Shown here: piece by piece, positions 1 through 57,791 of the stretch
How positions within the stretch are numbered: the stretch's first letter is position 1
How the letters are laid out: each line of letters opens with the position of its first letter
NCBI GenBank assembly: GCA_964355655.1
Contig: CAYHDT010000005.1
Location: 1 to 57,791 of the forward strand
DNA from: an uncultured Candidatus Saccharibacteria bacterium
GTDB taxonomy: Bacteria > Patescibacteriota > Minisyncoccia > Phycocordibacterales > SBAW01
DNA length: 57,791 nucleotides
Direction of reading: 5' to 3'
Made by a program: the position numbers and the translations under genes
The notes under the pieces: generated by a model
Databases searched by the model: none
What the model saw: the letters and a program-made list of their open reading frames with translations, nothing else
What the model was told of the DNA's origin: nothing

Positions 1-435
1 GCTAAAGAGAAAGTAGAGCAGTCGCTTAAAGACTACTTCCGCCCCGAGTTCCTCAACCGCATCGCCGAGGTAATTATCTTCAATATTCTTTCTCCCGAGG
101 CCGTCAAAGAGATAGTAGGGATACAGGTTAAAGAAGTGGTGGAGCGTCTGGCGGGGAAGGATATTACTCTTACTATCAATCCTGCCGTGTATGAGTATTT
201 GGGCCGCGAGGGCTACAATCCGCATTACGGTGCCCGCCCTCTGCGCCGCCTGATACAGGATAAAATATTGACCAAGGTTGCCAGTCTAATGGTGTCGCGT
301 AGCGTGCTTTCCGGCGGCTCGGTAACGGTGGACATGTCGGCTAAAGGAGAATTTACTTTTGAGGTAAAAAAGGGCGGCCGCACCAAAGCGGTCAAAATCT
401 CCGCCAGCGCTCTGGCGGAGGAGAAGGTATCATAA
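1..435 (+). CDS. Clp/Hsp100 ATPase (ClpB/ClpC) C-terminal part, 5'-truncated by window
   Basis: Frame open from base 1: FRPEFLNRIAEVIIF ... GYNPHYGARPLRRLIQ, the AAA2/D2-small motifs. Confidence 0.92.
   Translation, partial: AKEKVEQSLKDYFRPEFLNRIAEVIIFNILSPEAVKEIVGIQVKEVVERLAGKDITLTINPAVYEYLGREGYNPHYGARPLRRLIQDKILTKVASLMVSRSVLSGGSVTVDMSAKGEFTFEVKKGGRTKAVKISASALAEEKVS
399..420. repeat. 9-bp-stem palindrome in Clp C-terminal tail
   Basis: CTCCGCCAG-CGCT-CTGGCGGAG, translated as SASALAE. Confidence 0.6.
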
Positions 436-537
436 CCAAAAATTTCCTGTACTAGGAATTCTTGTTCGGAAAATTTTAGGAAAGAAAGAAGCCCCTTTGA
501 TGTAATCTCAGGGGCCTTGGTCATGCAGTATTGGACG

Positions 538-771
538 TCAGACTTCGCGGGCGACCGTACCGCCAACGAGTCGCGCGGTTTCTTCCGGCGTGGAACCGAG
601 CTGAAGCTCGCCTTCGCGCCGAAACAGTCCACAGGGCACTGGTGGGGAGGTCTCGCCCCAGTAGTGCATGTCGAGGACGATATTGCTGGGCAGGACGATA
701 GGGCCGCCCTTGCGATAGGCTTCGATCCCGACCACATAATTCTTACCTTCAAATTCGAAAGAGCAGTCCAT
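538..771 (-). CDS. hypothetical protein (77 aa)
   Basis: GGAG 7 nt before ATG; own TTGACA-17-TAAACT promoter (845-817); hairpin/U-tract terminator at ~480-518. Confidence 0.65.
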   Translation of the reverse strand: MDCSFEFEGKNYVVGIEAYRKGGPIVLPSNIVLDMHYWGETSPPVPCGLFRREGELQLGSTPEETARLVGGTVAREV

Positions 772-816
772 TGCTCGTCTCCGTCTGTGTCACGGTCAAA
801 AAAACTGTGTGAAAAC

Positions 817-845
817 AGTTTATCACATTTAAATATCTCTGTCAA
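817..845 (-). promoter_or_regulatory. sigma70-type promoter of 538..771
   Basis: TTGACA-N17-TAAACT on minus strand. Confidence 0.6.
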
Positions 846-938
846 CTGGTGCGCCGCATGGAACGAGATCGGAACTATTTTGAGCTATAAAACATAAACC
901 CCAGGCCGGATTGCCTGGGGTTGCGAACATTTTTTGCT

Positions 939-1334
939 TTAGTTCGCGGAGAAGGTGAGAGTGCCGGTTTTGGAGTCCAGATCGACACGAATGGTCTTGC
1001 TGAACATTCCGGCTTTCGACCAAGTGACGCCATTCAGAAACATCTTTTCGGTCGAGTTTGCGGCCATAACCTTGCGGATGGCTGCCAGAAATTCCGACTG
1101 GCTGATGATTGGCATCACCGCGTAACGATTGAACAGCTCGCGATGCGTGAAATGGACTTCCTTGTCCTTTTCGTCCGCAGCGACAATCCGGCAGGGGCCG
1201 GAGGCCCGTTCAGCGAAGCAATCCTGGATGACCGCGAGCTGTCCGTGCGCCGTGTACATTTCCCGCGGAGGGAAGTACGGGCGGAGCGAATCGAGGGAGC
1301 CCTGCACTGCAGGGTCGACTGGCTTGAACGTCAT
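939..1334 (-). CDS. hypothetical protein
   Basis: Track ORF 939..1397; start moved to ATG 1334 behind AAGGAAG; promoter TTGACA-17-TACTAT at 1443-1415; terminator AACCCCAGG..CCTGGGGTT at ~898-922. Confidence 0.6.
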   Translation of the reverse strand: MTFKPVDPAVQGSLDSLRPYFPPREMYTAHGQLAVIQDCFAERASGPCRIVAADEKDKEVHFTHRELFNRYAVMPIISQSEFLAAIRKVMAANSTEKMFLNGVTWSKAGMFSKTIRVDLDSKTGTLTFSAN

Positions 1335-1446
1335 GGCACTCTTCCTTTCGTTGCTCGAACTTCCGCCCAGGATACCGGAATGGGCATAATCGAGCAAAAC
1401 AGTATCCGTAAAAAATAGTACTCTATAAAAATTGATTTGTCAATAG

Positions 1447-1530
1447 TGCGCCGGGTTGGATTCGAACCAACGAAGTCGTGATGACAATGCGTTTACAGCG
1501 CATCCCGTTTGACCACTTCGGTACCGACGC
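1447..1530 (-). tRNA. tRNA-Tyr(GTA)
   Basis: GCGTCGG/CCGGCGC acceptor stem, CTGTAAA anticodon loop, long variable arm, GGTTCGAATCC T arm. Confidence 0.95.
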
Positions 1531-2128
1531 AGTGTTTCTGTCTGTACGATTCTATCAGATTAAGAACATCTCGCAACATTTTTTTGTCACTGTACCGTAA
1601 GTGTATCATTCCGTACTCCATCTTTCGGCCTTCGGCCCGAAAATCTTTTCTGACGTATGGCTTCGTAAATTGAGACATCGGGATTGAGAGCGTCTTGCTC
1701 CAAAATTTTGCAATGACCGGATAGTCTTGATTTGCGTGGCAGTATATGAAAGCTCTAAATTTTCGCTCGTTTAACTCATAACGATTCCTCAAAAATTTTA
1801 TGAATAGTTCAACCATTAATGGGTTGCTATTCGCGAAATCAATACCTTTTGCTTTTGCCGTCTTATACCCCTCTGCCCAGTAGAGCATTGCTCCGATTAT
1901 TTTTAGTTCTTTGCTATGTCGAGATCGGAGAGTAAATGAAGCAGGTTTTGCTTCGTACATGAGACGGTGTGATTCAGCAAAAGAACGCCGCGGTACAGTC
2001 GTTTTTCTCAGCACATAGGTAACCGCATCAATAGATACGCCGTAACTTTTTGCAACTACTCGCATCGGTTGTCCGGATTGATATAGGGTTCCCACTTTTT
2101 GCCATTCGGATTTTGGAATCGCGGACAT
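1493..2128 (-). CDS. HTH + LAGLIDADG-like (LYWAEG) protein, copy 1; 3' end overlaps tRNA-Tyr
   Basis: N-terminal HTH-like segment; IGAMLYWAEG-K ... FANSNPLM ... IYCH ... FWSKTL ... YG; last 38 nt lie in the tRNA. Confidence 0.7.
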   Translation of the reverse strand: MSAIPKSEWQKVGTLYQSGQPMRVVAKSYGVSIDAVTYVLRKTTVPRRSFAESHRLMYEAKPASFTLRSRHSKELKIIGAMLYWAEGYKTAKAKGIDFANSNPLMVELFIKFLRNRYELNERKFRAFIYCHANQDYPVIAKFWSKTLSIPMSQFTKPYVRKDFRAEGRKMEYGMIHLRYSDKKMLRDVLNLIESYRQKHCVGTEVVKRDAL

Positions 2129-2242
2129 ATTTTCATTTTCACGGCAGGCGAGCTAAAAGTCAAAGCAAGTTATATACATACACAAGTTACTTTGACCTAA
2201 GAAATTAATTTTTATCTAAAAATCAGATGGTATGATTAAGGC

Positions 2243-4153
2243 ATGAAGAAGGCCCTTCTGTATGCTCTTTTTGGCATAGTAGTTTTCTCTTTTGCTCCGG
2301 TTGGCACTGCCAACGCGGCGGGGGAGATTGTAGTCGGATCCACTACGCAGCCTAACGCCGTACCGGCCGCGCCAAAGACCGTTATCGCCCTTACGCGCTT
2401 TACCTTGCAAAACACAGGTACGAGCAGCGTTACGCTTACCGGACTTAACGTGCAGCAAGCGGGTACCGCGGCGGATTCTGTTATCGCCGGAGTACTGATA
2501 TGGGATGAAGATATCGCTGTAGTTGGTTCTAAATTAGGGACAAGCACTTTTGACTCCTCTCATGCGGCAACCATACTGCTTTCTTTTACCGTCTCCGCGG
2601 GCCAAACCCGTGCGCTCATACTTGGCGTTTCGATGGCGGCGGATATATCCGCCGAAGCCGGCAAAACTGTCTCACTTGTCCTGACAGGGCTGCAAACCTC
2701 TCCTTCCGCGCCAGTTGCGGGCCTGGTACCGTTTACCGGGGGTATCCAAGCGGTTATTCCCTCGCCGTTTATGCCCCCGCCGCAGTGTAAGATGTCGGCG
2801 ACGCCGTCGAGCCTTACTAAAGGCGGGAGTTTTACGCTTAAGTGGAGCAGTATCAACGCTACCTCGGCGAATATTCCGGGCCCGAGTCTGGGCGACGTGC
2901 CTGTGTCGGGTCAGGCAAATCTTATTCCCCTCAGTTCCACCCGCTATATAGGGACATTTATCGGCGCAGGAGGCAAAGCTACTTGTGAGACAATAATTAC
3001 CGTCTTCCTTACCGACGGGGCGAGTACCCCGATAGGGGATTCATCCGGAGATATTGTGTCTGACCCCGGCACCTTTGGCCCGCCCGCGCCGCTTGGACAA
3101 ACGCCGTCTCTTGGCGCTCCGCCGACTATACAGGCCGGGCCGCCGATTAAGCTCTCTAACAACGAAGGTTCGGGTTTAATTCCATGTACCGGCATCAACT
3201 GCCAAGCTTGCAGACTTGCCGACCTTGCTCAAAACATCATCAACTTTTTAATCGGGCTCTCTATCCCGCTGGCGGCGGCGATGTTCGCTTACGCGGGAGT
3301 CATTTACTTTACCTCCGGAGTCATAGATAAGATTGAAAAAGCAAAGAAAATCTTTACCTCCGTGCTTATCGGCTTTGCGCTGGTAGCGGGCGGGTGGCTC
3401 ATTGTACAGACCATACTCAGCACTATATTGAGCGACAGTTATAAAAATTGGAACGAAATCAAGTGTATACAAGCAAAGGATAATACTCCCGGCGGACGGC
3501 AACTAAACAAAAGTATAAACGACCTCCTCGGCTCGATAAGCGTACTTAATAACCTCAACACCAGCGGCCAGCCGCCGGTAACGCCAGCGTCTTATCTGTC
3601 GGGAGGCCAACTGACACCGCCGCCGGGCGGAGGATGCGATGAGGCAACCAACACATGTTGGGACAAAGACGGCAAGATGGTCGACCCGGTAAGAACTTCT
3701 GTAACTAATCCGGAAATGGAAGCGCAGATAGCCGAAGCCTGTTCCAAATATGGAATGAGCAGCAGTGAATGCGCTTATGCAAAAAGTATCGCGATGAATG
3801 AGTCCAGCGGCGGTAAAAATTGCACCACTAGCGCGACAGGAGCTGCCGGCTGCATGCAGGTGCTTGCAACGACCGCGTGTGGTCTGGACTCTTCTATATC
3901 ATCTAGTTGTGGTGCATGCACTGCCAGCCGCAACAGCACTAGTGCCGCATGTGCACCGGTCATTCAAACCATTGCAAGTAACTCCCAGCTTGGTACCAAT
4001 CTCGGGATACAATACTATCATCAGATGTACAGCCAATACGGAGGTTCCTGCCAATTGGCCGCCGCCGCTTACTATCAAGGTCCCGGAAACGTAAAAAAAT
4101 ACGGCGGTGTGCCGCCTAATGCAGTTAGTTATGTCAATACGGCGTGCAGATAG
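2243..4153 (+). CDS. secreted/membrane protein: Ig-like region + TrbC/VirB2-like pilin segment + C-terminal lytic transglycosylase (SLT)
   Basis: Signal peptide; LIPC..C..C followed by two TM helices; SLT motifs AMNESSG, AAGCMQV, AAYYQGPG. Confidence 0.75.
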   Translation: MKKALLYALFGIVVFSFAPVGTANAAGEIVVGSTTQPNAVPAAPKTVIALTRFTLQNTGTSSVTLTGLNVQQAGTAADSVIAGVLIWDEDIAVVGSKLGTSTFDSSHAATILLSFTVSAGQTRALILGVSMAADISAEAGKTVSLVLTGLQTSPSAPVAGLVPFTGGIQAVIPSPFMPPPQCKMSATPSSLTKGGSFTLKWSSINATSANIPGPSLGDVPVSGQANLIPLSSTRYIGTFIGAGGKATCETIITVFLTDGASTPIGDSSGDIVSDPGTFGPPAPLGQTPSLGAPPTIQAGPPIKLSNNEGSGLIPCTGINCQACRLADLAQNIINFLIGLSIPLAAAMFAYAGVIYFTSGVIDKIEKAKKIFTSVLIGFALVAGGWLIVQTILSTILSDSYKNWNEIKCIQAKDNTPGGRQLNKSINDLLGSISVLNNLNTSGQPPVTPASYLSGGQLTPPPGGGCDEATNTCWDKDGKMVDPVRTSVTNPEMEAQIAEACSKYGMSSSECAYAKSIAMNESSGGKNCTTSATGAAGCMQVLATTACGLDSSISSSCGACTASRNSTSAACAPVIQTIASNSQLGTNLGIQYYHQMYSQYGGSCQLAAAAYYQGPGNVKKYGGVPPNAVSYVNTACR

Positions 4154-4167
4154 AGTACAATCAAATT

Positions 4168-4872
4168 ATGCAAGCACAATTTTCTAAAATTATAATAATC
4201 ATCTGCGCTGTTCTCGTTGTGGTAGGTGGAGGATTCTTGCTTTTTTCGTGGTTATCTACGCCAGGTTCGAAGCTTAATACACAGACGCCGCCATCCGGTA
4301 CCTCCTATGGCGGTTCGAATCAAATTTCGGTACAGACTCCATCTTCTACATCAAATCAACAACAAACATTGCCGGACATCCAAGGTGCATACGCGCGGCT
4401 CTTTGAGAAAATTTTGGCTAAAAAAATACTGTTTGCCAGGGTAAACTCTTCTACAGGAGATACAGGGAGTCTTTATAGTCTGTACGCTAAAGATGTGGCT
4501 GAAGCAAAGAAAATGTTTCCGGCACAAAGTGACTTTTCTATAGGGGTAGCGCTTCTTGATATTACCGATGACGGCGTCGCCGAAGCATTAGTGTTGGATG
4601 ATCTACCCGGCTATTGCGGTACCGGCGGCTGCACGCTTGATATATATAAAAAACAAAATGGGAAATGGGTATCAATATACAATGTACTCGCGCAAGGTGA
4701 GATAGGACTTTCAAATACGATTACTAGCGGGTATCAGGATCTCTTTTTGTCGGTGCATACCAGTGGGAGTCCAAATACTGCTGTGGTGCGTTATGTATGG
4801 GATGGCAAGACATATCAGCCGGGGGAGGTCATGGCTGTCTGGGATGGAACTATTTTCCGTACCGCCCAATAA
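4168..4872 (+). CDS. membrane-anchored exported protein with D-x-x-x-D-G and CGTGGC motifs
   Basis: N-terminal TM; LDITDDGVAEAL...YCGTGGCTLDIY. Confidence 0.7.
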   Translation: MQAQFSKIIIIICAVLVVVGGGFLLFSWLSTPGSKLNTQTPPSGTSYGGSNQISVQTPSSTSNQQQTLPDIQGAYARLFEKILAKKILFARVNSSTGDTGSLYSLYAKDVAEAKKMFPAQSDFSIGVALLDITDDGVAEALVLDDLPGYCGTGGCTLDIYKKQNGKWVSIYNVLAQGEIGLSNTITSGYQDLFLSVHTSGSPNTAVVRYVWDGKTYQPGEVMAVWDGTIFRTAQ

Positions 4873-4920
4873 GTTGCGCTAAAATGCGGTTTAGGGTAAA
4901 GTGTTTTGGCAATGTCACAA

Positions 4921-4961
4921 AGCCGACGCCTTGGTCGGCTCCCCGACTGAAAACGTCGGGG
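4921..4961. repeat. tandem double hairpin (REP-like)
   Basis: AGCCGAC-GCCTTG-GTCGGCT followed by CCCCGAC-TGAAAAC-GTCGGGG. Confidence 0.7.
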
Positions 4962-4981
4962 GATAGTTATGATTTAAATTT

Positions 4982-5140
4982 ATGTCTCAAGATAGATTGA
5001 TAAAATTACAGTGTTCGAAGTGCAAGCGCATCAACTACTGGACCTCCAAGAATAAAAAGTTGGTGACGCGCAAAATCGAGCTTAAGAAGTTCTGCAACTG
5101 GTGCCGCGCCTCCACTGTGCACAAAGAGGCTAAGAAGTAG
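4982..5140 (+). CDS. rpmG: 50S ribosomal protein L33 (52 aa, Zn-binding type); not in ORF track
   Basis: MSQDRLIKLQCSKCKRINYWTSKNKKLVTRKIELKKFCNWCRASTVHKEAKK; two CxxC pairs. Confidence 0.95.
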   Translation: MSQDRLIKLQCSKCKRINYWTSKNKKLVTRKIELKKFCNWCRASTVHKEAKK

Positions 5141-5150
5141 TTATCCACAG

Positions 5151-5173
5151 TTTCCAAGGACTCTCCTTGGAAA
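5151..5173. repeat. AAGG-N5-CCTT family hairpin
   Basis: TTTCCAAGG-ACTCT-CCTTGGAAA. Confidence 0.7.
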
Positions 5174-5183
5174 TTTTCTTTTT

Positions 5184-5257
5184 TGGCGGGCGATGAAGGA
5201 ATCGAACCTTCAATAACGGTTTTGGAGACCGTTGTGATACCGTTTCACCAATCGCCC
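5184..5257 (-). tRNA. tRNA-Trp(CCA), CCA end encoded
   Basis: GGGCGAT/ATCGCCC acceptor stem, CTCCAAA loop, GGTTCGATTCC T arm. Confidence 0.95.
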
Positions 5258-5268
5258 GTACGCGCATC

Positions 5269-6111
5269 TTAGCGCGAAAGGAATTTTTTTGAAAGTCGCA
5301 GAGCCTCTTTTTTGCCGCCCACCCAGTGTATGTCTTTGTGGCGCTTAAACCACCGGTTTTGGCGTTTTGCATACTGCTCTTCTCCGCGGACAATCGCATC
5401 CGCCAACTGCTTTTTAGTTATCTTTTTATCCAGATAGTCGGCTAATAAGGCAAACTCAAATCCCAACTCCAAGAATCTTTTTTTAGACAGTGCGGCGCGG
5501 AGTTTTTTTGCTTCGGCTACCATACCGAGCTTTAGGCGCGCCGTGACGCCCGCGCGGATGTTTTTAGATTTTTTTAAGCCCAGCCACAGCACCCGGTAGG
5601 GGGGCTCGCGCACCAGGCTTGGCACGGTGCCGAGAGTTTTCGCTATCTCTATCGCGCGGATCATCCGTACCGGATTGCGCTTGTCTACGCGTTTGGCGCT
5701 GGCCGGGTCGATTTTTTGCAGTATCGCAAAAAGCTGCGCAGGAGACTTTTTAGCAAGCGCCGCGCGGAGTGTTTTATCCGGCGCGACTTTCGGCAGGCGC
5801 CATCCGCGCAAAAAAGCATCGGCATAAAGCCCGGCTCCGCCGACTACAATAGGTATTCTAGTATTTTGCAAAATACTGGAACAGATTTTCGCCGCATCTT
5901 TTTGGTACTGGCCGACGCTGTATTGGCGGCGCGGGTCGGCAACTCCCACCATGTGGCCTCTCTCCGCGCGCGAGATGACAGCCATGCCCCTATAGAGCTG
6001 CCGGCTGTCGGCCGAGATAATCTCCCCGTTCAGTTTTTTAGCAAGCCAAATGCCGAGCGAGCTCTTGCCCGAGGCGGTCGGGCCCACAATAGCTATAACT
6101 TTATGCTTCAT
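5269..6111 (-). CDS. miaA: tRNA dimethylallyltransferase
   Basis: GPTASGKS, IISADSRQLY, VGGAGLY, YAKRQ..WF. Confidence 0.95.
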   Translation of the reverse strand: MKHKVIAIVGPTASGKSSLGIWLAKKLNGEIISADSRQLYRGMAVISRAERGHMVGVADPRRQYSVGQYQKDAAKICSSILQNTRIPIVVGGAGLYADAFLRGWRLPKVAPDKTLRAALAKKSPAQLFAILQKIDPASAKRVDKRNPVRMIRAIEIAKTLGTVPSLVREPPYRVLWLGLKKSKNIRAGVTARLKLGMVAEAKKLRAALSKKRFLELGFEFALLADYLDKKITKKQLADAIVRGEEQYAKRQNRWFKRHKDIHWVGGKKEALRLSKKFLSR

Positions 6112-6144
6112 CCGGGTAACTGTACAAAATAAAAAACCCCGGCG

Positions 6145-7029
6145 CTATGCCGGGGTATGTTCTTTGTCCGCAAGATAGGCGCGGATGGATGCGAGATAGC
6201 GTTCCATCCCATCGACCTGGTAGCCTTCGATTTTATCTTGTTCCCACCCGAATTTTACGACGGTTGAAACCGAAACAATGCTGCAGCCTTCGATACCACG
6301 CCGCTTAAGAGCTGCGTCGCCGCCAATGTCGTACCCGAGCACTGTCAGCCGATTGTGCACGGTATACGGCGCTCTGCGCAGCTGGTCGGTCGCTTCGGTA
6401 ACTTCCCGTTCGATGACCACGTGCGTAGCGCCAAGGGTCAGAGCTTCTTCCGGCGGCATCGGGTTGATGTGTTCGTTCTTTCCCGTGCCTTTGCTACGGA
6501 CACCTGTCGCAATAATGGTGCGGAATGTCTTCCGGCTTCGCGTACCTTCCAAATATCGGAGGAATTGCGCCGGGCACGTTATCGCAGAGATGCCCGCAAA
6601 TTCCGCTTTGACTTGCCGTCTCATAAGCCATTCAAAGTCTGCGTACCCGTACTCCCGCTTGCACTCCTCATCATTCTGGTCCGAGCGTATCGGAATCATG
6701 ACTATGGTCATTTGACCCGATAGAGCGCGAATCGATTTGAGAGTTTCACTGTTGACACCACTGTCAACACTTAAGTATTGCGGAGCATACGGACCCAATG
6801 CCCGGTACAGCTTGATGATGGAGACCATACGATCATGAACATCGGTGTGTTTGAGGTCAACAAATACATTGACCCGCCCGCCGATATTTTTAAGGATATT
6901 CTCCAACCCTTGCTTCAGGATAAGGTTACCGAGCTTAATTCCCCATACTCCCTGGATAGGGAGGATGTTGATGATTTGTTGACGCAACTCGCCGCTCGCC
7001 CGGTCCAGGCCGAGAATGATGCTGTCCAC
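6145..7029 (-). CDS. OMP decarboxylase (PyrF)-like protein fused to a C-terminal PyrE-like fragment
   Basis: GTG start behind GGAG; ILGLD, GIKLG, VDLKHTD, TGVR, GATHVVI; tail resembles the OPRTase C-terminus without the PRPP motif. Confidence 0.65.
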   Translation of the reverse strand: MDSIILGLDRASGELRQQIINILPIQGVWGIKLGNLILKQGLENILKNIGGRVNVFVDLKHTDVHDRMVSIIKLYRALGPYAPQYLSVDSGVNSETLKSIRALSGQMTIVMIPIRSDQNDEECKREYGYADFEWLMRRQVKAEFAGISAITCPAQFLRYLEGTRSRKTFRTIIATGVRSKGTGKNEHINPMPPEEALTLGATHVVIEREVTEATDQLRRAPYTVHNRLTVLGYDIGGDAALKRRGIEGCSIVSVSTVVKFGWEQDKIEGYQVDGMERYLASIRAYLADKEHTPA

Positions 7030-7096
7030 CGTTTTTTCTCCCTGCTTAACTATTGTCTGCCCACACCGTACCAAAATATTCCTTTTAAAACAAACG

Positions 7097-7244
7097 TTGT
7101 GCCGGGAGAGAGAATCGGTCACAACTCCCGTCGGGCCGTCGCCCGCCGGGGTCGCGACCCCGGCTCGCGGTCCAGCAGGTGCTGGACATCGCTCCGCCTT
7201 TCGATTCTCGCAAAAACTTCGTTTTGTGCCGGGAGAGAGAATCG
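7097..7244 (-). mobile_element. ~106-bp GC-rich mini-element at tRNA-Leu 3' end, flanked by a 21-bp direct repeat
   Basis: TTGTGCCGGGAGAGAGAATCG at 7097-7117 and 7224-7244; internal hairpins. Confidence 0.75.
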
Positions 7245-7310
7245 AACTCTCATGATGTTGCCATCGCGGGATTTTGAGTCCCGTGCGTCTACCAATTCCG
7301 CCATCCCGGC
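7227..7310 (-). tRNA. tRNA-Leu(CAA)
   Basis: GCCGGGA/TCCCGGC acceptor stem, CTCAAAA loop, long variable arm. Confidence 0.95.
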
Positions 7311-7335
7311 AGGATGCCATGTTAGAATATCTCCA

Positions 7336-8325
7336 ATGCTGCAATTTCACAATAACGCAATTTTTTGGGTGGAGGTCGATAAAATCAAACCGAACCCGTT
7401 TCAGCCGCGCAAGGAGTTTGATGAGGCCAAGCTCAATGACCTGGCAAAGTCGATCCGCCAGTACGGCGTTATCCAGCCGTTAACAGTCACTCGCGTCGAA
7501 GTAGAGAAGCCCGACGGCGGGATAGCTACCGAATACGAGCTTATCGCCGGGGAGCGCCGGCTGCGCGCCGCAAAACTGGCGGGCGTGGGCTCGGTACCGG
7601 TGCTTATCCGCGCGGGGCACGATGACGACAAAACTAAGCTCGAGCTGGCTATTATAGAAAACCTCCAGCGCGAGGACCTTAACCCGGTAGACCGCGCCAA
7701 AGCTTTTGATCAGCTGGTGCGCCAATTCGGCTTTAAGCACGTACAAGTGGCAGAAAAGGTCGGCAGGTCCCGCGAGTATGTCAGCAACACTATCCGCCTA
7801 TTGCTGCTGCCGCAGACAATGCAGGACGCTTTGTCCGAAGGGAAAATAAGCGAGGGACACACCCGCCCGCTCCTGATGCTTGCCGACCGTCCAACCGAGC
7901 AGGAGGTGCTTTTTAGAGAAATTATGCTGAAGCGGCTTACGGTGCGCGACACCGAGTCTATCGCTCGGCGCATCGCCTTTGACCGCGTGCGCAAAAAAGA
8001 ATATTTATACTCGCCTGAAATTTTGAGCATGGAGCGGGAGCTTACCGAGGCGCTCGGTACGCGTGTTGCGATCGAGCCCAAGGAGCACGGCGGCAAACTC
8101 TCTATTGACTTTATGTCCGAGGACGACCTTAGGGTGCTTTTTGCCGCGCTTGCCGCGCGGATTGCAGCCGGCAAACAGCCGGCTGTCCCGACCGAAGTGG
8201 AGGGACACAGCCCCTCGACTAGGCTCGGGGCAACCAGCTCATCTGATGAGCTGGTTGATGACCGCTCTAAAGATGAAATAGTAAAAGACGAAAACACCTT
8301 CGACCCGGGCAGTTTTTCCCTTTAG
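7336..8325 (+). CDS. parB: ParB/Spo0J partition protein
   Basis: NPFQPRKEF, YGVIQP, LIAGERRLRA, IIENLQREDLNP; start set at ATG 7336. Confidence 0.95.
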   Translation: MLQFHNNAIFWVEVDKIKPNPFQPRKEFDEAKLNDLAKSIRQYGVIQPLTVTRVEVEKPDGGIATEYELIAGERRLRAAKLAGVGSVPVLIRAGHDDDKTKLELAIIENLQREDLNPVDRAKAFDQLVRQFGFKHVQVAEKVGRSREYVSNTIRLLLLPQTMQDALSEGKISEGHTRPLLMLADRPTEQEVLFREIMLKRLTVRDTESIARRIAFDRVRKKEYLYSPEILSMERELTEALGTRVAIEPKEHGGKLSIDFMSEDDLRVLFAALAARIAAGKQPAVPTEVEGHSPSTRLGATSSSDELVDDRSKDEIVKDENTFDPGSFSL

Positions 8326-9929
8326 GATTTTTTGCGTGTGCGCGGAGCCGCGGCCTTGGTCGCTTTTTCCAGTGCCATTCGGATGTGCCGCCGCGCGAGA
8401 GTCGTCTTGGCGAAGTCGAGCCATTTTTGTTTCGGAGCGGCCGATTTTTTTGTCACAATCTCAACAATATCGCCGTTATGCAAGGTGGTGTCCAAAGCAA
8501 CGAGCTTGCCGTTGACTTTGGCGCCGAAGATACGGTCGCCTATGTCGGAGTGTATCGCGTAGGCAAAGTCGACGGGGCTGGAGTGCAGCGGCAAATCGAC
8601 TACATCGCCGGTCGGAGTAAAGACAAATACCCGCGCGGTAAAAATATCGGTTTTGAGCGTTGTTTCAAAATCCGGGTCCTGCGACTCCTCGGTAAGGTCC
8701 TGCAGCCATTCGGGCCCGCCCTGGGCGCCATAGCGGGCGCGTTCGGGCTTTCCTGCATCTGCGGCAGACGGCTCTTTTTCCGGCACACCCTTCTTATCGG
8801 GGTGAGCCATCTTGCGGAAGCTCGGTATCAGGCTTTTTATCCAGTCAAAGCTCGACTGTCGTCCGCCGCCGGAGCGGGCTCCCGGGCTTTGCGGACCGTC
8901 GCCCTCTTTGTATAAGACGTGCGCCGTGATGCCGTACTCGGCTTCGCGGTGCATGTCGGCCGTGCGTATCTGAATTTCGACGATGCCGCCGTCGCCGGAG
9001 AAAACCGTCGTGTGCAGACTTTGATAGCCGTTGGGCTTGGGGAAGGCGATGTAGTCTTTAATTTTATTAGGCAGGGGCTGCCATAGGTTGTTGACGATAC
9101 CAAGCACGCGATAGCAGTCGGGAACGTCCTTGACGATGATGCGCAACGCGGCGATGTCATATATTTTGTCGATATCGCCGCTCTTGCGTTTGAGCTTGCG
9201 CCACAGACTGTATAAGCCTTTGACCCGATAGTCGCTGTGGAACCCGGTTATCTCTTCCTTGGCTATTTGCTTGCGCAGGGTGCGCGACATCTTTTCGAGC
9301 CGCTCGAGCGTCTCTTCGGCGCGGCCGGCCAAAAGTTTTGTTGTCTCCGCAAACTCGGTTGGGAAAGCGTGCTCAAAAGCGAGGTCCTCCAGTTGCCGGC
9401 GCACAACTCCCATACCGAGCCGGTGGGCTATCGCCGCGTAAATTTCCAGCGTCTCCAGCGCGATGCGCGTGCGCTTTTCCTGCGGCACATATTGGAGCGT
9501 CCGCATATTATGCAGGCGGTCCATAAGCTTGATGATGAGCACGCGCGCATCTTTGCCGGTGGCCACCAGGAGCTTGCGGAGGCTCTCGCGGTGGCGCTCG
9601 GCCCCGCGGTACTTCAACCGCCCGAGCTTGGTAACGCCCTCCACTAAAAATTTGATTTCTTTTCCGAACTCCTTCTCAAGTGTTTCGGGGCTGACACCCG
9701 CGTCTTCTATGCTGTCGTGCAACAACCCGGCCGCAACCGTCTTGGCTCCCATGCCAAGCCCGGCCAGGCCTTTGGCCGTCTCGACCAAGTGCACCAGGTA
9801 CGGCTCGCCACTAAAGCGTTTGTGCTCCTTGTGCGCCTCGGCGGCAAAGTTGTAAGCCTTCTCCACCAATGCGAGCTCCTCGGCAGTTGGAGCGCCCATC
9901 TTTTGCAGGATTTCCTTTACGCTCTCCAT
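8322..9929 (-). CDS. RelA/SpoT (p)ppGpp synthetase/hydrolase (HD, SYNTH, TGS domains)
   Basis: RFSGEPY, LLHDSIED, KLMDRLHNMRTL, KDYIAFPKPNGYQSLHT, VFTPTG...VDFAYAIHSD. Confidence 0.95.
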   Translation of the reverse strand: MESVKEILQKMGAPTAEELALVEKAYNFAAEAHKEHKRFSGEPYLVHLVETAKGLAGLGMGAKTVAAGLLHDSIEDAGVSPETLEKEFGKEIKFLVEGVTKLGRLKYRGAERHRESLRKLLVATGKDARVLIIKLMDRLHNMRTLQYVPQEKRTRIALETLEIYAAIAHRLGMGVVRRQLEDLAFEHAFPTEFAETTKLLAGRAEETLERLEKMSRTLRKQIAKEEITGFHSDYRVKGLYSLWRKLKRKSGDIDKIYDIAALRIIVKDVPDCYRVLGIVNNLWQPLPNKIKDYIAFPKPNGYQSLHTTVFSGDGGIVEIQIRTADMHREAEYGITAHVLYKEGDGPQSPGARSGGGRQSSFDWIKSLIPSFRKMAHPDKKGVPEKEPSAADAGKPERARYGAQGGPEWLQDLTEESQDPDFETTLKTDIFTARVFVFTPTGDVVDLPLHSSPVDFAYAIHSDIGDRIFGAKVNGKLVALDTTLHNGDIVEIVTKKSAAPKQKWLDFAKTTLARRHIRMALEKATKAAAPRTRKKS

Positions 9930-10023
9930 ATAACCAGTGTACACACTGGAAGCTCCAAGCGCCAAATTTCAAATTATATACAAGCTCCAAAAAAGCTTAA
10001 AAATAAGGCTGTATTGACACCCC

Positions 10024-10052
10024 TTGACAAATCTGTTGTATTGGAGTACACT
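10024..10052 (+). promoter_or_regulatory. sigma70-type promoter
   Basis: TTGACA-N17-TACACT. Confidence 0.65.
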
Positions 10053-10107
10053 GGCACGCGGAACTCAGTCACAGTTTTAGTTTAGATCCGACCACGGGAG
10101 TTACTCC

Positions 10108-10377
10108 ATGCGCTATGGCATTCTTCTGGCTTCGTTATTGGCGATTTTGGTCGCCGCCAGCTCCTACGTGTTGCAAGTGCAAGTGAAGCATGTGCAGGTG
10201 CAGGCGGACAAGAGCACCAAAATCCTGCGGGTCCAGACGGAAGGATTGACCCGCACATTCGAAAATCTCTCCGCCGCCGTCAGCGCCTACAACGAAAGCG
10301 TTGGGGGCTTCATCAAGGCGACGAAAGAAAGAATACATCGAAGTGATGAAAAAACGGAACGCGACGACGGCGGCTAG
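10108..10377 (+). CDS. hypothetical protein, N-terminal TM/signal
   Basis: GGAG 7 nt before ATG; hydrophobic N-terminus; terminator AAACCCCGGA..TCCGGGGTTT at ~10417-10443. Confidence 0.65.
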   Translation: MRYGILLASLLAILVAASSYVLQVQVKHVQVQADKSTKILRVQTEGLTRTFENLSAAVSAYNESVGGFIKATKERIHRSDEKTERDDGG

Positions 10378-10445
10378 TATCGCTCAGTAGCAAGGTCCGC
10401 AACAACCTTAATGTTGCTAAACCCCGGACTTGTTCCGGGGTTTCG

Positions 10446-12728
10446 CTATTTCTCCTCCGTCTTTTTCTTTGCGAAACCTCTTCGTTTCTTTTCTTCCTTC
10501 AATATTTCCAGCGCGCGCGGGAGCTCGATTTCATACACATCGTCTTTTTTTAAGCTGCGGAAGTCGGCTTTGGGCTTGGTGTGGTGCGCGATGTACGGGC
10601 CGAAGCGCCCGATATTGGCCACAATCTGCTCCTTAGTCTCCGGATGCTCGCCGAGCACGCGGGGGAGCGAGAGGTACACCGCCGCGTCCTCCACGGTTAC
10701 GGTCGCCGGGTCTTTTTCTTTAGGTATGGAGGAGCGCTTGGGCTTTGGTTTTTTTGTCTTACCTTTGCCTTCGGGCATCTCGCCCAGTTGTACATACGGA
10801 CCGAAGCGTCCGCTCAACACGTAAATATTTTCTCCGGAATCGGGGTGCGTACCGATAGGTTTGCTCGGCTCGTTGCTGATAACCTCGCCGGTCTGCGTGC
10901 GTGCGCCCATGCAATCGGGAAAGCGCGCACACGACATAAACTTTCCTTGGCGCGAAAGCTTAAATACCATCGCGTTTCCGCAGGCTGGGCAGAGGAATTC
11001 CTCCGGCGCGGGCCCCAAGTCGGTTATCTTTCCGGCTTCTTTATCCTTCTTTTTAACTTCCTTTAAGAACGGCCCGTAAAAATCTTTAAGCGTTTTTGCG
11101 TACTCGCGTTTGCCGTCGGCTATCTCGTCGAGCTCATCTTCCATCTCGGCGGTAAAGGTGTCGGATATATAGGTGGGGAAGTTGGCCTCCAAAAAGCTCG
11201 ACACCACGTCGCCTGTGTCGGTGGGTTTAAGCGAACGGCCTTCTTTTGCCACGTAACCGCGTGCGTCGAGCGTCCGCATGATAGAAGCATAGGTCGAAGG
11301 CCTACCAATACCGCGCTTTTCCAGTTCTTTAATAAGCCCGGCTTCGGTGTAGCGCGGCGGCGGGGCGGTCTGCTTTTCCTCCGCCGACACTTCTTTTACA
11401 TCCAATGCTTCGCCGGCGGCAACTTTAGGCAGCTCCACATCCTCGCCGCGCGCGGCAGGGTCGGCCTTAAGCCACCCGTCAAACAAAATCCTGCTGCCGT
11501 TGGCAACAAAGGCAGGTAAGTCAGACTTCCCCAGTAAGTCTGACTTACTGCCTACCCGAGCTTCTATTTTGGTGCGCAATATTTTGGCGTCGGCCATCTG
11601 GCTTGCCACGGCGCGCGCCCAAATAAGTTCGTAGAGCTTTTTTTGTTCGGGCGTGGTGCCGGCGGACTGTTTGTCGGCATGAGTCGGGCGGATAGCTTCG
11701 TGGGCTTCCTGCGCGTTTTTGGACTTTTGGGCAAAGGTATGCGGTTCGGCGTAATTTTTGCCGAACTCTTTTTCCACCAACGCGAGTATGCCCGCCTGAG
11801 CGGCAGATCCGAGATTGGGAGAGTCGGTGCGCATGTACGTTATGTGCCCCGCTTCATACAATTTTTGCGCGATGCGCATGGTGTTAGAGGGTGAGTATCC
11901 CAGCCTAGAGGATGCCGACTGCTGGAGCGTAGAGGTAGTAAACGGCGGCCGCGTGGTGCGCTTGGCCTCTGTCTCGGACACGTCCCCGACAGTAAGGCCG
12001 TCTTTTTTAACCGCCGCGATTATTTTATCGGCCTCATCCTTTTTTTTAGGCTCCTCACTGCAGGTAAGCAACAGGTCTTCCCCGCCCGAATGACCGGAGC
12101 CATCCGGTCGGGCGGTTTTTTTCAGCGTCTTTGTGGCGGCGGTAATGACGTAAAAAGTTTCGGGTACAAACGCGCGTATCTCGCGCTCGCGTTCCATGAT
12201 GATGCGCAGCGCCGGCGATTGCACGCGCCCGGCGCTCAGACCGTAGCGCACTTTCTTCCAAATCAGGCCGGAGAGGTCGTAGCCCACCAAACGGTCCAGC
12301 ACCCGGCGCGCCTCCTGCGCGTAGCGGAGGTTTTCGTCTATCAGCCGGGGATTCTTAAGCGCCTGTTGAATAGCCTCCTTGGTTATCTCGTTAAATACGA
12401 TTCGTTTCGGTTTTTTGAGCCCCAGTTCCTGCCCGATATGCCAAGCGATAGCCTCACCCTCGCGGTCGGGGTCGGTTGCCAACAGTACCTCTGTAGATTT
12501 TTCAGAAAGTTCGCTCAGTTCGGCAATAACTTTTTGCTTGCCCGGTACCACTTCATAGTGGGGGACAAAACCGGCCTCGATATCTATCGCTTTTTTGTTG
12601 CTCTTGGGGAGGTCGCGCACGTGGCCCACCGAGGCGCGCACGACGAAGTCTCCCTTGGAATCTATTTCCTTAAGATACTTTTCTATAGTCTTCGCCTTCG
12701 CGGGCGACTCAACAATTACTAATTTCAT
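10446..12728 (-). CDS. topA: DNA topoisomerase I
   Basis: LVIVESPAKAKTI, DPDREGEAI, SAGRVQS, ITYMRTDS, GIGRPSTY. Confidence 0.98.
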   Translation of the reverse strand: MKLVIVESPAKAKTIEKYLKEIDSKGDFVVRASVGHVRDLPKSNKKAIDIEAGFVPHYEVVPGKQKVIAELSELSEKSTEVLLATDPDREGEAIAWHIGQELGLKKPKRIVFNEITKEAIQQALKNPRLIDENLRYAQEARRVLDRLVGYDLSGLIWKKVRYGLSAGRVQSPALRIIMEREREIRAFVPETFYVITAATKTLKKTARPDGSGHSGGEDLLLTCSEEPKKKDEADKIIAAVKKDGLTVGDVSETEAKRTTRPPFTTSTLQQSASSRLGYSPSNTMRIAQKLYEAGHITYMRTDSPNLGSAAQAGILALVEKEFGKNYAEPHTFAQKSKNAQEAHEAIRPTHADKQSAGTTPEQKKLYELIWARAVASQMADAKILRTKIEARVGSKSDLLGKSDLPAFVANGSRILFDGWLKADPAARGEDVELPKVAAGEALDVKEVSAEEKQTAPPPRYTEAGLIKELEKRGIGRPSTYASIMRTLDARGYVAKEGRSLKPTDTGDVVSSFLEANFPTYISDTFTAEMEDELDEIADGKREYAKTLKDFYGPFLKEVKKKDKEAGKITDLGPAPEEFLCPACGNAMVFKLSRQGKFMSCARFPDCMGARTQTGEVISNEPSKPIGTHPDSGENIYVLSGRFGPYVQLGEMPEGKGKTKKPKPKRSSIPKEKDPATVTVEDAAVYLSLPRVLGEHPETKEQIVANIGRFGPYIAHHTKPKADFRSLKKDDVYEIELPRALEILKEEKKRRGFAKKKTEEK
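11511..11552. repeat. in-frame palindromic insert in topA (AAGTC(A/T)GACTT pair)
   Basis: GTAAGTCAGACTT (11516-28) / AAGTCTGACTTAC (11536-48); peptide SKSDLLGKSDLP. Confidence 0.8.
12082..12115. repeat. in-frame hairpin insert in topA
   Basis: CCGCCC-GAAT-GACCGGA-GCCA-TCCGGTC-GGGCGG; peptide ARPDGSGHSGG. Confidence 0.75.
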
Positions 12729-12747
12729 ACAGACGTATCAATAGATA

Positions 12748-13611
12748 CTACACTCTTTCGATTTTACCAAGCCTCTCTACTATAAGCCCGCGGATGAGTA
12801 ATGACGAAAGAGCGATGTTTGCATCCTGCGCGCAGAGGCCGGAATTCTCTATCAATTCATCGCGCACCAAGGGTTCGGTAAGCGCATGAAGCGCCCGCAT
12901 CTCGGCCTGGCCAAGGTCGGTGGGGAGTGGCGCCTGTTTTGGCGTATCAAGCGGTTTTATCCCCAGCGCCTGCAGAATGTCATCCGCGGCGCGGACCAGC
13001 GTCGCGCCCTCGCGGATCAGGCGGTTGACACCGGCTCCGGTTTCGCGGCCCAGTTCGTGCGGTATTGCCAGCACCTCGCGGTTGTAGTCGAGCGCGAGCC
13101 GCGCGGTAATCAGCGTGCCGGACTTCTCGCCCGCTTCTATTATCAAAGCGGCGGCTGACATGCCCGCGCTTATGCGGTTGCGCTTAGGGAAGTCGTAGAT
13201 AGCGGCTTTGTGGGGCCCCCGCTCCTCGCTTATGAGCGCGCCGCCCCGGGCTAAAATACGCTGCGCTATCGGCTTGTTGGTCGACGGATATATAGAGGAG
13301 TCGTCGCAAGAAGAGGGAAGCACGGCGATAGTGCGGAGTCCGACATCCATTGCCGCTTTATGAGCCTCGGAGTCTATCCCGAGCGCCATGCCGGACACCA
13401 CCGCGACCGGATATCCGGCAAGGCCCGCGATGAGCTGTTGGCAGATGCGGCGTCCGTACAAAGAAGTGGCGCGCGAGCCGACGACACACAGGTACTTGTG
13501 GTCTTTAGGCGGGAGCTCGCCGCGAATATATAAGACTTTAGGCTTGTCGGGAATCTCGCGCAAAAGCGGCGGAAACTCCCTCGGTGGCAGTTGGCGTATA
13601 GGAAAAGACAT
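12748..13611 (-). CDS. dprA: DNA-processing protein DprA
   Basis: LREIPDKP, VVGSR, VSGMALGID, FPKRNRISAG, EAGEKSGTLITA. Confidence 0.95.
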   Translation of the reverse strand: MSFPIRQLPPREFPPLLREIPDKPKVLYIRGELPPKDHKYLCVVGSRATSLYGRRICQQLIAGLAGYPVAVVSGMALGIDSEAHKAAMDVGLRTIAVLPSSCDDSSIYPSTNKPIAQRILARGGALISEERGPHKAAIYDFPKRNRISAGMSAAALIIEAGEKSGTLITARLALDYNREVLAIPHELGRETGAGVNRLIREGATLVRAADDILQALGIKPLDTPKQAPLPTDLGQAEMRALHALTEPLVRDELIENSGLCAQDANIALSSLLIRGLIVERLGKIERV

Positions 13612-13626
13612 TGTAGTCTATTATAT

Positions 13627-14910
13627 ATGCTCGATTTGCAGTTTATCCGCGACAATACCGACATCGTCCGCGCGACGCTTGAAAACAAAAAGCGCGAGGT
13701 CGACCTTGACCGTCTTTTACAGCTGGCCGACGAGCGCAAAGCGGCCGCCGGCGAAGTCGGTGAGATAAATAAAAAACGAAACGAGGCGCAGCAAAATCGC
13801 GATGCCGAAGCGGGCAAGCGGCTGAAGGACGAGCTGAGGGTGGCGGAAGAGAAGTATGCCGCGCTTGAAAAAGAAGTTGTTTCGCTTTTGATAAAAATTC
13901 CTAATGTGCCTTCGGCAGACACTCCTATCGGTCCCGACGAGTCTGGCAATGTAGTTGTACGCGAGTGGGGAGAGAAGCGGGTTTTTAGTTTTAAACCTAA
14001 AGAGCACTTCGAGTTGGGCCGCGAGTTGGGCATTATCGATACTGAAAAAGCGACGGAAGTATCCGGCCCGCGCTTCGCATACCTGAAGGGTGACCTGGTG
14101 CTGATGGAGATGGCACTTATGGACCTCGCATGGAGAACGATTACCTCAGAGAGTACCCTTGCCAAAATAATCGCCGATGCGGGACTCTCGCTGAGCGCGA
14201 AACCTTTTATACCGGTAACCCCCCCGCTCATGATGCGCTCGGTGGTGATGAATCGCATGGCGCGGCTCGATCCGATAGACGAGCGCTACTATTTTGAGAA
14301 AGATGACCTGGTGTTTATCGGCAGCGCCGAGCATACGCTGGGCCCCTTGCATATGGACGAAAATTTGCCGGAGAGCGCGTTGCCGCTGCGCTACGCCGCG
14401 CTTACGCCGGCCTTCCGCCGCGAGGCGGGCACGTACGGTAAGGATACGAAAGGCATCTTGCGCTTGCATCAGTTTAATAAATTGGAAATGGAGTCGTTTA
14501 CCAAGCCGGAGGACGGCCTCTCCGAGCAGGAATTTATGGTGGCTATACAAGAATATCTGATGCAACAACTGCGTTTGCCGTACCGCGTCGTTTCAATTTG
14601 CACCGGAGACATGGGCTTTCCCGACCAGCGGCAAATAGATATAGAAACTTGGATGCCGGGCCAGGACCAATATCGCGAAACGCACACCTCCGATTATATA
14701 GGAGGCTTCCAGGCGCGGCGGCTCAATACTAAGGTCAAGCGCGCCGACGGCACCAGTGAACCCGTGCATATGAACGACGCCACCGCACTCTCTCAGCGCC
14801 CGCTTATTGCCATATTGGAGAACTACCAAAACGAGGACGGTTCGGTAACCGTGCCCGAGGTCCTGCGCGCGTATATGGGGAAAGAGAAGATTACTGCGAC
14901 ACAAAAGTAG
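13627..14910 (+). CDS. serS: seryl-tRNA synthetase
   Basis: MLDLQFIR, IPNVP, FRREAG...GILRLHQFNKLE, HMNDAT. Confidence 0.97.
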   Translation: MLDLQFIRDNTDIVRATLENKKREVDLDRLLQLADERKAAAGEVGEINKKRNEAQQNRDAEAGKRLKDELRVAEEKYAALEKEVVSLLIKIPNVPSADTPIGPDESGNVVVREWGEKRVFSFKPKEHFELGRELGIIDTEKATEVSGPRFAYLKGDLVLMEMALMDLAWRTITSESTLAKIIADAGLSLSAKPFIPVTPPLMMRSVVMNRMARLDPIDERYYFEKDDLVFIGSAEHTLGPLHMDENLPESALPLRYAALTPAFRREAGTYGKDTKGILRLHQFNKLEMESFTKPEDGLSEQEFMVAIQEYLMQQLRLPYRVVSICTGDMGFPDQRQIDIETWMPGQDQYRETHTSDYIGGFQARRLNTKVKRADGTSEPVHMNDATALSQRPLIAILENYQNEDGSVTVPEVLRAYMGKEKITATQK

Positions 14911-14912
14911 CC

Positions 14913-14984
14913 TGCGGGAGTCGCATAATTTCCTGCTGGAAATTTGCTGATTCTCGGCCCGTCGGCCTGCGAAACACTCCCGCA
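14913..14984. repeat. branched intergenic palindrome
   Basis: TGCGGGAGT...ACTCCCGCA enclosing AATTTCC-TGCT-GGAAATT and GGCC-CGTC-GGCC. Confidence 0.65.
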
Positions 14985-15014
14985 AACTACTTTTGTTTCG
15001 CTTATACTGTAGTT

Positions 15015-15821
15015 ATGGCCCGCGTAGAACTCCCCGAATCCCGCCTGCGGCTCCGCAAGCGCCGCCGCAGAGTGCGCGTTGCCGCTGTGTTTATTGTATT
15101 TGTTCTGATTGTGGTGTGCGGTTTAGTAGGTCTGACCTACTGGCCGGCTCTGCGGATAAAAGATGTTGCGGTAAGCGGCGCGCAGACGCTCCCGCCCGGC
15201 ACGGTTGAGGCTTTTGTACGCGACCGCCTGGCGGGGGAGTACTGGTACGTGTTTTCCAAGAGTAATATTTTTTTGTATCCAAAACAGCAAATTGCGGCCG
15301 ACCTTGTGCAGACGTATCCGGTGCTCGCAAGCGCCGATGTGCACGCGGCGGACTTTCATACCATCACAGTCAACCTCGTCGAGAGGGAACCGCGCGCCCT
15401 TTTGTGCTCGCAAGACAACAGATGTCTGTTTATGGATGAAAACGGCGTCGCGTATACCGATGCACCAATTTTTTCCGAGCCGGTGTATGTAAGCTATTAC
15501 GGCTCCACGACCGGCAACATGCTCCCTAAGCAGTTTTTAACGCCAGTGGAGTTCCAAGCGCTCTCCGCGCTGGTGGACGCGATAGCGCAAAAGCTGCAGG
15601 GCGAGCAGGCGGCGGACATAGCCGTCGACGGAGAAAAGGATGTCCGCATGCGCTTCGTGTCCGGCTTTACCCTTATCTTTGCGCTCTCCGACCATGGCGG
15701 CGACGTCTTCGAGCGGCTCGGGCTTGCCCTCATTGCCGAGCCGCTGGCGGCGCACAAACTATCGGACTTCGAGTATCTGGATTTGCGCTTCGGGGACAAA
15801 CTGTATTACAAATTGAAGTAA
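15015..15821 (+). CDS. FtsQ/DivIB-like protein
   Basis: Basic N-terminus, TM, POTRA-like segment, VNLVEREP, EYLDLRFGDKLY. Confidence 0.75.
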   Translation: MARVELPESRLRLRKRRRRVRVAAVFIVFVLIVVCGLVGLTYWPALRIKDVAVSGAQTLPPGTVEAFVRDRLAGEYWYVFSKSNIFLYPKQQIAADLVQTYPVLASADVHAADFHTITVNLVEREPRALLCSQDNRCLFMDENGVAYTDAPIFSEPVYVSYYGSTTGNMLPKQFLTPVEFQALSALVDAIAQKLQGEQAADIAVDGEKDVRMRFVSGFTLIFALSDHGGDVFERLGLALIAEPLAAHKLSDFEYLDLRFGDKLYYKLK

Positions 15822-16894
15822 TGAAAAATTTCTGGACTGAGCTCCCGAAGCCGTTTTTTGTATTGGCGCCGCTGGCGAATGTTACCGACGCGGCCTTTCG
15901 CCGCTTAATAGCCAAGTATTCGAAAATAGCCGGTGCCGCTCCCTATGTCACCTACACCGAGTTTGTCTCGGCCGACGGGTTGTGCAAGGCGGGAGAGGAA
16001 GGAAGGCGCAAGCTCATGCGCGACCTGATGTTTACAGACGCAGAGCGGCCTATTGTGGCGCAATTTTTTACCGCCACACCCGAGCATATGGAAAAAGCGG
16101 CTGCTCTGGCGCAGGAGCTCGGCTTTGACGGTGTCGATATAAATATGGGCTGTCCGGACAAGACCATCGAAAAGCAAGGCGCGGGAGCAAAATTGATTTT
16201 AAATCCCGAGCGAGCAGCAGAGCTAGTGCTGGCGGCAAAGCGCGGCGCTCCAAACTTGCCGGTCTCGGTTAAGACGCGGCTCGGGTACAATAAAGATATT
16301 TTAGAGGAGTGGCTGCCGGCGATTTTATCGGCGGAGCCGGCTGTACTTATTTTGCACGCGCGCACGCGTAAAGAAATGTCCAAGGTTCCCGCGCGCTGGG
16401 ACAGGGTCAAGCGCGCGGTCGAAATCCGCAACGAGCTCGGCAGCAAAACGTTGATTATCGGCAACGGCGACTTGCAAAACATAGCCGACGCTGAACAAAA
16501 AATAAAAGACTCCGGCGCGGATGGGGCGATGCTGGGCAGGGCGGTTTTTGGCCGTCCATGGCTTTTTGCCGAAGCTCCGGCAGAAGGGCTCGAAAAAAGG
16601 TCCTCGGATCTCCTGTCGTCGCCTACGGCGACGCAGGCCAGACCATTTTTTCAAACCCTTCCGCCTACGATTGGAGAGCGGCTACGTGTGGCGGTCGAGC
16701 ATACCAAGTTGTTTGAGGAGCTGCTCGGGGATATAAAAAACTTCGCGATTATGAAAAAGCACTTTAAAGCCTATTGCGAAGGCTTCCCTGGTGCTAAAGA
16801 GCTGCGGGTGCGGCTCATGGAGGCCGAAAATGCCGCCGAGGTGGAGCGTTTGGTGGAAGAGTATATACTTACGAATAATGAAGAAGGGAAGTGA
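15821..16894 (+). CDS. tRNA-dihydrouridine synthase
   Basis: LAPLANVTD, YTEFVS, DINMGCP, VSVKTRLG, LHART, IGNGD, MLGRA. Confidence 0.93.
   Translation: MKNFWTELPKPFFVLAPLANVTDAAFRRLIAKYSKIAGAAPYVTYTEFVSADGLCKAGEEGRRKLMRDLMFTDAERPIVAQFFTATPEHMEKAAALAQELGFDGVDINMGCPDKTIEKQGAGAKLILNPERAAELVLAAKRGAPNLPVSVKTRLGYNKDILEEWLPAILSAEPAVLILHARTRKEMSKVPARWDRVKRAVEIRNELGSKTLIIGNGDLQNIADAEQKIKDSGADGAMLGRAVFGRPWLFAEAPAEGLEKRSSDLLSSPTATQARPFFQTLPPTIGERLRVAVEHTKLFEELLGDIKNFAIMKKHFKAYCEGFPGAKELRVRLMEAENAAEVERLVEEYILTNNEEGK
16583..16661. repeat. in-frame branched palindromic insert in dus
   Basis: GAAGGG..GAAAAAAGGTC / GACC.TTTTTTC..CCCTTC with inner CGTCGCC-TAC-GGCGACG. Confidence 0.7.
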
Positions 16895-17927
16895 CAATGA
16901 ACGCACGCCTATGGCCCTGTACCGCAAGTACCGGCCTTCTAATTTCGGCGAAATACGCGGGCAAGCAGAGATAGTGTCGGTGCTGGAGGCCGCGGTTAAG
17001 AGCGGCAAAGTGGCGCACGCGTATTTGTTTGCCGGGGGCAGAGGTACGGGCAAAACCAGCATGGCGCGCATATTGGCCCGCGCTCTGGCTACCTCGGAAC
17101 AGGATATCTATGAGATGGACGCCGCCAGCAACCGCGGCATCGACGAGATACGCGAGCTGCGCGACGGGGTTTCGACGCTGCCGTTCAGTTCTAAATATAA
17201 ATTTTACATAATCGACGAGGCCCACGCACTGACCCGCGACGCGTGGGGCGCCTTGCTTAAAACTTTGGAGGAGCCGCCAGCGCACGTTATTTTTGTGCTG
17301 GCGACAACCGAGCTTGACCGCGTGCCGGACACTATTACCTCGCGATGTCAGACCTTCGCTTTTAAAAAGCCGTCGCACGAGACGTTAAAGAAGATGGTGC
17401 TCGACATCTCCAAAAAAGAAGGCGCGTCGCTTGCGCCTGCCGGAGCGGAGCTCATTGCTTTGATGGGCGAAGGCTCGTTCCGCGACACGCAGGGGATATT
17501 GCAAAAAGTACTCACAGTATCAACGGACGATAGATTGACCGAGGAGGAAATCGGCAAAGTGGTCGGAGCGCCGAAGAGCGGACTCGTAAATACTTTTTTA
17601 CAGTCGCTCGCCGCCAAGGATATTGCGGGCGCTGTAGAGGTATTTCATCAGGCGGCACACAACGGCTCCGAGCCAAAAGTATTTGCTTTGCTCGCGGTTA
17701 CCAAAGTGCGCGCAGTCTTGCTGCTGCGCTTTGCGCCTAAATTAAAAAAAGAGTTGGAAAGCCAGTTCGGCGAGGATGATTTAAAAGTATTGGAGAATTT
17801 AGCAGGCGAGGGTCTTGCGATAAACGCTGCTTTGCTTGCGGAGCTCCTGACCGCGCTGATAGAGATGAATCGCGCCCCGCTCCCGCAAATCCCCCTGGAG
17901 CTTGCCTTATATAGGGCGCTGGGCTAG
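16878..17927 (+). CDS. dnaX: DNA polymerase III gamma/tau
   Basis: ALYRKYRP, HAYLFAGGRGTGKT, DAASNRGID, IIDEAH, LKTLEEPP; start may be 16911. Confidence 0.95.
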   Translation: MKKGSDNERTPMALYRKYRPSNFGEIRGQAEIVSVLEAAVKSGKVAHAYLFAGGRGTGKTSMARILARALATSEQDIYEMDAASNRGIDEIRELRDGVSTLPFSSKYKFYIIDEAHALTRDAWGALLKTLEEPPAHVIFVLATTELDRVPDTITSRCQTFAFKKPSHETLKKMVLDISKKEGASLAPAGAELIALMGEGSFRDTQGILQKVLTVSTDDRLTEEEIGKVVGAPKSGLVNTFLQSLAAKDIAGAVEVFHQAAHNGSEPKVFALLAVTKVRAVLLLRFAPKLKKELESQFGEDDLKVLENLAGEGLAINAALLAELLTALIEMNRAPLPQIPLELALYRALG

Positions 17928-17958
17928 AGTTTTTGTAGAAGGAAACAGGGAGGACAGC

Positions 17959-18447
17959 ATGTCCAACGTCATTCAGGCTGAATTCTTCTTCGTCGGCAAC
18001 CATCTAAAAAGGGCCGTGCGGTTTACCGACTTGGGAGTTCTCACGTCCCTCGTCAGAAAGATCGAAAAAAATAGAACCAAGAGAGACGAAATTTGCGATA
18101 AATTTTCAACTTTCGGTCCTCTGAGGAAAAAGTATGAAACTTGGCGGGTGCGGCGCTTGGCCGGGAAGGCCATTCGGCTGAGAGACGACCTTCATCTCAC
18201 AGTATTGCGACGCATGACCCAATTGGCCGGTCGTCCCGAAGAGGTTGCGATTGAGCGGCTTAACCGTACATTCCGCCCTTCACGGTCTGGCGAGCTGATG
18301 TCCTTGTTGCGTAACGTAAAGGAGACCGAGCCTAATGCAATAAGGTCTCTGTTTTTCGTTACACATTGGCCCAAGATGTTCGTATTTGCCTACGGCGAAT
18401 GCGAACTATGCACCGACGATCCGCCTCAAGTGGCTTTTGGATTTTAG
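17959..18447 (+). CDS. hypothetical protein
   Basis: GGAGG 5 nt before ATG; TTGCCT-17-TAGAGT upstream; terminator after the stop. Confidence 0.65.
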   Translation: MSNVIQAEFFFVGNHLKRAVRFTDLGVLTSLVRKIEKNRTKRDEICDKFSTFGPLRKKYETWRVRRLAGKAIRLRDDLHLTVLRRMTQLAGRPEEVAIERLNRTFRPSRSGELMSLLRNVKETEPNAIRSLFFVTHWPKMFVFAYGECELCTDDPPQVAFGF

Positions 18448-18448
18448 C

Positions 18449-18476
18449 GCCCCGCACATGCGGGGCTTTTTCTTTT
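18449..18476 (+). terminator. intrinsic terminator
   Basis: GCCCCGC-ACAT-GCGGGGC followed by a T-tract. Confidence 0.8.
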
Positions 18477-18525
18477 AATGGGGATAGATCGTACCAAGGT
18501 ATTATATTTACGGTAGAATATAAGC

Positions 18526-19224
18526 ATGGTTCGACACAGTCAGAAAAATCGTGAAAAAGCGATAATATTGCGCGAACAAGGCCTTTCCTACCGAGAGATT
18601 TTAGAGCACGTGCCTGTAGCAAAATCAACTCTTTCTTTGTGGTTGCGTTCAGTCCATCTTTCTGTTCCTCAAAAACAGGCCTTAACACAAAAGAAACTTA
18701 ATGCCGCAAGACGCGGCGCCGAGACAAAAAGACGGCAGAGGCTTTTGTCGACCGAAAAACTAAAAACTGCCGCCCGAAAACAAATAGGTAGTCTCACAAA
18801 ACGAGAAAAGCTACTTATTGGCGCCGCACTTTACTGGGCGGAAGGTTCTAAACAACGACCAAGTACTTTAAGTACCAGTGTAATTTTCAACAACTCCGAC
18901 CCGCTAATGATAAAATTTTTCAAGGACTGGTTACTGGAAGTAGTAAAAGTAAATCCGCATGCTTTAAAGTTTGAAATCTATTTGCACGAAACGCACCACC
19001 ATCGTTTGAATGAAGTAAGGCGATACTGGGCAAAAGTTCTTTCTGAGCCAGTACAAAAACTAGAAACAGTGTATTTTAAAAAGAACGTGCTAAAGACTAG
19101 TAGGAAAAACACGGAAAACGGGTATTATGGGCTGGTACGTATACGCCTGCGCGCCAGCTCAGGTTTAAACAGAACTATTTCCGGTTGGGTCGAGGGAATA
19201 GTACAAAATTGCGGGGTCGTCTAA
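18526..19224 (+). CDS. HTH + LAGLIDADG-like (LYWAEG) protein, copy 2; 3' end overlaps tRNA-Gln
   Basis: LREQGLSYREI..VAKSTLSLW (HTH); IGAALYWAEGSK ... FNNSDPLM ... IYLH ... YWAKVL ... YYG. Confidence 0.72.
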   Translation: MVRHSQKNREKAIILREQGLSYREILEHVPVAKSTLSLWLRSVHLSVPQKQALTQKKLNAARRGAETKRRQRLLSTEKLKTAARKQIGSLTKREKLLIGAALYWAEGSKQRPSTLSTSVIFNNSDPLMIKFFKDWLLEVVKVNPHALKFEIYLHETHHHRLNEVRRYWAKVLSEPVQKLETVYFKKNVLKTSRKNTENGYYGLVRIRLRASSGLNRTISGWVEGIVQNCGVV

Positions 19225-19280
19225 CGGTAGGACTCGGGACTTTGAATCCCGCTACGAAGGTTCGAATCCTTCCCCCGCAG
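19210..19280 (+). tRNA. tRNA-Gln(TTG)
   Basis: TGCGGGG/CCCCGCA acceptor stem, CTTTGAA loop, GGTTCGAATCC T arm. Confidence 0.95.
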
Positions 19281-19289
19281 CAAAAACAA

Positions 19290-19889
19290 ATGGACTATGA
19301 CGACATCAATTCTAGACTGAGACGATTATATCTATCCCTTGGCCAAAGATTCGAGGCTAATATTTTTGAGCACGAACAATCCAAAGAAACTCGTGATGGA
19401 AACAAGGTTACTGTAACTATTAGTTTTGACGGAAAACATGATGTGGATGAAACACGCAACAGAATAAATACAATTATTAGTAATCTAGCTAATCTGAAAG
19501 ATCATTTAAAAACGAAATTAAAGCAGAAAGGAGGAGATCCGCAGGAGATTGAAAACGAGATTAATCAAAGCCTTCCGTTACAGCTTGTATTGGATTTAAA
19601 TAACCAAGAAAAGCATGGTTATCCTCTCAAAGAAAAGAGACGCTCTAAAAAGGATCCGAAGATAATCAATGTGTCTAAAGGCATATCATCCATACCAGGA
19701 ATGAATGCGCCGAGATTTATTAGAGATCCTATTACAGGTGCTGGCCATACAGACAATATGGCGGTCGTAATTACGGGGGAAGTGGTCGACGGACAAGGTA
19801 ATTTGCTATACAGTTTTAACGACTTAATCAATAGGTCTTCAGACGCCTGGGAAACAATTGTGACTAAATTTAATCTAAATCAGGAATAG
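19290..19889 (+). CDS. hypothetical low-GC protein
   Basis: ATG 9 nt after the tRNA; visibly AT-rich; DLNNQEKHG motif. Confidence 0.7.
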   Translation: MDYDDINSRLRRLYLSLGQRFEANIFEHEQSKETRDGNKVTVTISFDGKHDVDETRNRINTIISNLANLKDHLKTKLKQKGGDPQEIENEINQSLPLQLVLDLNNQEKHGYPLKEKRRSKKDPKIINVSKGISSIPGMNAPRFIRDPITGAGHTDNMAVVITGEVVDGQGNLLYSFNDLINRSSDAWETIVTKFNLNQE

Positions 19890-19993
19890 TTTTACTTATC
19901 AAGGTTCCAACATCGTACCAAACACCCAATTAGCGTTTTTGGAAAGAAAAAAGCCAGCAACATACTGGCCTTTGGAAGAAGCTCCGATAGAAA

Positions 19994-20404
19994 TTATGCC
20001 GCCCTCGACATCAGCAATCCAATTTGGATGTCGATTTGATTCTCGCCGACGAATTGGTGATTGAACTCGCCAAACACTTCGCCGGCAACTTTCTTGATCA
20101 CCTCGGCGATTTTGTCGAATTGCTCTGGGTTGCCTTGCGCGACGATGAGTGTGGGCGTTACCCATAAGCGATCGATCCCAGGGCAAGATACAAGTCTGTC
20201 GAAGAAATTGAGAACCTTCTCGCCCTGCGTCTCGACGTGGGGCCGGTAGGTGCCCTGGTAATTTCCTCTGCCGAATTCGGCAGTGACCACCTCCCAAATC
20301 ATGGGAATCCGATAGGTCGGATCAACGATTTGAAAGGCCAGGGCTTGCTCTCCACTAAACCGTTGTGCCGTACCCTGTAACATGAGGGGTTTTAAGGCTG
20401 ACAT
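19994..20404 (-). CDS. hypothetical protein (weak NifU/Nfu N-terminal-like pattern)
   Basis: GGAG SD; TTGACA-16-TATAGT promoter; LVSCPGIDRLWVTPTLI segment. Confidence 0.6.
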   Translation of the reverse strand: MSALKPLMLQGTAQRFSGEQALAFQIVDPTYRIPMIWEVVTAEFGRGNYQGTYRPHVETQGEKVLNFFDRLVSCPGIDRLWVTPTLIVAQGNPEQFDKIAEVIKKVAGEVFGEFNHQFVGENQIDIQIGLLMSRAA

Positions 20405-20650
20405 GGGCGTTCTCCGTTGCGTCTGGCAGAACTATATATCGTTTGATGGATGTGTCAAAATGGTTCCAATACCCCAAGGGCACTGCGGTTTCAAAAGATT
20501 GATTACAATCTAAGAAACCGGGAGCATCGTACCAGACACCAAGCTATTGACAGTTTTATATTTTATAATATATTACTTTTTGTACGGTTCTTTATAACCG
20601 CCAACCCCAAACCATAGCCGATGCCTTGCGCTAGGCGATTGGAGGACTAC

Positions 20651-21277
20651 ATGGCTACCACAAGTGCTATGCTTTTGGCTGACGAAGGTTTTCTCAACAC
20701 GCTCCGCCGAAGTCTCGCTATCCGCTATATCCTGACGCCGGGCAATCCATCCGACATGCAATATCTCATTGTTGAGATTCTGGGGGCTACAGGCATTTCC
20801 GGGCAACCCTCATCGACGGACATCTTGTTCCGTTTTAAGAGCGGAATCCACCTGCATGATGACTTTAAGCCGTCTTCGCTCGAGTTTGACTCCGAACGAA
20901 GGTATGACCAGGTGATGCAGCGCCTGCAGGCCATGCTGGAAGACTGGGAAAGTAAGGCACCTACTCACCCATGGTGGGGTGATTGGCTCCAGTCAAAGCC
21001 CTTTGTCGGCGTGTTCTTGCTTGGCAACGGTATAAGGAGGGAGGTCGGGGCCGATAACCCGAATTTCCTATTCTATCACGGCGTGCTTGCGCAGCAGATT
21101 GCCCAGCACGCAAACTACTTGGAAGAAGTGTCGCAACACGAACGCTCTCTTGCGATAACGCAACAGCGCGACGCGTTCAAGGTCTTGGCGCGGCGGTTCG
21201 GCGCGTTTGCGGCTCAGGCTCAGCACGCGCACGTTGCTCAGACCATTGGGACCACCGATAAGCTCTACCAACTATAG
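20651..21277 (+). CDS. hypothetical protein
   Basis: GGAGG SD at 20641-45; terminator at 21286-21320. Confidence 0.65.
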   Translation: MATTSAMLLADEGFLNTLRRSLAIRYILTPGNPSDMQYLIVEILGATGISGQPSSTDILFRFKSGIHLHDDFKPSSLEFDSERRYDQVMQRLQAMLEDWESKAPTHPWWGDWLQSKPFVGVFLLGNGIRREVGADNPNFLFYHGVLAQQIAQHANYLEEVSQHERSLAITQQRDAFKVLARRFGAFAAQAQHAHVAQTIGTTDKLYQL

Positions 21278-21382
21278 TCGTCCGCGGCCGTCCGGTTAAC
21301 CCCGGGCGGCCTTTTCTTTTGCTACAATGGTTCCCTGGCCGGGCAGGCCAACATCGTACCAGACATCCAGCCAACAAAAAAC

Positions 21383-21868
21383 ATGAAGCGAAATCGCGGA
21401 TTTACATTAATTGAGCTTCTCGTAGTCATCGCCATTATCGGTATTTTGGCAAGCATCGTATTGGTGGCGCTTGGGGGTGCGGGTGCTGGCGCCCAGGATG
21501 CGCGCCGCAAAGCGGAAATTTCCCAAATCGGACAGTTTCTTAAGCTCAATTGCTACACACCCGACGCCGGGCTGGGCGACTATGACCTAATGCCTATCAT
21601 TGAGGAACTCAAGGCAAAGAATCCTCAGTATGCGAGTCAGATCCCGACGCTCAAGGACCCCACCAGCGGTACCGACACTGTATCGAACTACCGCTACGTC
21701 GTCTCAAGCGGCGGTTCTTGCGCTATGTATACCAACCTTCAGCAAGAATCGCAGACGGTGACGCTCGCCGGCATTTCTGCGCCGACGCCGGGCGGCGGCA
21801 CGGGGATTTTTCAATCTCCCACACCGGGTTGGAACGGTTCGACAAAATATTTTCAAGTATCGAACTGA
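21383..21868 (+). CDS. type IV pilin-like protein
   Basis: Class III signal RG/FTLIELLVVIAIIGILASIV; D-x-RR motif. Confidence 0.9.
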   Translation: MKRNRGFTLIELLVVIAIIGILASIVLVALGGAGAGAQDARRKAEISQIGQFLKLNCYTPDAGLGDYDLMPIIEELKAKNPQYASQIPTLKDPTSGTDTVSNYRYVVSSGGSCAMYTNLQQESQTVTLAGISAPTPGGGTGIFQSPTPGWNGSTKYFQVSN

Positions 21869-22029
21869 CTGCTCGAAGATATACTTGAGTATCCAACATC
21901 GTACCAGCGACCTAATTTTCTAGAGGTACTCCTCTTAGAAAATGGAAGTACTCTTGTGGTGACACACATCTCGACTTTTTTGCAAAACTGTTTTAACCTA
22001 CTCGCAGATTCAGCACACAGGAGGGGTGG

Positions 22030-22839
22030 ATGTATCATCACGCGCGACTGTATGATTTGTCGTTCGTCTCTCCATCGAGGAGATCGTCTGGCAAACCACA
22101 ACTAGTCTTTACATTTGCACGAAAATATCTGAGCGAATGCATCGACCGCTTGGCAAAACTTGAAGATCAGGTAGATGTCAAGGCTTACTGCGGGCGTGAT
22201 ACCCGTTTTAGCCTCCCGGTACCGGACCTCTTTGGTAACACTGAGTTTGGATACGGAGGCTGCGGCCTTATGACCGACTCGGGCGACGAGGTGTCTTTGC
22301 TTCTTGAACTGAGCGAAGCACATTTGCACAATACGACACTCACGATTGGCTTGCTTACGCACACATTGTTGGGGGACTTTGCCGATGAGGCAAAAAACTC
22401 AAACCGTATGCAGCAGGTCGATCTTGAGACTTCTTGCACGCACGGACTGCATGGGCATTCGGTCGGCGGATATATCTCCGGCCAAGTACGCGAGTGGCTT
22501 CGCAAACAGTGGCACAAAGGCCCGAACGACAACTGGATGCACTGGGCCCCGATGCCTAAAGAAGTTATTACCGCCATGCGTCAAACGTGGAGCTCCTTGG
22601 CCTCTAAAGATTTGCGGAGATGGGCAAGTAACTGCGGCGGAAGCATCACGGAAGATGGTCGATTTATTCTCAACTGCTTCGGCAATGCTTGCGACCTCGC
22701 CATCTATCCTGACAATATGGCCGCGGACGAATATGATTCGGTGCGGTTTAGTTGCCACAATCTGGACGGTGCCCGACAGCAGCTAACGCTCTTGGCTGGT
22801 TTAGCTAAGCTCTGCGAACTGGCTCGGGCTGAAACCTAA
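22030..22839 (+). CDS. hypothetical protein
   Basis: AGGAGG SD; 269-aa ORF followed by a terminator. Confidence 0.7.
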   Translation: MYHHARLYDLSFVSPSRRSSGKPQLVFTFARKYLSECIDRLAKLEDQVDVKAYCGRDTRFSLPVPDLFGNTEFGYGGCGLMTDSGDEVSLLLELSEAHLHNTTLTIGLLTHTLLGDFADEAKNSNRMQQVDLETSCTHGLHGHSVGGYISGQVREWLRKQWHKGPNDNWMHWAPMPKEVITAMRQTWSSLASKDLRRWASNCGGSITEDGRFILNCFGNACDLAIYPDNMAADEYDSVRFSCHNLDGARQQLTLLAGLAKLCELARAET

Positions 22840-22976
22840 GGCTGTCTCTCACCGGGCGGCCTTTTATTTTGCTGCAATGATGCCCTCGACACATGCCGTT
22901 TTTGGCCGTTTGGAACTAGATGACTTTTTGGTAAGTCTGTTGTAATCTCTTTGCAGATTGAATCGGAGGGACTGAG

Positions 22977-23384
22977 ATGATACTCAACGCAAGGCAGATT
23001 GTCTGGACGCCTATAATCGGGAAAGATAGCGTGGCTGTGGCGCTTAATCCTGAGTTTGCGAAAGCCTGCAAAGGCTACGCGCTCGACGGGCAAGAAGGAC
23101 GGAGGATTGCCCAGCACGCATGGGAGAATGTGGGAAACAAAGGCCCTGTAACGCCGAGCAACTTTTTCCATTTTAGCGGCAACCTGCTGTTGCAGGGGGT
23201 GTACTACAAGCCGGGAGCCGGCGTCTGGCTTACGCTGGATACAACCACCCTCTCCGATGTCATGCGCCCTGTGATGTATCACGGCCATAACGAAGACCGC
23301 TCTGCCGACGACCGCCTTTGGTTGTTGCATGCCTTCGGCGAATGGGCTACTTCGGCAATAGCTTTATTGAATTGGCTTAAATAG
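22977..23384 (+). CDS. hypothetical protein
   Basis: GGAGG SD; followed by a terminator. Confidence 0.6.
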   Translation: MILNARQIVWTPIIGKDSVAVALNPEFAKACKGYALDGQEGRRIAQHAWENVGNKGPVTPSNFFHFSGNLLLQGVYYKPGAGVWLTLDTTTLSDVMRPVMYHGHNEDRSADDRLWLLHAFGEWATSAIALLNWLK

Positions 23385-23439
23385 GGCGAGGGGCGACCGT
23401 TCATTCAGCGGCCGCCTTTTCTTTTGCTACAATAAGCAC

Positions 23440-23589
23440 ATGGATAAACTAGGTACAAATTTTGCAATCTTCGTTTTATTTTTTGGAGTCGCGGCCGTGC
23501 AAGCTTTCCAGACTCAAAATTGGCTCATGGTGGTGTTTTGGGCCGCAATCGGCCTCGTCTTTTTGTGGGCTGATATACGAAGCAAATAA
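23440..23589 (+). CDS. small 2-TM membrane protein (49 aa); not in ORF track
   Basis: MDKLGTNFAIFVLFFGVAAVQAFQTQNWLMVVFWAAIGLVFLWADIRSK; TGC-TACAAT 6 nt upstream. Confidence 0.75.
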   Translation: MDKLGTNFAIFVLFFGVAAVQAFQTQNWLMVVFWAAIGLVFLWADIRSK

Positions 23590-23780
23590 TATGGAACAGA
23601 CCATCGCCGGCATTATTATGAAAAAAGAAATGCTTATAAGAAATCCTTGCCTATGGGACTGCGGTAAAATTTAAATAGGGACTCGAACTCGGATTTGATT
23701 AATTGGTGTTTTTATTGTATTGTCCTACGCGGATATCCCCGCCGTGTGGGCTACACGGAGCACCTTAACGGAGTAGAGCG

Positions 23781-24998
23781 ATGGGCAACCATCAGATACT
23801 TGCGCCTCAGCGCAAAGACCTTGATGCCGCCCACGCTGCGGCTCAGGGAATACGCATACCCCGAGTGTTTACCGCTTTCGAGGAGGGTCGTGACTTCGTA
23901 CTTCAACAGAACGGAAAGTTGATCATTCGCACCGAGCATCCGCTCGAGCGTGAAGGTCTTTCGGGGCTCAACATGAGCCACACCGTCTCGTTGGAGGATG
24001 TCGTCTTGCACGAACAAGAGGGCGGGCTTTTCGCGAGCTTCCGCGATTTCAACTCTGTCCTGCTCGATTACATGATGCAGGACTGGCACAAGAAACGCGG
24101 TAGCGCCAGGCACTACTGCGAACTGCACGGCCTCAGCCTCGATGAGTATGTGGCTGGCCTGACGCATTCCTATTGGGAGTATGTCTCCGGCTACAACCTC
24201 TATGTGGTGGCTGACCCGGTAATCTCGAACCGCTACCGCTTGTTCGCTGGCTGGAATGAGCTAAAGAATAATAGCCGCGAGTATCCCGTCACTTCGTACG
24301 ATGTGTTCGATGGCGAGGTGAAGCTGACCGGTGGTCGGACTCACGCGGCGGTGATCGAGAAGATCGGCGACATCTTGCGGCTCTACAACAAAGTCCGCGA
24401 GGTGTTTGGTCAGGAAATGTGCTGGGTCGTGGAGATGCAGCTCGCCGGCAATGGTGAATTGTACTTCCTCCAGCGCAGTGTCGGCCAGCTGTTTAAGCCG
24501 TGCGAGTGGTCGTTCGGACCGCCGGAGACCTGCCACTTCTTGGTGGGACATCAATACGGCTTTGGCGAAGTGCGCGGCACGACACCAAAAGAAGGTGTCG
24601 AGCTTAGCTTCCTGTTTGAGCGCGGCGTGCGGGCAAAGTGGTTTAAGGATTACGAGCACTCCGCAATCCTCGATAGTCATATTAGCTCGCCAGTCGTGGA
24701 GCAGAAGCGCGTTGCTTCGATGCCATACGTTCAGACTTACCCGCAGGGCCACGGTGATGGTGCGCGCGATCCGCACAGCTCAATCCTGCCTTTGGTGCGA
24801 GCGCCGTTGTACCTCTACTTGCCGGATTTGCACGACTTGCTCCCGCCCGAATTTGAGTGGGAACACGATCGGGTAAAGAAGGCTAAGAGGGAAAGGGTGC
24901 GAGACTGGTACTCGGATCCCAAGCGCATGCCCCAGATTACGCTTCATGTGCGATCGGACGGCAACGAGGCACGCGTCAATATACTGAAGATTGTCTGA
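23781..24998 (+). CDS. hypothetical protein with PEP/pyruvate-binding (ATP-grasp)-like motifs
   Basis: IIRTEHPLE..GLSG and VEMQL..NGELYFLQ; GGAG SD; terminator at 25012-25040. Confidence 0.55.
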   Translation: MGNHQILAPQRKDLDAAHAAAQGIRIPRVFTAFEEGRDFVLQQNGKLIIRTEHPLEREGLSGLNMSHTVSLEDVVLHEQEGGLFASFRDFNSVLLDYMMQDWHKKRGSARHYCELHGLSLDEYVAGLTHSYWEYVSGYNLYVVADPVISNRYRLFAGWNELKNNSREYPVTSYDVFDGEVKLTGGRTHAAVIEKIGDILRLYNKVREVFGQEMCWVVEMQLAGNGELYFLQRSVGQLFKPCEWSFGPPETCHFLVGHQYGFGEVRGTTPKEGVELSFLFERGVRAKWFKDYEHSAILDSHISSPVVEQKRVASMPYVQTYPQGHGDGARDPHSSILPLVRAPLYLYLPDLHDLLPPEFEWEHDRVKKAKRERVRDWYSDPKRMPQITLHVRSDGNEARVNILKIV

Positions 24999-25076
24999 TT
25001 ATAGTTAGACTCGCCCCGGCTTGCCGGGGCGTTTTTCTTTGACCTTTCCGGGGCTCGAATTGCTATACTTACAACC

Positions 25077-25481
25077 ATGACAGGATTAGAGTTCCGAGTG
25101 CCGACAGAGCTCCGCAAAGTTCTTGCGGCTGCTCCTAAGGCAGAGGTGTTGTGGAGAGGTCTTACGCCTATCGCGCGCAGAGACTTTGTCACGTGGATAG
25201 AGTCGGCCAAACAGGCCGAGACACGCACACGCCGACTCAAGAGCGTGCCCTCCAGACTTATGTCCGGCAAGCGCCGCCCCTGCTGTTATGCGCTGGTGCC
25301 GATGAATTTGTACAAAGCTCTCGGCGCTAACCCAAAGGCAAAGTTGCAATGGAAAGGTCTTACGTCTACCGAGCGCAGAAATTTTGTCAGCTGGATAGAC
25401 TCGGCCACAAACTCAGAGACGCGCGGAGTCCGGATTGCAAAAATCCCCATGCTACTCGTAGCCGGAAAGCACCGCCCTTAA
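25077..25481 (+). CDS. YdeI/OmpD-associated domain protein (tandem duplicated domain)
   Basis: Two repeats of VP-L-K-L-A-P-A---W--LT---RR-FV-WI-SA---ETR. Confidence 0.8.
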   Translation: MTGLEFRVPTELRKVLAAAPKAEVLWRGLTPIARRDFVTWIESAKQAETRTRRLKSVPSRLMSGKRRPCCYALVPMNLYKALGANPKAKLQWKGLTSTERRNFVSWIDSATNSETRGVRIAKIPMLLVAGKHRP

Positions 25482-25520
25482 AAGGCGGCCTTTTATTTTG
25501 CCGCGTGCTATAGTTTTTGC

Positions 25521-26123
25521 ATGAATCTGCGGCAATTTTTTGTAGGACGGGCTATCGGACTTTTGGTTGTGCTTGGGGTGGTGGGGCTCGTGGCGGCCTT
25601 TTATTCCTTTAATAATTATATTTACGAACAAAAGCAGGCCTACGCCGCGGCCGACCACAAAAATGCCGAATACTTTATTGAAGGACAGCGGGTGAGACTT
25701 AAAAACGGTGTTGCCGAAACGGCCGCTGCCCCCGGCTCAGCCTCGACAGTAACTACTCGGTATTTTGGCAATGAACTGAGGACGGACCTTGATGGCGACA
25801 GGCGCGAGGATGTAGCCTTTATACTCACGCAGGAGCAAGGTGGCTCCGGCACGTTCTTTTATGCCGTGGCAGCGCTCAACACCAGTCGCGGCTACGTCGG
25901 GTCGGACGGATACTTGCTGGGCGACCGAGTAGCGCCGCAAAGTACCAATGTGAGCCAAAACCCCCGTCACAAATATGTCGTCGTGTTTAACTATGCCGAC
26001 CGTGCGGTCGGCGGGCCGATGACTACACAGCCTTCCGTCGGCAAAAGCGCGTATCTGAAGCTCGACCCGGCAAGCATGCAGTGGGGCATTGTCGAGCCCA
26101 ACTTCGAAGGCGAGTCGCGATAA
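25521..26123 (+). CDS. membrane-anchored exported protein
   Basis: N-terminal TM; YFGNE..TDLDGD..ED...GGSGTFFY. Confidence 0.75.
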   Translation: MNLRQFFVGRAIGLLVVLGVVGLVAAFYSFNNYIYEQKQAYAAADHKNAEYFIEGQRVRLKNGVAETAAAPGSASTVTTRYFGNELRTDLDGDRREDVAFILTQEQGGSGTFFYAVAALNTSRGYVGSDGYLLGDRVAPQSTNVSQNPRHKYVVVFNYADRAVGGPMTTQPSVGKSAYLKLDPASMQWGIVEPNFEGESR

Positions 26124-26149
26124 GAGGTTTACCTCTTGCTCCAAAGAGC

Positions 26150-26404
26150 ATGTATGTTGTCTACATTATCGAGTGCGGAGATAGGTCCCTGTACACAGGG
26201 ATTACCAACGACCTTAAACGCCGATTTGCGCAGCATCAGCAGGGGAAGGGCGGACATTACACCGCCGCCAAAAAAGCGGTCAAAATACTTTATACTGAAA
26301 AGTGCCCCGACCGCTCAGCGGCGCTAAAACGCGAGGCCGAGATTAAGCGCTGGCCGAGGGCCAAGAAGCTTGGTTTAATAAAAGCCCTAAAGTTTAGAAG
26401 ATAG
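26150..26404 (+). CDS. GIY-YIG nuclease (UPF0213-like)
   Basis: YVVYIIEC.D.SLYTGITNDL.RR..QH...ALKRE..IK. Confidence 0.9.
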   Translation: MYVVYIIECGDRSLYTGITNDLKRRFAQHQQGKGGHYTAAKKAVKILYTEKCPDRSAALKREAEIKRWPRAKKLGLIKALKFRR

Positions 26405-26417
26405 AGCCTTGCCGTAC

Positions 26418-27179
26418 ATGAAACGAATAGTCATAAAAATAGGAACAAAAGTCCTTTCCACGGAAAGCGGGACCCTTGATGAGGAGTTTCTTGCGCATAC
26501 CGTAGAACAGATAGCGCAATTGCGCAAAAAGGGGATGCAGGTGGTTGTCGTCACTTCCGGCGCGGTTGGCGCGGGCAGGAGCTTGGTATCGCTCCGGGAC
26601 ATACAGTCCGAAGTGGTGCAAAAGCAGGTGTTTGCCGCGGTCGGCCAGGTACAACTAATGACCGTATACGCCCGGCTTTTTGCAAAATATAGCTATCATT
26701 GCGCCCAAGTACTGGCGACCAAAGAAGACTTCCGCGACGACCAGCATTACCAAAATATGCAAAATTGTTTTGAGGGGTTGCTGTTGGACAGCGTGATTCC
26801 TATTGTTAATGAAAACGACGTGGTCGCCACCACGGAGCTCCTGTTTACCGATAACGACGAGCTTGCCGGCCTAGTGGCAAAACAGCTAAAAGCCGACAGT
26901 CTGATAATACTTACCGGCACTGACGGCATAGTAGATGACGCAAAAAAAACGATACTTGAGATTAACTCATCAAATATAGAAGCCGTCGCGAAATATATTA
27001 CTCCGGACACATCGGCCGGCGGCCGAGGCGGCATGGTCTCTAAGTTTGCGGTTGCGAAAGAATTATCTGAAAAAGGAATCTCTGTGCATATAGTTAACGG
27101 AAAGAATGAAAATATACTTCTCGATGTAGTTGAGGGGAAGAAAGCAGGCACGCACTTTATCCCCAGGACCCTCGCTTAA
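26418..27179 (+). CDS. proB: glutamate 5-kinase (no PUA domain)
   Basis: IVIKIGT, VVVTSGAV, AAVGQ, PIVNEND, DND.LA, GRGGM.SK. Confidence 0.92.
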   Translation: MKRIVIKIGTKVLSTESGTLDEEFLAHTVEQIAQLRKKGMQVVVVTSGAVGAGRSLVSLRDIQSEVVQKQVFAAVGQVQLMTVYARLFAKYSYHCAQVLATKEDFRDDQHYQNMQNCFEGLLLDSVIPIVNENDVVATTELLFTDNDELAGLVAKQLKADSLIILTGTDGIVDDAKKTILEINSSNIEAVAKYITPDTSAGGRGGMVSKFAVAKELSEKGISVHIVNGKNENILLDVVEGKKAGTHFIPRTLA

Positions 27180-27181
27180 CC

Positions 27182-27688
27182 ATGAAATGGATTCTATTTA
27201 CGGGGACGTGGAGGCTGACTGATAAAAAAGTCGAGGAGGATGTCAGGACTTCCGTGCGGGAGGTGCTTGCCCGCGGCGACGGTATTGTTACCGGCGGAGC
27301 GACGGGCGTTGATTACTTTGTCATGGATGAGGCGATGAAAATAGACGCAACCGCCGCGCGCCTGCTGGTCATAATCCCCGCAGAACTCGAAAGCTATATC
27401 CACGACTACTATACTCATTGGTGTCTGGAACCGGTTACCAAAGACAGCGTCAGTATTCTTGCCGTGCTGTTAAAAAAGATAAAATCGGCTAACGCAAAAG
27501 CCCTTGTGGAAATGCCGTATACTACTATCACGCAAGAGCATTACGACCTGAGGCATGACGAAGAGATACTCCTTTCACACGCGGTATACGCTTTTCAGGT
27601 AAACGGGAGTACCGGCACGCAAGACACTATAGACAAAGCCAAGAAGGCCGGTTTGCCTATAGAATTGCACAAAAAATACTCGTTATGA
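27182..27688 (+). CDS. SLOG/DprA-like Rossmann-fold protein
   Basis: ILFTG, IVTGGATGVD, GT..TI..A.K.G. Confidence 0.6.
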   Translation: MKWILFTGTWRLTDKKVEEDVRTSVREVLARGDGIVTGGATGVDYFVMDEAMKIDATAARLLVIIPAELESYIHDYYTHWCLEPVTKDSVSILAVLLKKIKSANAKALVEMPYTTITQEHYDLRHDEEILLSHAVYAFQVNGSTGTQDTIDKAKKAGLPIELHKKYSL

Positions 27689-28350
27689 TGCCGCGTCACG
27701 AAAATAGGAAGCGCTTATTTCTTTTTACCGCGCTTGGTTTGGAATTGTTTGTTATAGGGATTTTTGCGGTGAATATAACTGTCCATACATGGACCAGGCA
27801 GTACCGGTATGACGATGCTTCGCAAGCGCCCGCCGCGCAGGTGGTACTTATCCCCGGCGCGGCCATTCTTTTAAACGGCGGACTCTCGCCTATATTTAGG
27901 GACCGCGCGGATGCGGCTATCGGCTTGTATGAAGCGAAAAAAGTTTCAAAAATACTGGTTTCCGGCGACAACAGCACGCTCAGCCACAACGAGGTAAACC
28001 CGGTGCGCAACTACCTGCTGGGAAAAGGAGTCCCGGACCAGGATATTTTTCTCGACCATGCCGGGTTTGATACCTACAGCAGCATGTACCGGGCGCGCGA
28101 CATTTTCGGGGTTACCTCCGTACTCATTACTACACAGTCCTTCCACCTGCCGCGCGCGGTCTTTATTGCCCGCCGACTGGGGATAGAGGCCTATGGAGTC
28201 AATGCGGACAAGGGCACCATTCTTTTTAAAAATTATGTCCGTGAGGTGTTTGCCCAGGAGAAGGCCGTGCTCGACTTGATAGTGCAGAGGAAGCCGAAGT
28301 ATTTAGGAGAGCAAATCCCCATCACAGGAGACGGCAGGCTTTATCCGTAA
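27685..28350 (+). CDS. SanA/YdcF (DUF218) family membrane protein
   Basis: SGDN, EV..., DHAGFDTYSS, TQSFHLPRA, REVFA. Confidence 0.85.
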   Translation: MMPRHENRKRLFLFTALGLELFVIGIFAVNITVHTWTRQYRYDDASQAPAAQVVLIPGAAILLNGGLSPIFRDRADAAIGLYEAKKVSKILVSGDNSTLSHNEVNPVRNYLLGKGVPDQDIFLDHAGFDTYSSMYRARDIFGVTSVLITTQSFHLPRAVFIARRLGIEAYGVNADKGTILFKNYVREVFAQEKAVLDLIVQRKPKYLGEQIPITGDGRLYP

Positions 28351-28407
28351 AGTGTTATACTGGCCGGAATAGAAACAAATTTTGGAAATTGTAAAGAGTG
28401 TGCTAAG

Positions 28408-29868
28408 GTGTACGGAATGCAGCGCGGAGAGGTAATAGTACGGTTTGAGAAGGTCTCTTTTGATTTTGGCGTCAAAAAGCCCATTCTAAGCGAGGTGGAT
28501 TTTAGCATCCGCCGGGGCACTAAGGTTACCCTCATGGGCCAAAACGGGGCCGGCAAGTCGACTATCTTCGGCCTTATTACCCGCGCCTTTGAGCCGACCG
28601 ACGGCCTGATTCATCTTTCGCACGGGCTTACTATAGCGACTTCCCGACAAGTCATCCCCTCCGGGGAGATGAAGCTCACCGTGCGGGAGTTTTTTGAAAG
28701 CGTATTCCCTAAAAAAGTTTACGCTATCGACCCTAAGATAGAAAAGGTGTTAGAGGCGGTCAATCTGCACGCGCCTCTTGATAAAGCCATCGGAACGTTT
28801 TCCGGCGGCCAGCAGGCGCGGCTGTTGCTTGCGCAGGCGCTTATACAAAATCCGGACCTCCTTCTGCTTGATGAGCCGACCAACAACCTCGATAAAGCCG
28901 GCATCGAGCATTTGACGAAGTTTTTGCAGGGATATAAAAAGACAGTCATCGTCATCTCCCACGAAGCGGAGTTTCTCAATTCGTTTACGTACGGCGTGCT
29001 CTACCTGGATGTACACACTCACAAAGTCGAACAATACGTCGGCAATTACCTCGACGTGGTCAAAGACATCACCGCGCGGATAGAAAAAGAAAACCGCAAG
29101 AACGCTCTGTTGGCCAAAGAGATACAGGAGAACAAGGATAAATCAAACTTCTTCGCCAACAAGGGCGGACAGATGCGCATGGTTGCCAAGCGTATGCGGG
29201 AGAAAGCCGCCGAGCTCGAGGAAGAAATGGTGGATGTCCGCAAGGAGGACAAGACTATCAGGTCGTTCCGTATCCCCGCCGAGCAGACGCCTCCCGGCGA
29301 CCTCATTACCATTACTTCGTTTTTGACCGTCAAAAATCATAAGCCGGTCGAGCGCAAAGCAAAGCTTGCTCTGCGGAAAAATCAGCACCTCCTGCTTAAA
29401 GGTCCTAATGGTATAGGAAAATCCACGCTCCTGCAGGCTATTGCCTCAGGCAAAGCTAAGGGTGCCAAAGTCACTGAGGGCGTGACAGTTGGCTATTATC
29501 GGCAGGACTTCTCCAACTTAGATTTCAACAAGACGGTGTATGAGGAACTCTCTGCGGTAGTGGACCGCCCGATAGAGGAAGATATCCGCAAAGTGGCGGC
29601 GGGCTTTTTAATTTCCGGCGAAATATTCCACTCGCGTATAGGCTCGCTCTCCGAAGGGCAGAAGGGGCTGGTAGCCTTTGCCCGGCTGGTGCTGCTGCGC
29701 CCAGGGCTGCTTATACTTGATGAGCCGACCAACCATATAAACTTCCGCCATTTGCCGGTCATCTCCGAGGCGCTCGACGCGTACGAGGGCGCGATGATAC
29801 TGGTCTCGCACGTGCCGGACTTTGTAAAGAAAATACGCATTGACGAAGTGCTTGATTTGGAGAAATAA
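28408..29868 (+). CDS. ABC-F family ATPase
   Basis: Two ABC domains (GQNGAGKST/FSGGQ/LDEPTN and GPNGIGKST/LSEGQ/LDEPTN), no TM segments. Confidence 0.92.
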   Translation: MYGMQRGEVIVRFEKVSFDFGVKKPILSEVDFSIRRGTKVTLMGQNGAGKSTIFGLITRAFEPTDGLIHLSHGLTIATSRQVIPSGEMKLTVREFFESVFPKKVYAIDPKIEKVLEAVNLHAPLDKAIGTFSGGQQARLLLAQALIQNPDLLLLDEPTNNLDKAGIEHLTKFLQGYKKTVIVISHEAEFLNSFTYGVLYLDVHTHKVEQYVGNYLDVVKDITARIEKENRKNALLAKEIQENKDKSNFFANKGGQMRMVAKRMREKAAELEEEMVDVRKEDKTIRSFRIPAEQTPPGDLITITSFLTVKNHKPVERKAKLALRKNQHLLLKGPNGIGKSTLLQAIASGKAKGAKVTEGVTVGYYRQDFSNLDFNKTVYEELSAVVDRPIEEDIRKVAAGFLISGEIFHSRIGSLSEGQKGLVAFARLVLLRPGLLILDEPTNHINFRHLPVISEALDAYEGAMILVSHVPDFVKKIRIDEVLDLEK

Positions 29869-29872
29869 AACT

Positions 29873-30658
29873 ATGAAGCCGGCGCCGAAAAAGAAATTTA
29901 AAAAAGCGGAGCGCGATACCTCGTGGGGAAAGGTGGCCGGCTGGTACACTGACCACTTGCAAAAGGAGGATACCTACCAGAATAAAGTTATTTTGCCGAA
30001 CCTCCTGCGCATGGCCAAAGTCGCGAAGGGCGAGCGCGTGCTCGACCTCGGCTGCGGCGAAGGATTTTTTGCCCGCGAACTGGCAAAAGCCGGCGCCAAA
30101 GTGACCGGCACTGATATCGCCAAAGAGCTGATAGCGCAGGCGCGCGCCAAAGGCAACGCGGAGTATTTTGTCTCTCCGGCCAATAAACTCACCTTTGCTA
30201 AGGACAGCGGGTTTGACGCGGCGCTATGCGTGCTAGCACTGCAAAATATAGAAGACCTTGCGGGCGCGCTTAAAGAGGTGCGCCGCGTATTGGCCAAGGG
30301 CGGGCGTTTTATTTTTATCGTCAACCATCCGGCCTTCCGCGTGCTTAAACGCTCGAGCTGGGGCTGGGACGAAACTGCTCAGAAACAATACCGTCGTGTC
30401 GACGGCTATCTTTCTGCGGCGAAGATTTTTATAGACATGCACCCGGGAGCGCCTAAAGCGACCCGTACTATTTCTTACCACCGGTCGTTGCAGGACTTTT
30501 TTAAAGCGCTCAGTGGTGCGGGATTTGCCGTATCTAAGTTGGAAGAGTGGGTGTCCCACAAAGAGAGCGGGGAGGGGCCGCGTCAGGCGGCGGAAGACGC
30601 CGCGCGCAAAGAGATCCCGCTTTTTATGGCGATAGAGGCGCGCGTTTTAGAGAAATAA
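29873..30658 (+). CDS. class I SAM-dependent methyltransferase
   Basis: VLDLGCGEG motif I. Confidence 0.88.
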   Translation: MKPAPKKKFKKAERDTSWGKVAGWYTDHLQKEDTYQNKVILPNLLRMAKVAKGERVLDLGCGEGFFARELAKAGAKVTGTDIAKELIAQARAKGNAEYFVSPANKLTFAKDSGFDAALCVLALQNIEDLAGALKEVRRVLAKGGRFIFIVNHPAFRVLKRSSWGWDETAQKQYRRVDGYLSAAKIFIDMHPGAPKATRTISYHRSLQDFFKALSGAGFAVSKLEEWVSHKESGEGPRQAAEDAARKEIPLFMAIEARVLEK

Positions 30659-30661
30659 TTT

Positions 30662-31927
30662 ATGGAGACCCCGTATGACGTACTGGTGGTCGGCGGCGGC
30701 GCTTCGGGGCTTATGGCGGCGGGCCGCGCCGCCGAAAGAGGGCAGCGTGTCCTTTTGCTGGAAAAAAATAAAAAGCTCGGCGAGAAGCTCGGCATCTCGG
30801 GCGGCGGCCGCTGTAATATAACCAACGCCGAGGAGGATGTACGCGTCTTTGCCTCCAAGTACGGGCGCGCCGAGCAGTTTTTATACTCGATCTTCGCGCA
30901 GTTCGGAGTTAAAGATACGTTCAGTTTTTTTGAGTCGCGCGGGCTCCCGCTCGTGGTGCAGGCCCGCAAACGCGCGTTCCCCGCGAGCGAAAAAGCGGCG
31001 GATGTTTTAAAAGTGCTGGAGAACTACGTGCGAGAGGGGGGCGTTGCCGTGCGCACCGGCTCGCCGGTCACCAAAATTGTTTCTGATAAAACAGGCATCA
31101 GTGCTGTGTACTGCGGCAAAACCGAATACCGCGCCAAGTCTTATATCCTTGCGACCGGCAGCGTGTCGCATCCGGAGACCGGCTCCACCGGCGACGGCTT
31201 TGCCTGGCTGGAAGAGCTCGGACACACGGTCGCCGCGCCGACGCCGACCATTGTGCCGCTAAAAGTCGCCGACCAGTGGTCCAAAATATTGTCCGGCACA
31301 TCGTTGTCATTTATGAAAATTACGTTTTTTGTGGACACTTCGACTACGCTCAGTGCAGGCAGAAAGAAAGCTTTTTCTAAGACCGGCAAAGTATTGTTTA
31401 CGCATTTCGGCCTCTCGGGGCCGCTTATATTAAACAGCGCTTCCGCGGTGGCCGACCTGCTGCATGAAGGCGCGATAACCGCGACTATAGACGCGTATCC
31501 GCACACCGACCTGGGGTCATTGGAAAAAACAATATTAAGCGTGTTTGATAAAAACAAAAATAAGACGCTTAAAAATATTATTAAAGAGGTCGTGCCCGAC
31601 GGCACCCACAAGGGCGTATTGTTGTTGCTCCAGACGCAGATGGATATCACTAAAAAAGTGCATTCGGTAAGCAAAGAGGAGCGCAAGGCGCTCGCGCGCC
31701 TGCTTAAAGCTCTACCGCTTACGATTGAGGGCTTGATGGGCTTTGACCGCGCGGTCGTCGCCGACGGCGGCGTGCCGCTTAATGAAATAGACACTAAAAC
31801 TCTGCGTTCAAAAAAAGTTCCCAATTTGTTTATTACCGGCGACCTGTTGCACATAAACCGTCCGTCCGGCGGCTACAGCCTCCAGTTGTGCTGGACAACG
31901 GGCTATGTCGCGGGCAATACTGCATAA
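30662..31927 (+). CDS. HI0933/YhiN-family flavoprotein
   Basis: VVGGGASG, ISGGGRCNITN, LATGSVSHP.TGSTGDG, GGYSLQ. Confidence 0.92.
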   Translation: METPYDVLVVGGGASGLMAAGRAAERGQRVLLLEKNKKLGEKLGISGGGRCNITNAEEDVRVFASKYGRAEQFLYSIFAQFGVKDTFSFFESRGLPLVVQARKRAFPASEKAADVLKVLENYVREGGVAVRTGSPVTKIVSDKTGISAVYCGKTEYRAKSYILATGSVSHPETGSTGDGFAWLEELGHTVAAPTPTIVPLKVADQWSKILSGTSLSFMKITFFVDTSTTLSAGRKKAFSKTGKVLFTHFGLSGPLILNSASAVADLLHEGAITATIDAYPHTDLGSLEKTILSVFDKNKNKTLKNIIKEVVPDGTHKGVLLLLQTQMDITKKVHSVSKEERKALARLLKALPLTIEGLMGFDRAVVADGGVPLNEIDTKTLRSKKVPNLFITGDLLHINRPSGGYSLQLCWTTGYVAGNTA

Positions 31928-31931
31928 TTAT

Positions 31932-32669
31932 ATGAAACAGAACAAAATCTTCGCTTACGGACGGCACGCGGTGCGCGACGCGCTGCTGTATGCGCCTCGC
32001 TCGCTTACCAAGGTGTATATGGACGCCAAGATGGTCGACACCAAACTGCGCCGCCAGATAGAAGAAGCGGGCGTGTCGGTGGCCAAACTCTCCGAAGGCA
32101 TGGCGCGCTCCGATATGAAGAGCGGCACCGCGCACCAAGGCGTTATCGGCTCCATCTCCATTCCGCAGCTGATGGTCCCGTATCAAAAGTTTTTGGACCA
32201 ACTTGAAGCCACGCCGCGCGCCATGCTGGTACTGCTCAATGGCGTGCAGGACCCGCATAATGTGGGCGCGATTATTCGCACGGCGGCGGGCTTTGGCGCG
32301 ACCGCTGTTTTGATGCCTGACAAAGGACAGGCACCGGTAACCGGCTCAGTCATTAAAGTGTCGGCGGGGATGGCCTTCCGCCTGCCGCTCGTGAGTATCG
32401 GGAGTGTTAAGCAAACAGTGTTCGATTTGAAGAAAAAAGGGTTTAAGGTTTACTCACTCGCGGGCGAGGGAGCGCAAAGCATCGGTACCGAAGGCTTCGG
32501 CGGCCCGTCTGTTTTTATACTGGGCAACGAGGGGAGCGGGATACCGGAGGATATCCGCAAAATATCGGATACCGTGCTCTCTATCCCTATGGACCCCAAG
32601 TGCGAGTCGCTCAACGTAGCGGCCGCGGCCGCCGTGGCCCTGTATGCCTGGGCCGCCAAGAGGGCTTGA
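31932..32669 (+). CDS. RlmB/TrmH-family (SPOUT) RNA methyltransferase
   Basis: YGRHAV, HQG, QDPHNVGAIIRTA, LGNEGSG, SLNVAAA. Confidence 0.92.
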   Translation: MKQNKIFAYGRHAVRDALLYAPRSLTKVYMDAKMVDTKLRRQIEEAGVSVAKLSEGMARSDMKSGTAHQGVIGSISIPQLMVPYQKFLDQLEATPRAMLVLLNGVQDPHNVGAIIRTAAGFGATAVLMPDKGQAPVTGSVIKVSAGMAFRLPLVSIGSVKQTVFDLKKKGFKVYSLAGEGAQSIGTEGFGGPSVFILGNEGSGIPEDIRKISDTVLSIPMDPKCESLNVAAAAAVALYAWAAKRA

Positions 32670-32758
32670 CTTTAAAATAGGCCTGTGATACCTTTAAAGG
32701 GTCTAAAAGACTAGGAAACGAAGGTCGGGGTTTCTCAACAGAAAAACAAACAACAAAG

Positions 32759-32956
32759 ATGCAAGGAACAATTAAGACTTTGACGGACCGTGGGTTCGGA
32801 TTCATCTCTCGCGAAGGCGAGACGAAGGATCTGTTCTTCCACTCTAAGGACCTCAATGGCGTAACTTTCGAAGAGCTCAAGGTAGGCGATGTGCTTACGT
32901 TCGAGGTTTCGGAAGGCCAGAAGGGACCTGCCGCCGTCAACGTATCTCGCGCCTAA
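32759..32956 (+). CDS. cold-shock protein
   Basis: RGFGFI, LFFH; ~55-nt leader after TTGACT-17-TACCTT; terminator at ~32968-33000. Confidence 0.95.
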   Translation: MQGTIKTLTDRGFGFISREGETKDLFFHSKDLNGVTFEELKVGDVLTFEVSEGQKGPAAVNVSRA

Positions 32957-33024
32957 GCGCGTAGAACAAAAAGCCGCCCCAGCAATGGGGCGGCTTTTTG
33001 TTTTTACATGGTAAAATTCAGGAA

Positions 33025-34734
33025 ATGAGTTTGGCGGATGATTTGCGCAACATAGTACGAGGGGAAGTTGATGATACGCCCGCGACACTGGAACAGAATT
33101 CGCGGGACGCGAGCCTTTTTAAGGTCGCGCCAAAAGTGGTAGTGCGCCCGAAGGATGCGCAGGATATCTGTGCGGTAGTCAAATTTGTCAGCGAAAAGAC
33201 GTGTCAAAGCGAAGATCTTTCCGCCGGATTGCCACACGGCAGCAAATGCGGCTACTCGATAACCGCGCGCGCGGCCGGTACCGACATGTCTGGCGGACCC
33301 CTTAACGACTCCATTATTTTAGATATGGTCGCGCATCTTAACTCGTTGGTCGAGATGGGAGAGGAAGAGGCGATAGTCGAACCGGGGATGTATTTTAGGG
33401 ACTTTGACAAGGAGACGAAGAAAAAAAATCTTGAGCTCCCCAGTTACACCGCCTCCCGCGAGCTCAATACGGTCGGCGGCATGGTTGGCAATAACTCCGG
33501 CGGGGAAAAGAATCTTAAATACGGCAAAACAGCGCGCTATGTGGAAGGGCTTGAGGTGGTGCTCGCCGACGGCAACGTTCATACACTGAAGAACATGGAA
33601 GGAAATGAGTTAAAACAAAAACTCGCCGAGCAATCGTATGAGGGAGATATCTATCGCCGTGTTGCTTCTTTGATTTCGTTGCCAACGCACGCGGCAATTA
33701 TAAAGGCCGCTACGCCGAAGGTTGAAAAGAATTCTTCCGGCTACGCTCTGTGGGATATCGGCGACGGTAAACAGTCGCTCAACCTCGCGCGCCTTATGGT
33801 CGGCGCGCAAGGAACGCTCGGTATTACGACAAAAATCCATTTCAAGCTTGTGCATCCTAAGCCGTATGCCGCGATGACGGTCTTGTTTGTAAAAAAACTT
33901 TCACAACTCGGCGAGCTGGTGCCCGAGGTGCTTAAATATAAGCCCGACAGTTTTGAGTCATACGACGACCATACTTTCTCTATTGCGATGAAATATCTTC
34001 CCGAATTGGCGACTCAAATGAAGGCGGGCATGCTCAGCCTTGGAATATCGTTTTTGCCTGAGTTGTGGATGGCGCTCACGGGCGGCATACCAAAACTTAT
34101 TCTTTTAGTGGAGTTTAGGGGAGACACGCAAGCGGAGGCGCTTGACCAAGCCAAAAAACTCGCCGCGGAAGTAGGGCACAATCGGTCGCACGTCAGCGTG
34201 CGTATCGCCAAAACCGAAGCCGCCGCCCGCAAATATTGGGCGGTGCGGCGGGAAAGTTTTAACCTCCTGCGCAAAAAAATCCGAGGCAAGCGTACGGCGC
34301 CGTTTATAGATGACTTTGTGGTCCCGCCTCTGACGCTGCCGGAGTTTTTGCCGAAACTCGAGGCGATACTTTCAACCTATGATTTAGTTTACACAGTGGC
34401 GGGCCATGTGGGGGATGGGAACTTCCATATTATCCCGCTGGTCGACCCGACCGACCCTACCGTAGCCAAAACGATAGATGCCCTGAGCCACAAAGTCTAC
34501 GACCTGGTTATTTCTTACAGCGGTTCAATTACCGGCGAGCATAACGACGGCATTATCCGCACGCCCTATGTGGAAAAAATGTTCGGCCCGGCGATGTACG
34601 CGCTCTTTATGGAGGTAAAAAAAATTTTTGATCCGCAAAACATCTTTAACCCGGGCAAAAAAGTCGGCTCTACGTTTGCCGATGCGCTCGGCAAGCTTGA
34701 CCTGTCTGACGGTAAAAAAGCGGGTGTACAATAA
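33025..34734 (+). CDS. FAD-binding oxidoreductase (GlcD/D-lactate dehydrogenase-like)
   Basis: ARAAGT...GG, TVGGMVGNN, GAQGTLG, AGHVGDGNFH, GEHNDG, IFNPGK. Confidence 0.88.
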   Translation: MSLADDLRNIVRGEVDDTPATLEQNSRDASLFKVAPKVVVRPKDAQDICAVVKFVSEKTCQSEDLSAGLPHGSKCGYSITARAAGTDMSGGPLNDSIILDMVAHLNSLVEMGEEEAIVEPGMYFRDFDKETKKKNLELPSYTASRELNTVGGMVGNNSGGEKNLKYGKTARYVEGLEVVLADGNVHTLKNMEGNELKQKLAEQSYEGDIYRRVASLISLPTHAAIIKAATPKVEKNSSGYALWDIGDGKQSLNLARLMVGAQGTLGITTKIHFKLVHPKPYAAMTVLFVKKLSQLGELVPEVLKYKPDSFESYDDHTFSIAMKYLPELATQMKAGMLSLGISFLPELWMALTGGIPKLILLVEFRGDTQAEALDQAKKLAAEVGHNRSHVSVRIAKTEAAARKYWAVRRESFNLLRKKIRGKRTAPFIDDFVVPPLTLPEFLPKLEAILSTYDLVYTVAGHVGDGNFHIIPLVDPTDPTVAKTIDALSHKVYDLVISYSGSITGEHNDGIIRTPYVEKMFGPAMYALFMEVKKIFDPQNIFNPGKKVGSTFADALGKLDLSDGKKAGVQ

Positions 34735-34740
34735 CACCGT

Positions 34741-35793
34741 ATGCCGCAAAGGATGCGCGACGGATTTACTCTCATAGAGCTGCTCCTTGTGATAGCTATT
34801 ATCGCTATCTTAGCGGCAGTCGTGCTTGCCGGTGTGGCCTCCAGCCGCCCCAAAGCGCGAGACACTAAGCGCCTTGTCGACCTAAAAAGCATAGCCAGCG
34901 CTTTGGAGTTTTACAACATCGACAAAGGACATTATCCGGTTGCGGCAGCATGGGTAACCGGTTGCGACAAAGCAGGCGCAAATTGGATACCCGACGGCTT
35001 GGACTACGCGTGGAGCGCCAAATATATCCAGATAATGCCGCGTGACCCGTCCGAGGACTGCGGCGGTTCTGACCAGCGTTCGTATCAATATCAAAGCGAC
35101 GGGGTTACCTATAAAATAACCACCACGCTTGAAAGTTCGTCGCCCCCGATAGCATCGGGAGAGACCCTCGCTTTCAACGGGTCCTTTTTGCAACCGTTTG
35201 TAGACACTACGCCGCTGACGGTCACTTTTTCTACACCGGTATCCAACCCGACCAATCAGTCGCCGATACCCATTGTGGTCACGTTCTCCCGGGCGGTAGT
35301 GGACTTTGCCCAAAGCAGCTTGTCGATCGTACGCGGCACCGTAAGCAGCTTCTCATCCGTGTTGGCATCAGTCTTCAATCTCTTTGTGACGCCTACCGAT
35401 AATGATGTCGTTATGCTGAGCGTGCTCGGAGGAGTGGTTCACGACCGAAGCGGCATCGGCAATTCCGCGGCGCAGTTTACAATCACTTACGACTCGCTTT
35501 CGCCGCACATCGCGTTGTCTCCCGACCCCTTGCCGGCCGCGGTGTCCGGACCGTTTTCGGTTACGGCAAATTTTACCATCGGAGTAGTTGACTTTGCGGC
35601 AAATAAAATTTCAGTCACAAACGGCAGTGTAACCGGTTTCAACAAACAAAATAACTCCAACTACACATTTACGGTAACCCCTGCCGCCAACGGGACGGTG
35701 ACGGTTTCTGTCCCCGGAGGCGTTACCACGAGCGCCGCCGGCAACACAAACATCTCCTCGAACTCAATCAGTACCACCTATACGGGACAGTAG
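34741..35793 (+). CDS. type IV pilin-like protein with two C-terminal Ig-like domains
   Basis: G/FTLIELL; ARDTKRLVDL; two repeats of V-V-FS...DF...I.V..G.V..F...F.VTP..G. Confidence 0.82.
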   Translation: MPQRMRDGFTLIELLLVIAIIAILAAVVLAGVASSRPKARDTKRLVDLKSIASALEFYNIDKGHYPVAAAWVTGCDKAGANWIPDGLDYAWSAKYIQIMPRDPSEDCGGSDQRSYQYQSDGVTYKITTTLESSSPPIASGETLAFNGSFLQPFVDTTPLTVTFSTPVSNPTNQSPIPIVVTFSRAVVDFAQSSLSIVRGTVSSFSSVLASVFNLFVTPTDNDVVMLSVLGGVVHDRSGIGNSAAQFTITYDSLSPHIALSPDPLPAAVSGPFSVTANFTIGVVDFAANKISVTNGSVTGFNKQNNSNYTFTVTPAANGTVTVSVPGGVTTSAAGNTNISSNSISTTYTGQ

Positions 35794-35797
35794 CGAT

Positions 35798-36436
35798 ATG
35801 AAAATAACTAAACTCGGACATTGCGCGATGGTGTTGGAGATTGACGGGGTGAGGCTCTTGACCGACCCGGGGAATTTTACCGCGGAGCGCAATGTGCAAA
35901 ACAGGATAAATGCGGTGCTCATAACGCACGAACACCAGGACCATTTGCATATAGAGTCACTGAAGAAGGTGTTAGAGAGCAACCCCGGCATGGTGATAGT
36001 TGCCAACAGCGCGGTCGGCTTAATTTTAGAAAAAGAGGGAATTCCGTACACCAAAGTCGGCGACGGGCAGTCGACCGACATCAACGGAGTAGCTATAGAG
36101 GGTTTCGGCAAAAACCACGCGCTAGTGTATCCGCCTGACGCGGGGCTGGTGGAAAACACGGGCTATTTTGTGGGCGGCAAGTTTTACTTCCCCGGCGACA
36201 ACTTCCACAACCCGGATAAGCAGGTTGATGTGCTGGCTCTACCGGTTGCCGGTCCGTGGATGAAACTGGCGGACGCGGTGGACTTTGCAAAAATAATTAA
36301 AGCCCGCACGGCCTTTGGTGTGCACGATGGGATGATACAGCCCTTCTTTCGTGGATTTGTGGGCAACCTACTTAAGACGTTTGTCCCCGAGACGGAGTAC
36401 GTAAGCCTGCAGGACGGCGAAACAAAGGAGTTTTAA
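35798..36436 (+). CDS. metallo-beta-lactamase-fold hydrolase
   Basis: GHC, ITHEHQDH, PGD, GVHD. Confidence 0.88.
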   Translation: MKITKLGHCAMVLEIDGVRLLTDPGNFTAERNVQNRINAVLITHEHQDHLHIESLKKVLESNPGMVIVANSAVGLILEKEGIPYTKVGDGQSTDINGVAIEGFGKNHALVYPPDAGLVENTGYFVGGKFYFPGDNFHNPDKQVDVLALPVAGPWMKLADAVDFAKIIKARTAFGVHDGMIQPFFRGFVGNLLKTFVPETEYVSLQDGETKEF

Positions 36437-36503
36437 CACAATATAAAGGACCGGCCTTTATATTTGTGTACCTTGTGTAAGGCCAAAAGCGTATAGTGGT
36501 GGG

Positions 36504-37706
36504 ATGGAACCTTTGGCAAACAAAATACGCCCAAAGTCGCTCGATGAGTTTGTCGGGCAGGAGCACTTGGTCGGCAAGGGGAAACCCCTGAGAGAAGCGA
36601 TTGAGGGCAAGCACCTCTTCAGTTTTATTTTATGGGGGCCGCCGGGGAGCGGTAAGACGACGTTGGCGCGCCTGTATGCCAATGCGCTTAATGCCGAGTT
36701 CCACGAGCTGTCGGCGGTCGACTCCGGCAAGGAGGATATTAAGCGGATACTTGATAAAAAAGGACAAATAAAATTCGATACAAGGCCGAAAGTTTTGTTT
36801 ATCGACGAAATACACCGGTTTAACAAAGCCCAGCAGGATTTTTTGCTGCCATTCGTCGAGCGCGGCGACCTCACGCTCATCGGAGCCACGACGGAGAACC
36901 CGAGCTTCGAGGTCATCGGTGCGCTTTTGTCCAGGACACAAGTGTTTGTGCTGGGTGAGCTTACCGAAAAAGAGATGGAAAAAATAATCGAAAGAGCATA
37001 TGACACATTGAACAAAAATGCGCGCCCCGTTAGAGATAAGTCCGCTAAGCGGACTGCCGACCGTAGTCGGATCTCTAACGGGGCGCGCGAGTGGCTTATC
37101 CAAGCGGCGCAGGGTGATGCGCGGCAGGCTATCGGAGTGTTAGAGAGCGCGCAGAAGCTGTACGGCGCGATAACCCTCGAATCGCTGAAGGAGACTATCC
37201 AAAGCAAGCACCTGCGCTACGATAAAAAAGGCGAGGAGCATTACAACACCATTTCGGCCTTTATAAAATCTATGCGAGCCTCCCAGCCCGACGCGGCGCT
37301 CTACTACCTGGCGCGCATGGTTGAGAGCGGGGAAGACCCTCTTTTTATCGCCCGACGCATGGTCGTGTTTGCCAGCGAGGATATCGGGCTTGCGGTGCCG
37401 ACCGCATTGGTGGTGGCTAACGCGGTCTTTCGCGCGTGCGAAACCATCGGCTACCCGGAATGCGCAATTAATCTCGCGCATGGCGTTGCCTATTTGAGCG
37501 AATGCAAAAAGAGCCGCTCTTCGTATGATGCGTACCTTGAGGCGTTGGATGACGTTAAAACACTAGGTGCCTTGCCTATCCCGATGCGCGTGCGTAATGC
37601 TCCGACGAAGCTGATGAAAAACTTGGGCTATCACAAAGGCTACAAATTTTACGATAAGGAGTCCTATCTGCCGGACAAGCTGAAAGGAAAAAAGTATCTG
37701 AAATAA
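36504..37706 (+). CDS. rarA: replication-associated recombination protein A (RarA/MgsA)
   Basis: GPPGSGKTT, IDEIHRF, ATTENP, ISAFIKSMR, SEDIG, PKS-like KKS. Confidence 0.95.
   Translation: MEPLANKIRPKSLDEFVGQEHLVGKGKPLREAIEGKHLFSFILWGPPGSGKTTLARLYANALNAEFHELSAVDSGKEDIKRILDKKGQIKFDTRPKVLFIDEIHRFNKAQQDFLLPFVERGDLTLIGATTENPSFEVIGALLSRTQVFVLGELTEKEMEKIIERAYDTLNKNARPVRDKSAKRTADRSRISNGAREWLIQAAQGDARQAIGVLESAQKLYGAITLESLKETIQSKHLRYDKKGEEHYNTISAFIKSMRASQPDAALYYLARMVESGEDPLFIARRMVVFASEDIGLAVPTALVVANAVFRACETIGYPECAINLAHGVAYLSECKKSRSSYDAYLEALDDVKTLGALPIPMRVRNAPTKLMKNLGYHKGYKFYDKESYLPDKLKGKKYLK
37025..37083. mobile_element. MITE-like in-frame insert in rarA
   Basis: 13-bp terminal inverted repeat CCCCGTTAGAGAT; CGCG on both sides; net 63 bp. 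Confidence 0.75.
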
Positions 37707-37745
37707 AAAACTCCGCGCGGGGCGGAGTTGCAGAGTCGTCGGCTT

Positions 37746-38132
37746 CTAGATAAACCGGCTGGAGAGCCAGTCGTGTGCCATATGCGCCACCAAACCGATG
37801 GGGAAAAAAACAATCGAGCCTAGAAAGGCCACAATCATGCTCTCAGAAAATCCGGCGTTTTGAGCGAGCCCGAAGATGAAGATGAGTGCCCCTGCAACTA
37901 TGGCTGCCACGAGTCCTGTCCGGAGCTGTTCTCTGAATCCTTCGTCCCATGAAAACATCCATCCACGGATTAACATGGCTATCAGAGACACTACTGACCC
38001 GAAGACAAATATTTCGAGGTAGACGGAAGCGGGGGATAGTGTCCGGATGAGAATATTTATTATGACCAGAAACAAATCAAGCAAAAACCCGCCGGCAAAA
38101 GCGGCAAGCAGCGTAACACCGAATCGGCGCAT
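37746..38132 (-). CDS. hypothetical multi-TM membrane protein
   Basis: AAGGAGG SD before ATG 38132; four hydrophobic segments. Confidence 0.72.
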   Translation of the reverse strand: MRRFGVTLLAAFAGGFLLDLFLVIINILIRTLSPASVYLEIFVFGSVVSLIAMLIRGWMFSWDEGFREQLRTGLVAAIVAGALIFIFGLAQNAGFSESMIVAFLGSIVFFPIGLVAHMAHDWLSSRFI

Positions 38133-38208
38133 AGCGACCTCCTTAAGATCTATTGCTGCATGTACAATATCTTTGCTTGCCAAAATGTCAAATAAAAATG
38201 CCGCCGGA

Positions 38209-38802
38209 CTAAAAGCCCGGCGGCGGTTCGCCAAACGTCATGAGGTGCGCGGCATAGCGGACTTCCTCGGACTTCAGATAGCCCAAGCGGCAGACGTGTG
38301 TGGAGGTCGCGCTCTGCGTGACGGTTCTGCACCCGGTGGTGTAGAAGTCGCGGAAACCAAGCAGCATGGCCGTAAGGTCAACCGCCTCTTCGTGCCGGGA
38401 AAGGACGTGTCCGACCGAGTCAAGCACGACGTGCGAGAGTTCGTGGGCGACCGCAAGGACCACCTGTTCGAAGGTTGCTTCCTGGAGGAATGATTTCCGG
38501 AAGTTAACCATAATGAGCGTATTCTTAAAGTCCCGCGTGCCTCTCATAGGCAGGGGCATCGGACGATTGATCCAGGCAGGTGCATCTCCGATATCTGCCG
38601 GAGTATTGCCGTTCCACAAACCGACTCTGATCCGGAGATTGAGCTTAAGTGTGTCGCGGACGAAACGTACGATGCTGTTGTAGTCCCTGGCCTTGTAAAA
38701 GGCTTCGAGTTCAGTATCGTCGATCGGTGCGCGTGTCGGGCCGAACGACAGGCGCAGCGCGCCTATGTAAGCGTGCAGCATTTCTCTGCGTATCTTCACC
38801 AC
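38209..38802 (-). CDS. HExxH zinc-metalloprotease-like protein (ImmA/IrrE-like)
   Basis: VAHELSH ... EEAVDLTAMLLG ... GYL. Confidence 0.65.
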   Translation of the reverse strand: MVKIRREMLHAYIGALRLSFGPTRAPIDDTELEAFYKARDYNSIVRFVRDTLKLNLRIRVGLWNGNTPADIGDAPAWINRPMPLPMRGTRDFKNTLIMVNFRKSFLQEATFEQVVLAVAHELSHVVLDSVGHVLSRHEEAVDLTAMLLGFRDFYTTGCRTVTQSATSTHVCRLGYLKSEEVRYAAHLMTFGEPPPGF

Positions 38803-38878
38803 AATCTCTCCCGTGCTATTTCTAGAATAATTTATACTATTTTAATATATAAAAGTCAAGCAAATAAAAAACCGCCGA

Positions 38879-39060
38879 TTATTTTGGCGGTTGCTGCTTC
38901 TCGAACTTGTGGACACGGATACATTTAGGGCCGAGCGGTTTATGGCTTGTGCCGCGGCCGCGACACTTGGGACATTGCTTCAACCTCTCGCGTATATCGG
39001 CCTCCCGGCCTTAGGCCTCAGGATATTGCCGCTTCCGCGGCATGTTTTGCATAGTGACAT
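38879..39060 (-). pseudogene. frameshifted small DnaJ-type CxxCxGxG zinc-finger ORF
   Basis: AAGGAG SD; CKTCRGSG and CPKCRGRG lie in different frames; 182 nt from start to stop. Confidence 0.5.
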
Positions 39061-39103
39061 GACAAACTCCTTTTTCTTCTGGGACGAAGAGTATACTAAC
39101 TAT

Positions 39104-39628
39104 ATGCAGGAAACAATAGTCTTCGGCGGGGGATGCTTTTGGTGCACGGAGGCGGTTTTTCTGATGATTAAGGGAGGGCAGTCGGTGGAGCCGGGATATA
39201 CCGGAGGTAACACTGTTGATCCGACCGATACCGACGTTTATACCGGGAAGACCGGCCACGCGGAGGTGGTCAAAATAGAGTACAACCCCGATCAAATTTC
39301 TCTTGAAGAGTTATTACAGGTATTTTTTTCTACACACGACGGTACACAGCTCAACCGCCAGGGGCCGGATGTGGGCACTATGTATCGCTCGGCTATTTTT
39401 TACACTACCGAGCGCCAGAGAGAAAAGGCCCGGCACTATATTGATGTTCTAAATAAAAATGTTACTCAGCGTATTGTGACTGAAGTTGTGCCTCTCGATA
39501 AATTCTATCCGGCACAGGATTATCACAAAAATTTCTACAAAAGCGGTAATCGCCCGGATTATTGTGAGTTAGTTATCGATCCAAAAGTTGATAAGGTAAA
39601 AAATAAATTCAAAAGCCTACTCAAATGA
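39104..39628 (+). CDS. msrA: peptide-methionine (S)-S-oxide reductase
   Basis: FGGGCFWC, GHAEV, QGPDVG.MYRS, YH. Confidence 0.95.
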   Translation: MQETIVFGGGCFWCTEAVFLMIKGGQSVEPGYTGGNTVDPTDTDVYTGKTGHAEVVKIEYNPDQISLEELLQVFFSTHDGTQLNRQGPDVGTMYRSAIFYTTERQREKARHYIDVLNKNVTQRIVTEVVPLDKFYPAQDYHKNFYKSGNRPDYCELVIDPKVDKVKNKFKSLLK

Positions 39629-40047
39629 CTATTGAAGAATTTGAACAATTAGTGGAGCGGGAGTTCCCGCTGGCGGTGCCGGAGAAATTTCATCACCTGA
39701 TAAAGAATGTGGCTTTTTTGGTTGAGGACGAGCCGGACGCAGTGGCGCGGAAAGAAAATGGTTTACAACAAGGCGAAACTTTGTTGGGACTTTATAAGGG
39801 AGTGCCATATACCGAGCGCGGCGACCTGTACGGGGTAGGCGGCACGTTGCCCGACACCATTACGCTCTACCGGCTGCCGATTGAGCATGCCGCCGTTCAA
39901 GATAATCTCCCGGTCGCGCAAGTTATCCGCGAGACCATCTGGCACGAGGTGGCCCACCACTTTGGCATGGACGAGCATACGGTACGGGGCCGCGAGCATC
40001 AGCGTGACCACGGCCCCGATGAGTCGTGTGAAAGTTGCTCGGCATGA
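39625..40047 (+). CDS. minimal zincin (DUF1025/Zincin_1-like)
   Basis: LLGLYKG.P, PD.ITLYR.P, HEVAHHFG. Confidence 0.85.
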   Translation: MTIEEFEQLVEREFPLAVPEKFHHLIKNVAFLVEDEPDAVARKENGLQQGETLLGLYKGVPYTERGDLYGVGGTLPDTITLYRLPIEHAAVQDNLPVAQVIRETIWHEVAHHFGMDEHTVRGREHQRDHGPDESCESCSA

Positions 40048-40059
40048 TATAAAGGAAAC

Positions 40060-40485
40060 ATGCAAGAAAAACTACCCCTAGCGCCTTATATACTCCTCGC
40101 ACTCGCAATGGTCGGGCTGGGCGATACTTTGTATCTGTCGTACTTCCAATATATGAACCTTATCCCCACGTGCGCTATCGGCGGGTGCGAGGTGGTGCTG
40201 ACCAGTGTGCACTCAAAATTCTTCGGCGTGCCGTGGTCCTACATCGGCATGGTTTTCTATTCCTATATGTTCTGCCTCGCCGTACTTTTGTGCATCGAGC
40301 CGCGCTCTAAGGCTTTGCGCCTCGGCGCGCTCGTTTATACCGGGGCGGGATTCCTGTACTCGGCGTGGGCCATTTTTTACGTCCAACTCACGGTCATCGG
40401 GGCGCTCTGCCAATTTTGCGCAATCTCGGCGCTGACCGCTTTCGCATTATTTTGCGTAGCCGTCTGGCATTGGCGAACAACTTAA
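40060..40485 (+). CDS. vitamin K epoxide reductase (VKOR) family protein
   Basis: C..GGC..VL.S, GVP, LCQFC. Confidence 0.9.
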   Translation: MQEKLPLAPYILLALAMVGLGDTLYLSYFQYMNLIPTCAIGGCEVVLTSVHSKFFGVPWSYIGMVFYSYMFCLAVLLCIEPRSKALRLGALVYTGAGFLYSAWAIFYVQLTVIGALCQFCAISALTAFALFCVAVWHWRTT

Positions 40486-41249
40486 TACGCCGGCCTGCGG
40501 TAGCGGTTAAATAGCCGCCAGAGGAAATACAGTACCAGGAGCGCCGCTACCGGGTAAAAGATGCCCGCGCTGCCGATAATAAAGTTAAGCAGGGTAAGCA
40601 GATACAGATAAAGGGTCCAGAGGATAAACCAAAAAGTGCCTGTCGGGTCGGTAGTGGCTTGCGCGACCGTCCCGGCGCCCAACACCTCGCCGGAACGATC
40701 GCCCAGGTTAACCTTGGCGGCCGCTATTTGGCCGTCGATAGTGTCGGAGAGCGTCGCGCGCCCGCTGTCGATGAACTTAAAGACCGGTGCCGTGGCATTG
40801 GCCGCGGCGGGGGAAAAGCCGGCTATGCTGTCCTGGATTTTTTGCGAAGATTCGACCGGTGCGGCGGCCTGTGCGACTGTATCCGCTGGCTGCGGCTTTG
40901 CGGCGATGCTGAAAGTCTCGGATTGTCTCTCTACAACCTCGGTGCCTTTCTTCAGCTCGGCGACAACCGTGTGCGAGCCTTTCAGGGGCTTCCAGGATAC
41001 CGATACTACCGACGCTTCGTTTGCATTAAGCGACACCGGCACACTGCCGATAGCCGCCGCCCCTTCGCTGAACTGCATCGTACCGGTAAAAGCGGACGCG
41101 TCCTCGTTGGCGATGACGGCGTGGATAATCACCGTTTCTCCCTCGACTACCGCCGACCGCGACAGAAAGAGCGACTGCTTGGCAAACCCCGCCCCAAAAG
41201 CGATATAAGGAGCCGCTAATAGTGCGAGCAATAACGCGTATTTCATCAT
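40482..41249 (-). CDS. exported Ig-like (CARDB-like) protein with C-terminal TM
   Basis: Signal peptide, beta-rich domain, C-terminal hydrophobic helices. Confidence 0.7.
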   Translation of the reverse strand: MMKYALLLALLAAPYIAFGAGFAKQSLFLSRSAVVEGETVIIHAVIANEDASAFTGTMQFSEGAAAIGSVPVSLNANEASVVSVSWKPLKGSHTVVAELKKGTEVVERQSETFSIAAKPQPADTVAQAAAPVESSQKIQDSIAGFSPAAANATAPVFKFIDSGRATLSDTIDGQIAAAKVNLGDRSGEVLGAGTVAQATTDPTGTFWFILWTLYLYLLTLLNFIIGSAGIFYPVAALLVLYFLWRLFNRYRRPAY

Positions 41250-41263
41250 GCTATTATTATTGC

Positions 41264-42205
41264 ATGAGATTTTTTAGGTGGTGCAAGCGGCTTTTGGTTC
41301 CGCATCACGAAAACGCCTATCGCCCGCATCTTTTGCGCCGCGGCTCGCTTGTATTTTTGCTCGCGGTGGCGCTTTTGGCTGAAGGTGCACTAGTCTTCAA
41401 TCTTATGGCCCGGCACGGGGGAGCGGGCTTTATGGCCGCGGTGATACAAAGCGAGATTATTTCGCTTACCAACTCGGAGCGCGCGCAAAATAAAATAGCT
41501 GTTCTCGCGGAAAATACTCTCCTTAACCAGTCCGCACAAGCTAAAGCTGATGATATGGCCACAAAGGGCTATTTTGCGCACAATAGCCCGGACGGCACGC
41601 AGCCTTGGAGCTGGATAGACGCCGCCGGATACGATTATCAGTACGCGGGGGAAAATTTGGCCGTTCGATTCGTCGATTCGAAAGACGTCGTTGTCGGTTG
41701 GATGGCGTCGCCGACGCACCGCGCCAACATTGTCAAGCCGGCGTACACTGAGGTGGGCGTTGGCATCGCGCAAGGCATGTATAAAGGCCAAATAGCGACG
41801 TTTGTGGTGCAGCATTTTGCAAAACCGTCGGCCAAGGCGCTCGCTGCGCGGGCGAGCGGGCAGGTACTGGGCGCCGAAATAGGTCCTCCGCCGTCGCTAA
41901 CCGACACGGCCCTGCGCACTGCGGGCAAGATTATTTCCGAACCAAGGCAGACGACCGCGTGGGTACTGGGCGGGATAATCGCTCTTCTCGCGCTGGCGCT
42001 CGTCATCGCTTTTTTCCACCATGTGCAGGTACAGGCGCGCGACCTTTTGGTGCCGGGGACCATGGTTGCAGTCGTTGCTTTGACGCTCCTTGTTATCAAC
42101 ACAAACTTTCTTTCATCAACTATTACGGTAACTGCGCAGGAGGCGGGGGTTGCGGGCTACCATGGAGTAGTATTGACGCCCGAAGCCGGCTACTCGGAAC
42201 GGTAA
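41264..42205 (+). CDS. CAP/SCP-domain membrane protein
   Basis: AQAKADDM..GYFAH, AGENLA, WMASPTHRANI. Confidence 0.88.
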   Translation: MRFFRWCKRLLVPHHENAYRPHLLRRGSLVFLLAVALLAEGALVFNLMARHGGAGFMAAVIQSEIISLTNSERAQNKIAVLAENTLLNQSAQAKADDMATKGYFAHNSPDGTQPWSWIDAAGYDYQYAGENLAVRFVDSKDVVVGWMASPTHRANIVKPAYTEVGVGIAQGMYKGQIATFVVQHFAKPSAKALAARASGQVLGAEIGPPPSLTDTALRTAGKIISEPRQTTAWVLGGIIALLALALVIAFFHHVQVQARDLLVPGTMVAVVALTLLVINTNFLSSTITVTAQEAGVAGYHGVVLTPEAGYSER

Positions 42206-42226
42206 GGTATACTATTTGGATATGAA

Positions 42227-42307
42227 TCCCGTTAGAAATCCAGCCATTTGGAACATGGGGTTCGTTATAGATAGTCGAGAGTTTTATAAACTAAATTTCT
42301 AACGGGA
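42227..42307. mobile_element. MITE-like insert at the FKBP start codon
   Basis: 13-bp terminal inverted repeat TCCCGTTAGAAAT; TGAA duplicated at 42223-26 and 42308-11. Confidence 0.75.
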
Positions 42308-42747
42308 TGAACAAGAACATCATAACGGGCATAGCCGTAACTGCCGGTTTGGCGGTGGTGGCGCTTTTCTTTGTGTACGATCCGATCGGCATATCTTCAG
42401 GTGTTGCGGCACCTGCTTCTGCGGGACTTGTCGTGCAGGATGAGGTAGTGGGTACGGGCGCGGAGGCGCAGGCAGGCAGCATAGTGAGTGTGCATTACAC
42501 AGGAAAGTTGTCCGACGGCACAGTCTTCGACACGTCGGTCGGCAAAGCTCCTATCGAATTTCCGCTCGGCACCGGATACGTCATTCCCGGCTGGGATCAA
42601 GGGATAGTGGGCATGAAAGTCGGCGGCAAGCGCCTGTTGATAGTCCCGCCGGAGCTCGGATACGGCGCGCAGGCAAACGGCCCCATCCCCGGAAACTCAA
42701 CGCTGATATTTGAAGTAGAGCTTGTAAAGGTCACTCCCGCGCAGTAA
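42307..42747 (+). CDS. FKBP-type peptidyl-prolyl isomerase
   Basis: VHYTGKL.DG..FD, VIPGWDQG, GG.R.LIVPPELGYG. Confidence 0.95.
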   Translation: MNKNIITGIAVTAGLAVVALFFVYDPIGISSGVAAPASAGLVVQDEVVGTGAEAQAGSIVSVHYTGKLSDGTVFDTSVGKAPIEFPLGTGYVIPGWDQGIVGMKVGGKRLLIVPPELGYGAQANGPIPGNSTLIFEVELVKVTPAQ

Positions 42748-42796
42748 AGCTCCGCAAAAACTTCGTTTTTGCTCCGTATCTTGCTACTCTTCCGTG

Positions 42797-44083
42797 ATGC
42801 GTCCGATTTCCTTTCAGATAGAAAAAGAAATGCCCGGCTCCCTCGCGAGAGCCGGCATTTTGTCTACGCCGCATGGCGATATTAAAACGCCGGCTTTTGT
42901 CGCGGTGGGGACTAAGGCAGATGTCAAAGGAGTTCAAACGGCGCAGTTCGGCGAACTTGGCATTCAAACTATCATCGCCAACACCTACCATTTATATCTT
43001 TCGCCCGGTCCTGAGTTGATTGCAAAGGCGGGCGGGATACATACGTTTATGGGCTTTGACGGGCCTATCATGACCGACTCGGGCGGCTTCCAAGTCTTTT
43101 CGCTCGGCGAGGGATTTGGTAAAAAGGTTTCGAAAGTCACAGCCGGTGAAAAAGTTCCTTTCTCCGGAGAGATAAACACGACCCCAACTCCTACAAAAGA
43201 AACTTTTTCACCGGCTGTGTACGATGAAGAGTTGGCAACCTCTCACGGCAAGCTTGCAATCATTGATGATGACGGCGTAACTTTTACTTCGCACATTGAC
43301 GGAAGCCTTCACCGGTTTACTCCTGAACGCTCTGTTGAAATACAGCATAGCCTCGGCGCGGATATTATTTATGCGTTCGACGAGTGTACTTCCCCCGCGG
43401 CCGACCATGAGTATCAAAAAGAGGCGATGGACAGAACGCACCGCTGGGCCGACCGCTCGCTGAAGGCCCACCGGCAGATGTCAACAAAGGCTAAACCTTT
43501 GCATTGCAAAGGTTTAGCCTTTGTACCGGGGATATACGGTATCGTGCAGGGCGGACGGTTTGCCGACCTGCGTATTGAGAGCGCCAAATATCTGGCCGGC
43601 ATGGACTTTGACGGCTACGGCATCGGCGGCTCGTTCAGCAAGCACGATATTCTTGGGATATTGGACAAAGTAAATACGGAACTGCCTAAGGAGAAGCCGC
43701 GCCACTTGCTCGGCATCGGCGAGCCCGAAGATATTTTTATCGGAGTTGCATCCGGTATAGACACGTTTGACTGTGTTACCCCGACCCGCAACGGCCGCAA
43801 TGGGGGGATATATGCCGTAGACGGCAAATATCAAATTCCAAATAACAAATATCAAACGGATTTCGGGCCGCTTGATGAAGGGTGCGAGTGTCCCGTCTGT
43901 AAAGTGCATACCCGCGCCTATGTGCACCACCTGTTCCGCACCAAAGAAATGCTTGGCGGTATTTTAGCATCTATGCACAACTTATATTTCCTGACGAATC
44001 TGGTTCAGCAAATCCGGGCGTCTATACTGGACGGCTCGTTCGAGCGTTATCAACAGTCCTTCCTTCAAGAGTATAAGCAGTGA
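42797..44083 (+). CDS. tgt: tRNA-guanine transglycosylase
   Basis: TPAFV.VGT, MTDSGGFQVFSL, GIVQGG, FDCV.PTR, CECPVC...H. Confidence 0.95.
   Translation: MRPISFQIEKEMPGSLARAGILSTPHGDIKTPAFVAVGTKADVKGVQTAQFGELGIQTIIANTYHLYLSPGPELIAKAGGIHTFMGFDGPIMTDSGGFQVFSLGEGFGKKVSKVTAGEKVPFSGEINTTPTPTKETFSPAVYDEELATSHGKLAIIDDDGVTFTSHIDGSLHRFTPERSVEIQHSLGADIIYAFDECTSPAADHEYQKEAMDRTHRWADRSLKAHRQMSTKAKPLHCKGLAFVPGIYGIVQGGRFADLRIESAKYLAGMDFDGYGIGGSFSKHDILGILDKVNTELPKEKPRHLLGIGEPEDIFIGVASGIDTFDCVTPTRNGRNGGIYAVDGKYQIPNNKYQTDFGPLDEGCECPVCKVHTRAYVHHLFRTKEMLGGILASMHNLYFLTNLVQQIRASILDGSFERYQQSFLQEYKQ
43138..43219. repeat. in-frame 19-bp inverted repeat insert in tgt
   Basis: CACAGCCGGTGAAAAAGTT / AACTTTTTCACCGGCTGTG. 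Confidence 0.8.
43484..43524. repeat. in-frame 20-bp inverted repeat in tgt (AAGG-N5-CCTT pair)
   Basis: ACAAAGGCTAAACCTTTGCA-T-TGCAAAGGTTTAGCCTTTGT. Confidence 0.85.
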
Positions 44084-44096
44084 GTATACTAAAGGA

Positions 44097-44408
44097 GTGT
44101 ACAGGAATTTATGGATGGCTGGAGTAGCCATTGTTGTTGCCGTTATAGCTATAGGCACGTATTTTTACCTGCAGTCCCGGCCTGTGCCAGAGCCGGCTAT
44201 CGTGCTCCAAACAACAGAAGAAGACGTCTATTCGCCTGAAGTGCAAGCGCTGCAGCTTAAAAATCTTAAAGCGTTAGCCGCAAGTATGGCTTCGGAGCAG
44301 GCGCAAGTTCAACAACAAGCACAATTGGCGGCGCTTAAATCTCTGCAGCCCGGACAAGCACAAACAAATCAAGACCAGTTGAAGTCGCTCCAATCTCTGG
44401 GCATGTAA
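44097..44408 (+). CDS. membrane-anchored Gln-rich hypothetical protein
   Basis: TM helix followed by repeated Q-L--LKSL segments. Confidence 0.6.
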   Translation: MYRNLWMAGVAIVVAVIAIGTYFYLQSRPVPEPAIVLQTTEEDVYSPEVQALQLKNLKALAASMASEQAQVQQQAQLAALKSLQPGQAQTNQDQLKSLQSLGM

Positions 44409-44417
44409 ATAAATCAA

Positions 44418-45431
44418 ATGACCTTTTATTTCAACTACAAAAAAACAACAAGCTGGCTGGGGGCGGGGGTGCTCGGGCTGTTGGTGGCGCTGATGGCCGT
44501 GGCGCCACATGCGCAGTCGCAGAGCGGCTCGACCCCGGTTACCGGCTGGATGTGGAGCGACAATATCGGATGGGTAAGTCTTAATTGCTCGAATACAAAC
44601 GATTGCAGCCCTACCTGGGGACTTAGCCTTAGCGGCAGCGCGGTTACCGGTTATGCCTGGAGCGATAATATCGGATGGATAAAGTTCGGCGAGCTCGGGC
44701 CCACGTTTCCGGCCGGCGGCGGGAGTGCAACAGAAGCGGCTTTTAGCGGCGGTAATTTTTCCGGATGGGCGCGCGCTTGCACCGGCACCACCAGCGGCAA
44801 CTGTACTAATAAAATCGGGCGTACCGACGGCTGGGACGGCTGGATAAGTCTTAGTGGAACTTCGCCGACGTATAAAGTTGACACTGACGCGAACGCTTCT
44901 TATCTCCCGCAAACCTCGGGCGCATGGGGGAGCGAGGTAGTCGGCTGGCTCGGCGCCAAAGTGACCGCCACAGCGAGCTGCGTGCCTACGACAAAATCTT
45001 GCACCGATTCGACACATTATAGCGGCTATACCGATGCTTCGTGCAATGAGTATCAGCCGGGTGAATGTGCCCCGAGCTCATTTTGCCAAGATCCCGGTGG
45101 CGCGTGTGTTCAAATTTCGGTCGGTGGCTGTCTTAGCATCGGCGTTAATCCCGGCCCGCCCTTGGATTGTATAGACGAAGTCAGCAAAGGCCGTTTGGAC
45201 GGTACCGGCAAGGCAACACTGTATTGGAGGTCAATACCCAGCACTCTCGATGGTTGCACGCTCAAAAATACAAGCGGTGCGACTGTTGATACGGGACTCT
45301 CCGGGGACTATACAACGCCGACACTGACTACCGGGTCCTATACATATACCCTGACCTGTACCCTCAACGGCGACACGGTTATTACAAAACAGGTAACTGT
45401 GTCACCGTTGCCGGTGTACGAGGAAATTTAA
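44418..45431 (+). CDS. secreted surface protein with GW-W-S-x-x-GW repeats and C-terminal Ig-like module
   Basis: GWMWSDNIGW, GYAWSDNIGW, GWDGWISL, AWGSEVVGW; Cys-rich linker. Confidence 0.78.
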   Translation: MTFYFNYKKTTSWLGAGVLGLLVALMAVAPHAQSQSGSTPVTGWMWSDNIGWVSLNCSNTNDCSPTWGLSLSGSAVTGYAWSDNIGWIKFGELGPTFPAGGGSATEAAFSGGNFSGWARACTGTTSGNCTNKIGRTDGWDGWISLSGTSPTYKVDTDANASYLPQTSGAWGSEVVGWLGAKVTATASCVPTTKSCTDSTHYSGYTDASCNEYQPGECAPSSFCQDPGGACVQISVGGCLSIGVNPGPPLDCIDEVSKGRLDGTGKATLYWRSIPSTLDGCTLKNTSGATVDTGLSGDYTTPTLTTGSYTYTLTCTLNGDTVITKQVTVSPLPVYEEI

Positions 45432-45498
45432 TGCCATTATTAACAAGCCATTAATTATCAGTAGGTTACAGGTGCTATCATAAGTACATACTTTATAT

Positions 45499-46461
45499 AT
45501 GCAATTCATCAAAAAATTCTCTTTCTCATTCGCACTCTTTTTAGGCTTGTTGTTTGCCGGAGCGGCGGTTGCTTGGAGCGGCCCTCCATCAGGAGGACCT
45601 CCAACTTGCCCTCTTACCAACTCAGCATGTAATCCACCGATAAATACGAGCTCTTCCCCTCAAACTAAAATAGGTAACCTGTCTATAACCGGTGACCTGT
45701 CTATAGCCGGACAATTCCAGGCAAATGGTGGTCTGGGGGCAACCAATATTCAGGTAGGCACTACCGGCAATCCGGCAGCTATTACCTCGCCGAAATTTTG
45801 CATAGGTACTGACTGCAAAACATCAGCATGGGATGAGTTTGTCGCGATATCCCGCGACGCCACCAACTTTACTAACAGTCAACTGACGTTGCGGAGCCTC
45901 CGGAGCTCCTTTAACGCCGCGGTCACTACCAATCTCATAGGAGCTATTAACTTTGACTCTAATGATCTTGACCTAACCGCACCCGGCAAGACAACGGCGG
46001 CAATAAGAGCCGTAGCGGCAAGTGCGCACACCGCCACAAGTCTGCCTACCAGCCTTGTGTTTTACACCACCGCGGTAAATGACACGACCCCGAATGAAGT
46101 AATGAGAATCACGTATGACGGGAATGTGCAGGCGGCTAAATTCGTCTACCCTTCAGATGAAAGGCTTAAAACTAATATAAAAACGCTCGGCGACGCGCTG
46201 TCTAAAGTGCTTGCCTTGCGCGGCGTCAGCTTTGTGTGGAAAAACGGCACCCAGAGAGCGGGACAGGAAGACATCGGTTTTATCGCCCAAGAGGTCGAAA
46301 AAATAGCCCCCGAGCTGGTGGCCACCGACGAGCGCGGCTACAAGGCAGTCGACTACGCACGCACCGTGCCGCTCTTGGTTAACGCTATACGCGAGCAACA
46401 AGCGCAGATAGATGAGCTCAAGGCGCGGCTCGACGCGCTGGCCGGACAGTCCAGTCGTTAA
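45499..46461 (+). CDS. secreted fibre-like protein with C-terminal peptidase S74/intramolecular chaperone domain
   Basis: SDERLKTNI...L.G..F.W...GFIAQEVE..PELV...VDY...L..AI.EQQ..I. Confidence 0.85.
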   Translation: MQFIKKFSFSFALFLGLLFAGAAVAWSGPPSGGPPTCPLTNSACNPPINTSSSPQTKIGNLSITGDLSIAGQFQANGGLGATNIQVGTTGNPAAITSPKFCIGTDCKTSAWDEFVAISRDATNFTNSQLTLRSLRSSFNAAVTTNLIGAINFDSNDLDLTAPGKTTAAIRAVAASAHTATSLPTSLVFYTTAVNDTTPNEVMRITYDGNVQAAKFVYPSDERLKTNIKTLGDALSKVLALRGVSFVWKNGTQRAGQEDIGFIAQEVEKIAPELVATDERGYKAVDYARTVPLLVNAIREQQAQIDELKARLDALAGQSSR

Positions 46462-46463
46462 CT

Positions 46464-46991
46464 ATGGGAAATAAGCTGACACAAACGCAGTGGCTCTGGG
46501 TCACGGGTGCACTGGCACTCGCGGTCTTGCTTGGAGTCGCGTTTGTGCGCGCGCAGGAACAGGTTTCTCTACAACAAAATCCCATACACTCCGATATCTC
46601 AACCGCTCCGGCAGAACAAAAAGAAGTTAATTTCAGCCCCGCTATCGGACCAATAACCGGCCTCAGTGGCTTTATTAAAAGCGTGGGGCCGGGCAACTTT
46701 ATGCTGACTACGGTCATTGTTAATGAAGGGGTCAAAACCACGACAATACTCATCGATTCCACGACCATTATAAGCCGGCTGGTCGCCAAGGACGAGGCGC
46801 TGCTCAAAAAACAACGTGCCGAAGCCGTAGCTAATGGCACCCCGCCCCCCGAACCCTACACTAACGAAACCATAGGCTTATCCGACCTGAGCGAAGGAAT
46901 GCTGGTGACCGTCGAATTTGTGGAGGCCACACAAGCCACCAGTGCCACCGCACACGCCAAAAGCGTTGACATATTGCCGATAACGCCATGA
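46464..46991 (+). CDS. membrane-anchored hypothetical protein
   Basis: N-terminal TM; OB-like beta segments (G.I.SV...T.I...L..G..V.V). Confidence 0.65.
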   Translation: MGNKLTQTQWLWVTGALALAVLLGVAFVRAQEQVSLQQNPIHSDISTAPAEQKEVNFSPAIGPITGLSGFIKSVGPGNFMLTTVIVNEGVKTTTILIDSTTIISRLVAKDEALLKKQRAEAVANGTPPPEPYTNETIGLSDLSEGMLVTVEFVEATQATSATAHAKSVDILPITP

Positions 46992-46995
46992 TATC

Positions 46996-47892
46996 ATGCG
47001 CCGCGCTCTCTATAATTCGACACTAACACTCTGTACGGTCTTTTTTGCCGTTGCATTTTTAGTTGCCCCGGTGTTTTCCCAGGCGGCAACAATACCAGTG
47101 TGGCAGGGTAAGTATCCCTATTTTAATGTTGGTCAATTCAATGCTCCTGCGGGCCACGGCTGGCCAGCACCCCGCGTAACACTCGATGGATCAGCGTGGG
47201 GTTATTATGGTGTTTTTATGCCCTCGTATGCGAGTATTTACGTAACCGAGGACCGATCTAATGCCCTGTCCGGAGTAAATAAAGTTGCTCGTTTTGGCTA
47301 CCCCGCCTTTGTCTGGAGACAAACCCTCTCCGTTTCTGGTACAACTCTGTCGGCTGTGACACCATGGACAAATATTACACTCGACTGGGCGTGCCAAAAA
47401 ACGCAAGGTAGGAACGTTGGAGGTTCATGTAAATCTTATGACGCATTTGACCAATGTAATTCCTGGACTGGCGGTACTATTGAGTATTTGGGTTACTATA
47501 CAGGCGCCGTAGTAAATGGGGTCGCGCGTCCAGCGGTCGGGAGCATAACTGTAGCACCAAGCGTGACAACAACGTATACTATTTATTGCTCTGCACGATC
47601 TCAACAAAAAGAACTTCTTAGACCACCCGCTACAAACAGTTTTGTGTTTAAGGTGGTAGTAGTGGACCCGTGTCCGGTCGATATCGAGGCCGCAAAAGGT
47701 AACCCGAGCGGGTATTGGCTGAAAGCAAACACCACGCGGCGGCTCAACAATACCACCTTAGGCTTCAATAATTGCCTCAAAAATATAAGCGGTAACGACT
47801 ATTACATCCCCGCCAACACAAAAGCCGAACTGCAGTCGTTCTTTACCAATGCATCAGCCGGCAGGGTCCCGGGCGTTTTGGTGCCTCAATGA
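46996..47892 (+). CDS. secreted protein with shared C-terminal CP-DIEAA...IPA-T-AEL-SF domain
   Basis: Signal peptide; TLDWAC/TYTIYC module. Confidence 0.72.
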   Translation: MRRALYNSTLTLCTVFFAVAFLVAPVFSQAATIPVWQGKYPYFNVGQFNAPAGHGWPAPRVTLDGSAWGYYGVFMPSYASIYVTEDRSNALSGVNKVARFGYPAFVWRQTLSVSGTTLSAVTPWTNITLDWACQKTQGRNVGGSCKSYDAFDQCNSWTGGTIEYLGYYTGAVVNGVARPAVGSITVAPSVTTTYTIYCSARSQQKELLRPPATNSFVFKVVVVDPCPVDIEAAKGNPSGYWLKANTTRRLNNTTLGFNNCLKNISGNDYYIPANTKAELQSFFTNASAGRVPGVLVPQ

Positions 47893-48953
47893 TACATCTA
47901 GCAAACTACAACCGCCTATGGCAAACCGGCACGATTTTATTTAGCTTTGCGTTGTTAGTCATCCCCATGTCCGCGCAGGCCGCCACGGCGCTGGGCGACC
48001 TGCAAGATATACCAAAAGACTATACCGGCGAGGATTATCCCGCGCAGCCGCTCTGCTGGGTCAACTACTCTTTTGCAGGCTACGGCGACGGCGTTTGGGG
48101 CCCACTGTGTGTCCGTATCGGGCGGAGTTATTTTGATGCGGTTATGGGCGTTCTATGGGGTACGTATCATCACTATTCAGGATATATATACAGAGCAGAT
48201 CTCATATGGGGTAACCCGCAGACCGACACTTTTGCGGTCGGATTTCTTAGTGCGAACCTTGGCGGTGGGGAAGGACAGACCCGCTATATTACTCGGACCT
48301 TTACTCCTGCGGGTTATTATCAGTACAATGCGTCTACTGGCGCGGGAAAATATGTCTGGAACCTAGGTAAGCTCGACCCCGCCCCGGTCGAGCGTAAAGC
48401 CGGCAATGATGTGGAGGTAGACGGCGGTCAGAAGATTACTCTCGAGTGGTCGTGTTTGCCGTCGCGGCAGGTAAATTGGCAGGCAAAAAGTGGACAAGGT
48501 ACTTTTTCGCAAGGTGGTTGGGGCGGCGGTATTTTGTACAAGTATACCTTCGCCTCAAGCGCCTCCGGCTCCGGCCCGGGTACCGACTTTGACTTTACCG
48601 GCGGAGCGCTCAAAGGTTTTAAAAAAATAAAGGCGCCCATCGCCGCCGGCGAACACGACTACGTACTTACCTGCAAGGGCGCTATTTCCACGCCCGTTAC
48701 TATTCCGGTTATTGTCAAAAGCCTGTGCCCCACAGATATTGAGGCAGCTCCCGGAAACACAAATGGTTTTTGGCTGAAGCCGGGCACGGCGGCCGCGCCG
48801 ACAACGCGCCATCTTTCTAAAACCTTTTCCACAATCACCTATGACTTCTGCATCAAAAACACCGGCGCCAACGGCTACTTTATCCCCGCCAAGACCGCTG
48901 CCGAACTTAAGTCGTTCGTCGACCGCTTGCCGTCTGGGGTAACGAAGTTTTAA
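47889..48953 (+). CDS. secreted protein with the same C-terminal domain
   Basis: Signal peptide; TLEWSC/YVLTC module; CPTDIEAA...FIPAKTAAELKSF. Confidence 0.72.
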   Translation: MIHLANYNRLWQTGTILFSFALLVIPMSAQAATALGDLQDIPKDYTGEDYPAQPLCWVNYSFAGYGDGVWGPLCVRIGRSYFDAVMGVLWGTYHHYSGYIYRADLIWGNPQTDTFAVGFLSANLGGGEGQTRYITRTFTPAGYYQYNASTGAGKYVWNLGKLDPAPVERKAGNDVEVDGGQKITLEWSCLPSRQVNWQAKSGQGTFSQGGWGGGILYKYTFASSASGSGPGTDFDFTGGALKGFKKIKAPIAAGEHDYVLTCKGAISTPVTIPVIVKSLCPTDIEAAPGNTNGFWLKPGTAAAPTTRHLSKTFSTITYDFCIKNTGANGYFIPAKTAAELKSFVDRLPSGVTKF

Positions 48954-49001
48954 GCATGCACCGGCTAAACCAAAACCGGTTATCTTTGCTAGAATGGCCG
49001 G

Positions 49002-51149
49002 ATGGCTAATTTTAAACTCTCGACCCACCACACGCCTGCCGGCGACCAGCCCAAGGCCATCGAGGCTCTGATACAGGGTCTTACGCGCGGCGAGCGGCAC
49101 CAAACCCTGCTGGGGGTGACCGGTTCGGGCAAGACTTTTACCGCGGCTAATGTTATTGCCGCGCTCGACAAGCCCACGCTGGTTATAGCCCACAACAAAA
49201 CGCTGGCCGCCCAGCTGGCGCAGGAGTACCGGGACTTTTTTCCCGATGCAGCGGTGCACTATTTTGTCTCGTACTACGACTACTATCAGCCGGAGGCGTA
49301 CATGGCGCACTCCGACACTTACATAGAAAAGGAGGCGCAAATAAACGAAGAGATAGAGCGCTTGCGCCACGCTTCGACGCAGGCCCTGCTGACGCGCAAA
49401 GATGTGATAGTAGTCGCCTCGGTATCCTGCATTTACGGCCTGGGGAGCCCCGAAGAGTATCGCAAAGTGCACCTCGAGCTGAAATCAGGCATCAAAAAGA
49501 ACCGCGCGGAGCTTATCCGCGAGCTCATCGGCGTGTACTTTGAGCGCACAAATGCCGACTTAACCCCCGGCACCTTTAGGGCATTGGGCAACAGTGTGGA
49601 AATAATGCCGACGGGCGAGCGGGTGCTGTACCGCGTCGAGTTCGCCCATTCGACGGGCTCAGGGCAAGAGGGCGAGCAAATCGGCAAACTGCGCATTATA
49701 GACGCGGTTACCCGCGCAGAAATAAATCAAGGACCGTCCTCCATTTTTTTGTTTCCGGCCAAGCATTACGTTACCCCTGAGCATGAGCGAGCGCGCGCCA
49801 TCGCGGATATTCGCGCGGAGCTCAAGGCCCAGCTCGCCAAGTTTGAGCGTGCGGGCAAGCTGCTTGAAGCCGAGCGTCTGAAACGCCGCACCAACTATGA
49901 CTTGGCGATGATACGCGAGGTGGGCTACTGCAACGGGATAGAAAACTATTCCCGCCATTTTGACGGCCGGAAGGCCGGCGAACCCGCACACTCTCTATTG
50001 GAATATTTTCCGCACAAAAAAGACGGCACGCCCGACTTTCTGACTATTATAGACGAGAGCCATGTAACGGTGCCGCAGATAGGCGGCATGTACGCGGGCG
50101 ACCGCGCCCGCAAGGAAACACTGATAGATTTCGGTTTCCGGCTGCCGAGCGCTTTAGACAACCGGCCGCTGCGGTTTGAGGAATTTGAGGAGCGGGTAGG
50201 GCAGGTTATCTATACGTCAGCGACGCCGGGGCCGTATGAAAAAGAAAAGAGCGGCAAGAATATAGTCGAGCAGATTGTCCGGCCGACCGGTCTTTTGGAT
50301 CCGATTATTGATATTCGCCCGGTTACCAGCGGCGCGGTTCTAAAGGACTCTCCTTTGGCTCCCCGTCTGAATTCCAAAGGTTTAGCCTTTGTTTCAAAGG
50401 CTAAACCTTTGGAATCGTATCAAGGACAGGTCCAGGATGTGATAGAAGAGGTGGCAAAAGTGGTCAAGCGCGGCAACCGCGTGCTTATCACCACGCTTAC
50501 CAAAAAGATGGCCGAAGACTTAAACGACTACTTGAAAGAGCGCGGCATAAAGTCGACTTACCTGCACAGCGACGTAGAGACGCTGGAGCGGATTGAAATA
50601 CTGACCAGCCTGCGCCGCGGCGAGTACGATGTGTTGGTGGGCGTCAACCTCCTGCGCGAGGGGCTCGACCTCCCCGAGGTGGAACTGGTGGCGATCCTCG
50701 ATGCCGACAAAGAAGGGTTTTTACGCAGCGAGGTATCGCTGATACAAACCATTGGCCGAGCCGCGCGCAACAGCGCGGGACGGGTTATTTTGTATGCCGA
50801 CCAGGAGACGCCTTCTTTAGTTAAAGCAGTGGGGGAAACCCGCCGCCGCCGTACTGCGCAGGAAGCGTACAATAAAAAGCACGGGATTACGCCGACCACT
50901 ATCATAAAAAATATAAAAGATATTACCGAGGAGCTCCGTAGCGAACATTCTAAAGCGATAGTTACTATGCTCGAGGTGGACAAAGAGCTGTATAAAAAGA
51001 ATCCGCGCCAATTTATCGCGGCTAAAAAACGCGAGATGGCCGAGGCGGTCAAGGAGCTCGACTTTGAGTCGGCAGCTCTTATCCGTGATGAGATTTTAGC
51101 CTTGACCGGAGGAAATGCTAAAAAGAGGCCAAAAAAGCCCAAAAAATAA
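49002..51149 (+). CDS. uvrB: excinuclease ABC subunit B
   Basis: [44 protein letters not shown]. Confidence 0.98.
50342..50415. repeat. three AAGG-N5-CCTT units in frame in uvrB
   Basis: AAAGG-ACTCT-CCTTT followed by a 21-bp inverted repeat at 50371-50415. Confidence 0.85.
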
Positions 51150-51188
51150 GGGTATTTTGGTAGCAAGGTTTAACCTTGCTATAAAAGC

Positions 51189-51217
51189 TTGACAAGAGTC
51201 AATAGGGGGTGTATGAT
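51189..51217 (+). promoter_or_regulatory. consensus sigma70 promoter
   Basis: TTGACA-N17-TATGAT. Confidence 0.75.
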
Positions 51218-51223
51218 AGTGTT

Positions 51224-51411
51224 CTGACGTCGGGGCCGTACGTTTTCGCAGGATGAGGTGCTCATAGCTTTGCTAGACCCTCTGATGTGATACAAGCGGC
51301 AGCTTGAGAGGAGCAATCCTTCCCCGACGTCCGCTCTTTCGTTCAGATGGCGCTCCGAGAGCGACATCTCAGCCCCGCAGCCCCTCACGACAGTGAGAGT
51401 GGCGCGGGGCT
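51224..51411 (+). ncRNA. candidate structured non-coding RNA, family unknown
   Basis: GACGTCGGGG/CCCCGACGTC closing helix of a branched domain, plus two further hairpins. Confidence 0.55.
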
Positions 51412-51477
51412 ACCTTATACCTAAACGAGGGTATAATTACCCTCAGATTCTAACGATCCAGCTCAGGGAGAGGGACT

Positions 51478-51576
51478 ATGTCTACTGGTGTAATAGCGAC
51501 GTTTGTCTTTCTACTTATCTTCTGCGGAGCGCTCATGACTCCGCCTAATACTCGCCAGCCGCGAGTTGACTCATGA
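51478..51576 (+). CDS. small hydrophobic protein (32 aa); not in ORF track
   Basis: MSTGVIATFVFLLIFCGALMTPPNTRQPRVDS; GGAG/GGGA SD. Confidence 0.5.
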   Translation: MSTGVIATFVFLLIFCGALMTPPNTRQPRVDS

Positions 51577-51670
51577 CCAGTCTTGAGTGGTTTGGCCTGG
51601 CGGATATCGTATCGCTGTTCGGGTCGCTGCTTTGGCCCGCCAGTTTTTGCAGAAGCTCCGGAAACTCCGG

Positions 51671-51714
51671 AGCCCGCCCGAACGTACGTTCAGTACGGGC
51701 GGGCTTTTTCTTTT
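51671..51714 (+). terminator. intrinsic terminator
   Basis: AGCCCGCCCG...CGGGCGGGCT followed by a T-tract. Confidence 0.8.
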
Positions 51715-51818
51715 TGTACTGCAAAATGTTATACTACTTGTGTACATAGCTGACCCCTCGGGCAATCCGTGGGGCTAGTCTGTTGCCGCCAAGAGCAAGC
51801 TCTTGGCCAATAAACAAG

Positions 51819-54413
<2,595 letters not shown>

Positions 54414-54421
54414 CTGCGCCT

Positions 54422-55696
54422 ATGCAGTTGGAGCAATTTAAAAAGAAAATGAAGCGCATCCCGGACTCTCCCGGAGTGTACTTCTTTTTAGGAAAGAACA
54501 AGAAGGTGCTCTACATCGGCAAGGCCACTAGCCTGCGCGACCGTACGCGGAGCTACTTTGCCGCCGACCTTGCGGCAAACCGCAACCCGCTTATTGTGCA
54601 GATGCTCCAAAAAGCGCAGACGCTGGAGTGGCGCGAGACCGACTCAGTGCTTGAGGCGCTGCTGCTTGAAGCTGCGCTCATACGCTCGCACAAGCCCCCG
54701 GCCAATACCGATCTTAAAGACGATAAGAGTTTTAATTATGTCGTCATTACACAGGAAGAGTATCCGCGGGTGCTGGTGATAAGAGGAAAAAATCTAACCG
54801 CGGCTCCTAAGGCCAAAAAAATATTCGGCCCTTTCCCGCACGGCCTTCAATTGCGCGAAGCTATGAAGCTTATCCGGAAGATTTTTCCATATCGCGACAC
54901 GTGCACGCCGTGCAACATTACAAGGCGAAACCTTGTTAACAAGGTTTCGCCTTGTAAACCGTGCTTCAACTACCAACTGGGCCTGTGTCCGGGCGTGTGT
55001 GCGGGGGCGGTGTCCAAGCAAGAGTACGGCCGCAATGTCCGCCACATTGTACTGTTGTTTGAGGGCAAGAAAAAACAGCTTATCAAGGCGCTTAATAAAG
55101 AGATGCGCGCCGCGGCAAAAACGGAGGAGTTTGAGCAAGCCAAAGAGCTCCAGCGGCAAATGTATGCGCTTCAGCATATCCAGGATATTTCGCTGATAAA
55201 GGAAGAATATCGTAGCCCCTCGACCGCTCTCGGGTCAATTCGGTCGGACCGAATTGAGGCATACGACATTGCGCACCTGCGGGGAAGTGCTGCGGTGGGC
55301 GTCATGGTGGTGGTAGAAGGCGGGGAGGCCGCCAAGGGGCAGTACCGCAAATTTAAAATAAAAAGTGCTAAAGCAGGCGATGACCCCGGCGCGCTGAAAG
55401 AAGTGCTTTCCCGCCGGCTGGGCCATGACGAATGGCCCCTGCCGCGCCTTATTGTCGTAGACGGCTCGACCGCGCAAATAAACGCCGCCCGCAATATATT
55501 GGCCGAGTACGGCATGGCTATCCCGGTCGTGGGTGTGGTCAAGGACGAAAAACACCGCCCGCGCAACATTGCCGGCGACCGCGGGCTGGTTAAAGAAAAA
55601 GAGCGCGAAATACTTTTGGCCAACAGCGAGGCACACCGCTTTGCGATAGGCTACCATCGCAAAACGAGCCGAAGGGAGTTGACGCTTGGTAAATAG
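54422..55696 (+). CDS. uvrC: excinuclease ABC subunit C (short form)
   Basis: GVY..LYIGKA.SLR.R, EALLLE, Cys cluster, IEAYDIAH, DG...Q. Confidence 0.93.
   Translation: MQLEQFKKKMKRIPDSPGVYFFLGKNKKVLYIGKATSLRDRTRSYFAADLAANRNPLIVQMLQKAQTLEWRETDSVLEALLLEAALIRSHKPPANTDLKDDKSFNYVVITQEEYPRVLVIRGKNLTAAPKAKKIFGPFPHGLQLREAMKLIRKIFPYRDTCTPCNITRRNLVNKVSPCKPCFNYQLGLCPGVCAGAVSKQEYGRNVRHIVLLFEGKKKQLIKALNKEMRAAAKTEEFEQAKELQRQMYALQHIQDISLIKEEYRSPSTALGSIRSDRIEAYDIAHLRGSAAVGVMVVVEGGEAAKGQYRKFKIKSAKAGDDPGALKEVLSRRLGHDEWPLPRLIVVDGSTAQINAARNILAEYGMAIPVVGVVKDEKHRPRNIAGDRGLVKEKEREILLANSEAHRFAIGYHRKTSRRELTLGK
54918..54957. repeat. perfect 40-bp palindrome in frame in uvrC
   Basis: TTACAAGGCGAAACCTTGTTAACAAGGTTTCGCCTTGTAA equals its own reverse complement. 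Confidence 0.9.
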
Positions 55697-55737
55697 GGTG
55701 TATACCTACGATAGATATAACCGGCAGGGAGTTTGCC

Positions 55738-56058
55738 ATGACAGCCGATGCAGTCTTTGTTCAACAGCCAAACGTGGAAGCACAACGCGCCGAATGGATG
55801 AAAAAACACATCGGTGTGTTTAAGACGGAATGCTATTGCAACTGTTTGCCCGGGAGGTTTGTGACGGATCATGCATCGATTCTCCCGTTTAACGTACCAA
55901 TGTCAGAGAAGATGTTTGGCCCGGGGCGGGATAATTACGGGCAGGATTCGTTTACTCCGCCTCAGTTGCAGCATGAGTACTATTGCGACTCCTGCGGCGC
56001 GATGTACCATCCGTCGGTCATCGAGAAATTCTACACGCCGCGCGAAAAGCGTAAGTGA
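55738..56058 (+). CDS. hypothetical protein with Cys pairs (possible Zn ribbon)
   Basis: GGAG SD; CYCNC and CDSC; terminator at ~56064-56090. Confidence 0.6.
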   Translation: MTADAVFVQQPNVEAQRAEWMKKHIGVFKTECYCNCLPGRFVTDHASILPFNVPMSEKMFGPGRDNYGQDSFTPPQLQHEYYCDSCGAMYHPSVIEKFYTPREKRK

Positions 56059-56108
56059 TCGCAAGCCGCCGAACTTTGGCGGCTTTTTCTTTGTTATATA
56101 CTGCATAC

Positions 56109-57086
56109 ATGCGGACAGTAGTAGCGGTATTGCGTGGCGGGCCTAGCAGCGAGTATGAGGTGTCGCTCAAATCGGGCGCTACCGTTTTGCGCGAGCTTGA
56201 TAAAGATAAATACGACGTGCGCGACCTTTTTATATCGCGGGGCGGCGACTGGCATTTGCACGGCGTTCCGGTATCTCCTGAAAAAGCACTTTTTGGCGTG
56301 GATGTGGCTTGGAACGCGATACACGGCGAATACGGCGAGGATGGCCGGCTGCATCATCTGTTGGACGCGCTTGGCGTGTCTTACACCGGTTCGGGCGCCG
56401 CGGCTTCGAAGCTGGCCTTCAATAAACAGCACACGAAAGATTTGCTTGCAAAAAACGGCATCAAGGTCGCCCACGGTGTTGTGGTAGCGGTCCCGCAAGA
56501 CGAAGGCGCGCGGGAACGGGTCGCGATAGATTTGTTTCGGACAATGCCGCACCCCGCTATAGTCAAGCCGGTCATCGGCGGCAGCTCGGTGGGCGTGTCG
56601 GTCGCAGAAAATTATCATGCGTTGGCGGAGGCTCTCGCGCGAGCTTCCGGGGTTTCGCCCGAGGTGCTGGTTGAGGAGATGATTCGCGGCAGGGAAGCCA
56701 CGGTAGGAGTCATAGATGGTTTTCGCGGGCATAAAACTTACGCCCTTATGCCGGTCGAGATAATCCCGCCACCAAAGCGTTTTTTCGATTATGAGGTTAA
56801 ATATAACGGCGAGACTATTGAGCGCGTGCCGGGCAATTTTTCAGACACCGAGAAAGCCGAGCTCGAGCGCGCGGCCAAGCTTGCCCACGAGCTTGTAGGC
56901 GCGGCGCACTACTCGCGCTCGGATTTTATTGTCTCGCGCCGGGGCGTGTATTTTCTTGAGATAAACAGTGCGCAGGCGGTCGGCTTGACCGAAGAGTCGC
57001 TGTTACCAAAAGCACTGCACGCAGGGGGCACTAAGCTCTCGGACTTTATCGACCATGTCATATCGCTCGTGCATAACAAAAAATGA
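56109..57086 (+). CDS. ddl: D-alanine-D-alanine ligase
   Basis: GGPSSEYEVSL.SG, HG.YGEDG, KP..GGSSVG, YEVKY, LEIN. Confidence 0.93.
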   Translation: MRTVVAVLRGGPSSEYEVSLKSGATVLRELDKDKYDVRDLFISRGGDWHLHGVPVSPEKALFGVDVAWNAIHGEYGEDGRLHHLLDALGVSYTGSGAAASKLAFNKQHTKDLLAKNGIKVAHGVVVAVPQDEGARERVAIDLFRTMPHPAIVKPVIGGSSVGVSVAENYHALAEALARASGVSPEVLVEEMIRGREATVGVIDGFRGHKTYALMPVEIIPPPKRFFDYEVKYNGETIERVPGNFSDTEKAELERAAKLAHELVGAAHYSRSDFIVSRRGVYFLEINSAQAVGLTEESLLPKALHAGGTKLSDFIDHVISLVHNKK

Positions 57087-57415
57087 CCAAACTGGCGAAG
57101 AAAAAATGCGTACCGTGCGAGGGCGGGGTAGAGCCGCTTAACCTCGACCGCGCGCAGGAACTGCTAAAAGAACTCCACTCCGATTGGATGCTGATAGACC
57201 AGTGCCGGATGCTAGCGCGCAGCTTTGTGCTTAAGGACTTTGTGCAGGCGCTTGCACTGACCAATAAAATAGGCGCCATTGCCGAGGCAGAACAGCACCA
57301 CCCGGATTTGACTCTCGGCTACGGAAGCCTCGGGGTCGAGCTGACCACACACGCTATTGGGGGCTTAAGCGAAAATGATTTCATTGTGGCGGCCAAGATA
57401 GACGAGATAAAATAA
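57083..57415 (+). CDS. pterin-4a-carbinolamine dehydratase family protein
   Basis: C.PCEGG, F.DF..A, AE.EQHHPD, THAIGGLSENDFI.AAKID. Confidence 0.9.
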   Translation: MTKLAKKKCVPCEGGVEPLNLDRAQELLKELHSDWMLIDQCRMLARSFVLKDFVQALALTNKIGAIAEAEQHHPDLTLGYGSLGVELTTHAIGGLSENDFIVAAKIDEIK

Positions 57416-57450
57416 AAAAAACCGGCAGCGAAGGATATCGCGGCCGGTTC

Positions 57451-57540
57451 TCAATGGAACGCTCCTGCAACAATGGCGGCTAGGAACGCTACCGCGATGA
57501 ACGTAGTAGCGTGAGGCCATTTCGACAACACACGAGTCAT
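57451..57540 (-). CDS. small single-TM protein (29 aa); not in ORF track
   Basis: GGAGG SD; MTRVLSKWPHATTFIAVAFLAAIVAGAFH; TTGACA promoter upstream; terminator AACCGG..CCGGTTTTTTT after the stop. Confidence 0.6.
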   Translation of the reverse strand: MTRVLSKWPHATTFIAVAFLAAIVAGAFH

Positions 57541-57720
57541 TTTGTTTCCTCCCAGAAACAAGTACTTTCGAACCGACCGCCAATCCTATAGGTACGGGAT
57601 AAAGTGTCAATGAAGAAGCGTGTGGATTACCTGTGGGCAATATGGGGACAGCCGGCTTGTATAGGGAAGTTCTTGGTTTTTCGGCACTTTTGACGTACTA
57701 TAAAAATTGTAGAGTAGTAA

Positions 57721-57791
57721 GGGCCCTTAGCTCATTTGGTAGAGCGCCTCATTTGCAATGAGGAGGTGACCGGTTCGATCCCGGTAGGGTC
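57721..57791 (+). tRNA. tRNA-Ala(TGC), 3'-truncated by window
   Basis: TTTGCAA loop, G3:U70 pair, GGTTCGATCCC T arm. Confidence 0.93.

What the first reader, a model, noticed from the sequence alone, without database searches (positions are those of the whole stretch)
538..57540. Orphan genes form a separate expression class with SD, -35/-10 promoter and terminator
Seen: GGAG/GGAGG lies 5-8 nt before the starts at 771, 7029, 10108, 17959, 20404, 20651, 22030, 22977, 23781, 38132, 38802, 39060, 55738 and 57540. Nearly all are genes I cannot assign. Several have TTGACA-type promoters and their own terminators, and sit singly between core genes in either orientation. Inference: a pool of self-contained single-gene cassettes with a different initiation mode, from a distinct donor pool (phage?) or under separate translational control.
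Basis: partly seen in the sequence, partly recalled or inferred. Interest (0 to 1): 0.62.

Follow-up and report, generated by a model that had tools for sequence, protein, structure and literature searches.

The report
Ribosome-binding sites without a matching ribosome
In this tiny uncultured bacterium the ribosome has lost the sequence that normally docks onto messenger RNAs and its housekeeping genes have no docking sites. About a tenth of its genes, which are fast-evolving stand-alone accessory genes, still carry and conserve a textbook docking site, and nothing known in the cell can read it.

Summary

**The motif.**
- All 14 listed starts have GGAG 5-8 nt upstream.
- Across the 863-kb genome, GGAG peaks sharply 6-8 nt before start codons.
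- It occurs in 21-32% of genes with no homologue in a congener, against 2-4% of conserved genes. The background rate is 3% (Fisher p 1e-22 to 1e-33).
- The same split is seen in the congener.

**Gene architecture.**
- Conserved genes are often leaderless, with a -10 box 6-7 nt before the ATG.
- SD genes are self-contained units: a TTGACA/TAnnnT promoter, a 25-55 nt leader, the SD and an intrinsic terminator (64% vs 12-20%).
- They also share a distinct codon and stop-codon dialect.

**The twist.** The genome's own 16S 3' end (…GUGGAACAAUUCAAAUG) has no CCUCC, and neither do the 16 relatives' 16S tails read. The motif is nevertheless the exact complement of the canonical tail, with all four bases required. 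It is conserved in three families (8/8, 8/8, 5/6) and in 9/12 genomes for a fourth. One 8/8 family is syntenic across eight congeners.

**Origin and reading.**
- No phage (PHROGs) or defence (PADLOC) family matched.
- Best reading: a fast-evolving accessory gene class whose SD is under selection and is read by an unknown component.
- A pure relic of gene transfer is less likely.

I found no paper describing this. Earlier notes of this scan report the same in sister genomes.

The parts
538..771 (-). SD cassette gene, 77 aa, no family. GGAG lies 7 nt before the ATG at 771. Promoter TTGACA-17-TAAACT lies 45 nt upstream.
6145..7029 (-). SD cassette gene, 294 aa, distant OMP-decarboxylase family. 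GGGAG lies 8 nt before the GTG at 7029. A terminator follows the stop. No homologue in G018.
10108..10377 (+). SD cassette gene, 89 aa. GGGAG with a 7-nt spacer; TTGACA-17-TACACT promoter with a 55-nt leader. Clean single-gene indel: its flanking genes (relA/spoT-like and topA) are adjacent in G018.
17959..18466 (+). 162-aa ORF with GGGAGG 6 nt upstream and its terminator (18449-18466), inside a 43% GC island next to tRNA-Gln. My coding model missed it because of its atypical composition.
19949..20458 (-). SD cassette: promoter TTGACA-16-TATAGT (20458-20431), GGAG 7 nt before the ATG at 20404, 136-aa gene, terminator 19973-19949.
20547..21311 (+). SD cassette, divergent from the previous one: promoter TTGACA-16-TATATT (20547-20574), GGAGG, ATG at 20651, 208-aa gene, terminator 21286-21311.
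22030..22863 (+). 269-aa ORF with AGGAGG 5 nt before the ATG at 22030 and a terminator at 22838-22863. No family.
22977..23384 (+). SD cassette gene, 135 aa. GGAGG lies 7 nt (GGAG 8 nt) before the ATG. No family.
23742..25031 (+). SD cassette: leader hairpin 23742-23758, GGAG 23770-23773 (7-nt spacer), 405-aa gene 23781-24998, terminator 25012-25031. Absent from the 79 other species of the genus. It has 12 metagenomic homologues, and all 8 upstream regions examined keep GGAG.
37709..38191 (-). SD cassette: promoter TTGACA-16-TATTGT (38191-38164), AGGAGG, ATG at 38132, 128-aa gene, terminator 37729-37709.
38200..38802 (-). SD cassette gene, 197 aa, GGGAG 5 nt before the GTG at 38802. Member of an unnamed Paceibacterota family with an invariant HExxH motif (at least 202 members). 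The terminator overlaps the stop. Together with 37746-38132 it forms a clean two-gene insertion relative to G018 and to 29 congeneric loci.
38983..39060 (-). 26-aa micro-ORF (CxxCxGxG) behind AGGAG.
55738..56058 (+). SD cassette gene, 106 aa, GGGAG 6 nt upstream, terminator after the stop. It lies between uvrC and ddl.
57451..57540 (-). 29-aa hydrophobic micro-ORF behind GGGAGG. Unverified as a gene.
36504..37706 (+). Example of the core class: mgsA/rarA-like AAA+ gene with no SD and a TAnnnT -10 box 6 nt before the ATG (leaderless type). Conserved in 69 of 80 congeners.
49002..57086 (+). Core block uvrB-uvrA-uvrC-(cassette 55738)-ddl. The core genes have no SD. uvrB and ddl have -10 boxes 6 nt before the ATG.

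Best explanation
The genome belongs to the Parcubacteria/Paceibacteria lineage that lacks both the anti-SD and ribosomal protein uL1. It runs two gene architectures.

**(1) Resident core genes.**
- They have no Shine-Dalgarno site.
- About a quarter to a third have a -10 box 6-7 nt before the start codon, which implies leaderless mRNAs.
- The rest sit in tightly packed operons.

**(2) SD genes.**
- These are about 90-140 genes, 10-15% of the genome.
- They are autonomous units, mostly monocistronic. Each has a sigma70-type -35/-10 promoter, a 25-55 nt leader, a canonical AAGGAG(G) 5-8 nt before the start, and an intrinsic terminator.
- They encode fast-evolving, patchily distributed, mostly unnamed proteins.
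- They share their own codon and stop-codon dialect.
- They occupy variable slots between syntenic core genes.

**What is shown.**
- The dichotomy between the two classes.
- The architecture of the SD units.
- The absence of CCUCC from this genome's own 16S tail.
- The exact match of the motif to the canonical tail rather than to the organism's own tail.
- Conservation of the motif in lineages that lack the anti-SD.

**What is inferred.** The motif is kept by purifying selection because it still works as a translation-initiation (30S-recruitment) signal for these leadered mRNAs. It would be read by a component other than the canonical 16S tail, and that component is unidentified. This would give the accessory class a separate initiation channel, possibly separately controlled.
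For: **The split between gene classes.**
- GGAG at spacer 5-9 occurs in 82/381 genes without a G018 homologue, against 11/533 with one (p=1.2e-22, starts chosen by coding potential only).
- With refined starts the counts are 122/381 against 19/533 (p=6.7e-33).
- The background at internal ATGs is 3.0%.
- The same split is found in G018 and inside the window (10/22 against 1/37, p=9e-5).
- It persists in all upstream-gap strata.

**Leaderless signal.** TAnnnT at spacer 6: 97 observed against 10 expected. It is enriched in conserved genes.

**Architecture of the SD genes.** Terminators 64% against 12-20%; promoter with a 15-60 nt leader (observed leaders mostly 25-55 nt) 27% against 5-8%; median upstream gap 121 nt against 46-62 nt. 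The tool scans agree.

**16S tails.**
- This genome's own 16S 3' end, at the end of contig C3, reads GCTGCTCGTGGAACAATTCAAATG and has no CCTCC.
- The 16 relatives' 16S tails that were read (12 of this order; 4 relatives of G096) also lack it.
- uL1 is absent, as in the published anti-SD-less group (PMC9297842).

- Single-base variants of GGAG are mostly at background. AGAG 4 observed/2.7 expected, CGAG 0, TGAG 0, GAAG 2/3.4. GGAA 6/2.9 and GGAT 6/2.4 are only slightly raised. GGGG 13/2.5 fits shifted GGGAG sites.
- Enriched 5-mers tile AAAGGAGGT.
- Duplex energy with the canonical tail is -5.1 kcal/mol for ORFan leaders against -3.1 for core genes. With the organism's own tail there is no signal.

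**Selection.**
- Family G000_0523 sits at one syntenic locus in 8 congeners. Its flanks are 72-99% identical while the protein is 47-81% identical. All 8 keep GGAG at spacer 5-8, although leader length and sequence vary.
- The 405-aa family keeps GGAG in 8/8 homologue loci. One of these is in a lineage whose relatives' 16S also lack CCUCC.
- The HExxH family keeps it in 5/6 loci.
- The thyX-like gene keeps AAAGGA or AAAGGGA in 9/12 congeners.
Against: - No reader was found. The organism's own tail cannot pair.
- No intergenic RNA carries a canonical-like tail sequence. The only non-coding hits overlie tRNA genes or are the reverse complement of an SD site.
- There is no CsrA.
- Leadered conserved genes do not use the motif (4-12%). 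This is odd if the host machinery reads it efficiently.
- The shared codon and stop dialect is seen in two hosts of 53% and 62% GC.
- Distribution is patchy. The 405-aa gene occurs in 1 of 80 congeners.
- Slots turn over.
- Some SD clusters belong to families known mainly outside CPR.
- All of this fits gene flow from SD-using donors.
- Two of 12 thyX-like orthologues have leaders without an SD.
- All gene starts come from my own simple gene caller.
Confidence: 0.5

Rival explanations
1. Relic or hitch-hiker. The cassettes belong to a mobile gene pool that circulates among Patescibacteria and other bacteria, most of which have a normal anti-SD. The SD, promoter, terminator and codon dialect are maintained in those donors. 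In this host the SD does nothing, and the genes are translated poorly or without using the SD.
For: - Patchy distribution.
- Clean indels and slot turnover.
- A dialect shared by SD genes of a 53% GC and a 62% GC host: CGC down, CGG up, TGA stops 33-37% against 11-15%.
- Families typical of other phyla in SD islands, namely DUF2491, DUF6638, HATPase_c_3 and NMT1_3.
- The motif matches the canonical tail, not the organism's own tail.
- About half of Parcubacteria keep the anti-SD (PMC9297842).
- Three relatives of the HExxH family lie on IMG/VR contigs.
Against: - All 16S tails read in this order, and in the lower-GC lineage that carries a homologue, lack CCUCC. Donors would therefore have to be distant.
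- The G000_0523 family is syntenic in eight congeners. Its identities roughly track those of the flanking core genes, which fits vertical descent. It keeps GGAG in 8/8 while the rest of the leader has diverged in both length and sequence. A neutral 4-mer should not survive that.
Confidence: 0.27
2. Residual pairing. The degenerate tail of this lineage (AUUCA in place of CCUCC; CUUCC, UUUCC and AUUCC in sister families) still pairs weakly with GGAG through G-U wobble, so these are ordinary but weak SD interactions.
For: - Within the order the tails form a series: CUUCC (G034), UUUCC (G038), AUUCC (relatives of G096) and AUUCA (this genus).
- The C-to-U changes in this series keep wobble pairing with G.
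Against: - In this genus at most 3 pairs remain (G-C, A-U, G-U).
- Duplex energies of leaders with the organism's own tail equal those of shuffled controls in both gene classes.
- Variants that would pair better with UUC (GAAG, GGAA) are at background or only about twofold above it, against 17.6-fold for GGAG. The first G, which faces an A, is strictly required.
- The A-rich 5' extension matches the canonical UU, not the organism's own AA.
Confidence: 0.05
3. The organism does have a canonical anti-SD, for example in a second rRNA operon missing from the assembly or in a longer mature 3' end, and the SD genes are ordinary.
For: - The assembly holds only the last ~45 nt of the 16S, at a contig end.
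- The mature 3' end has not been mapped.
Against: - The one 16S end present lacks CCUCC.
- G018, a 754-kb contig from a 99% complete genome, has a single 16S without it and shows the same dichotomy.
- There is no CCTCC within 300 nt downstream of the 16S in most congeners.
- Conserved genes show SD at background level, which would not be expected with a working anti-SD.
Confidence: 0.03
4. The cassettes are built to be expressed by a foreign, canonical translation system, for example in the partner cell of this presumed episymbiont after transfer of nucleic acid. This would be analogous to the eukaryote-type signals on Agrobacterium T-DNA genes.
For: These points are only consistent with the idea:
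- The motif complements a canonical tail that the organism lacks.
- The promoters and terminators are universal types.
- The codon and stop dialect is independent of the carrier's GC content.
- The proteins are fast-evolving ORFans with no excess of secretion signals.
- The motif is conserved under vertical inheritance.
Against: - No transfer mechanism is known.
- The cassettes are scattered singly over the chromosome rather than gathered on a transferable element.
- Some SD genes are plainly cell-autonomous enzymes, such as the thyX-like and tmk genes and a Nudix protein.
- There is no direct evidence of any kind.
Confidence: 0.03

Closest known systems
Anti-SD-less, uL1-less subgroup of Parcubacteria (Tsurumaki, Saito, Tomita, Kanai 2022, RNA 28:1041; PMC9297842)
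   Same: The 16S 3' tail has no CCUCC and uL1 is absent. The paper states that SD helices are thought not to form in these lineages.
   Different: In the passages I read, the paper reports the rRNA loss only. It does not describe a class of genes that keeps canonical SD motifs, or the link with leaderless core genes.
Leaderless-mRNA-rich bacteria such as Actinobacteria and Deinococcus (GeneMarkS-2 'group C' genomes; recalled from the literature)
   Same: A -10 box sits 6-7 nt upstream of the start codon in a large share of genes. The genome mixes leaderless and leadered genes.
   Different: Those organisms keep a canonical anti-SD, and their leadered core genes use the SD. Here the anti-SD is gone and only accessory genes carry SDs.
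Bacteroidia/Flavobacteria initiation, with a sequestered anti-SD and a few SD-bearing genes such as rpsU (recalled from the literature)
   Same: Most genes lack an SD, while a small special set retains one.
   Different: In Bacteroidia the CCUCC is present and merely occluded. Here it has been replaced by substitutions. The SD set here is large (about 10%) and consists of orphan accessory genes.
Phage 'morons' (autonomous promoter-gene-terminator units inserted between genes; recalled from the literature)
   Same: Self-contained transcription units lie in either orientation between conserved genes. Their composition is atypical and they behave as presence/absence units.
   Different: They are not in a prophage. 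There are no PHROG hits, the flanks are chromosomal housekeeping genes, and some units are vertically inherited.
Integron gene cassettes
   Same: Single-gene units of mostly unknown function that turn over at fixed slots.
   Different: Integron cassettes lack promoters and end in attC sites next to an integrase. These units carry their own promoters and terminators and are dispersed. No attC-like repeat or integrase was seen, though I did not search for them systematically.

Membership tests
Canonical Shine-Dalgarno-led initiation | Purine-rich motif (core GGAGG) 5-10 nt upstream of the start codon | tested here: met
   There is a sharp positional peak at spacer 6-8. Enriched 5-mers tile AAAGGAGGT.
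Canonical Shine-Dalgarno-led initiation | Complementary CCUCC in the 3' tail of the organism's own 16S rRNA | tested here: not met
   The organism's own tail reads GUGGAACAAUUCAAAUG, and the 16 relatives' tails read are alike. Duplex energy with the own tail equals that of shuffled controls.
Canonical Shine-Dalgarno-led initiation | The motif raises 30S binding and translation | not testable with these tools
   There are no expression data.
Anti-SD-less Parcubacteria subgroup (Tsurumaki 2022) | 16S 3' end without the CCUCCU motif | tested here: met
Anti-SD-less Parcubacteria subgroup (Tsurumaki 2022) | Absence of ribosomal protein uL1, which overlaps with the anti-SD-less group | tested here: met
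   PF00687 was not found in the 97% complete genome, while 14/14 control genomes were positive.
Leaderless mRNA genes (core class) | -10 hexamer ending 5-8 nt upstream of the start codon, so that transcription starts at or next to the AUG | tested here: met
   TAnnnT at spacer 6: 97 observed against 10 expected. The element occurs in 26-35% of conserved genes against 2.4% at internal ATGs.
Leaderless mRNA genes (core class) | Mapped transcription start at the start codon | not testable with these tools
   No RNA data were available.
Phage morons / prophage cargo | Autonomous promoter and terminator around a single gene | tested here: met
Phage morons / prophage cargo | Located in a phage or prophage genome; phage protein families present | tested here: not met
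   0/10 window SD proteins hit PHROGs. The neighbours are parB, topA, uvrABC, ddl, mgsA and msrA. Only the HExxH family has 3 relatives on IMG/VR contigs.
Integron cassettes | Promoterless ORF followed by an attC site, in an array next to intI | tested here: not met
   The cassettes carry their own consensus promoters and are dispersed. attC and intI were not searched for specifically.
Known anti-phage defence systems | Match to PADLOC models | tested here: not met
   0/10 window SD proteins matched.

The most novel reading that the evidence does not exclude
Anti-SD-less Paceibacteria may possess a second initiation channel that does not use the 16S tail. An unidentified reader, either a protein or an RNA other than the canonical 16S tail, would recognise AAGGAG(G) at the classical distance. 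It would serve only a fast-evolving accessory gene class, so that core genes (leaderless or coupled) and accessory genes (SD-led) are translated under separate control.

I give that variant about 3%.
Probability: 0.35. Interest if true: 0.92.

Novelty: new variant of a known kind. Interest (0 to 1): 0.72.

Why it matters
SD:anti-SD pairing is the textbook mechanism for choosing start codons in bacteria. Here a whole lineage has deleted one partner of that pairing, yet keeps the other under selection on a defined class of genes.

- **If the motif is functional**, something other than the 16S tail can read an SD. That would be a new initiation mechanism, and a natural system for asking what SD sequences do beyond pairing.
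- **If it is not functional**, the persistence of the motif measures a very high rate of gene flux into ultra-small genomes and identifies which of their genes are recent imports.
- **In practice**, gene finders that train a single RBS model will mis-call starts in these genomes. The SD/terminator signature is also a cheap marker for the flexible gene pool of Patescibacteria, which holds the many unnamed families.

Tried and rejected
1. **Alternative genetic code.** Rejected; table 11 gives normal ORF lengths.
2. **Contamination or chimeric binning.** Rejected. SD genes occur on most contigs, including all of 9 kb or more, interleaved with core genes. The same is true on the single 754-kb contig of G018.
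3. **Artefact of start-codon choice.**
   - The split holds with starts chosen by coding potential alone.
   - Letting the caller prefer SD-bearing starts raises conserved genes only to 3.6%.
4. **Operon position as a confounder.** Rejected by stratifying on upstream gap.
5. **CsrA-type GGA-binding regulator.** PF02599 is absent.
6. **A hidden RNA carrying a canonical tail sequence.**
   - Matches to GATCACCTCCTTA (up to 2 mismatches) lie in coding DNA, overlie tRNA genes, or are the reverse complement of an SD site upstream of a gene.
   - Conserved intergenic blocks are rRNA fragments, 5S, tRNAs, a LOOT RNA and repeats.
7. **Pyrimidine tract in the ITS after a helix (GGCGAUCUUCC).**
   - Its sequence is not conserved between congeners, and it forms one strand of a hairpin.
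   - Its duplex energies barely differ from shuffled controls.
8. **Conserved CCUC inside the 16S.** The only such sites are in helix 26 and other helices, and nothing suggests they are accessible.
9. **Membrane or secreted bias of SD proteins.** None found.
10. **Phage or defence origin.** No PHROGs or PADLOC hits.
11. **Rfam.** No known cis-regulatory RNA in the window, only tRNAs.
13. **Rfam SSU search of the genome itself.** It found nothing, because only about 45 nt of the 16S remain at a contig end. The tail was recovered by blastn of intergenic DNA against G018.

Full report
**What the window is.**
- The window is contig C5 of an 863-kb, 24-contig assembly with 53% GC, rated 97% complete. 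Table 11 fits.
- Its conserved genes are ordinary housekeeping genes: miaA, parB, relA/spoT, topA, dprA, serS, dus, holB, an ABC-F ATPase, mgsA, msrA, tgt, uvrB, uvrA, uvrC and ddl.
- Homologues of its accessory proteins are labelled Candidatus Paceibacterota or Patescibacteria in public records.

**Checking the observation.**
- Every one of the 14 listed starts has GGAG, GGGAG or GGAGG 5-8 nt upstream on the appropriate strand.
- I built a simple gene caller: a dicodon model, greedy overlap resolution and tRNA masking. It gives 926 genes, about 59 of them in the window.
- Ten listed starts coincide with my calls.
- 17959 and 22030 are plausible starts that my coding-potential model missed or shortened.
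- 39060 and 57540 open only 26- and 29-codon ORFs.

**Is it more than chance?**
- Genome-wide, GGAG ends 8/7/6 nt before the start in 13/29/41 genes, against 4.4 expected per position. GGAGG and AGGAG behave alike.
- A second, independent signal is a TAnnnT -10 box ending 6-7 nt before the start (97 genes at spacer 6, against 10 expected). This implies leaderless mRNAs.
- At internal in-frame ATGs the two signals occur at 3.0% and 2.4%.

- I fetched the nearly complete genome of a congener, G018. It is one contig of 754 kb with 62% GC. I classed each gene by whether it has a blastp or tblastn hit there. There are 468 reciprocal best hits, with median identity 63%.
- With starts chosen by coding potential only, GGAG at spacer 5-9 is present in 82/381 genes without a hit (21.5%) and 11/533 genes with a hit (2.1%, which is background). 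Fisher p=1.2e-22.
- With starts refined by signal, the figures are 32.0% and 3.6%, p=6.7e-33.
- The -10 box behaves the opposite way (26-35% of conserved genes against 12-17%).
- The reverse test in G018 gives 15.7-21.5% against 2.6-3.1%.
- In the window alone the counts are 10/22 against 1/37 (p=9e-5).
- The split holds in every class of upstream intergenic length after removing leaderless-type genes. For example, at gaps of 61-150 nt it is 30-56% against 6-9%. It is therefore not a by-product of operon position.
- SD genes are on most contigs, including all of 9 kb or more.

**Architecture of the SD class.** Values for SD genes against the other two classes:

| Feature | SD genes | Other classes |
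|---|---|---|
| Intrinsic terminator within 90 nt of the stop | 64% | 12-20% |
| TTGnnn-16/18-TAnnnT promoter leaving a 15-60 nt leader (observed leaders mostly 25-55 nt) | 27% | 5-8% |
| Median upstream gap | 121 nt | 46-62 nt |
| Gaps of at least 40 nt on both sides | 63% | about 29% |

- The tool's own scan finds 10-11/12 consensus promoters before 20404, 20651 and 38132. It finds terminators after 18447, 19994, 21277, 22839, 24998, 37746 and 38209.
- The bases 5' of GGAG are A-rich, and the base 3' of it is G or A.
- SD proteins are not enriched in membrane or signal segments.
- They have a codon dialect: TTC, ATC, AAG, GTC and CGG are up, and CGC, TTT, ATA and AAA are down. TGA stops are 33% against 15%, and GTG starts 16% against 7%.
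- In G018, whose core GC3 is 0.86, the SD genes have lower GC3 (0.79). They show the same drop in CGC, rise in CGG and TGA excess of 37% against 11%.
- The dialect is therefore a property of the class, not of the host genome.

**The twist: no anti-SD.**
- The assembly has no full 16S. However, blastn of intergenic DNA against G018 showed that contig C3 ends inside the 16S 3' end.
- The sequence reads ...AACAAGGCACGGGTAGCGGAAGCTGCTCGTGGAACAATTCAAATGAAATG. The E. coli-type tail would be ...GGATCACCTCCTTA.
- The 16S genes of 8 congeners and 4 other families of the order end the same way. So do four relatives of a lower-GC lineage, G096.
- Across the order the former CCUCC reads CUUCC, UUUCC, AUUCC or, in this genus, AUUCA.
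- uL1 is absent.
- This matches the anti-SD-less, uL1-less Parcubacteria of Tsurumaki et al. 2022 (PMC9297842).
- Background-level SD in conserved genes is what such a ribosome predicts. The SD class is what it does not predict.

**What would read the motif?**
- Taking ORFan genes at starts chosen without reference to motifs, I counted every single-base variant of GGAG at spacer 6-7. GGAG: 64 observed against 3.6 expected. AGAG 4/2.7, CGAG 0/4.3, TGAG 0/2.1, GAAG 2/3.4, GGAA 6/2.9, GGAT 6/2.4.
- All four bases are therefore required. This includes the first G, which would face an A in the organism's own tail.
- The enriched 5-mers (AAAGG, AAGGA, AGGAG, GGAGG, GAGGT) tile AAAGGAGGT, the exact complement of a canonical tail.
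- Predicted duplex energy of the 20 nt upstream with a canonical tail is -5.13 kcal/mol for ORFans (shuffled -3.91) and -3.14 for conserved genes (shuffled -3.33).
- With the organism's own tail it is -1.85 and -1.76, no better than shuffled controls.
- Residual wobble pairing with the organism's own tail is thus not the explanation.
- I also found no CsrA and no non-coding RNA carrying a canonical-like tail. There is nothing suggestive among conserved intergenic blocks or conserved CCUC sites inside the 16S.

**Relic or selected?** Four families were followed.

(a) G000_0523, an 86-aa SD gene on contig C7.
- It has orthologues in 8 of 80 species of the genus.
- All lie at the same locus, between core genes that are 72-99% identical, while the protein itself is 47-81% identical.
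- All eight keep a -35/extended -10 promoter, a CAGAC-like start region, a leader of variable length and sequence, and GGAG at spacer 5-8.
- This is vertical descent with the motif preserved while its surroundings changed.

(b) The 405-aa window gene 23781-24998.
- It is absent from the other 79 species but has 12 metagenomic homologues at 37-85% identity.
- All 8 upstream regions examined keep GGAG 7-8 nt before the start. Most also keep a promoter and a 5' hairpin whose stem differs between homologues.
- One homologue lies in genome G096, whose relatives also lack CCUCC.

(c) The 197-aa window gene 38209-38802.
- It belongs to a family of at least 202 Paceibacterota proteins with invariant HExxH, E and D residues.
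- The AlphaFold model has pLDDT 96.6 and weak fold matches to minigluzincins and IrrE.
- 5 of 6 loci keep a promoter plus (A)GGAG.

(d) A thyX-like gene.
- It is present in 12 of 80 congeners.
- It keeps AAAGGA or AAAGGGA in 9. It has lost the SD in 2. In one it has lost the whole leader, so that the -10 box lies 9 nt from the ATG.
- Among G000/G018 orthologue pairs, SD status is correlated (odds ratio 9-12, p=0.005 to 5e-5).

**Mobility.**
- Relative to G018, 26 of 68 runs of non-orthologous genes that contain SD genes are clean insertions between adjacent orthologues. 27 are replaced by 1-3 other genes.
- Downstream of mgsA, none of 29 congeneric loci has a homologue of the two window cassettes. 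Many carry other SD-preceded ORFs on the opposite strand in the same slot.
- SD islands on contig C2 hold HATPase_c_3, AAA, DUF6638, NMT1_3 and DUF2491 proteins.
- Ten window SD proteins hit no PHROG or PADLOC model.
- The HExxH family has three relatives on IMG/VR contigs.

**Conclusion.**
The phage-donor guess is unsupported.
- The main point was missed: the organism's ribosome lacks the partner of these sites.
- The evidence favours a fast-evolving accessory gene class, partly resident and partly exchanged, whose canonical SD is under purifying selection inside an anti-SD-less lineage. The motif is therefore probably functional, with an unidentified reader. My confidence is about 0.5.
- The main rival is that the SDs are maintained elsewhere in a mobile pool and are inert here (about 0.27).
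- Full-text searches found no paper describing SD-bearing gene classes in anti-SD-less Parcubacteria.
- Earlier AI notes of this scan report the same pattern in at least five other Paceibacteria genomes. I treat these as agreement, not as independent proof.

**Limits.**
- Gene calls and starts are my own heuristic.
- 'Conserved' means a hit in one congener.
- No expression data could be obtained.

Noticed in passing
window 23742-23758 (leader of gene 23781-24998); homologue loci L054, L055, L111-L114: The leader begins with a hairpin (CCGTGT-GGGCT-ACACGG). The hairpin is kept at the same place with different stem sequences in homologues that are 37-59% identical (GCGT/ACGC, GTGGGT/ACCCAC, CTAGGT/ACCTAG). 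It could be a 5' mRNA-stabilising or regulatory stem-loop. There is no Rfam match.
   Followed up: partly
window 17900-19281: A 43% GC island in a 53% GC genome lies next to tRNA-Gln (19210-19281). It holds ORF 17959-18447 (GGGAGG, own terminator) and ORF 18526-19224, whose end overlaps the tRNA.
   Followed up: no
window 38983-39060 (-) and 57451-57540 (-): Two micro-ORFs sit behind strong SDs. One is a 26-aa CxxCxGxG peptide, antisense to the non-conserved N-terminal extension of msrA. The other is a 29-aa hydrophobic peptide. The annotated msrA start (38891) is probably too far upstream, because the PMSR domain begins at residue 75.
   Followed up: partly
window 38209-38802 (-): An unnamed family of at least 202 Paceibacterota proteins has invariant HExxH, E and D residues. 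The model is very confident (pLDDT 96.6), with only weak fold matches (selecase, abylysin, IrrE). Some homologues sit next to HTH_3 or Peptidase_S24 repressor-like genes, which suggests an ImmA/IrrE-like regulatory protease.
   Followed up: partly
genome-wide, e.g. upstream of window 20404, 38132; G000 C7 7562: Promoters of SD cassettes are followed 3-6 nt after the -10 box by a GCAGAC/CCAGAC-like motif. It is conserved in eight orthologous promoters and may be a start-site or discriminator element.
   Followed up: no
G000 contig C3 82300-82734 (reverse strand) and loci L003-L012: Directly after helix 45, the 16S tail CAAUUCA can pair with UGAAUUG about 45 nt downstream. This encloses a hairpin with the palindrome CUCGUACGAG. 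It is followed by a conserved GGCGAU, a variable hairpin capped by a GCAA tetraloop in most congeners, and GGAUGAUAGUGCUAA. The whole arrangement is conserved across the genus and is presumably a processing structure.
   Followed up: partly
loci L001, L002, L004, L011, L116-L119: Within the order the former anti-SD reads CUUCC, UUUCC, AUUCC or AUUCA in different families. This looks like stepwise decay, partly through C-to-U changes that would keep wobble pairing.
   Followed up: partly
G000 contig C4 9501-12320: A thyX-like / dcd / tmk nucleotide-metabolism cluster is present in only 12 of 80 congeners. In one congener (G045) the thyX leader is deleted, which brings the -10 box to 9 nt from the ATG. 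This is an apparent switch from SD-led to near-leaderless within one gene family.
   Followed up: partly
window 2243-4153 (+): A 636-aa protein combines a T4SS_pilin domain with a C-terminal SLT lytic transglycosylase domain. It has a leaderless-type start.
   Followed up: no
G000 contig C7 about 32306-32418: There is a LOOT RNA (Rfam RF03000, 76 bits). Two further conserved intergenic blocks (C21 2895-3284 and C7 11919-12315) have no Rfam match.
   Followed up: no

Follow-up and report, generated by a model that had tools for sequence, protein, structure and literature searches.

The window studied here, the whole 57,791-nt stretch of DNA that was analysed, raises the question of how its housekeeping genes are translated: the first-pass annotation listed 19 start codons with a TAnnnT box 6–8 nt upstream and read them as leaderless, a mode of initiation known from mycobacteria and Deinococcus. 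The window belongs to an 863 kb, 97%-complete ultra-small (CPR/Patescibacteria) MAG, in which 864 genes were called with a home-made gene and start caller; parB and msrA are among the genes that it mis-starts, and all percentages given below are thus approximate. Two genomes are used for comparison, G018 from the same genus (median protein identity 64%) and G363 from the same order.

All 19 sites carry TAnnnT 6–8 nt before an ATG (a GTG at 44097), and dprA adds one more, which makes 20 sites among about 57 window genes when a background of about 2% per spacing predicts about four. The description of many boxes as extended and of most starts as lacking a Shine-Dalgarno (SD) sequence also holds, with TGn preceding the box at 9 of the 19 sites and a GGAG-type SD at none.

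2228..2245, plus strand: transglycosylase-like gene (636 aa, weak murein transglycosylase match), ATG 2243, TGgTATGAT with box 2231–2236, spacer 6
6109..6124, minus strand: miaA, ATG 6111, TACAGT box 6119–6124, spacer 7
7320..7338, plus strand: parB, ATG 7336, TGtTAGAAT with TAGAAT box 7323–7328, spacer 7
9927..9941, minus strand: relA/spoT, ATG 9929, TACACT box 9936–9941, spacer 6
13609..13629, both strands: dprA/serS divergent pair, two −10 boxes back to back in the 15-nt gap between start codons
dprA of this pair, minus strand: ATG 13611, TATAAT 13620–13625, spacer 8, TIGR00732 match
serS of this pair, plus strand: ATG 13627, TAGTCT 13614–13619, spacer 7
15003..15017, plus strand: FtsQ-like gene, ATG 15015, TATACT box, spacer 6
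18514..18528, plus strand: 232-aa ORF ending inside tRNA-Gln, ATG 18526, TAGAAT box, spacer 6
23425..23442, plus strand: 49-aa hydrophobic small ORF, ATG 23440, TGcTACAAT box, spacer 6
25061..25079, plus strand: 134-aa gene with an orthologue in G018, ATG 25077, TGcTATACT box, spacer 7
25506..25523, plus strand: 200-aa gene with an orthologue in G018, ATG 25521, TGcTATAGT box, spacer 6
33009..33027, plus strand: FAD-linked oxidase (GlcD-like), ATG 33025 replacing TTG 32998, TGgTAAAAT box, spacer 7
34727..34743, plus strand: pseudopilin, ATG 34741, TACAAT box lying partly within the 3′ end of the preceding gene, spacer 8, candidate internal promoter
36492..36506, plus strand: rarA, ATG 36504, TATAGT box, spacer 6
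39092..39106, plus strand: msrA, ATG 39104, TATACT box, spacer 6
41249..41266, plus strand: YkwD-family protein, ATG 41264, TGcTATTAT box, spacer 6
42782..42799, plus strand: tgt, ATG 42797, TGcTACTCT box, spacer 6
44085..44099, plus strand: 103-aa ORF, GTG 44097, TATACT box, spacer 6
48987..49004, plus strand: uvrB, TGcTAGAATggccggATG
56097..56111, plus strand: ddl, ATG 56109 replacing GTG 56055, TATACT box, spacer 6

The spacing rule had been said to correct start calls, and independent profile alignments agree with it. Position 1 of the family profile aligns with residue 1 of serS (TIGR00414), residue 3 of msrA (TIGR00401), residue 3 of uvrB, residue 5 of miaA (TIGR00174) and residue 6 of tgt (TIGR00430); in relA/spoT, position 5 of PRK11092 aligns with residue 2, and in ddl, position 2 of TIGR01205 aligns with residue 5. 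The ParB_N domain begins at residue 12 from ATG 7336, and the prepilin N-terminal domain of the pseudopilin begins at residue 7. Taking the longest ORF misplaces at least 5 starts in the window, among them those of parB (6778, which overlaps tRNA-Leu) and msrA (38891, 71 codons too long). The weakest site is GTG 44097, which lies 13 nt after tgt and for which no family match was found. At uvrB the arrangement recurs in other Patescibacteria, where 7 of 17 loci have TAnnnT at spacer 6–9, none with an SD.

The box is also positionally enriched genome-wide. With longest-ORF starts, whose choice holds no motif information, TAnnnT peaks sharply at spacer 6 in 12.2% of 851 genes, with about 2% at adjoining spacings and 0.6% at internal in-frame ATGs used as a control; restricting the set to genes at least 40 nt from their upstream neighbour lifts the spacer-6 rate to 14.9%. 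A compositional or annotation artefact, arising from AT-rich intergenic DNA, in-frame stops before longest ORFs or starts chosen by the motif itself, has some basis, in that in-frame TAA and TAG codons mildly raise spacers 0, 3 and 9 and the start model does rely partly on the motif. However, TAYnnT, which cannot contain a stop codon, keeps a 6-fold peak (9.6% at spacer 6 and 4.2% at spacer 7, against about 1.5% elsewhere), and when TGnTAnnnT-N(k)-ATG is counted on both strands without recourse to annotation, the number rises only around the same spacing, with 57 occurrences at k = 6 (42 of them opening an ORF of 80 codons or more), 42 at k = 7 (35), 24 at k = 8 (15) and about 12 at each other k (about 4); k = 6 and 7 together total 99. 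Decoy windows, shifted within this intergenic DNA, produce about 20 leaderless-type calls against 232 real ones, and a test accepting any candidate start gives 259 real against 81–97 decoy. These controls, together with the profile alignments above and the conservation across orthologues described below, largely refute an artefact, which we regard as extremely improbable.

The box itself has the consensus TGgTAtAaT (motif model T57 G66 n T100 A100 T47 A73 A47 T100), which is that of a sigma-70-type extended −10 element, with the TG present in 42% and a weak TTG 17 nt upstream. The spacer is 6 nt in 116 of the 232 leaderless-type genes, 7 nt in 58 and 8 nt in 26, and 91% of the starts are ATG. 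Since the box ends 6–8 nt before the start codon, transcription would begin on the A of the AUG or no more than about 2 nt away from it; the modal spacing sets the canonical +1 exactly on that A, as the first-pass annotation had proposed. This promoter geometry points to TAnnnT boxes that are −10 elements and to mRNAs that are leaderless, a reading to which we assign a probability of roughly 0.8. Real promoters with a +1 a few bases before the AUG would instead yield very short (1–5 nt) leaders and possibly a different initiation mechanism. We consider this unlikely, given that half the class shows the mode of exactly 6 nt, that the −1 position is a pyrimidine in 68% and the +1 an A in 91%, and that a leader of 1–5 nt is too short for a ribosome-binding site, which would leave the mRNA functionally leaderless anyway; what speaks for it is that spacers of 8–11 nt, which may give leaders of 1–4 nt, make up about 25% of the class and that 24 further genes have an extended −10 box 10–20 nt from the start. 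A recognisable TGnTAnnnT precedes 107 core genes, and in 64 of them the box lies 6–9 nt from the start.

The start model, which picks starts partly by motif, places 232 genes (27%) in the leaderless-type class, with a robust excess of about 175–210. In the great majority (182), the preceding gene is either divergently oriented or at least 40 nt away, and these 182 account for 32% of the 561 operon-first genes. When only the 249 operon-first genes with a same-genus orthologue are counted, 120 (48%) are leaderless-type, 7 (3%) have an SD and 122 are unclassified. The class is conserved: 112 of 151 G018 orthologues are leaderless-type in both genomes, compared with 62 expected by chance (chi-square p = 2e-30), and in G363 the leaderless-type share is 28%. 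Among conserved genes, no other recognisable mode comes near the leaderless type; with about half of the core operon-first genes left outside both classes, it is the most frequent recognisable mode and not a proven majority. Judged by promoter geometry, roughly every second conserved transcription unit should yield a leaderless mRNA. The term "pervasive" in the first-pass annotation is thus an overstatement for a class that covers about 27% of all genes and about half of the core transcription units. The further claim that leaderless initiation dominates core genes is sound as to the leading recognisable mode; the other core genes are SD-less and apparently coupled, and the first-pass annotation missed a second, SD-led class.

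Genes inside operons look different. Their −13 to −2 region is rich in A (0.34–0.46) and poor in G (0.04–0.19), 41 of the same-strand internal genes overlap their predecessor as ATGA, and gaps are frequently 0–10 nt, without an SD. No more than 6 of the 146 conserved internal genes have an SD, which is the decoy level, as is the count for conserved first genes. From this spacing, we infer that internal genes start by SD-less termination-reinitiation coupling, which Huber and co-workers are said to have described in 2019 for archaeal and bacterial operons; the ATGA overlaps and short gaps are shared with such systems.

The state of the 16S anti-SD had been proposed as a check. This assembly lacks a 16S gene, and the check was made on 8 same-genus and 4 same-order relatives, whose 16S in 12 of 12 cases ends GGAAYAAUUCA... 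and not GGAUCACCUCCUUA, with no CCUCC anti-SD; 16 other Patescibacteria, examined by the same method, yielded the canonical tail. Loss of the anti-SD in the present genome is likely from these relatives and from the absence of uL1, for which a six-frame PF00687 search gives no hit in this 97%-complete assembly and a positive result in 14 of 14 control genomes. Loss of uL1 goes together with loss of the anti-SD in a Parcubacteria subgroup (Tsurumaki et al. 2022, RNA 28:1041, PMC9297842), in which SD helices probably do not form; that paper is silent on how genes initiate, and the word "leaderless" is absent from its text (PMC9297842). The two cases are alike in the missing uL1 and, in the relatives, the missing CCUCC; the paper reports losses of rRNA sequence and ribosomal protein, to which the present data add leaderless initiation with coupling as a candidate initiation mode.

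Could TAnnnT act in the mRNA, as a non-SD translation signal on leadered transcripts of the kind of the A/U-rich enhancer of Bacteroidota (GeneMarkS-2 group B)? The lack of an anti-SD in the relatives would suit such a signal, as would the A-rich, G-poor context of internal genes with its T at −1, but the invariant T-A-N3-T, the TG extension and the TTG spaced by 17 nt match sigma-70 promoters, and the box is concentrated at operon-first genes, whereas a group-B signal is expected before all genes alike. Bacteroidota share the A-rich, G-poor, SD-less upstream region, yet they keep the anti-SD and show the same mRNA-level motif before first and internal genes; here, in contrast, first genes are preceded by a promoter box, internal genes by diffuse A-rich sequence. 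We regard an mRNA-level signal as highly improbable.

Based on the above data, we propose that housekeeping sigma-70-type −10 boxes, often extended by TGn and with a weak −35, drive the first genes of operons, with RNA polymerase starting at or next to the A of the AUG. The resulting mRNA would have neither 5′ UTR nor ribosome-binding site, and a 70S ribosome or an initiator-tRNA complex would need to load directly on the 5′-terminal AUG. Downstream genes, SD-less, at −4 to +10 nt and with an A-rich, G-poor upstream region, would be reached by termination-reinitiation coupling. Such a leaderless and coupled regime would apply to the conserved genes of a lineage in which the 16S no longer has an anti-SD, and it probably made SD/anti-SD pairing dispensable.

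A second class of about 110–150 genes, almost all accessory, has a classical AGGAGG and leaders of 30–45 nt. Its starts are 78% ATG and 17% GTG. The window contains one such stretch.

19994..24998: accessory stretch with four orphan genes, starts 20404 (minus strand) and 22030, 22977 and 23781 (plus strand)

These four genes are leadered, with a GGAG or GGAGG SD 6–8 nt before the ATG; no Pfam family was found for them, and a DNA homologue occurs in 0 of 30 same-genus genomes. The presence of so many well-formed SDs in a genus whose examined 16S genes lack the anti-SD shows that the initiation picture is incomplete. For this class only, we see about an even chance that the SDs are a non-functional carry-over on recent imports from SD-using donors (other Patescibacteria or other phyla), translated here independently of the SD. 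Consistent with this, G018 orthologues exist for only 14 of the 149 SD-class genes (9%) and just 4 of these 14 pairs keep the SD, the genes cluster along contigs (40 adjacent pairs against 24.8 expected), the island in the window lacks a DNA homologue in all 30 congeners, and G363, also without an anti-SD, shows no SD peak. Against recent import, the GC3 of the class equals that of the host core (0.66 vs 0.65), and in G018 it is 0.76, far nearer the GC-rich core of that genome (0.85) than the value found here, both of which argue for long residence; moreover, the SD spacing is sharp, the class has the excess of GTG starts seen in functional SD genes, and its upstream regions show no mutual relationship, which points to SDs maintained gene by gene. 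A more tentative view, which we hold to be rather doubtful, is that two initiation regimes exist in the genus, with a leaderless or coupled SD-less core that parallels the loss of the anti-SD from the 16S and more than 100 accessory genes that keep sharp, individually maintained AGGAGG sites. The sites have canonical spacing, and the genes have host-like codon composition and enriched GTG starts. Were these SDs functional, they would need a reader different from the canonical 16S 3′ tail. On this view the leaderless signature, which is widespread across the phylum and includes every examined lineage with a lost anti-SD, would be older than that loss and would have permitted it.

GeneMarkS-2 places Mycobacterium, Corynebacterium, Streptomyces and Deinococcus-Thermus in its group C, with 25–50% of operons predicted leaderless (Lomsadze et al. 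2018, PMC6028130). The present genome resembles them in its Pribnow-type −10 box 6–8 nt before operon-first starts, its strong AUG preference and its leaderless-type share of 32–48% of operon-first genes, above the roughly 25% that marks the group; the share in mycobacteria is comparable to the 27% of genes and about half of core units found here. In group C, however, other genes use an SD ribosome-binding site and the 16S keeps its anti-SD, whereas here internal core genes are SD-less, the relatives' 16S lacks the anti-SD and SDs are confined to accessory genes. This would be a known, leaderless-rich kind of genome in a different phylum; our literature search found no paper linking leaderless mRNAs to Patescibacteria or CPR.

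Patescibacteria are a large and mostly uncultured share of bacterial diversity whose gene expression is, to our knowledge, almost unknown. If half of the core units are leaderless and the rest SD-less, SD-based callers such as Prodigal would misplace many starts in thousands of MAGs, and expression tools for the few cultivable members would be better built on −10-N6-ATG cassettes than on SD cassettes. Our results offer a candidate answer to a point left open by Tsurumaki et al. 2022, namely how anti-SD-less Parcubacteria initiate translation. Lastly, they add support to the idea that, in a bacterial lineage, leaderless initiation may take over entirely from SD pairing.

All 19 sites of the first-pass annotation are present in the window, each with a TAnnnT hexamer (-10 box) 6-8 nt from the start codon. 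We term genes with such a box at this distance, or up to about 11 nt away, leaderless-type, and the nucleotides between box and start the spacer. Its further remarks, that many boxes carry an extended TGn and that a Shine-Dalgarno (SD) sequence is mostly missing, are borne out for these genes: TGn precedes 9 of the 19 boxes and a GGAG-type SD none of the 19. The dprA gene is a case beyond that list.

TAnnnT boxes before start codons in the window
Spacer 6 nt, TAnnnT: starts 2243, 9929 (relA), 15015, 18526, 23440, 25521, 36504 (rarA), 39104 (msrA), 41264, 42797 (tgt), 44097, 49002 (uvrB) and 56109 (ddl)
Spacer 7 nt, TAnnnT: starts 6111 (miaA), 7336 (parB), 13627 (serS), 25077 and 33025
Spacer 8 nt, TAnnnT: start 34741
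Spacer 8 nt, TATAAT: start 13611 (dprA)

The divergent dprA and serS genes have their -10 boxes on opposite strands, back to back in the 15 nt between start codons 13611 and 13627, and the upstream part of each promoter falls within the coding sequence of the other gene. A second close divergent pair lies at 41249-41264, with start codons 14 nt apart. The 232-aa ORF at 18526-19224, which has a leaderless-type promoter and no family match, ends 15 nt within tRNA-Gln (19210-19281). Two type IV pilin/pseudopilin genes (21383-21868 and 34741-35793) both encode the N-terminal methylation motif, and their N-terminal 80 nt are multi-copy in the genome and its congeners; one is leadered without an SD, its promoter lying about 50 nt upstream, and in the other a -10 box precedes the start by 8 nt.

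The window corresponds to contig C5 in an assembly of 863,296 bp in 24 contigs (53% GC, 97% complete). Gene calling with a dicodon model, trained on long ORFs of the same genome, yielded 864 genes covering 88% of the DNA. The UvrB of the window is 62-65% identical to UvrB of MAGs labelled Saccharibacteria, Campbellbacteria, Parcubacteria and Paceibacterota, which places the organism among the ultra-small Patescibacteria (CPR). When longest-ORF starts only were counted, which keeps motif information out, TAnnnT at spacer 6 was found before 12.2% of 851 genes; the rate was about 2% for adjacent spacings and 0.6% for in-frame ATGs within genes. Since in-frame TAA and TAG stops inflate spacers 0, 3, 6 and 9, the count was repeated with TAYnnT, a pattern that stop codons cannot produce; where the upstream gap was 40 nt or more, it gave 9.6% at spacer 6, 4.2% at spacer 7 and about 1.5% elsewhere. 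With all candidate starts counted and phase-matched control spacings subtracted, the excess amounts to about 180 genes. An annotation-free scan of both strands shows the same spacings.

TGnTAnnnT-N(k)-ATG on both strands of the genome
k=6: 57 occurrences, 42 ahead of an ORF of 80 codons or more
k=7: 42 occurrences, 35 ahead of an ORF of 80 codons or more
k=8: 24 occurrences, 15 ahead of an ORF of 80 codons or more
k=9: 18 occurrences, 11 ahead of an ORF of 80 codons or more
Other k: about 12 occurrences, about 4 ahead of an ORF of 80 codons or more

Three gene classes emerged from an iterative, GeneMarkS-2-type start model that combines a coding term, a start-codon prior and a -10 or SD model, each with its spacer distribution.

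Gene classes under the start model
Leaderless-type: 232 genes (27%); spacer 6 nt in 116, 7 nt in 58, 8 nt in 26 and 9 nt in 17
SD-type: 149 genes (17%)
Unclassified: 483 genes

Decoys, in which the models were applied to the same DNA at positions shifted upstream by 15-21 nt, returned 17-25 and 25-30 false calls, and with any candidate start allowed 259 genes were obtained compared with 81-97 in shifted controls; because of these counts we place the robust leaderless-type class at about 175-210 genes. The motif learned by the model, nTGgTAtAaT, includes the TG in 42% of cases and is preceded at exactly 17 nt by a weak TTG. Most of the class (182/232) is divergent from, or at least 40 nt from, the upstream gene, ATG accounts for 91% of its starts, and a pyrimidine occupies -1 in 68%. 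Six bases between hexamer and ATG would put the canonical sigma-70 +1 on the A, and the leaderless status of the transcripts is predicted from promoter geometry. A recognisable TGnTAnnnT occurs in the upstream intergenic region of 209 genes and lies 6-9 nt from the start in 94 of them; for genes with a same-genus orthologue the same measure is 64/107. The first-pass annotation, which called leaderless initiation pervasive, was right in direction, but the predicted extent is about half of that stated.

It had also proposed that the spacing rule corrects start calls, and independent profile evidence favours the rule wherever the longest ORF disagrees. Residue 1 of SerS aligns with position 1 of TIGR00414, and residue 2 of RelA with profile position 5. 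For msrA, the rule's start is 71 codons shorter than the longest ORF and places residue 3 at profile position 1; for ddl it is 18 codons shorter, with residue 5 at profile position 2. From start 7336, the ParB N-terminal domain begins at residue 12, and the longest ORF would cross tRNA-Leu. The starts of tgt, uvrB and miaA lie within 2-5 residues of the profile starts.

The architecture is conserved within the genus. In G018, a same-genus genome whose 754-kb main contig (62% GC) was classified by the same start model, 251/706 genes are leaderless-type. Reciprocal-best pairs number 409 (median identity 64%), and 112 of 151 leaderless-type genes have a leaderless-type orthologue there, against 62 expected by chance (chi-square p = 2e-30). 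The two genomes, although of one genus, are 9 points apart in GC (62% vs 53%) and 20 points apart in GC3 (0.85 vs 0.65), and leaderless-type promoters are kept at orthologous genes despite this gap. Upstream of uvrB at 17 other Patescibacteria loci, TAnnnT stands at spacer 6-9 in 7/17 and an SD in 0/17; the corresponding regions of Bacillus and Neomoorella carry AGGAGG or GGGGGA. Dominance of the leaderless type among core genes holds in the sense that operon-first genes with an orthologue comprise 120 leaderless-type and 7 SD genes, with 122 that are neither.

SD is also absent from 205 unclassified operon-internal genes, where A makes up 0.34-0.46 and G 0.04-0.19 from -13 to -2, T occupies -1 in 58%, and A-rich codons follow the ATG. 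Their commonest junctions, the ATGA 4-nt overlap (41 cases) and gaps of 0-10 nt, fit termination-reinitiation coupling, although the coupling itself is inferred. Genome-wide, T is found at -1 in 49-58% of starts that are neither leaderless-type nor SD-type, again with A-rich first codons, a context that may act like a Kozak sequence in SD-less initiation or reinitiation.

No rRNA gene, 16S included, is present in the assembly; tRNA-Ala(UGC) at 57721-57791 is truncated where the contig stops, a possible junction with the missing rRNA operon. The 16S tails were read from 12 relatives (8 of the same genus, 4 from other families of the order) and aligned position by position with the 3' end of E. 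coli 16S: their sequence is GUCGUGGAAYAAUUCAAAU, as opposed to GCGGUUGGAUCACCUCCUUA in E. coli, and no consistent CCUCC (the anti-SD) occurs within 1.5 kb 3' of these genes. The same extraction recovered the canonical CACCUCCUU in 16/20 other Patescibacteria, so the method works. A displaced or split anti-SD was sought as CACCUCCUU-type tails in this genome, along the full G018 contig and within 1.5 kb on the 3' side of the relatives' 16S genes; it was rejected, the matches lying only in coding regions or tRNA acceptor ends. In relatives L083-L092, a conserved hairpin (…CAAUUCAAAUG…CUCGUACGAG…UGAAUYG GCGAU) directly follows the truncated tail and a conserved ACGGAACAAGAGAAAGGUGUUUCU block lies about 200 nt beyond it; both may be processing signals. 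Ribosomal protein uL1 is absent from this genome, S1 is present (378 aa, four domains), and S21 gives only a sub-threshold match. About half of Parcubacteria, mostly members of the uL1-less group, have no detectable anti-SD motif (Tsurumaki et al. 2022, PMC9297842); that study leaves the initiation mode after anti-SD loss unaddressed and makes no mention of 'leaderless'.

Across the phylum, 401 Patescibacteria genomes were searched for TGNTANNNTNNNNNNATG with a reversed-pattern control. In the first 178, on which the statistics rest, the median observed/control ratio is 2.3, with at least 2 in 62%, at least 3 in 33%, and below 1.3 in 12%, the last concentrated in few families; this genome has 3.9. 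Where 16S tails were read, the anti-SD is kept in 10/10 low-ratio genomes, and in high-ratio genomes it is absent from 4/10 (from families of the order and class to which this genome belongs) and kept in 6/10. The leaderless signature is therefore much wider than anti-SD loss, and every anti-SD-less lineage examined carries it. Partial genomes illustrate both states: G363, of the same order and without anti-SD, has 28% leaderless-type genes and no SD peak, and G082, another Patescibacteria genome with anti-SD, has 26% leaderless-type and 17% SD genes, overlapping internal genes among the latter.

The absence of SD holds for the listed genes but not for the genome as a whole, where a GGAG peak is found (start at -10 in 37 genes, -11 in 19 and -12 in 10, with 3-4 at other positions). 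About 110-150 accessory genes carry a classical AGGAGG 5-8 nt from the start, even though the 16S of every same-genus relative examined lacks the anti-SD. The contexts are textbook aAGGAGg, and many follow a TGnTAnnnT-like promoter at about 30-45 nt. Only 14/149 SD-class genes (9%) have a G018 orthologue, compared with 65% of leaderless-type genes, and they cluster along contigs (40 adjacent pairs vs 24.8 expected). In the window, four orphan genes form an SD island at 19994-24998, for which neither a Pfam match nor, in 30 genomes of the genus, a DNA homologue was found. An SD class of 80 genes is also present in G018, whose own 16S lacks the anti-SD. The simplest reading is that SD sequences are carried over on imported genes. 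However, SD-class GC3 equals that of the host core here (0.66 vs 0.65), and in G018 it is 0.76 vs 0.85 for the core, far closer to that host than to this genome's value; moreover, GTG starts are three times commoner in the SD class than in the leaderless-type class, and the upstream regions of SD-class genes are unrelated to one another. One repeated promoter-leader cassette as the source of the peak was rejected, 141/149 upstream regions being singletons in all-against-all blastn.

An intergenic element of about 55 nt (21905-21961) lies just upstream of the SD-led gene 22030 and recurs in this genome at C1:1405-1463 and C6:2042-2100; copies also occur in several genomes of the genus, their 81-96% identity being far higher than that of orthologous genes, and the upstream region of 22977 is similar to the element. 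A mobile promoter/leader or terminator module is a possible reading.

Our literature search found nothing on topic for translation initiation or ribosome-binding sites in Patescibacteria and no link of leaderless mRNAs to Patescibacteria, CPR, Saccharibacteria or Parcubacteria, although CPR genomes may stand unremarked in group C, the GeneMarkS-2 class of leaderless-rich bacterial genomes; the one CPR set of transcription start sites known to us, 188 sites of TM7x, was used in PMC12641261. In group C, which comprises Actinobacteria and Deinococcus-Thermus, the Pribnow box stands 6-8 nt before the start codon, and leaderless transcripts are predicted for 25-50% of operons (PMC6028130). This genome shares the geometry, the motif and the frequencies, but differs in that its non-leaderless core genes lack an SD, that the anti-SD is gone (as read in the 16S of 12 relatives), and that SD is restricted to accessory genes. 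Judged from sequence, the architecture is confirmed and fits the known leaderless kind, with one odd residue, namely SD sites in a lineage without an anti-SD.

Follow-up and report, generated by a model that had tools for sequence, protein, structure and literature searches.

The window analysed here, a stretch of 57,791 nucleotides from an uncultured Candidatus Saccharibacteria bacterium (contig CAYHDT010000005.1), carries on its minus strand an intact tRNA-Leu(CAA) gene at positions 7226-7310 (ARAGORN; Rfam tRNA, 59.1 bits; ARAGORN/Rfam start at 7226/7). The gene, which does not encode CCA, is the host gene of a small element that lies behind it, and all features of the element are read on the minus strand, i.e., in the sense of the tRNA. 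A segment of 21 nt, TTGTGCCGGGAGAGAGAATCG, is present at 7224-7244 and again at 7097-7117 (direct repeat D1, 21/21 positions and hence 100% identical) with a spacing of 127 nt, exactly as an earlier sequence-only reading had described it. In the tRNA sense the repeat extends from C56 to the discriminator A73, i.e., over the last 18 nt of the tRNA, and then over three trailer nucleotides, CAA. The proximal copy of this target segment (T, 7224-7244) is made up of the 3' part of the T-loop, the 3' strand of the T-stem, the 3' strand of the acceptor, the discriminator and the CAA trailer; the distal T copy (7097-7117) reads CGAUUCUCUCUCCCGGCACAA. No credible ORF, or any other ORF of note, was found in the 106 nt between the two copies, and the locus has no cassette array.

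The proximal T is followed by a linker (L, 7210-7223), a weak A/U mini-hairpin AAAAC-GAA-GUUUUU, and then by an inverted copy (T', 7200-7209, GAGAAUCGAA; inverted repeat I4), which is complementary to tRNA positions 54-63. The inverted copy of the T arm reported in the sequence-only reading is thus real and matches at 10/10 positions (TTCGATTCTC at 7200-7209 against GAGAATCGAA at 7237-7246). Next comes the conserved core with its two stem-loops, both defined by RNAalifold on eight paralogs and by pair counts in 112 homologs. Stem-loop 1 (7162-7198; 97 bits with the covariance model R1) consists, in order, of GGC, a GGA internal loop, GCG, an AU bulge, the variable stem GUCCAGC..GCUGGAC, CGC, GA and GCC. 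In stem-loop 2 (7117-7159), GGUCGCGA is paired with UUGUGACC, a conserved G-U pair included, and a variable stem and the loop CGACGG stand above. In the MFE fold, residues 7202-7209 of T' and 7110-7117 of the distal T form the 5' and 3' strands, respectively, of a closing helix, P1, and the acceptor-strand part of the distal T is left unpaired; T' and the distal T are thereby predicted to close the two stem-loops into a three-way junction. Folding of the 141 nt that follow the tRNA gene gives -71.6 kcal/mol (z = -5.95 against dinucleotide shuffles). Both spacer hairpins pointed out earlier are present, and GTCCAGC..GCTGGAC proved to be the apical stem of stem-loop 1, but the palindrome CCGGGGTCGCGACCCCGG is peculiar to the tRNA-Leu(CAA) copy and does not represent the conserved pairing.

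The linker belongs to a 17-mer whose recurrence at 42753, also noticed earlier, occurs once (42753-42769). This second copy forms a perfect 8-bp A/U-rich hairpin, GCAAAAAC-UUC-GUUUUUGC, directly after the stop codon of an FKBP gene, and no core lies beside it. The chance expectation of the 17-mer is 0.03 per window, and the whole genome has two copies. The AAAACGAAGUUUU hairpin of the linker and the 17-mer is also found behind a tRNA-Cys gene, both proximally and distally, in a distant assembly (locus L082), and may represent a module that recurs as terminator or linker.

Downstream of the element lies a weakly OMP-decarboxylase-like (pyrF-like) gene at 6145-7029 on the minus strand (Pfam PF00215, E = 6e-4, below the cut-off). 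A scan of the locus found no consensus promoter or terminator separating the tRNA, the element and this gene, which makes co-transcription plausible: the element is probably transcribed together with the tRNA, of which it would be the trailer, and with the downstream gene, to whose leader it may belong. Together, the element and the OMP-decarboxylase-like gene separate tRNA-Leu from miaA (5269-6111). In relatives with the same parB-to-tRNA-Leu arrangement (L201, L205, L209, L210, L214, L219 and G017), miaA starts 13-20 nt after the tRNA. The end of the 6145-7029 gene, ...CCCCGGCATAGCG, bears a faint likeness, recognised post hoc, to the tRNA end and trailer of G017, and on this weak match it could be the remnant of a larger insertion.

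The core family and its fold

The 127-bp unit downstream of tRNA-Leu(CAA) belongs to a large family of structured elements without genes that are located directly behind tRNA and tmRNA genes of Patescibacteria. Uniqueness to this locus, which the sequence-only reading had named as fatal to its proposal, does not hold, since the family is present elsewhere in the genome, in the genus and in other Patescibacteria. BLAST of the spacer against the 863-kb genome from which the window comes returned copies of its middle part, diverged in sequence, from five further contigs, in all cases just after tRNA genes. The ~87-nt core between the repeats is found in about 13-15 copies in this 0.86-Mb genome, mostly just behind tRNA genes; eight of these copies could be aligned cleanly, the covariance model R1 yields 15 matches in the genome, at least nine of them just behind tRNA genes, and about one quarter of the tRNAs of the genome carry the element. 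The paralogous cores of this genome are 77-80% identical to each other with fully compensated stems, and they are old.

Across 25 congeneric species the number of R1 matches in a genome varies from 0 to 37, with zero in some near-complete genomes, and 33 of the 40 closest genomes have at least one. An even sample of 301 genomes from the phylum contained 12 positives (~4%), a lower bound given the stricter filters applied. When species-representative genomes were scanned for an exact motif, at least 119 loci came to light in other assemblies, which belong to many Parcubacteria lineages, to bins labelled Saccharibacteria and to one Elusimicrobia bin. Among the matches listed and in the genome of the window, a tRNA or tmRNA gene lies on the same strand at most 250 nt upstream of 82 of the 110 cores; these host genes represent 18 amino-acid types and tmRNA, and the gap from the tRNA end to the core is ~30-90 nt with a mode at ~50 nt. 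In viral contigs the strict motif had 0 matches, and the 21 matches to a looser 18-mer all failed the covariance model.

The fold of the core is supported by very strong covariation. RNAalifold on the eight paralogs gives two stem-loops in which 20 of 31 pairs are compensatory, i.e., changed on both sides. With 112 homologs, 94.8% of the cells of the alignment are standard-paired against 72.4% after shuffling (0/500 shuffles reach the observed value), double changes are seen in 27 of the 31 pairs, and sliding the partners by 1-3 columns as a control lowers pairing to 18-49%. Alignment columns 128/220 hold a G-U pair in 106 of 110 sequences, and a second position is G-C in 59 sequences and G-U in 42. 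These conserved G-U pairs would be C-A mismatches on the opposite strand, which implies that the fold is restricted to the tRNA-sense strand, be it RNA or single-stranded DNA. Conserved unpaired bases are found in the GGA/GA internal loop of stem-loop 1 and as an A in stem-loop 2; part of such sequence conservation is imposed by the search pattern, from which the stems and the 3' UGACC are free.

With Rfam 15, at gathering thresholds and at E values up to 10, the tRNA alone passes and nothing credible is obtained for the spacer, the HDV-like, hammerhead, twister and tRNA-like families included. To our knowledge, the core does not resemble hammerhead, HDV-like, group II domain V or T-box RNAs, with which we compared it by eye. 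Full-text literature searches returned no description of such elements, and the family is apparently undescribed.

Some features of the wider family deserve mention. Three copies of the core in the genome of the window (G000), two of them partial, lie away from tRNA genes (C3:77640-77695, C3:80052-80138 and C7:31264-31326): two are on contig 3, where they occupy a region poor in genes downstream of tRNA-Ile, and one follows the terminator of a protein gene and has kept T-loop-like arms. Linker hairpins very often have a CUGC tetraloop followed by a U tract (C1, C2, C3 and C16 of the same genome; L076, L097, L098, L109 and others), as in CUGCC-CUGC-GGCAG and GCGAA-CUGC-UUCGC, and this CUGC linker hairpin is a second conserved module.

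Arms and the host tRNA

The order of parts in every unit is the tRNA tail (T), the linker hairpin (L), the inverted copy (T'), the ~87-nt core and the direct copy (T), with the tRNA gene itself intact. Two styles can be distinguished. In the T-loop style, T' stops at the complement of T-loop position 54/55, and positions 56-58 mark the start of the distal T; the tRNA-Leu(CAA) locus and a tRNA-Met gene on contig 11 (20-nt exact repeat, 11-nt inverted copy) are of this kind. In the 3'-end style, T consists of the last few tRNA bases and the trailer. Across the family the direct repeat measures from about 4 to 29 nt. The tRNA-Leu(CAA) copy is an ordinary, well-preserved family member with a perfect 21-nt repeat and a short T' that lacks an anti-acceptor part.

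The inverted arm differs at every site, copying the tRNA behind which it stands. Its longest match has a mean of 9.3 nt to the own tRNA against 5.5 nt to other tRNAs, and for the direct copy the corresponding means are 10.4 and 5.1 nt. The own tRNA surpasses all 30 controls in 37 of 82 cases for the inverted and in 38 of 82 for the direct match, where ~3 of 82 would be expected by chance. The co-variation between the inverted copy and the T arm of each host tRNA, whose lack the earlier reading would have taken as a refutation, is therefore present. Cores that are 91-94% identical stand behind different tRNAs with their own arms each, e.g., behind tRNA-Gln (L053) and tRNA-Ser (L087).

Where the distal copy differs from the tRNA, T' pairs only with the tRNA base at 33 positions and only with the distal base at 9, many of these positions lying beyond a truncated distal copy. 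Thus T' tracks the tRNA more closely than it does the distal copy. Because the complementarity of T' extends further along the tRNA than along the distal copy, the anti-T-loop segment may pair with the pre-tRNA, as had been suggested from the window.

Presence and absence at tRNA-Leu(CAA)

Relatives with the same tRNA mostly do without the element. The same or a near-identical tRNA-Leu(CAA) lacks it in G023, G004, G003, G017, G020 and G016, and it is absent from 19 of 21 metagenome contigs that carry the identical tRNA 3' half. In G019 and G011 an R1-type core follows tRNA-Leu(CAA), with different linkers and a diverged stem-loop 1. In G021 and in two metagenome contigs (L211 and L216), an unrelated two-hairpin core is flanked by arms of the same style, GAGAGAAUCGAAAG ... 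CGAUUC. Several core types thus share one arm logic. This second core type (L028 = G021:C2; L211, L216) is formed by ACUUUUCG..CGAAAAGU together with CUAC..GUAG.

A species-specific 26-mer designed for a strict empty site had 0 matches in metagenomes. The 3' flanks of the empty sites, compared with that of the window, score no higher than the 95th percentile of shuffled sequences and are not significantly similar; the segment TTTTAAAAGG, common to the flank of the window and to G023, is marginal and is reached by 2 of 500 shuffles. A demonstrable ancestral flank in the distal flank was considered and dropped because of this lack of significant similarity, and for the same reason the exact boundaries of the inserted DNA are only those suggested by the repeat. 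Since recombination between the two T copies would restore the empty site exactly, presence and absence cannot separate gain from loss, and the data at tRNA-Leu(CAA) show polymorphism, not a direction of change.

The region behind tRNA-Leu(CAA) is rearranged among relatives, and several other features are seen there. In L027 (G019:C50, 775-830) the distal tail copy breaks off after GATTCT, where an insert of 34 nt with TGGCC at its end intervenes before the tail continues (GATTCTCTCCCTCGGCAC); it has the look of a mini-insertion nested at a T-loop-like site. In the congeneric L024 (G020:C62, ~1585-1890) a small GIY-YIG-type ORF is followed, next to parB, by a second copy of the 5' half of tRNA-Leu(CAA), interrupted by the GC palindrome cctgcctgccggcaggcagg; apparently, another kind of element inserted into this tRNA on its 5' side. 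In L021 (G004) the identical tRNA-Leu lies between parB and the pyrF-like gene, as in the window (7020-7340), in the opposite orientation, with parB downstream on the same strand and with a GC palindrome, cctgtctgccgacaggcagg, abutting the tRNA-Leu 5' end. In L022 (G003), parB likewise comes after tRNA-Leu on the same strand. Compared with the window, the tRNA gene alone appears to be inverted.

Nature and possible origin of the element

The family fits no described class among those that we compared it with. It resembles MITE- and REP-type repeats (Correia/NEMIS, RPE, REPIN) in being short, non-coding, structured and multi-copy, with copy numbers that vary between close relatives; the frequent co-transcription of such repeats with their neighbours can be counted as a further likeness. 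Unlike them, it lacks both element-borne terminal inverted repeats and a target duplication of fixed length, its insertion sites are linked to tRNA ends, its stems change by compensation and not by decay, and no parent transposase was found among the families tested (Y1_Tnp, serine recombinase, reverse transcriptase, GIY-YIG and IS110). With integron attC sites and CTX-type IMEX it shares small size, the lack of promoters, a high copy number, the folding of one strand and the conservation of stem structure over sequence. However, no IntI, attI platform or cassette array was found, the arms copy the host gene, and, in contrast to attC, there are strongly conserved motifs that are not R and L boxes. 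It also differs from IS110/IS1111 elements with their bridge or seek RNA, since no DEDD recombinase (PF01548) exceeds the cut-off in 40 genomes, and from retroelements (retron, group II intron, SINE-like), since 10 of 13 element-rich genomes are without an RVT_1 match.

Nor has a dedicated enzyme emerged from the surroundings of the elements or, among the families tested, from their genomes. The genes that cluster around the at least 119 loci are housekeeping genes, and among the matches listed a large serine recombinase lies near six loci, too few to matter. In the same 40 genomes the number of elements is uncorrelated with the numbers of reverse transcriptases, serine recombinases, tyrosine recombinases, Y1 transposases and GIY-YIG proteins (Spearman rho -0.13 to 0.24, all p > 0.1), and IS110 (PF01548) gives nothing above the cut-off. 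The genomes without an RVT_1 match are 10 of the 13 that have at least eight elements, and five such matches are present in an element-free genome. In the genome of the window (G000), six paralogous ORFs of ~230-320 aa on contigs C2, C4, C6, C7 and C8 have a partial Y1_Tnp (HUH) match (profile ~41-119). Y1_Tnp-like genes are present in most relatives, in numbers that do not track the element count.

On balance we lean, by a small margin of confidence, towards the view that the element is a protein-less insertion element, selfish or at most domesticated, which homes to tRNA ends, depends on its host and has its arms written from the target. Such an element would be gained and lost at tRNA ends and, encoding no enzyme, would rely on host functions. 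Its arms would be written from the target at or soon after insertion and would not be carried from site to site, as is suggested by the near-identical cores that stand behind different tRNAs, each with the letters of that tRNA. The old age of the paralogous cores in this genome counts against this view, as do the dissimilar 3' flanks of the empty sites.

The main rival is that the element is a functional RNA module of the tRNA transcript, i.e., a selected cis-acting trailer or leader with an attenuator-like arrangement of T, T' and T. In this scenario, T' would pair with the 3' half of the tRNA or with the distal copy, and the module could report on or assist tRNA folding and 3' processing, or could stabilise or regulate the downstream mRNA. 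The strand-specific covarying fold with its conserved unpaired bases (the GGA/GA and CGACGG loops), the lack here of a consensus terminator or promoter between tRNA, element and downstream gene, and the longer match of T' to the tRNA than to the distal copy (33 against 9 positions) all agree with it; a host function would likewise be compatible with strong purifying selection on the fold and with the conservation of core motifs from order to order. Nevertheless, we regard this explanation as unlikely. Within one genus the copy number runs from 0 to 37 with none in some near-complete genomes, the family occurs in only ~4% of evenly drawn phylum genomes, the same tRNA does without the element in most relatives, and only about one quarter of the tRNAs of the genome itself carry it. 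Moreover, in many members a terminator-like hairpin with a U tract stands between the tRNA and the core, and unrelated cores occur within the same arms.

Less probable still is a classical att duplication, the origin to which the sequence-only reading was inclined. It had proposed a minimal non-coding integrative element or an island scar, on the ground that integrases using tRNA 3' ends duplicate this segment; a small non-coding unit with a duplicated tail at a tRNA 3' end is indeed what is found, but the scar of a larger island is not, the spacer being a conserved structured core with strong covariation. The version considered here would take the unit for a remnant or a miniature cis-mobilisable element at the T-loop, moved by a tyrosine recombinase, either an integrase acting in trans or the host Xer acting on the folded strand, as in CTX-type IMEX and integron attC. 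A direct repeat that runs from the T-loop past the tRNA end is the signature of integration into tDNA (PMC4383910), a folded strand with T' paired to T would offer a double-stranded copy of the target, a single Xer-like recombinase is present in nearly all genomes, and the region behind tRNA-Leu(CAA) is rearranged among relatives. Islands and prophages that enter tRNA and tmRNA genes by means of tyrosine integrases (T-loop class, Islander definition; PMC4383910) are like the element in using the 3' part of a tRNA or tmRNA gene as the target, in the breakpoint in the T-loop, in leaving the gene intact and in the displaced 3' copy at the far end of the insert. They differ from it in that here the insert is 106-127 nt, is without integrase or cargo and includes an inverted copy of the target, and whereas an island lineage is specific for one tDNA target, here one core with a covarying fold serves nearly all tRNA types with rewritten arms.

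Several observations speak against the integrase link itself. No integrase was found in or near the element at the locus or among the neighbours of the matches listed. There is essentially one Xer-like tyrosine recombinase per genome, on another contig in the genome of the window, and this one recombinase is present in element-free genomes too. A single core family is found behind tRNAs of 18 amino-acid types and tmRNA, its arms rewritten each time, which a sequence-specific integrase would not allow, and a tRNA tail carried along to another tRNA would wreck the latter; the direct repeat varies in length as well, from about 4 to 29 nt. On these observations a role of the host Xer is possible but unsupported.

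An autonomous RNA device, i.e., a small ribozyme or guide RNA that uses its anti-T-arm to choose tRNA transcripts or genes in trans in order to cut or join them, is very improbable. The three-way junction, the conserved bases of the junction and loops and the arm complementary to the tRNA would suit it, and small ribozymes do exist beside tRNA genes, e.g., the theta ribozymes, which are minimal HDV-like ribozymes behind phage tRNA genes (PMC10879173). The element is like them in being a small structured unit just downstream of tRNA genes. It is unlike them in that there is no Rfam ribozyme match, even at E = 10, the covarying helices found are nested and are not those of an HDV-like double pseudoknot, the arms derive from the target, and none is found in viral contigs. 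Theta and HDV-like ribozymes have their cleavage site at the first base directly after the tRNA, whereas the core of the element does not abut the tRNA end and begins ~30-90 nt from it. A chance local event, i.e., a single tandem duplication of the tRNA tail filled with random GC-rich sequence, has nothing in its favour beyond the repeat itself and is refuted, to the point of leaving it almost no probability, by the recurrence of the core in genome, genus and phylum with covariation.

If the element is indeed a protein-less insertion element, the position of its junctions gives a hint of how it might be made. On both sides the core junctions fall in the T-loop, with the end of T' at 54/55 and the start of the distal T at 56-58. 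The T-loop sequence in which both junctions lie is common to nearly all tRNAs, which suggests copy-choice or folded-strand recombination. As a conjecture, copy-choice at T-loop microhomology could proceed as follows: the nascent strand would fold back at the linker hairpin and copy the tRNA tail as T', then switch to a donor core and return at the T-loop. Alternatively, and equally as a conjecture, a folded single strand could recombine, with the T:T' stem mimicking the target. More tentatively, and with odds that we put clearly against it, we propose that the family may be a new class of protein-less, self-tailoring element, in which a three-way-junction core spreads among tRNA and tmRNA genes by host replication or recombination functions alone, entering at the T-loop or at the 3' end and trailer, and in which inverted and direct copies of the target are written and the tRNA is never damaged.

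If this is true, ultra-small (CPR) bacteria carry a common element that is not a transposon, an integrase island, an integron cassette, an intron or a catalogued RNA, but a folded core of ~90 nt that can join itself to nearly every tRNA gene, whose tail it uses to build its closing helix. As a corollary, tRNA ends could become docking or rearrangement sites for single genes, such as the OMP-decarboxylase-like gene between the element and miaA, the latter standing directly after the tRNA in several relatives. For annotation, these units would explain many of the "att-like" tRNA-tail duplications and contig breaks in CPR assemblies, which would then not be scars of prophages or islands. If the element is a functional RNA instead, it would represent a new tRNA-linked RNA domain; if it moves, the mechanism of its movement could reveal a new way of moving or copying DNA without a dedicated enzyme.

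What the first reader, a model, noticed from the sequence alone, without database searches (positions are those of the whole stretch)
18526..19280. Second, divergent LYWAEG paralogue reading into tRNA-Gln: the arrangement recurs
Seen: it shares IGA-LYWAEG-K, F-NS-PLM, IY-H, W-K-L and YG motifs and an HTH with the 1493..2128 protein. It overlaps tRNA-Gln by 15 nt (stop in the D arm), is AT-richer than flanking core genes, and has TAGAAT 6 nt before its ATG. Two placements on two different tRNAs within 18 kb argue against chance. No split tRNA half lies upstream, so this is not a tRNA intron. Inference: a tRNA-tracking gene family and the best candidate here for an undescribed system.
Basis: partly seen in the sequence, partly recalled or inferred. 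Interest (0 to 1): 0.82.

Follow-up and report, generated by a model that had tools for sequence, protein, structure and literature searches.

The report
Gene family wired to tRNA genes
This gene belongs to a large, unnamed family of small DNA-binding proteins whose genes sit directly in front of tRNA genes or inside tRNA clusters. Each branch of the family goes with its own tRNA, in ultra-small bacteria, some actinomycetes and large viral contigs, and the proteins' function has never been studied.

Summary
ORF A (18526..19224) reads 15 nt into tRNA-Gln(UUG). Its 30%-identical paralogue, ORF B (1493..2128, minus strand), reads 38 nt into tRNA-Tyr(GUA).

The arrangement is nearly universal in the family:
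- 80/80 A-type relatives from Patescibacteria genomes are followed at once by tRNA-Gln.
- 77/77 informative B-type relatives are followed by tRNA-Tyr.
- A third clade sits before tRNA-Trp (12 loci) and one copy before tRNA-Gly.
- Tandem two-unit versions sit before tRNA-Gln in cultured actinomycetes (Actinomadura, Allonocardiopsis).
- 20/20 distant relatives on IMG/VR viral contigs lie next to or inside tRNA gene arrays.

The protein has an N-terminal helix-turn-helix and a roughly 140-aa domain with no Pfam, NCBIfam or PDB relative. That domain shows only sub-threshold LAGLIDADG similarity.

In Patescibacteria the genes are intact, as conserved as DnaX, and partly co-inherited with it. They have their own promoter with a clade-specific palindrome.

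Best reading (about 0.4): an HTH-guided, homing-endonuclease-like protein that binds tRNA-gene DNA, now fixed in promoter-ORF-tRNA units. Main rival: a pure autoregulator or tRNA sensor.

I found no description of the family in the literature. It is testable in culturable Actinomadura.

The parts
18449..18475 (+). Terminator-like hairpin with a T-run, which closes the upstream dnaX-side genes and isolates the ORF A unit
   Evidence: 7 G-C pairs, then TTTTTCTTTT; sequence read
18514..18519 (+). -10-like hexamer TAGAAT, 6 nt before the ATG. This spacing implies a leaderless or near-leaderless mRNA.
   Evidence: Sequence. The same -10 to ATG spacing (4-9 nt) is seen in 53/71 B-type and 37/71 A-type relatives.
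18526..19224 (+). ORF A, 232 aa, the tRNA-Gln clade of the family. The last 4 codons and the stop are encoded by the 5' end of the tRNA.
18535..18648 (+). N-terminal three-helix HTH of ORF A (residues 4-41)
   Evidence: Pfam HTH_23, E = 0.0022. HTH_23 matches 77/150 members. The AF2 model has helices at 3-17, 22-28 and 33-42.
18787..19206 (+). C-terminal alpha/beta domain of ORF A (residues 88-227), carrying the invariant LYWAEG motif and the FxNSDP motif. It has no recognised relative.
   Evidence: AF2 domain model, pLDDT 87.5, pTM 0.82. Best Foldseek PDB hit E = 0.028, TM below 0.4. L102, E106, G107, N123, W168 and G202 are invariant in 150 members.
19210..19281 (+). tRNA-Gln(UUG), the conserved downstream partner of the A clade
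   Evidence: 80/80 relatives
1493..2128 (-). ORF B, 211 aa, the tRNA-Tyr clade of the family. Its last 38 nt lie inside tRNA-Tyr.
1446..1530 (-). tRNA-Tyr(GUA), the conserved downstream partner of the B clade
   Evidence: 72/80 relatives called by ARAGORN plus 5 that it missed
2159..2196 (-). Imperfect 18+18 nt palindrome just upstream of ORF B that includes the -35 TTGACT; a candidate operator
   Evidence: I2, 78% complementary. The same AGTCAA..TGTGTATA..TTGACT layout is visible in many B-type relatives.

Best explanation
SHOWN. ORF A and ORF B belong to a very large, unnamed protein family. Each protein has an N-terminal HTH, a long linker helix and a roughly 140-aa alpha/beta domain carrying the invariant motif LYWAEG.

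The genes are physically tied to tRNA genes. In Patescibacteria each clade sits immediately 5' of one tRNA isotype on the same strand (Gln, Tyr, Trp, Gly). In some actinomycetes a tandem two-unit version sits before tRNA-Gln. On large viral contigs relatives sit inside or beside tRNA arrays.

INFERRED (most likely mechanism).
1. The protein is a sequence-specific DNA-binding protein that acts as a dimer, or as a pseudo-dimer in the tandem forms.
2. It descends from, and may still act as, a free-standing homing endonuclease of LAGLIDADG-like type. Its targets would be tRNA genes or their 5' junction.
3. Cleavage of a copy-less allele followed by recombinational repair would place the gene next to the tRNA. 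This would explain why every clade ends up in the same slot.
4. In Patescibacteria the element has become fixed. It carries a strong promoter of its own and no terminator before the tRNA, so ORF and tRNA are probably made as one transcript and the tRNA is cut out by RNase P.
5. The HTH probably also binds the clade-specific palindrome at its own promoter and so autoregulates the unit.
For: **tRNA linkage**
- 80/80 A-type loci have tRNA-Gln downstream.
- 72/80 B-type loci have tRNA-Tyr called by ARAGORN. Five more have a tRNA-Tyr that ARAGORN cannot see and three are cut by the contig end.
- 12 genes are followed by tRNA-Trp and one by tRNA-Gly.
- In actinomycetes the gene precedes tRNA-Gln in L170, L174 and L175.
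- 20/20 viral loci contain tRNAs, and 17/20 have one within 100 nt of an ORF end.

**Homing-endonuclease-like character**
- LAGLIDADG_3 is the only non-HTH Pfam family that recurs: 17/150 members, best E = 0.0021.
- hhalign places LYWAEGxK on LYVAEGDK and FxNSDPxM..F..WL on IWNKNKALLEIVSRWL in the second LAGLIDADG domain of I-DmoI, pairwise E = 0.0016. Only 2/200 shuffles reach that score.
- The glutamate is invariant in 150/150 members and in both units of the tandem proteins.
- Both single-unit and fused two-unit forms exist, as in LAGLIDADG enzymes.
- Genuine small nuclease genes occupy the same slot elsewhere. GIY-YIG genes precede tRNA-Lys and tRNA-His, and a PDDEXK_5 gene precedes tRNA-Tyr.
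- Occurrence is patchy for the Trp clade, 12/33 tRNA-Trp genes.
- The same tRNA-Gln slot is used in distant phyla with unrelated neighbours.
- The window copy has lower GC than its flanks.
- Phage T4 SegB is a precedent for a free-standing homing endonuclease inside a tRNA cluster (PMC2330249, found).

**Transcription unit and autoregulation**
- Consensus promoters lie directly upstream, and the -10 sits 4-9 nt from the ATG in 53/71 B-type loci.
- A GAAC..GTTC inverted repeat brackets the -10 in 37/71 A-type loci, and a palindrome lies upstream of window ORF B.
- Promoter-like sites just before the tRNA are uncommon: 8/80 A-type and 22/70 B-type loci.
Against: - The LAGLIDADG fold is not confirmed. 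Two confident AF2 models find no LAGLIDADG structure in the PDB (best E = 0.028, TM below 0.4). A profile search of PDB sequences finds nothing and I-CreI does not align.
- In Patescibacteria the genes do not look like decaying selfish elements. 155/160 loci carry an intact full-length ORF, and two of the other five are merely cut by a contig end.
- The A-type proteins are as conserved as DnaX (48% against 44.5% mean identity). Their pairwise identities co-vary with those of DnaX (Spearman 0.39, 0/300 permutations reach it).
- dnaX is the upstream neighbour in 45/80 A loci, and a ClpB-like gene is the neighbour in 29/80 B loci.
- No cleavage, DNA binding or transcript has been measured.
- No pair of near-identical genomes with and without the gene was available to define insertion borders.
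- There is no hit in cultured phages or in plasmids.
Confidence: 0.4

Rival explanations
1. The protein is a pure transcription factor. It is a dimeric HTH autoregulator of the promoter-ORF-tRNA unit, and its C-terminal domain is a dimerisation or effector domain. That domain might sense the cognate tRNA or its charging state, which would make it a protein counterpart of a T-box. There is no nuclease activity and no mobility.
For: - The HTH scores above Pfam threshold in relatives.
- Clade-specific palindromes overlap the promoter.
- Tandem fused forms are consistent with a dimer.
- The genes are under strong purifying selection, are intact, and are co-inherited with dnaX.
- Cognate aminoacyl-tRNA synthetase-like genes are neighbours in some loci: a tRNA-synt_1b gene follows tRNA-Trp in L167-L169, and a TyrRS-like gene lies upstream of B-type genes in about 6-8 loci.
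- The fold search gives no nuclease match.
Against: - This does not explain why paralogues land in exactly the same slot before different tRNAs.
- It does not explain why the family sits in viral tRNA arrays next to many isotypes and sometimes on the opposite strand (L171/L172).
- It does not explain why nuclease genes occupy equivalent slots.
- The invariant E, N and K and the near-invariant S, D, Y and R residues look more like an active site than a dimer interface.
Confidence: 0.3
2. The protein binds RNA. It acts on the pre-tRNA made in cis as a processing helper, chaperone or maturase-like factor, and the gene stays next to its substrate because the two are co-transcribed.
For: - Co-orientation and immediate adjacency without a terminator hold in more than 160 loci.
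- A conserved, very basic hairpin loop (YFKKNxxxTxRKN, with near-invariant R193) is present.
- LAGLIDADG proteins can evolve into RNA maturases (established knowledge).
- Some downstream tRNA-Tyr genes carry a group I intron.
Against: - The gene is present whether or not the tRNA has an intron.
- Convergent or antisense arrangements exist: L171/L172 and L185, L189, L192, L195.
- The HTH is of a DNA-binding type.
- No RNA-binding family matches.
Confidence: 0.15
3. The protein is a small transposase or recombinase-like insertion element that targets the 5' flank of tRNA genes. Its HTH resembles those of transposases and resolvases.
For: The HTH matches are to HTH_23, HTH_7, HTH_SB, HTH_Tnp_1 and TnsD-type models. 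The gene is placed precisely relative to tRNA genes.
Against: - No DDE, serine- or tyrosine-recombinase domain or fold was found.
- No convincing terminal inverted repeats or target-site duplications flank the units in the window.
- Only one copy of each clade is present in the 57.8-kb window.
- The genes lie in conserved synteny.
Confidence: 0.05

Closest known systems
Free-standing homing endonucleases in phage tRNA gene clusters (T4 SegB, GIY-YIG family; PMC2330249)
   Same: Both are small genes embedded between or beside tRNA genes. The same theme appears here in 20/20 viral loci and in the Patescibacteria loci. Real GIY-YIG and PD-(D/E)XK genes occupy equivalent slots in the fetched loci.
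   Different: The protein family is different, with no GIY-YIG, HNH or PD-(D/E)XK match. It carries an N-terminal HTH. Each clade is strictly paired with one isotype and takes a fixed position 0-20 nt 5' of the tRNA in cellular genomes. It is strongly conserved and partly vertically inherited. Nuclease activity has not been shown.
LAGLIDADG homing endonucleases (for example I-DmoI, PDB 1b24; Pfam LAGLIDADG_3)
   Same: The motif helix ends in A-E-G and is followed by a strand-helix segment that aligns with the second domain of I-DmoI. The acidic residue is invariant. Single-unit and tandem two-unit forms both exist. Sub-threshold LAGLIDADG_3 hits occur in 17/150 members.
   Different: No member reaches the Pfam threshold. 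The AF2 models do not retrieve any LAGLIDADG structure. Helices are inserted between the third and fourth strands. The gene is not inside an intron or an intein.
WhiA (a bacterial regulator built from degenerate LAGLIDADG domains plus an HTH; from established knowledge)
   Same: Both combine a LAGLIDADG-like scaffold with an HTH in a cellular, conserved DNA-binding protein. WhiA is a precedent for domestication of this scaffold.
   Different: The domain order is reversed, with the HTH first. There is one unit rather than two. The acidic residue is retained. There is no Pfam WhiA match. WhiA is not linked to tRNA genes.
I-TevI acting as autorepressor of its own promoter (from established knowledge)
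   Same: It is a homing endonuclease that also binds an operator at its own promoter. This matches the palindromes at the promoters found here.
   Different: The fold is different (GIY-YIG). I-TevI is intron-encoded and has no tRNA link.

Membership tests
LAGLIDADG homing endonuclease | Profile membership (Pfam LAGLIDADG_1, _2, _3 or WhiA at the gathering score) | tested here: not met
   The window proteins give no hit. 17/150 members match LAGLIDADG_3, but only below threshold; the best E is 0.0021.
LAGLIDADG homing endonuclease | Motif helix ending in a conserved acidic residue followed by Gly | tested here: inconclusive
   LYWAEG has E106 and G107 invariant in 150/150 members. It aligns with LYVAEG of I-DmoI, pairwise E = 0.0016, and 2/200 shuffles reach that score. 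I-CreI does not align.
LAGLIDADG homing endonuclease | Alpha-beta-beta-alpha-beta-beta-alpha core fold | tested here: not met
   The AF2 models (pLDDT 84.8 and 87.5) have the order alpha-beta-alpha-beta-alpha-beta-beta-alpha. The region where the first strand should be has low confidence. No LAGLIDADG structure appears in the listed Foldseek PDB matches (the best 50 by E-value); the best hit has E = 0.028 and TM below 0.4.
LAGLIDADG homing endonuclease | Site-specific DNA cleavage | not testable with these tools
   This needs a purified protein and a cleavage assay.
Free-standing homing endonuclease gene (mobile) | Presence/absence polymorphism at the same site among related genomes, and phylogeny discordant with the host | tested here: inconclusive
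   The Trp clade is patchy, 12/33 tRNA-Trp genes. The same Gln slot is used in Patescibacteria and in actinomycetes. However, the A clade co-varies with DnaX and dnaX synteny holds in 45/80 loci.
HTH transcription regulator (autoregulator) | Helix-turn-helix DNA-binding domain | tested here: met
   HTH_23 and HTH_7 are sub-threshold in the window proteins. HTH_23, HTH_3, HTH_7 and HTH_38 score above their gathering scores in viral relatives. PF13384 is precomputed for many D-type relatives. The AF2 model shows a three-helix bundle.
HTH transcription regulator (autoregulator) | Palindromic operator overlapping its own promoter | tested here: inconclusive
   The sequence pattern is present. A GAAC..GTTC pair brackets the -10 in 37/71 A-type loci, and perfect inverted repeats of at least 8 nt occur in 20/71 against 14/355 shuffles. 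A B-type palindrome is present. Binding has not been tested.
tRNA intron or split-tRNA-encoded gene | ORF lies between two halves of one tRNA | tested here: not met
   A complete tRNA lies downstream and no tRNA fragment lies upstream. The group I introns seen in some tRNA-Tyr genes carry no ORF of this family.
Integrase-type island at a tRNA | Tyrosine or serine recombinase gene and insertion at the tRNA 3' end | tested here: not met
   The family has no recombinase domain and the gene lies 5' of the tRNA. Separate large serine recombinase genes do lie 3' of some of these tRNAs, but they are a different feature.

The most novel reading that the evidence does not exclude
The C-terminal domain is a new fold that recognises the tRNA encoded next to it, either as RNA or as its gene. 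The protein would then be a tRNA-specific switch. It could sense the level, charging or processing of one tRNA and feed this back on transcription of that tRNA unit. Alternatively it could use the tRNA as a specificity cofactor for DNA binding or cleavage. Either would be a protein-based counterpart of T-box control, or a tRNA-dependent nuclease, with one clade per isotype.
Probability: 0.12. Interest if true: 0.9.

Novelty: new variant of a known kind. Interest (0 to 1): 0.76.

Why it matters
The family is very large. A profile search finds 4348 clusters (at 50% identity) with E at or below 1e-10. No domain model covers its C-terminal domain, and I found no name and no paper for it.

Its placement rule is one of the strictest seen for a bacterial protein gene: one clade, one tRNA, zero to a few bases apart.

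If it is a nuclease, it would be a new homing-endonuclease lineage that uses tRNA genes as targets. It could help explain how tRNA clusters in phages and ultra-small bacteria are shaped and exchanged, and it could offer new long-site DNA recognition modules.

If it is a regulator or a tRNA sensor, it would be a new way for cells with very few regulators to control individual tRNAs.

Members exist in cultured Actinomadura and Allonocardiopsis, so ordinary genetics and biochemistry can settle the question.

Tried and rejected
1. **Clear LAGLIDADG membership.** Pfam, a PDB sequence profile, Foldseek on two models and I-CreI all fail. Only weak I-DmoI and LAGLIDADG_3 signals remain. I kept this as a lead, not a finding.
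2. **Fold search against BFVD.** Only HTH matches came back.
3. **'B-type relatives without a tRNA'.** These are explained away. Three are cut by the contig end. Three have a tRNA-Tyr split by a group I intron. Two have an atypical tRNA-Tyr that ARAGORN missed.
4. **'Three A-type loci with a gap of about 500-600 nt to the tRNA'.** By the end of the profile match, every A-type gene has tRNA-Gln within 150 nt. The gaps are therefore artefacts of measuring from the first in-frame stop. L020 has an in-frame stop; L012 and L042 lack the N-terminal part of the profile and probably account for the other two.
5. **The promoter half-site (..GTTC) mimics the T-arm of the gene's own tRNA.** The shared GGTTCGA is striking, but co-variation with the tRNA's own T-stem is marginal: 2.08 against 1.89 of 5 matches, reached by 58/2000 permutations. 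Not used.
6. **An internal tRNA promoter at the ORF 3' end.** It is not general: 8/80 A-type and 22/70 B-type loci, against 3.5-6% in control windows.
7. **Target-site duplications or terminal repeats around the window units.** Only short AT-rich matches were found.
8. **Cultured phages and plasmids.** No tblastn hits.
9. **Literature.** Nothing on this family. The paper on rRNA insertions in CPR bacteria (Candidate Phyla Radiation, i.e. Patescibacteria) does not mention tRNA.
Full report
**1. The observation.**
- ORF A occupies 18526..19224 (+) and encodes 232 aa. ARAGORN places tRNA-Gln(ttg) at 19210..19281 on the same strand, and Rfam agrees. The ORF therefore runs 15 nt into the tRNA and stops at a TAA in the D arm.
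- TAGAAT lies 6 nt before the ATG. A strong terminator-like hairpin at 18449..18475 closes the preceding genes.
- The second gene, ORF B at 1493..2128 (-), 211 aa, runs 38 nt into tRNA-Tyr(gta) at 1446..1530. It stops at the UAA formed by U35-A36-A37 of the anticodon loop.
- ORF A is 41-45% GC against 51-58% upstream. The low-GC block continues through the tRNA and the next ORF.

**2. The arrangement is a rule of the family, not a coincidence.**
- *A clade.* ORF A has 1707 relatives in the 90%-clustered protein collection. All are unnamed and come from Patescibacteria. A scan of one genome per species found at least 585 encoding loci. In all 80 that were fetched, tRNA-Gln(ttg) follows on the same strand. 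The ORF's stop overlaps the tRNA by 15 nt in 35 loci and lies 0-19 nt before it in 33. The rest read further into the tRNA. The conserved C-terminal 'NCGVV' of the proteins is simply the translated 5' end of the tRNA.
- *B clade.* ORF B has its own clade. Of 80 metagenomic loci, 72 have tRNA-Tyr(gta) called directly downstream. Of the other eight, three are cut by the contig end. Three have a tRNA-Tyr interrupted in the anticodon loop by a group I intron (Rfam RF00028, 52.5 bits in L147). Two have an atypical tRNA-Tyr that ARAGORN missed.
- *Other clades.* The fetched loci contained further paralogues. A third clade precedes tRNA-Trp(cca) in L148, L156 and L160, and one copy reads into tRNA-Gly(gcc) in L069. 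The Trp clade has 241 relatives, including some named Moranbacteria, Shapirobacteria and Portnoybacteria. All 9 places looked up for four of its proteins have tRNA-Trp abutting the ORF.
- *Overall count.* Taking every family gene in hand, the first downstream tRNA is Gln 83 times, Tyr 73, Trp 12 and Gly once. No gene with enough downstream sequence lacks a tRNA, once the cases above are explained.

**3. The family reaches far beyond this organism.**
- A profile search of 1.84 billion representative proteins finds 10473 clusters at E at or below 1e-3, 4348 at or below 1e-10 and 776 at or below 1e-30.
- Among the best hits are proteins of 400-576 aa that are tandem fusions of two complete HTH-plus-domain units. 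They come from cultured actinomycetes: Actinomadura atramentaria (WP_019629257.1), A. parmotrematis, A. flavalba, Allonocardiopsis opalescens and Actinocorallia lasiicapitis.
- In three of these genomes the gene lies between a divergent desaturase/TetR pair and tRNA-Gln(ttg), 40-80 nt before the tRNA. glmU and prs follow.
- One metagenomic relative has the tRNA-Gln on the opposite strand, abutting the end of the domain.
- In IMG/VR viral contigs (11-498 kb), 20 distant relatives with the same build were found (23-34% identity; domain-profile E from 1e-16 to 1e-33). All 20 loci hold tRNA genes, up to 23 in 6 kb. 17 have a tRNA within 100 nt of an ORF end. Many isotypes are involved, sometimes on the opposite strand.
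- Cultured phages and plasmids gave no hit.

**4. What the protein is.**
- The N-terminus is a three-helix HTH of the homeodomain/resolvase/transposase kind. It is sub-threshold in the window proteins, recurs in 77/150 members and scores above threshold in viral relatives.
- A long helix links it to a domain of about 140 aa. AlphaFold models are confident (pLDDT 84.8 for the full protein; 87.5 and pTM 0.82 for the domain). Foldseek finds no significant match in the PDB (best E = 0.028, TM below 0.4) and only HTH matches in BFVD. Sequence and profile searches of the PDB, of NCBIfam and of PHROGs give nothing for this domain.
- The invariant positions across 150 members are L102, E106, G107, N123, W168 and G202. 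Near-invariant positions are Y103, W104, K109, S124, D125, Y152, Y183 and R193.
- The motif xxLYWAEGxK, followed by a strand and a helix (FxNSDPxMxxxFxxWL), resembles a LAGLIDADG motif with its catalytic acid. I tested this lead. LAGLIDADG_3 is the only non-HTH Pfam family that recurs, in 17/150 members, all below threshold. hhalign aligns the family profile with the second LAGLIDADG domain of I-DmoI in the expected register (pairwise E = 0.0016), and only 2 of 200 shuffles reach that score. However, I-CreI does not align and the fold search does not support the assignment.
- The kinship is therefore suggestive only. The coexistence of single-unit and tandem two-unit proteins does mirror LAGLIDADG enzymes, and it argues that the working unit is a dimer.

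**5. Gene context and expression signals.**
- *Promoters.* A-type genes are preceded by consensus-like sigma-70 promoters. In about half of them an inverted repeat (GAACCACGG ... CCGTGGTTC) brackets the -10 and ends 0-4 nt before the ATG. B-type genes have AGTCAA..TGTGTATA..TTGACT(-35), then 17-18 nt, then TATAAT, then 4-9 nt and the ATG. This indicates leaderless mRNAs. The window copies fit this pattern: TAGAAT plus 6 nt for ORF A, and an 18+18 nt palindrome at 2159..2196 for ORF B.
- *Co-transcription.* There is no terminator between ORF and tRNA. Promoter-like sites just before the tRNA are infrequent: 8/80 and 22/70 loci, against 3.5-6% in control windows inside the ORF. Co-transcription of ORF and tRNA is the simplest inference, but it has not been shown.
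- *Conservation.* In Patescibacteria the genes look like established host genes. dnaX is the upstream neighbour in 45/80 A loci and a ClpB-like gene in 29/80 B loci. A-type and DnaX identities co-vary across 42 loci (Spearman 0.39, no permutation of 300 reaches it). The family is as conserved as DnaX, 48% against 44.5% mean identity. 155 of 160 loci carry an intact full-length ORF, and two of the other five are cut by a contig end.
- *Signs of gain or loss.* The Trp clade is patchy, present at 12 of 33 tRNA-Trp genes. The window's own tRNA-Trp is preceded by miaA instead. In other loci the same slot is taken by genuine small nuclease genes: GIY-YIG before tRNA-Lys and tRNA-His, and PDDEXK_5 before tRNA-Tyr.

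**6. Interpretation.**
- What is shown: this is a vast, undescribed HTH-plus-novel-domain family whose genes are tied to tRNA genes, with clade-isotype specificity in cellular genomes.
- The mechanism is inferred. I rank first (about 0.4) an HTH-guided protein that binds tRNA-gene DNA and has a homing-endonuclease origin and possibly activity. In Patescibacteria it would be fixed in promoter-ORF-tRNA units that it may autoregulate.
- This reading accounts for five things: the identical slot used by different clades, the occurrence in viral tRNA arrays (compare T4 SegB, PMC2330249), the same tRNA-Gln slot in unrelated phyla, nuclease genes in equivalent slots, and the LAGLIDADG-like motif.
- The main rival (about 0.3) is a pure autoregulator, possibly tRNA-sensing. 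It is favoured by the conservation, the vertical signal, the promoter palindromes and the lack of a nuclease fold match.
- An RNA-binding role on the cis pre-tRNA (about 0.15) and a transposase-like element (about 0.05) are less well supported.

**7. Novelty and verdict.**
- I found no family model that covers the C-terminal domain, no name beyond 'hypothetical' or 'HTH domain-containing', and no paper.
- The closest known kinds are free-standing homing endonucleases in phage tRNA clusters and LAGLIDADG/HTH proteins such as WhiA. Tested membership of either fails or is inconclusive.
- I file the family as a new variant of a known kind. There is a real chance, given in the novel case, that it is something more unusual.
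The actinomycete members make it experimentally tractable.

Noticed in passing
L147 1152..1380 (also L121 from about 1193 and L150 from about 760): A group I intron (Rfam RF00028, 52.5 bits, E = 1.9e-12) interrupts the anticodon loop of the tRNA-Tyr that follows a B-type gene. ARAGORN therefore reports no tRNA there. L121 and L150 show the same tRNA 5' half followed by an insert.
   Followed up: partly
L073 3812..4072; L080 573..827 (-); L163 1530..1925: Small genes of genuine nuclease superfamilies abut tRNA 5' ends in Patescibacteria loci. A GIY-YIG gene overlaps tRNA-Lys(ctt) by 2 nt. Another GIY-YIG gene lies 9 nt before tRNA-His(gtg). A PDDEXK_5 gene lies 15 nt before tRNA-Tyr(gta), in the slot that the B clade occupies elsewhere.
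   Followed up: partly
window 5272..6111 (-) and tRNA-Trp 5184..5257 (-): miaA (Pfam IPPT, E = 2e-43) ends 11 nt before tRNA-Trp(cca) on the same strand. A tRNA-modification gene is thus paired with a tRNA it is expected to modify. This tRNA-Trp has no family gene in front of it.
   Followed up: partly
window 19290..19886 (+): The ORF that starts 9 nt after tRNA-Gln encodes 199 aa, has the lowest GC of the region (35-40%) and has no Pfam match. It may belong to the same unit or be a separate acquisition.
   Followed up: partly
14 loci, for example L038 3679..5178 (-): A gene of about 480 aa lies on the opposite strand just downstream of tRNA-Gln or tRNA-Tyr in 8 A-type and 6 B-type loci. From its sequence it looks like a large serine recombinase, but I did not run a domain search. 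If so, these are probably integrated elements using the tRNA 3' end.
   Followed up: no
L167..L169 (gene after tRNA-Trp); cluster 9 in B loci, for example L122 3..1241: Class I aminoacyl-tRNA synthetase genes are neighbours of the units. A tRNA-synt_1b gene follows D-type plus tRNA-Trp. A gene of about 410 aa that I read by eye as TyrRS-like (no domain search run) precedes B-type genes in about 6-8 loci.
   Followed up: no
L171 1497..3227 with tRNA-Gln(ttg) at 3143..3219 (-); same in L172: A tandem two-unit family member has its tRNA-Gln on the opposite strand. The tRNA abuts the end of the second domain, and the called ORF simply reads through it. This is one clear exception to co-orientation.
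   Followed up: partly
L148, L156, L160, L163: These loci show the order tRNA-Thr(tgt), [B-type or PDDEXK_5 gene], tRNA-Tyr, tRNA-Thr(ggt), [D-type gene], tRNA-Trp. This is the widespread Thr-Tyr-(Gly)-Thr and Trp tRNA neighbourhood with protein genes inserted between the tRNAs.
   Followed up: partly
L150 1744..1859: An Rfam LOOT RNA match (RF03000, 49.8 bits, gathering score 46.4) lies about 1 kb downstream of a B-type gene.
   Followed up: no
A-type and D-type upstream regions, for example L006, L016, L167: The 5' region of many A- and D-type genes ends in (C)GTGGTTCGA directly before the ATG. This is the same heptamer as the T-loop box GGTTCGA of tRNA genes. Co-variation with the gene's own tRNA T-stem is only marginal. 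Unexplained.
   Followed up: partly
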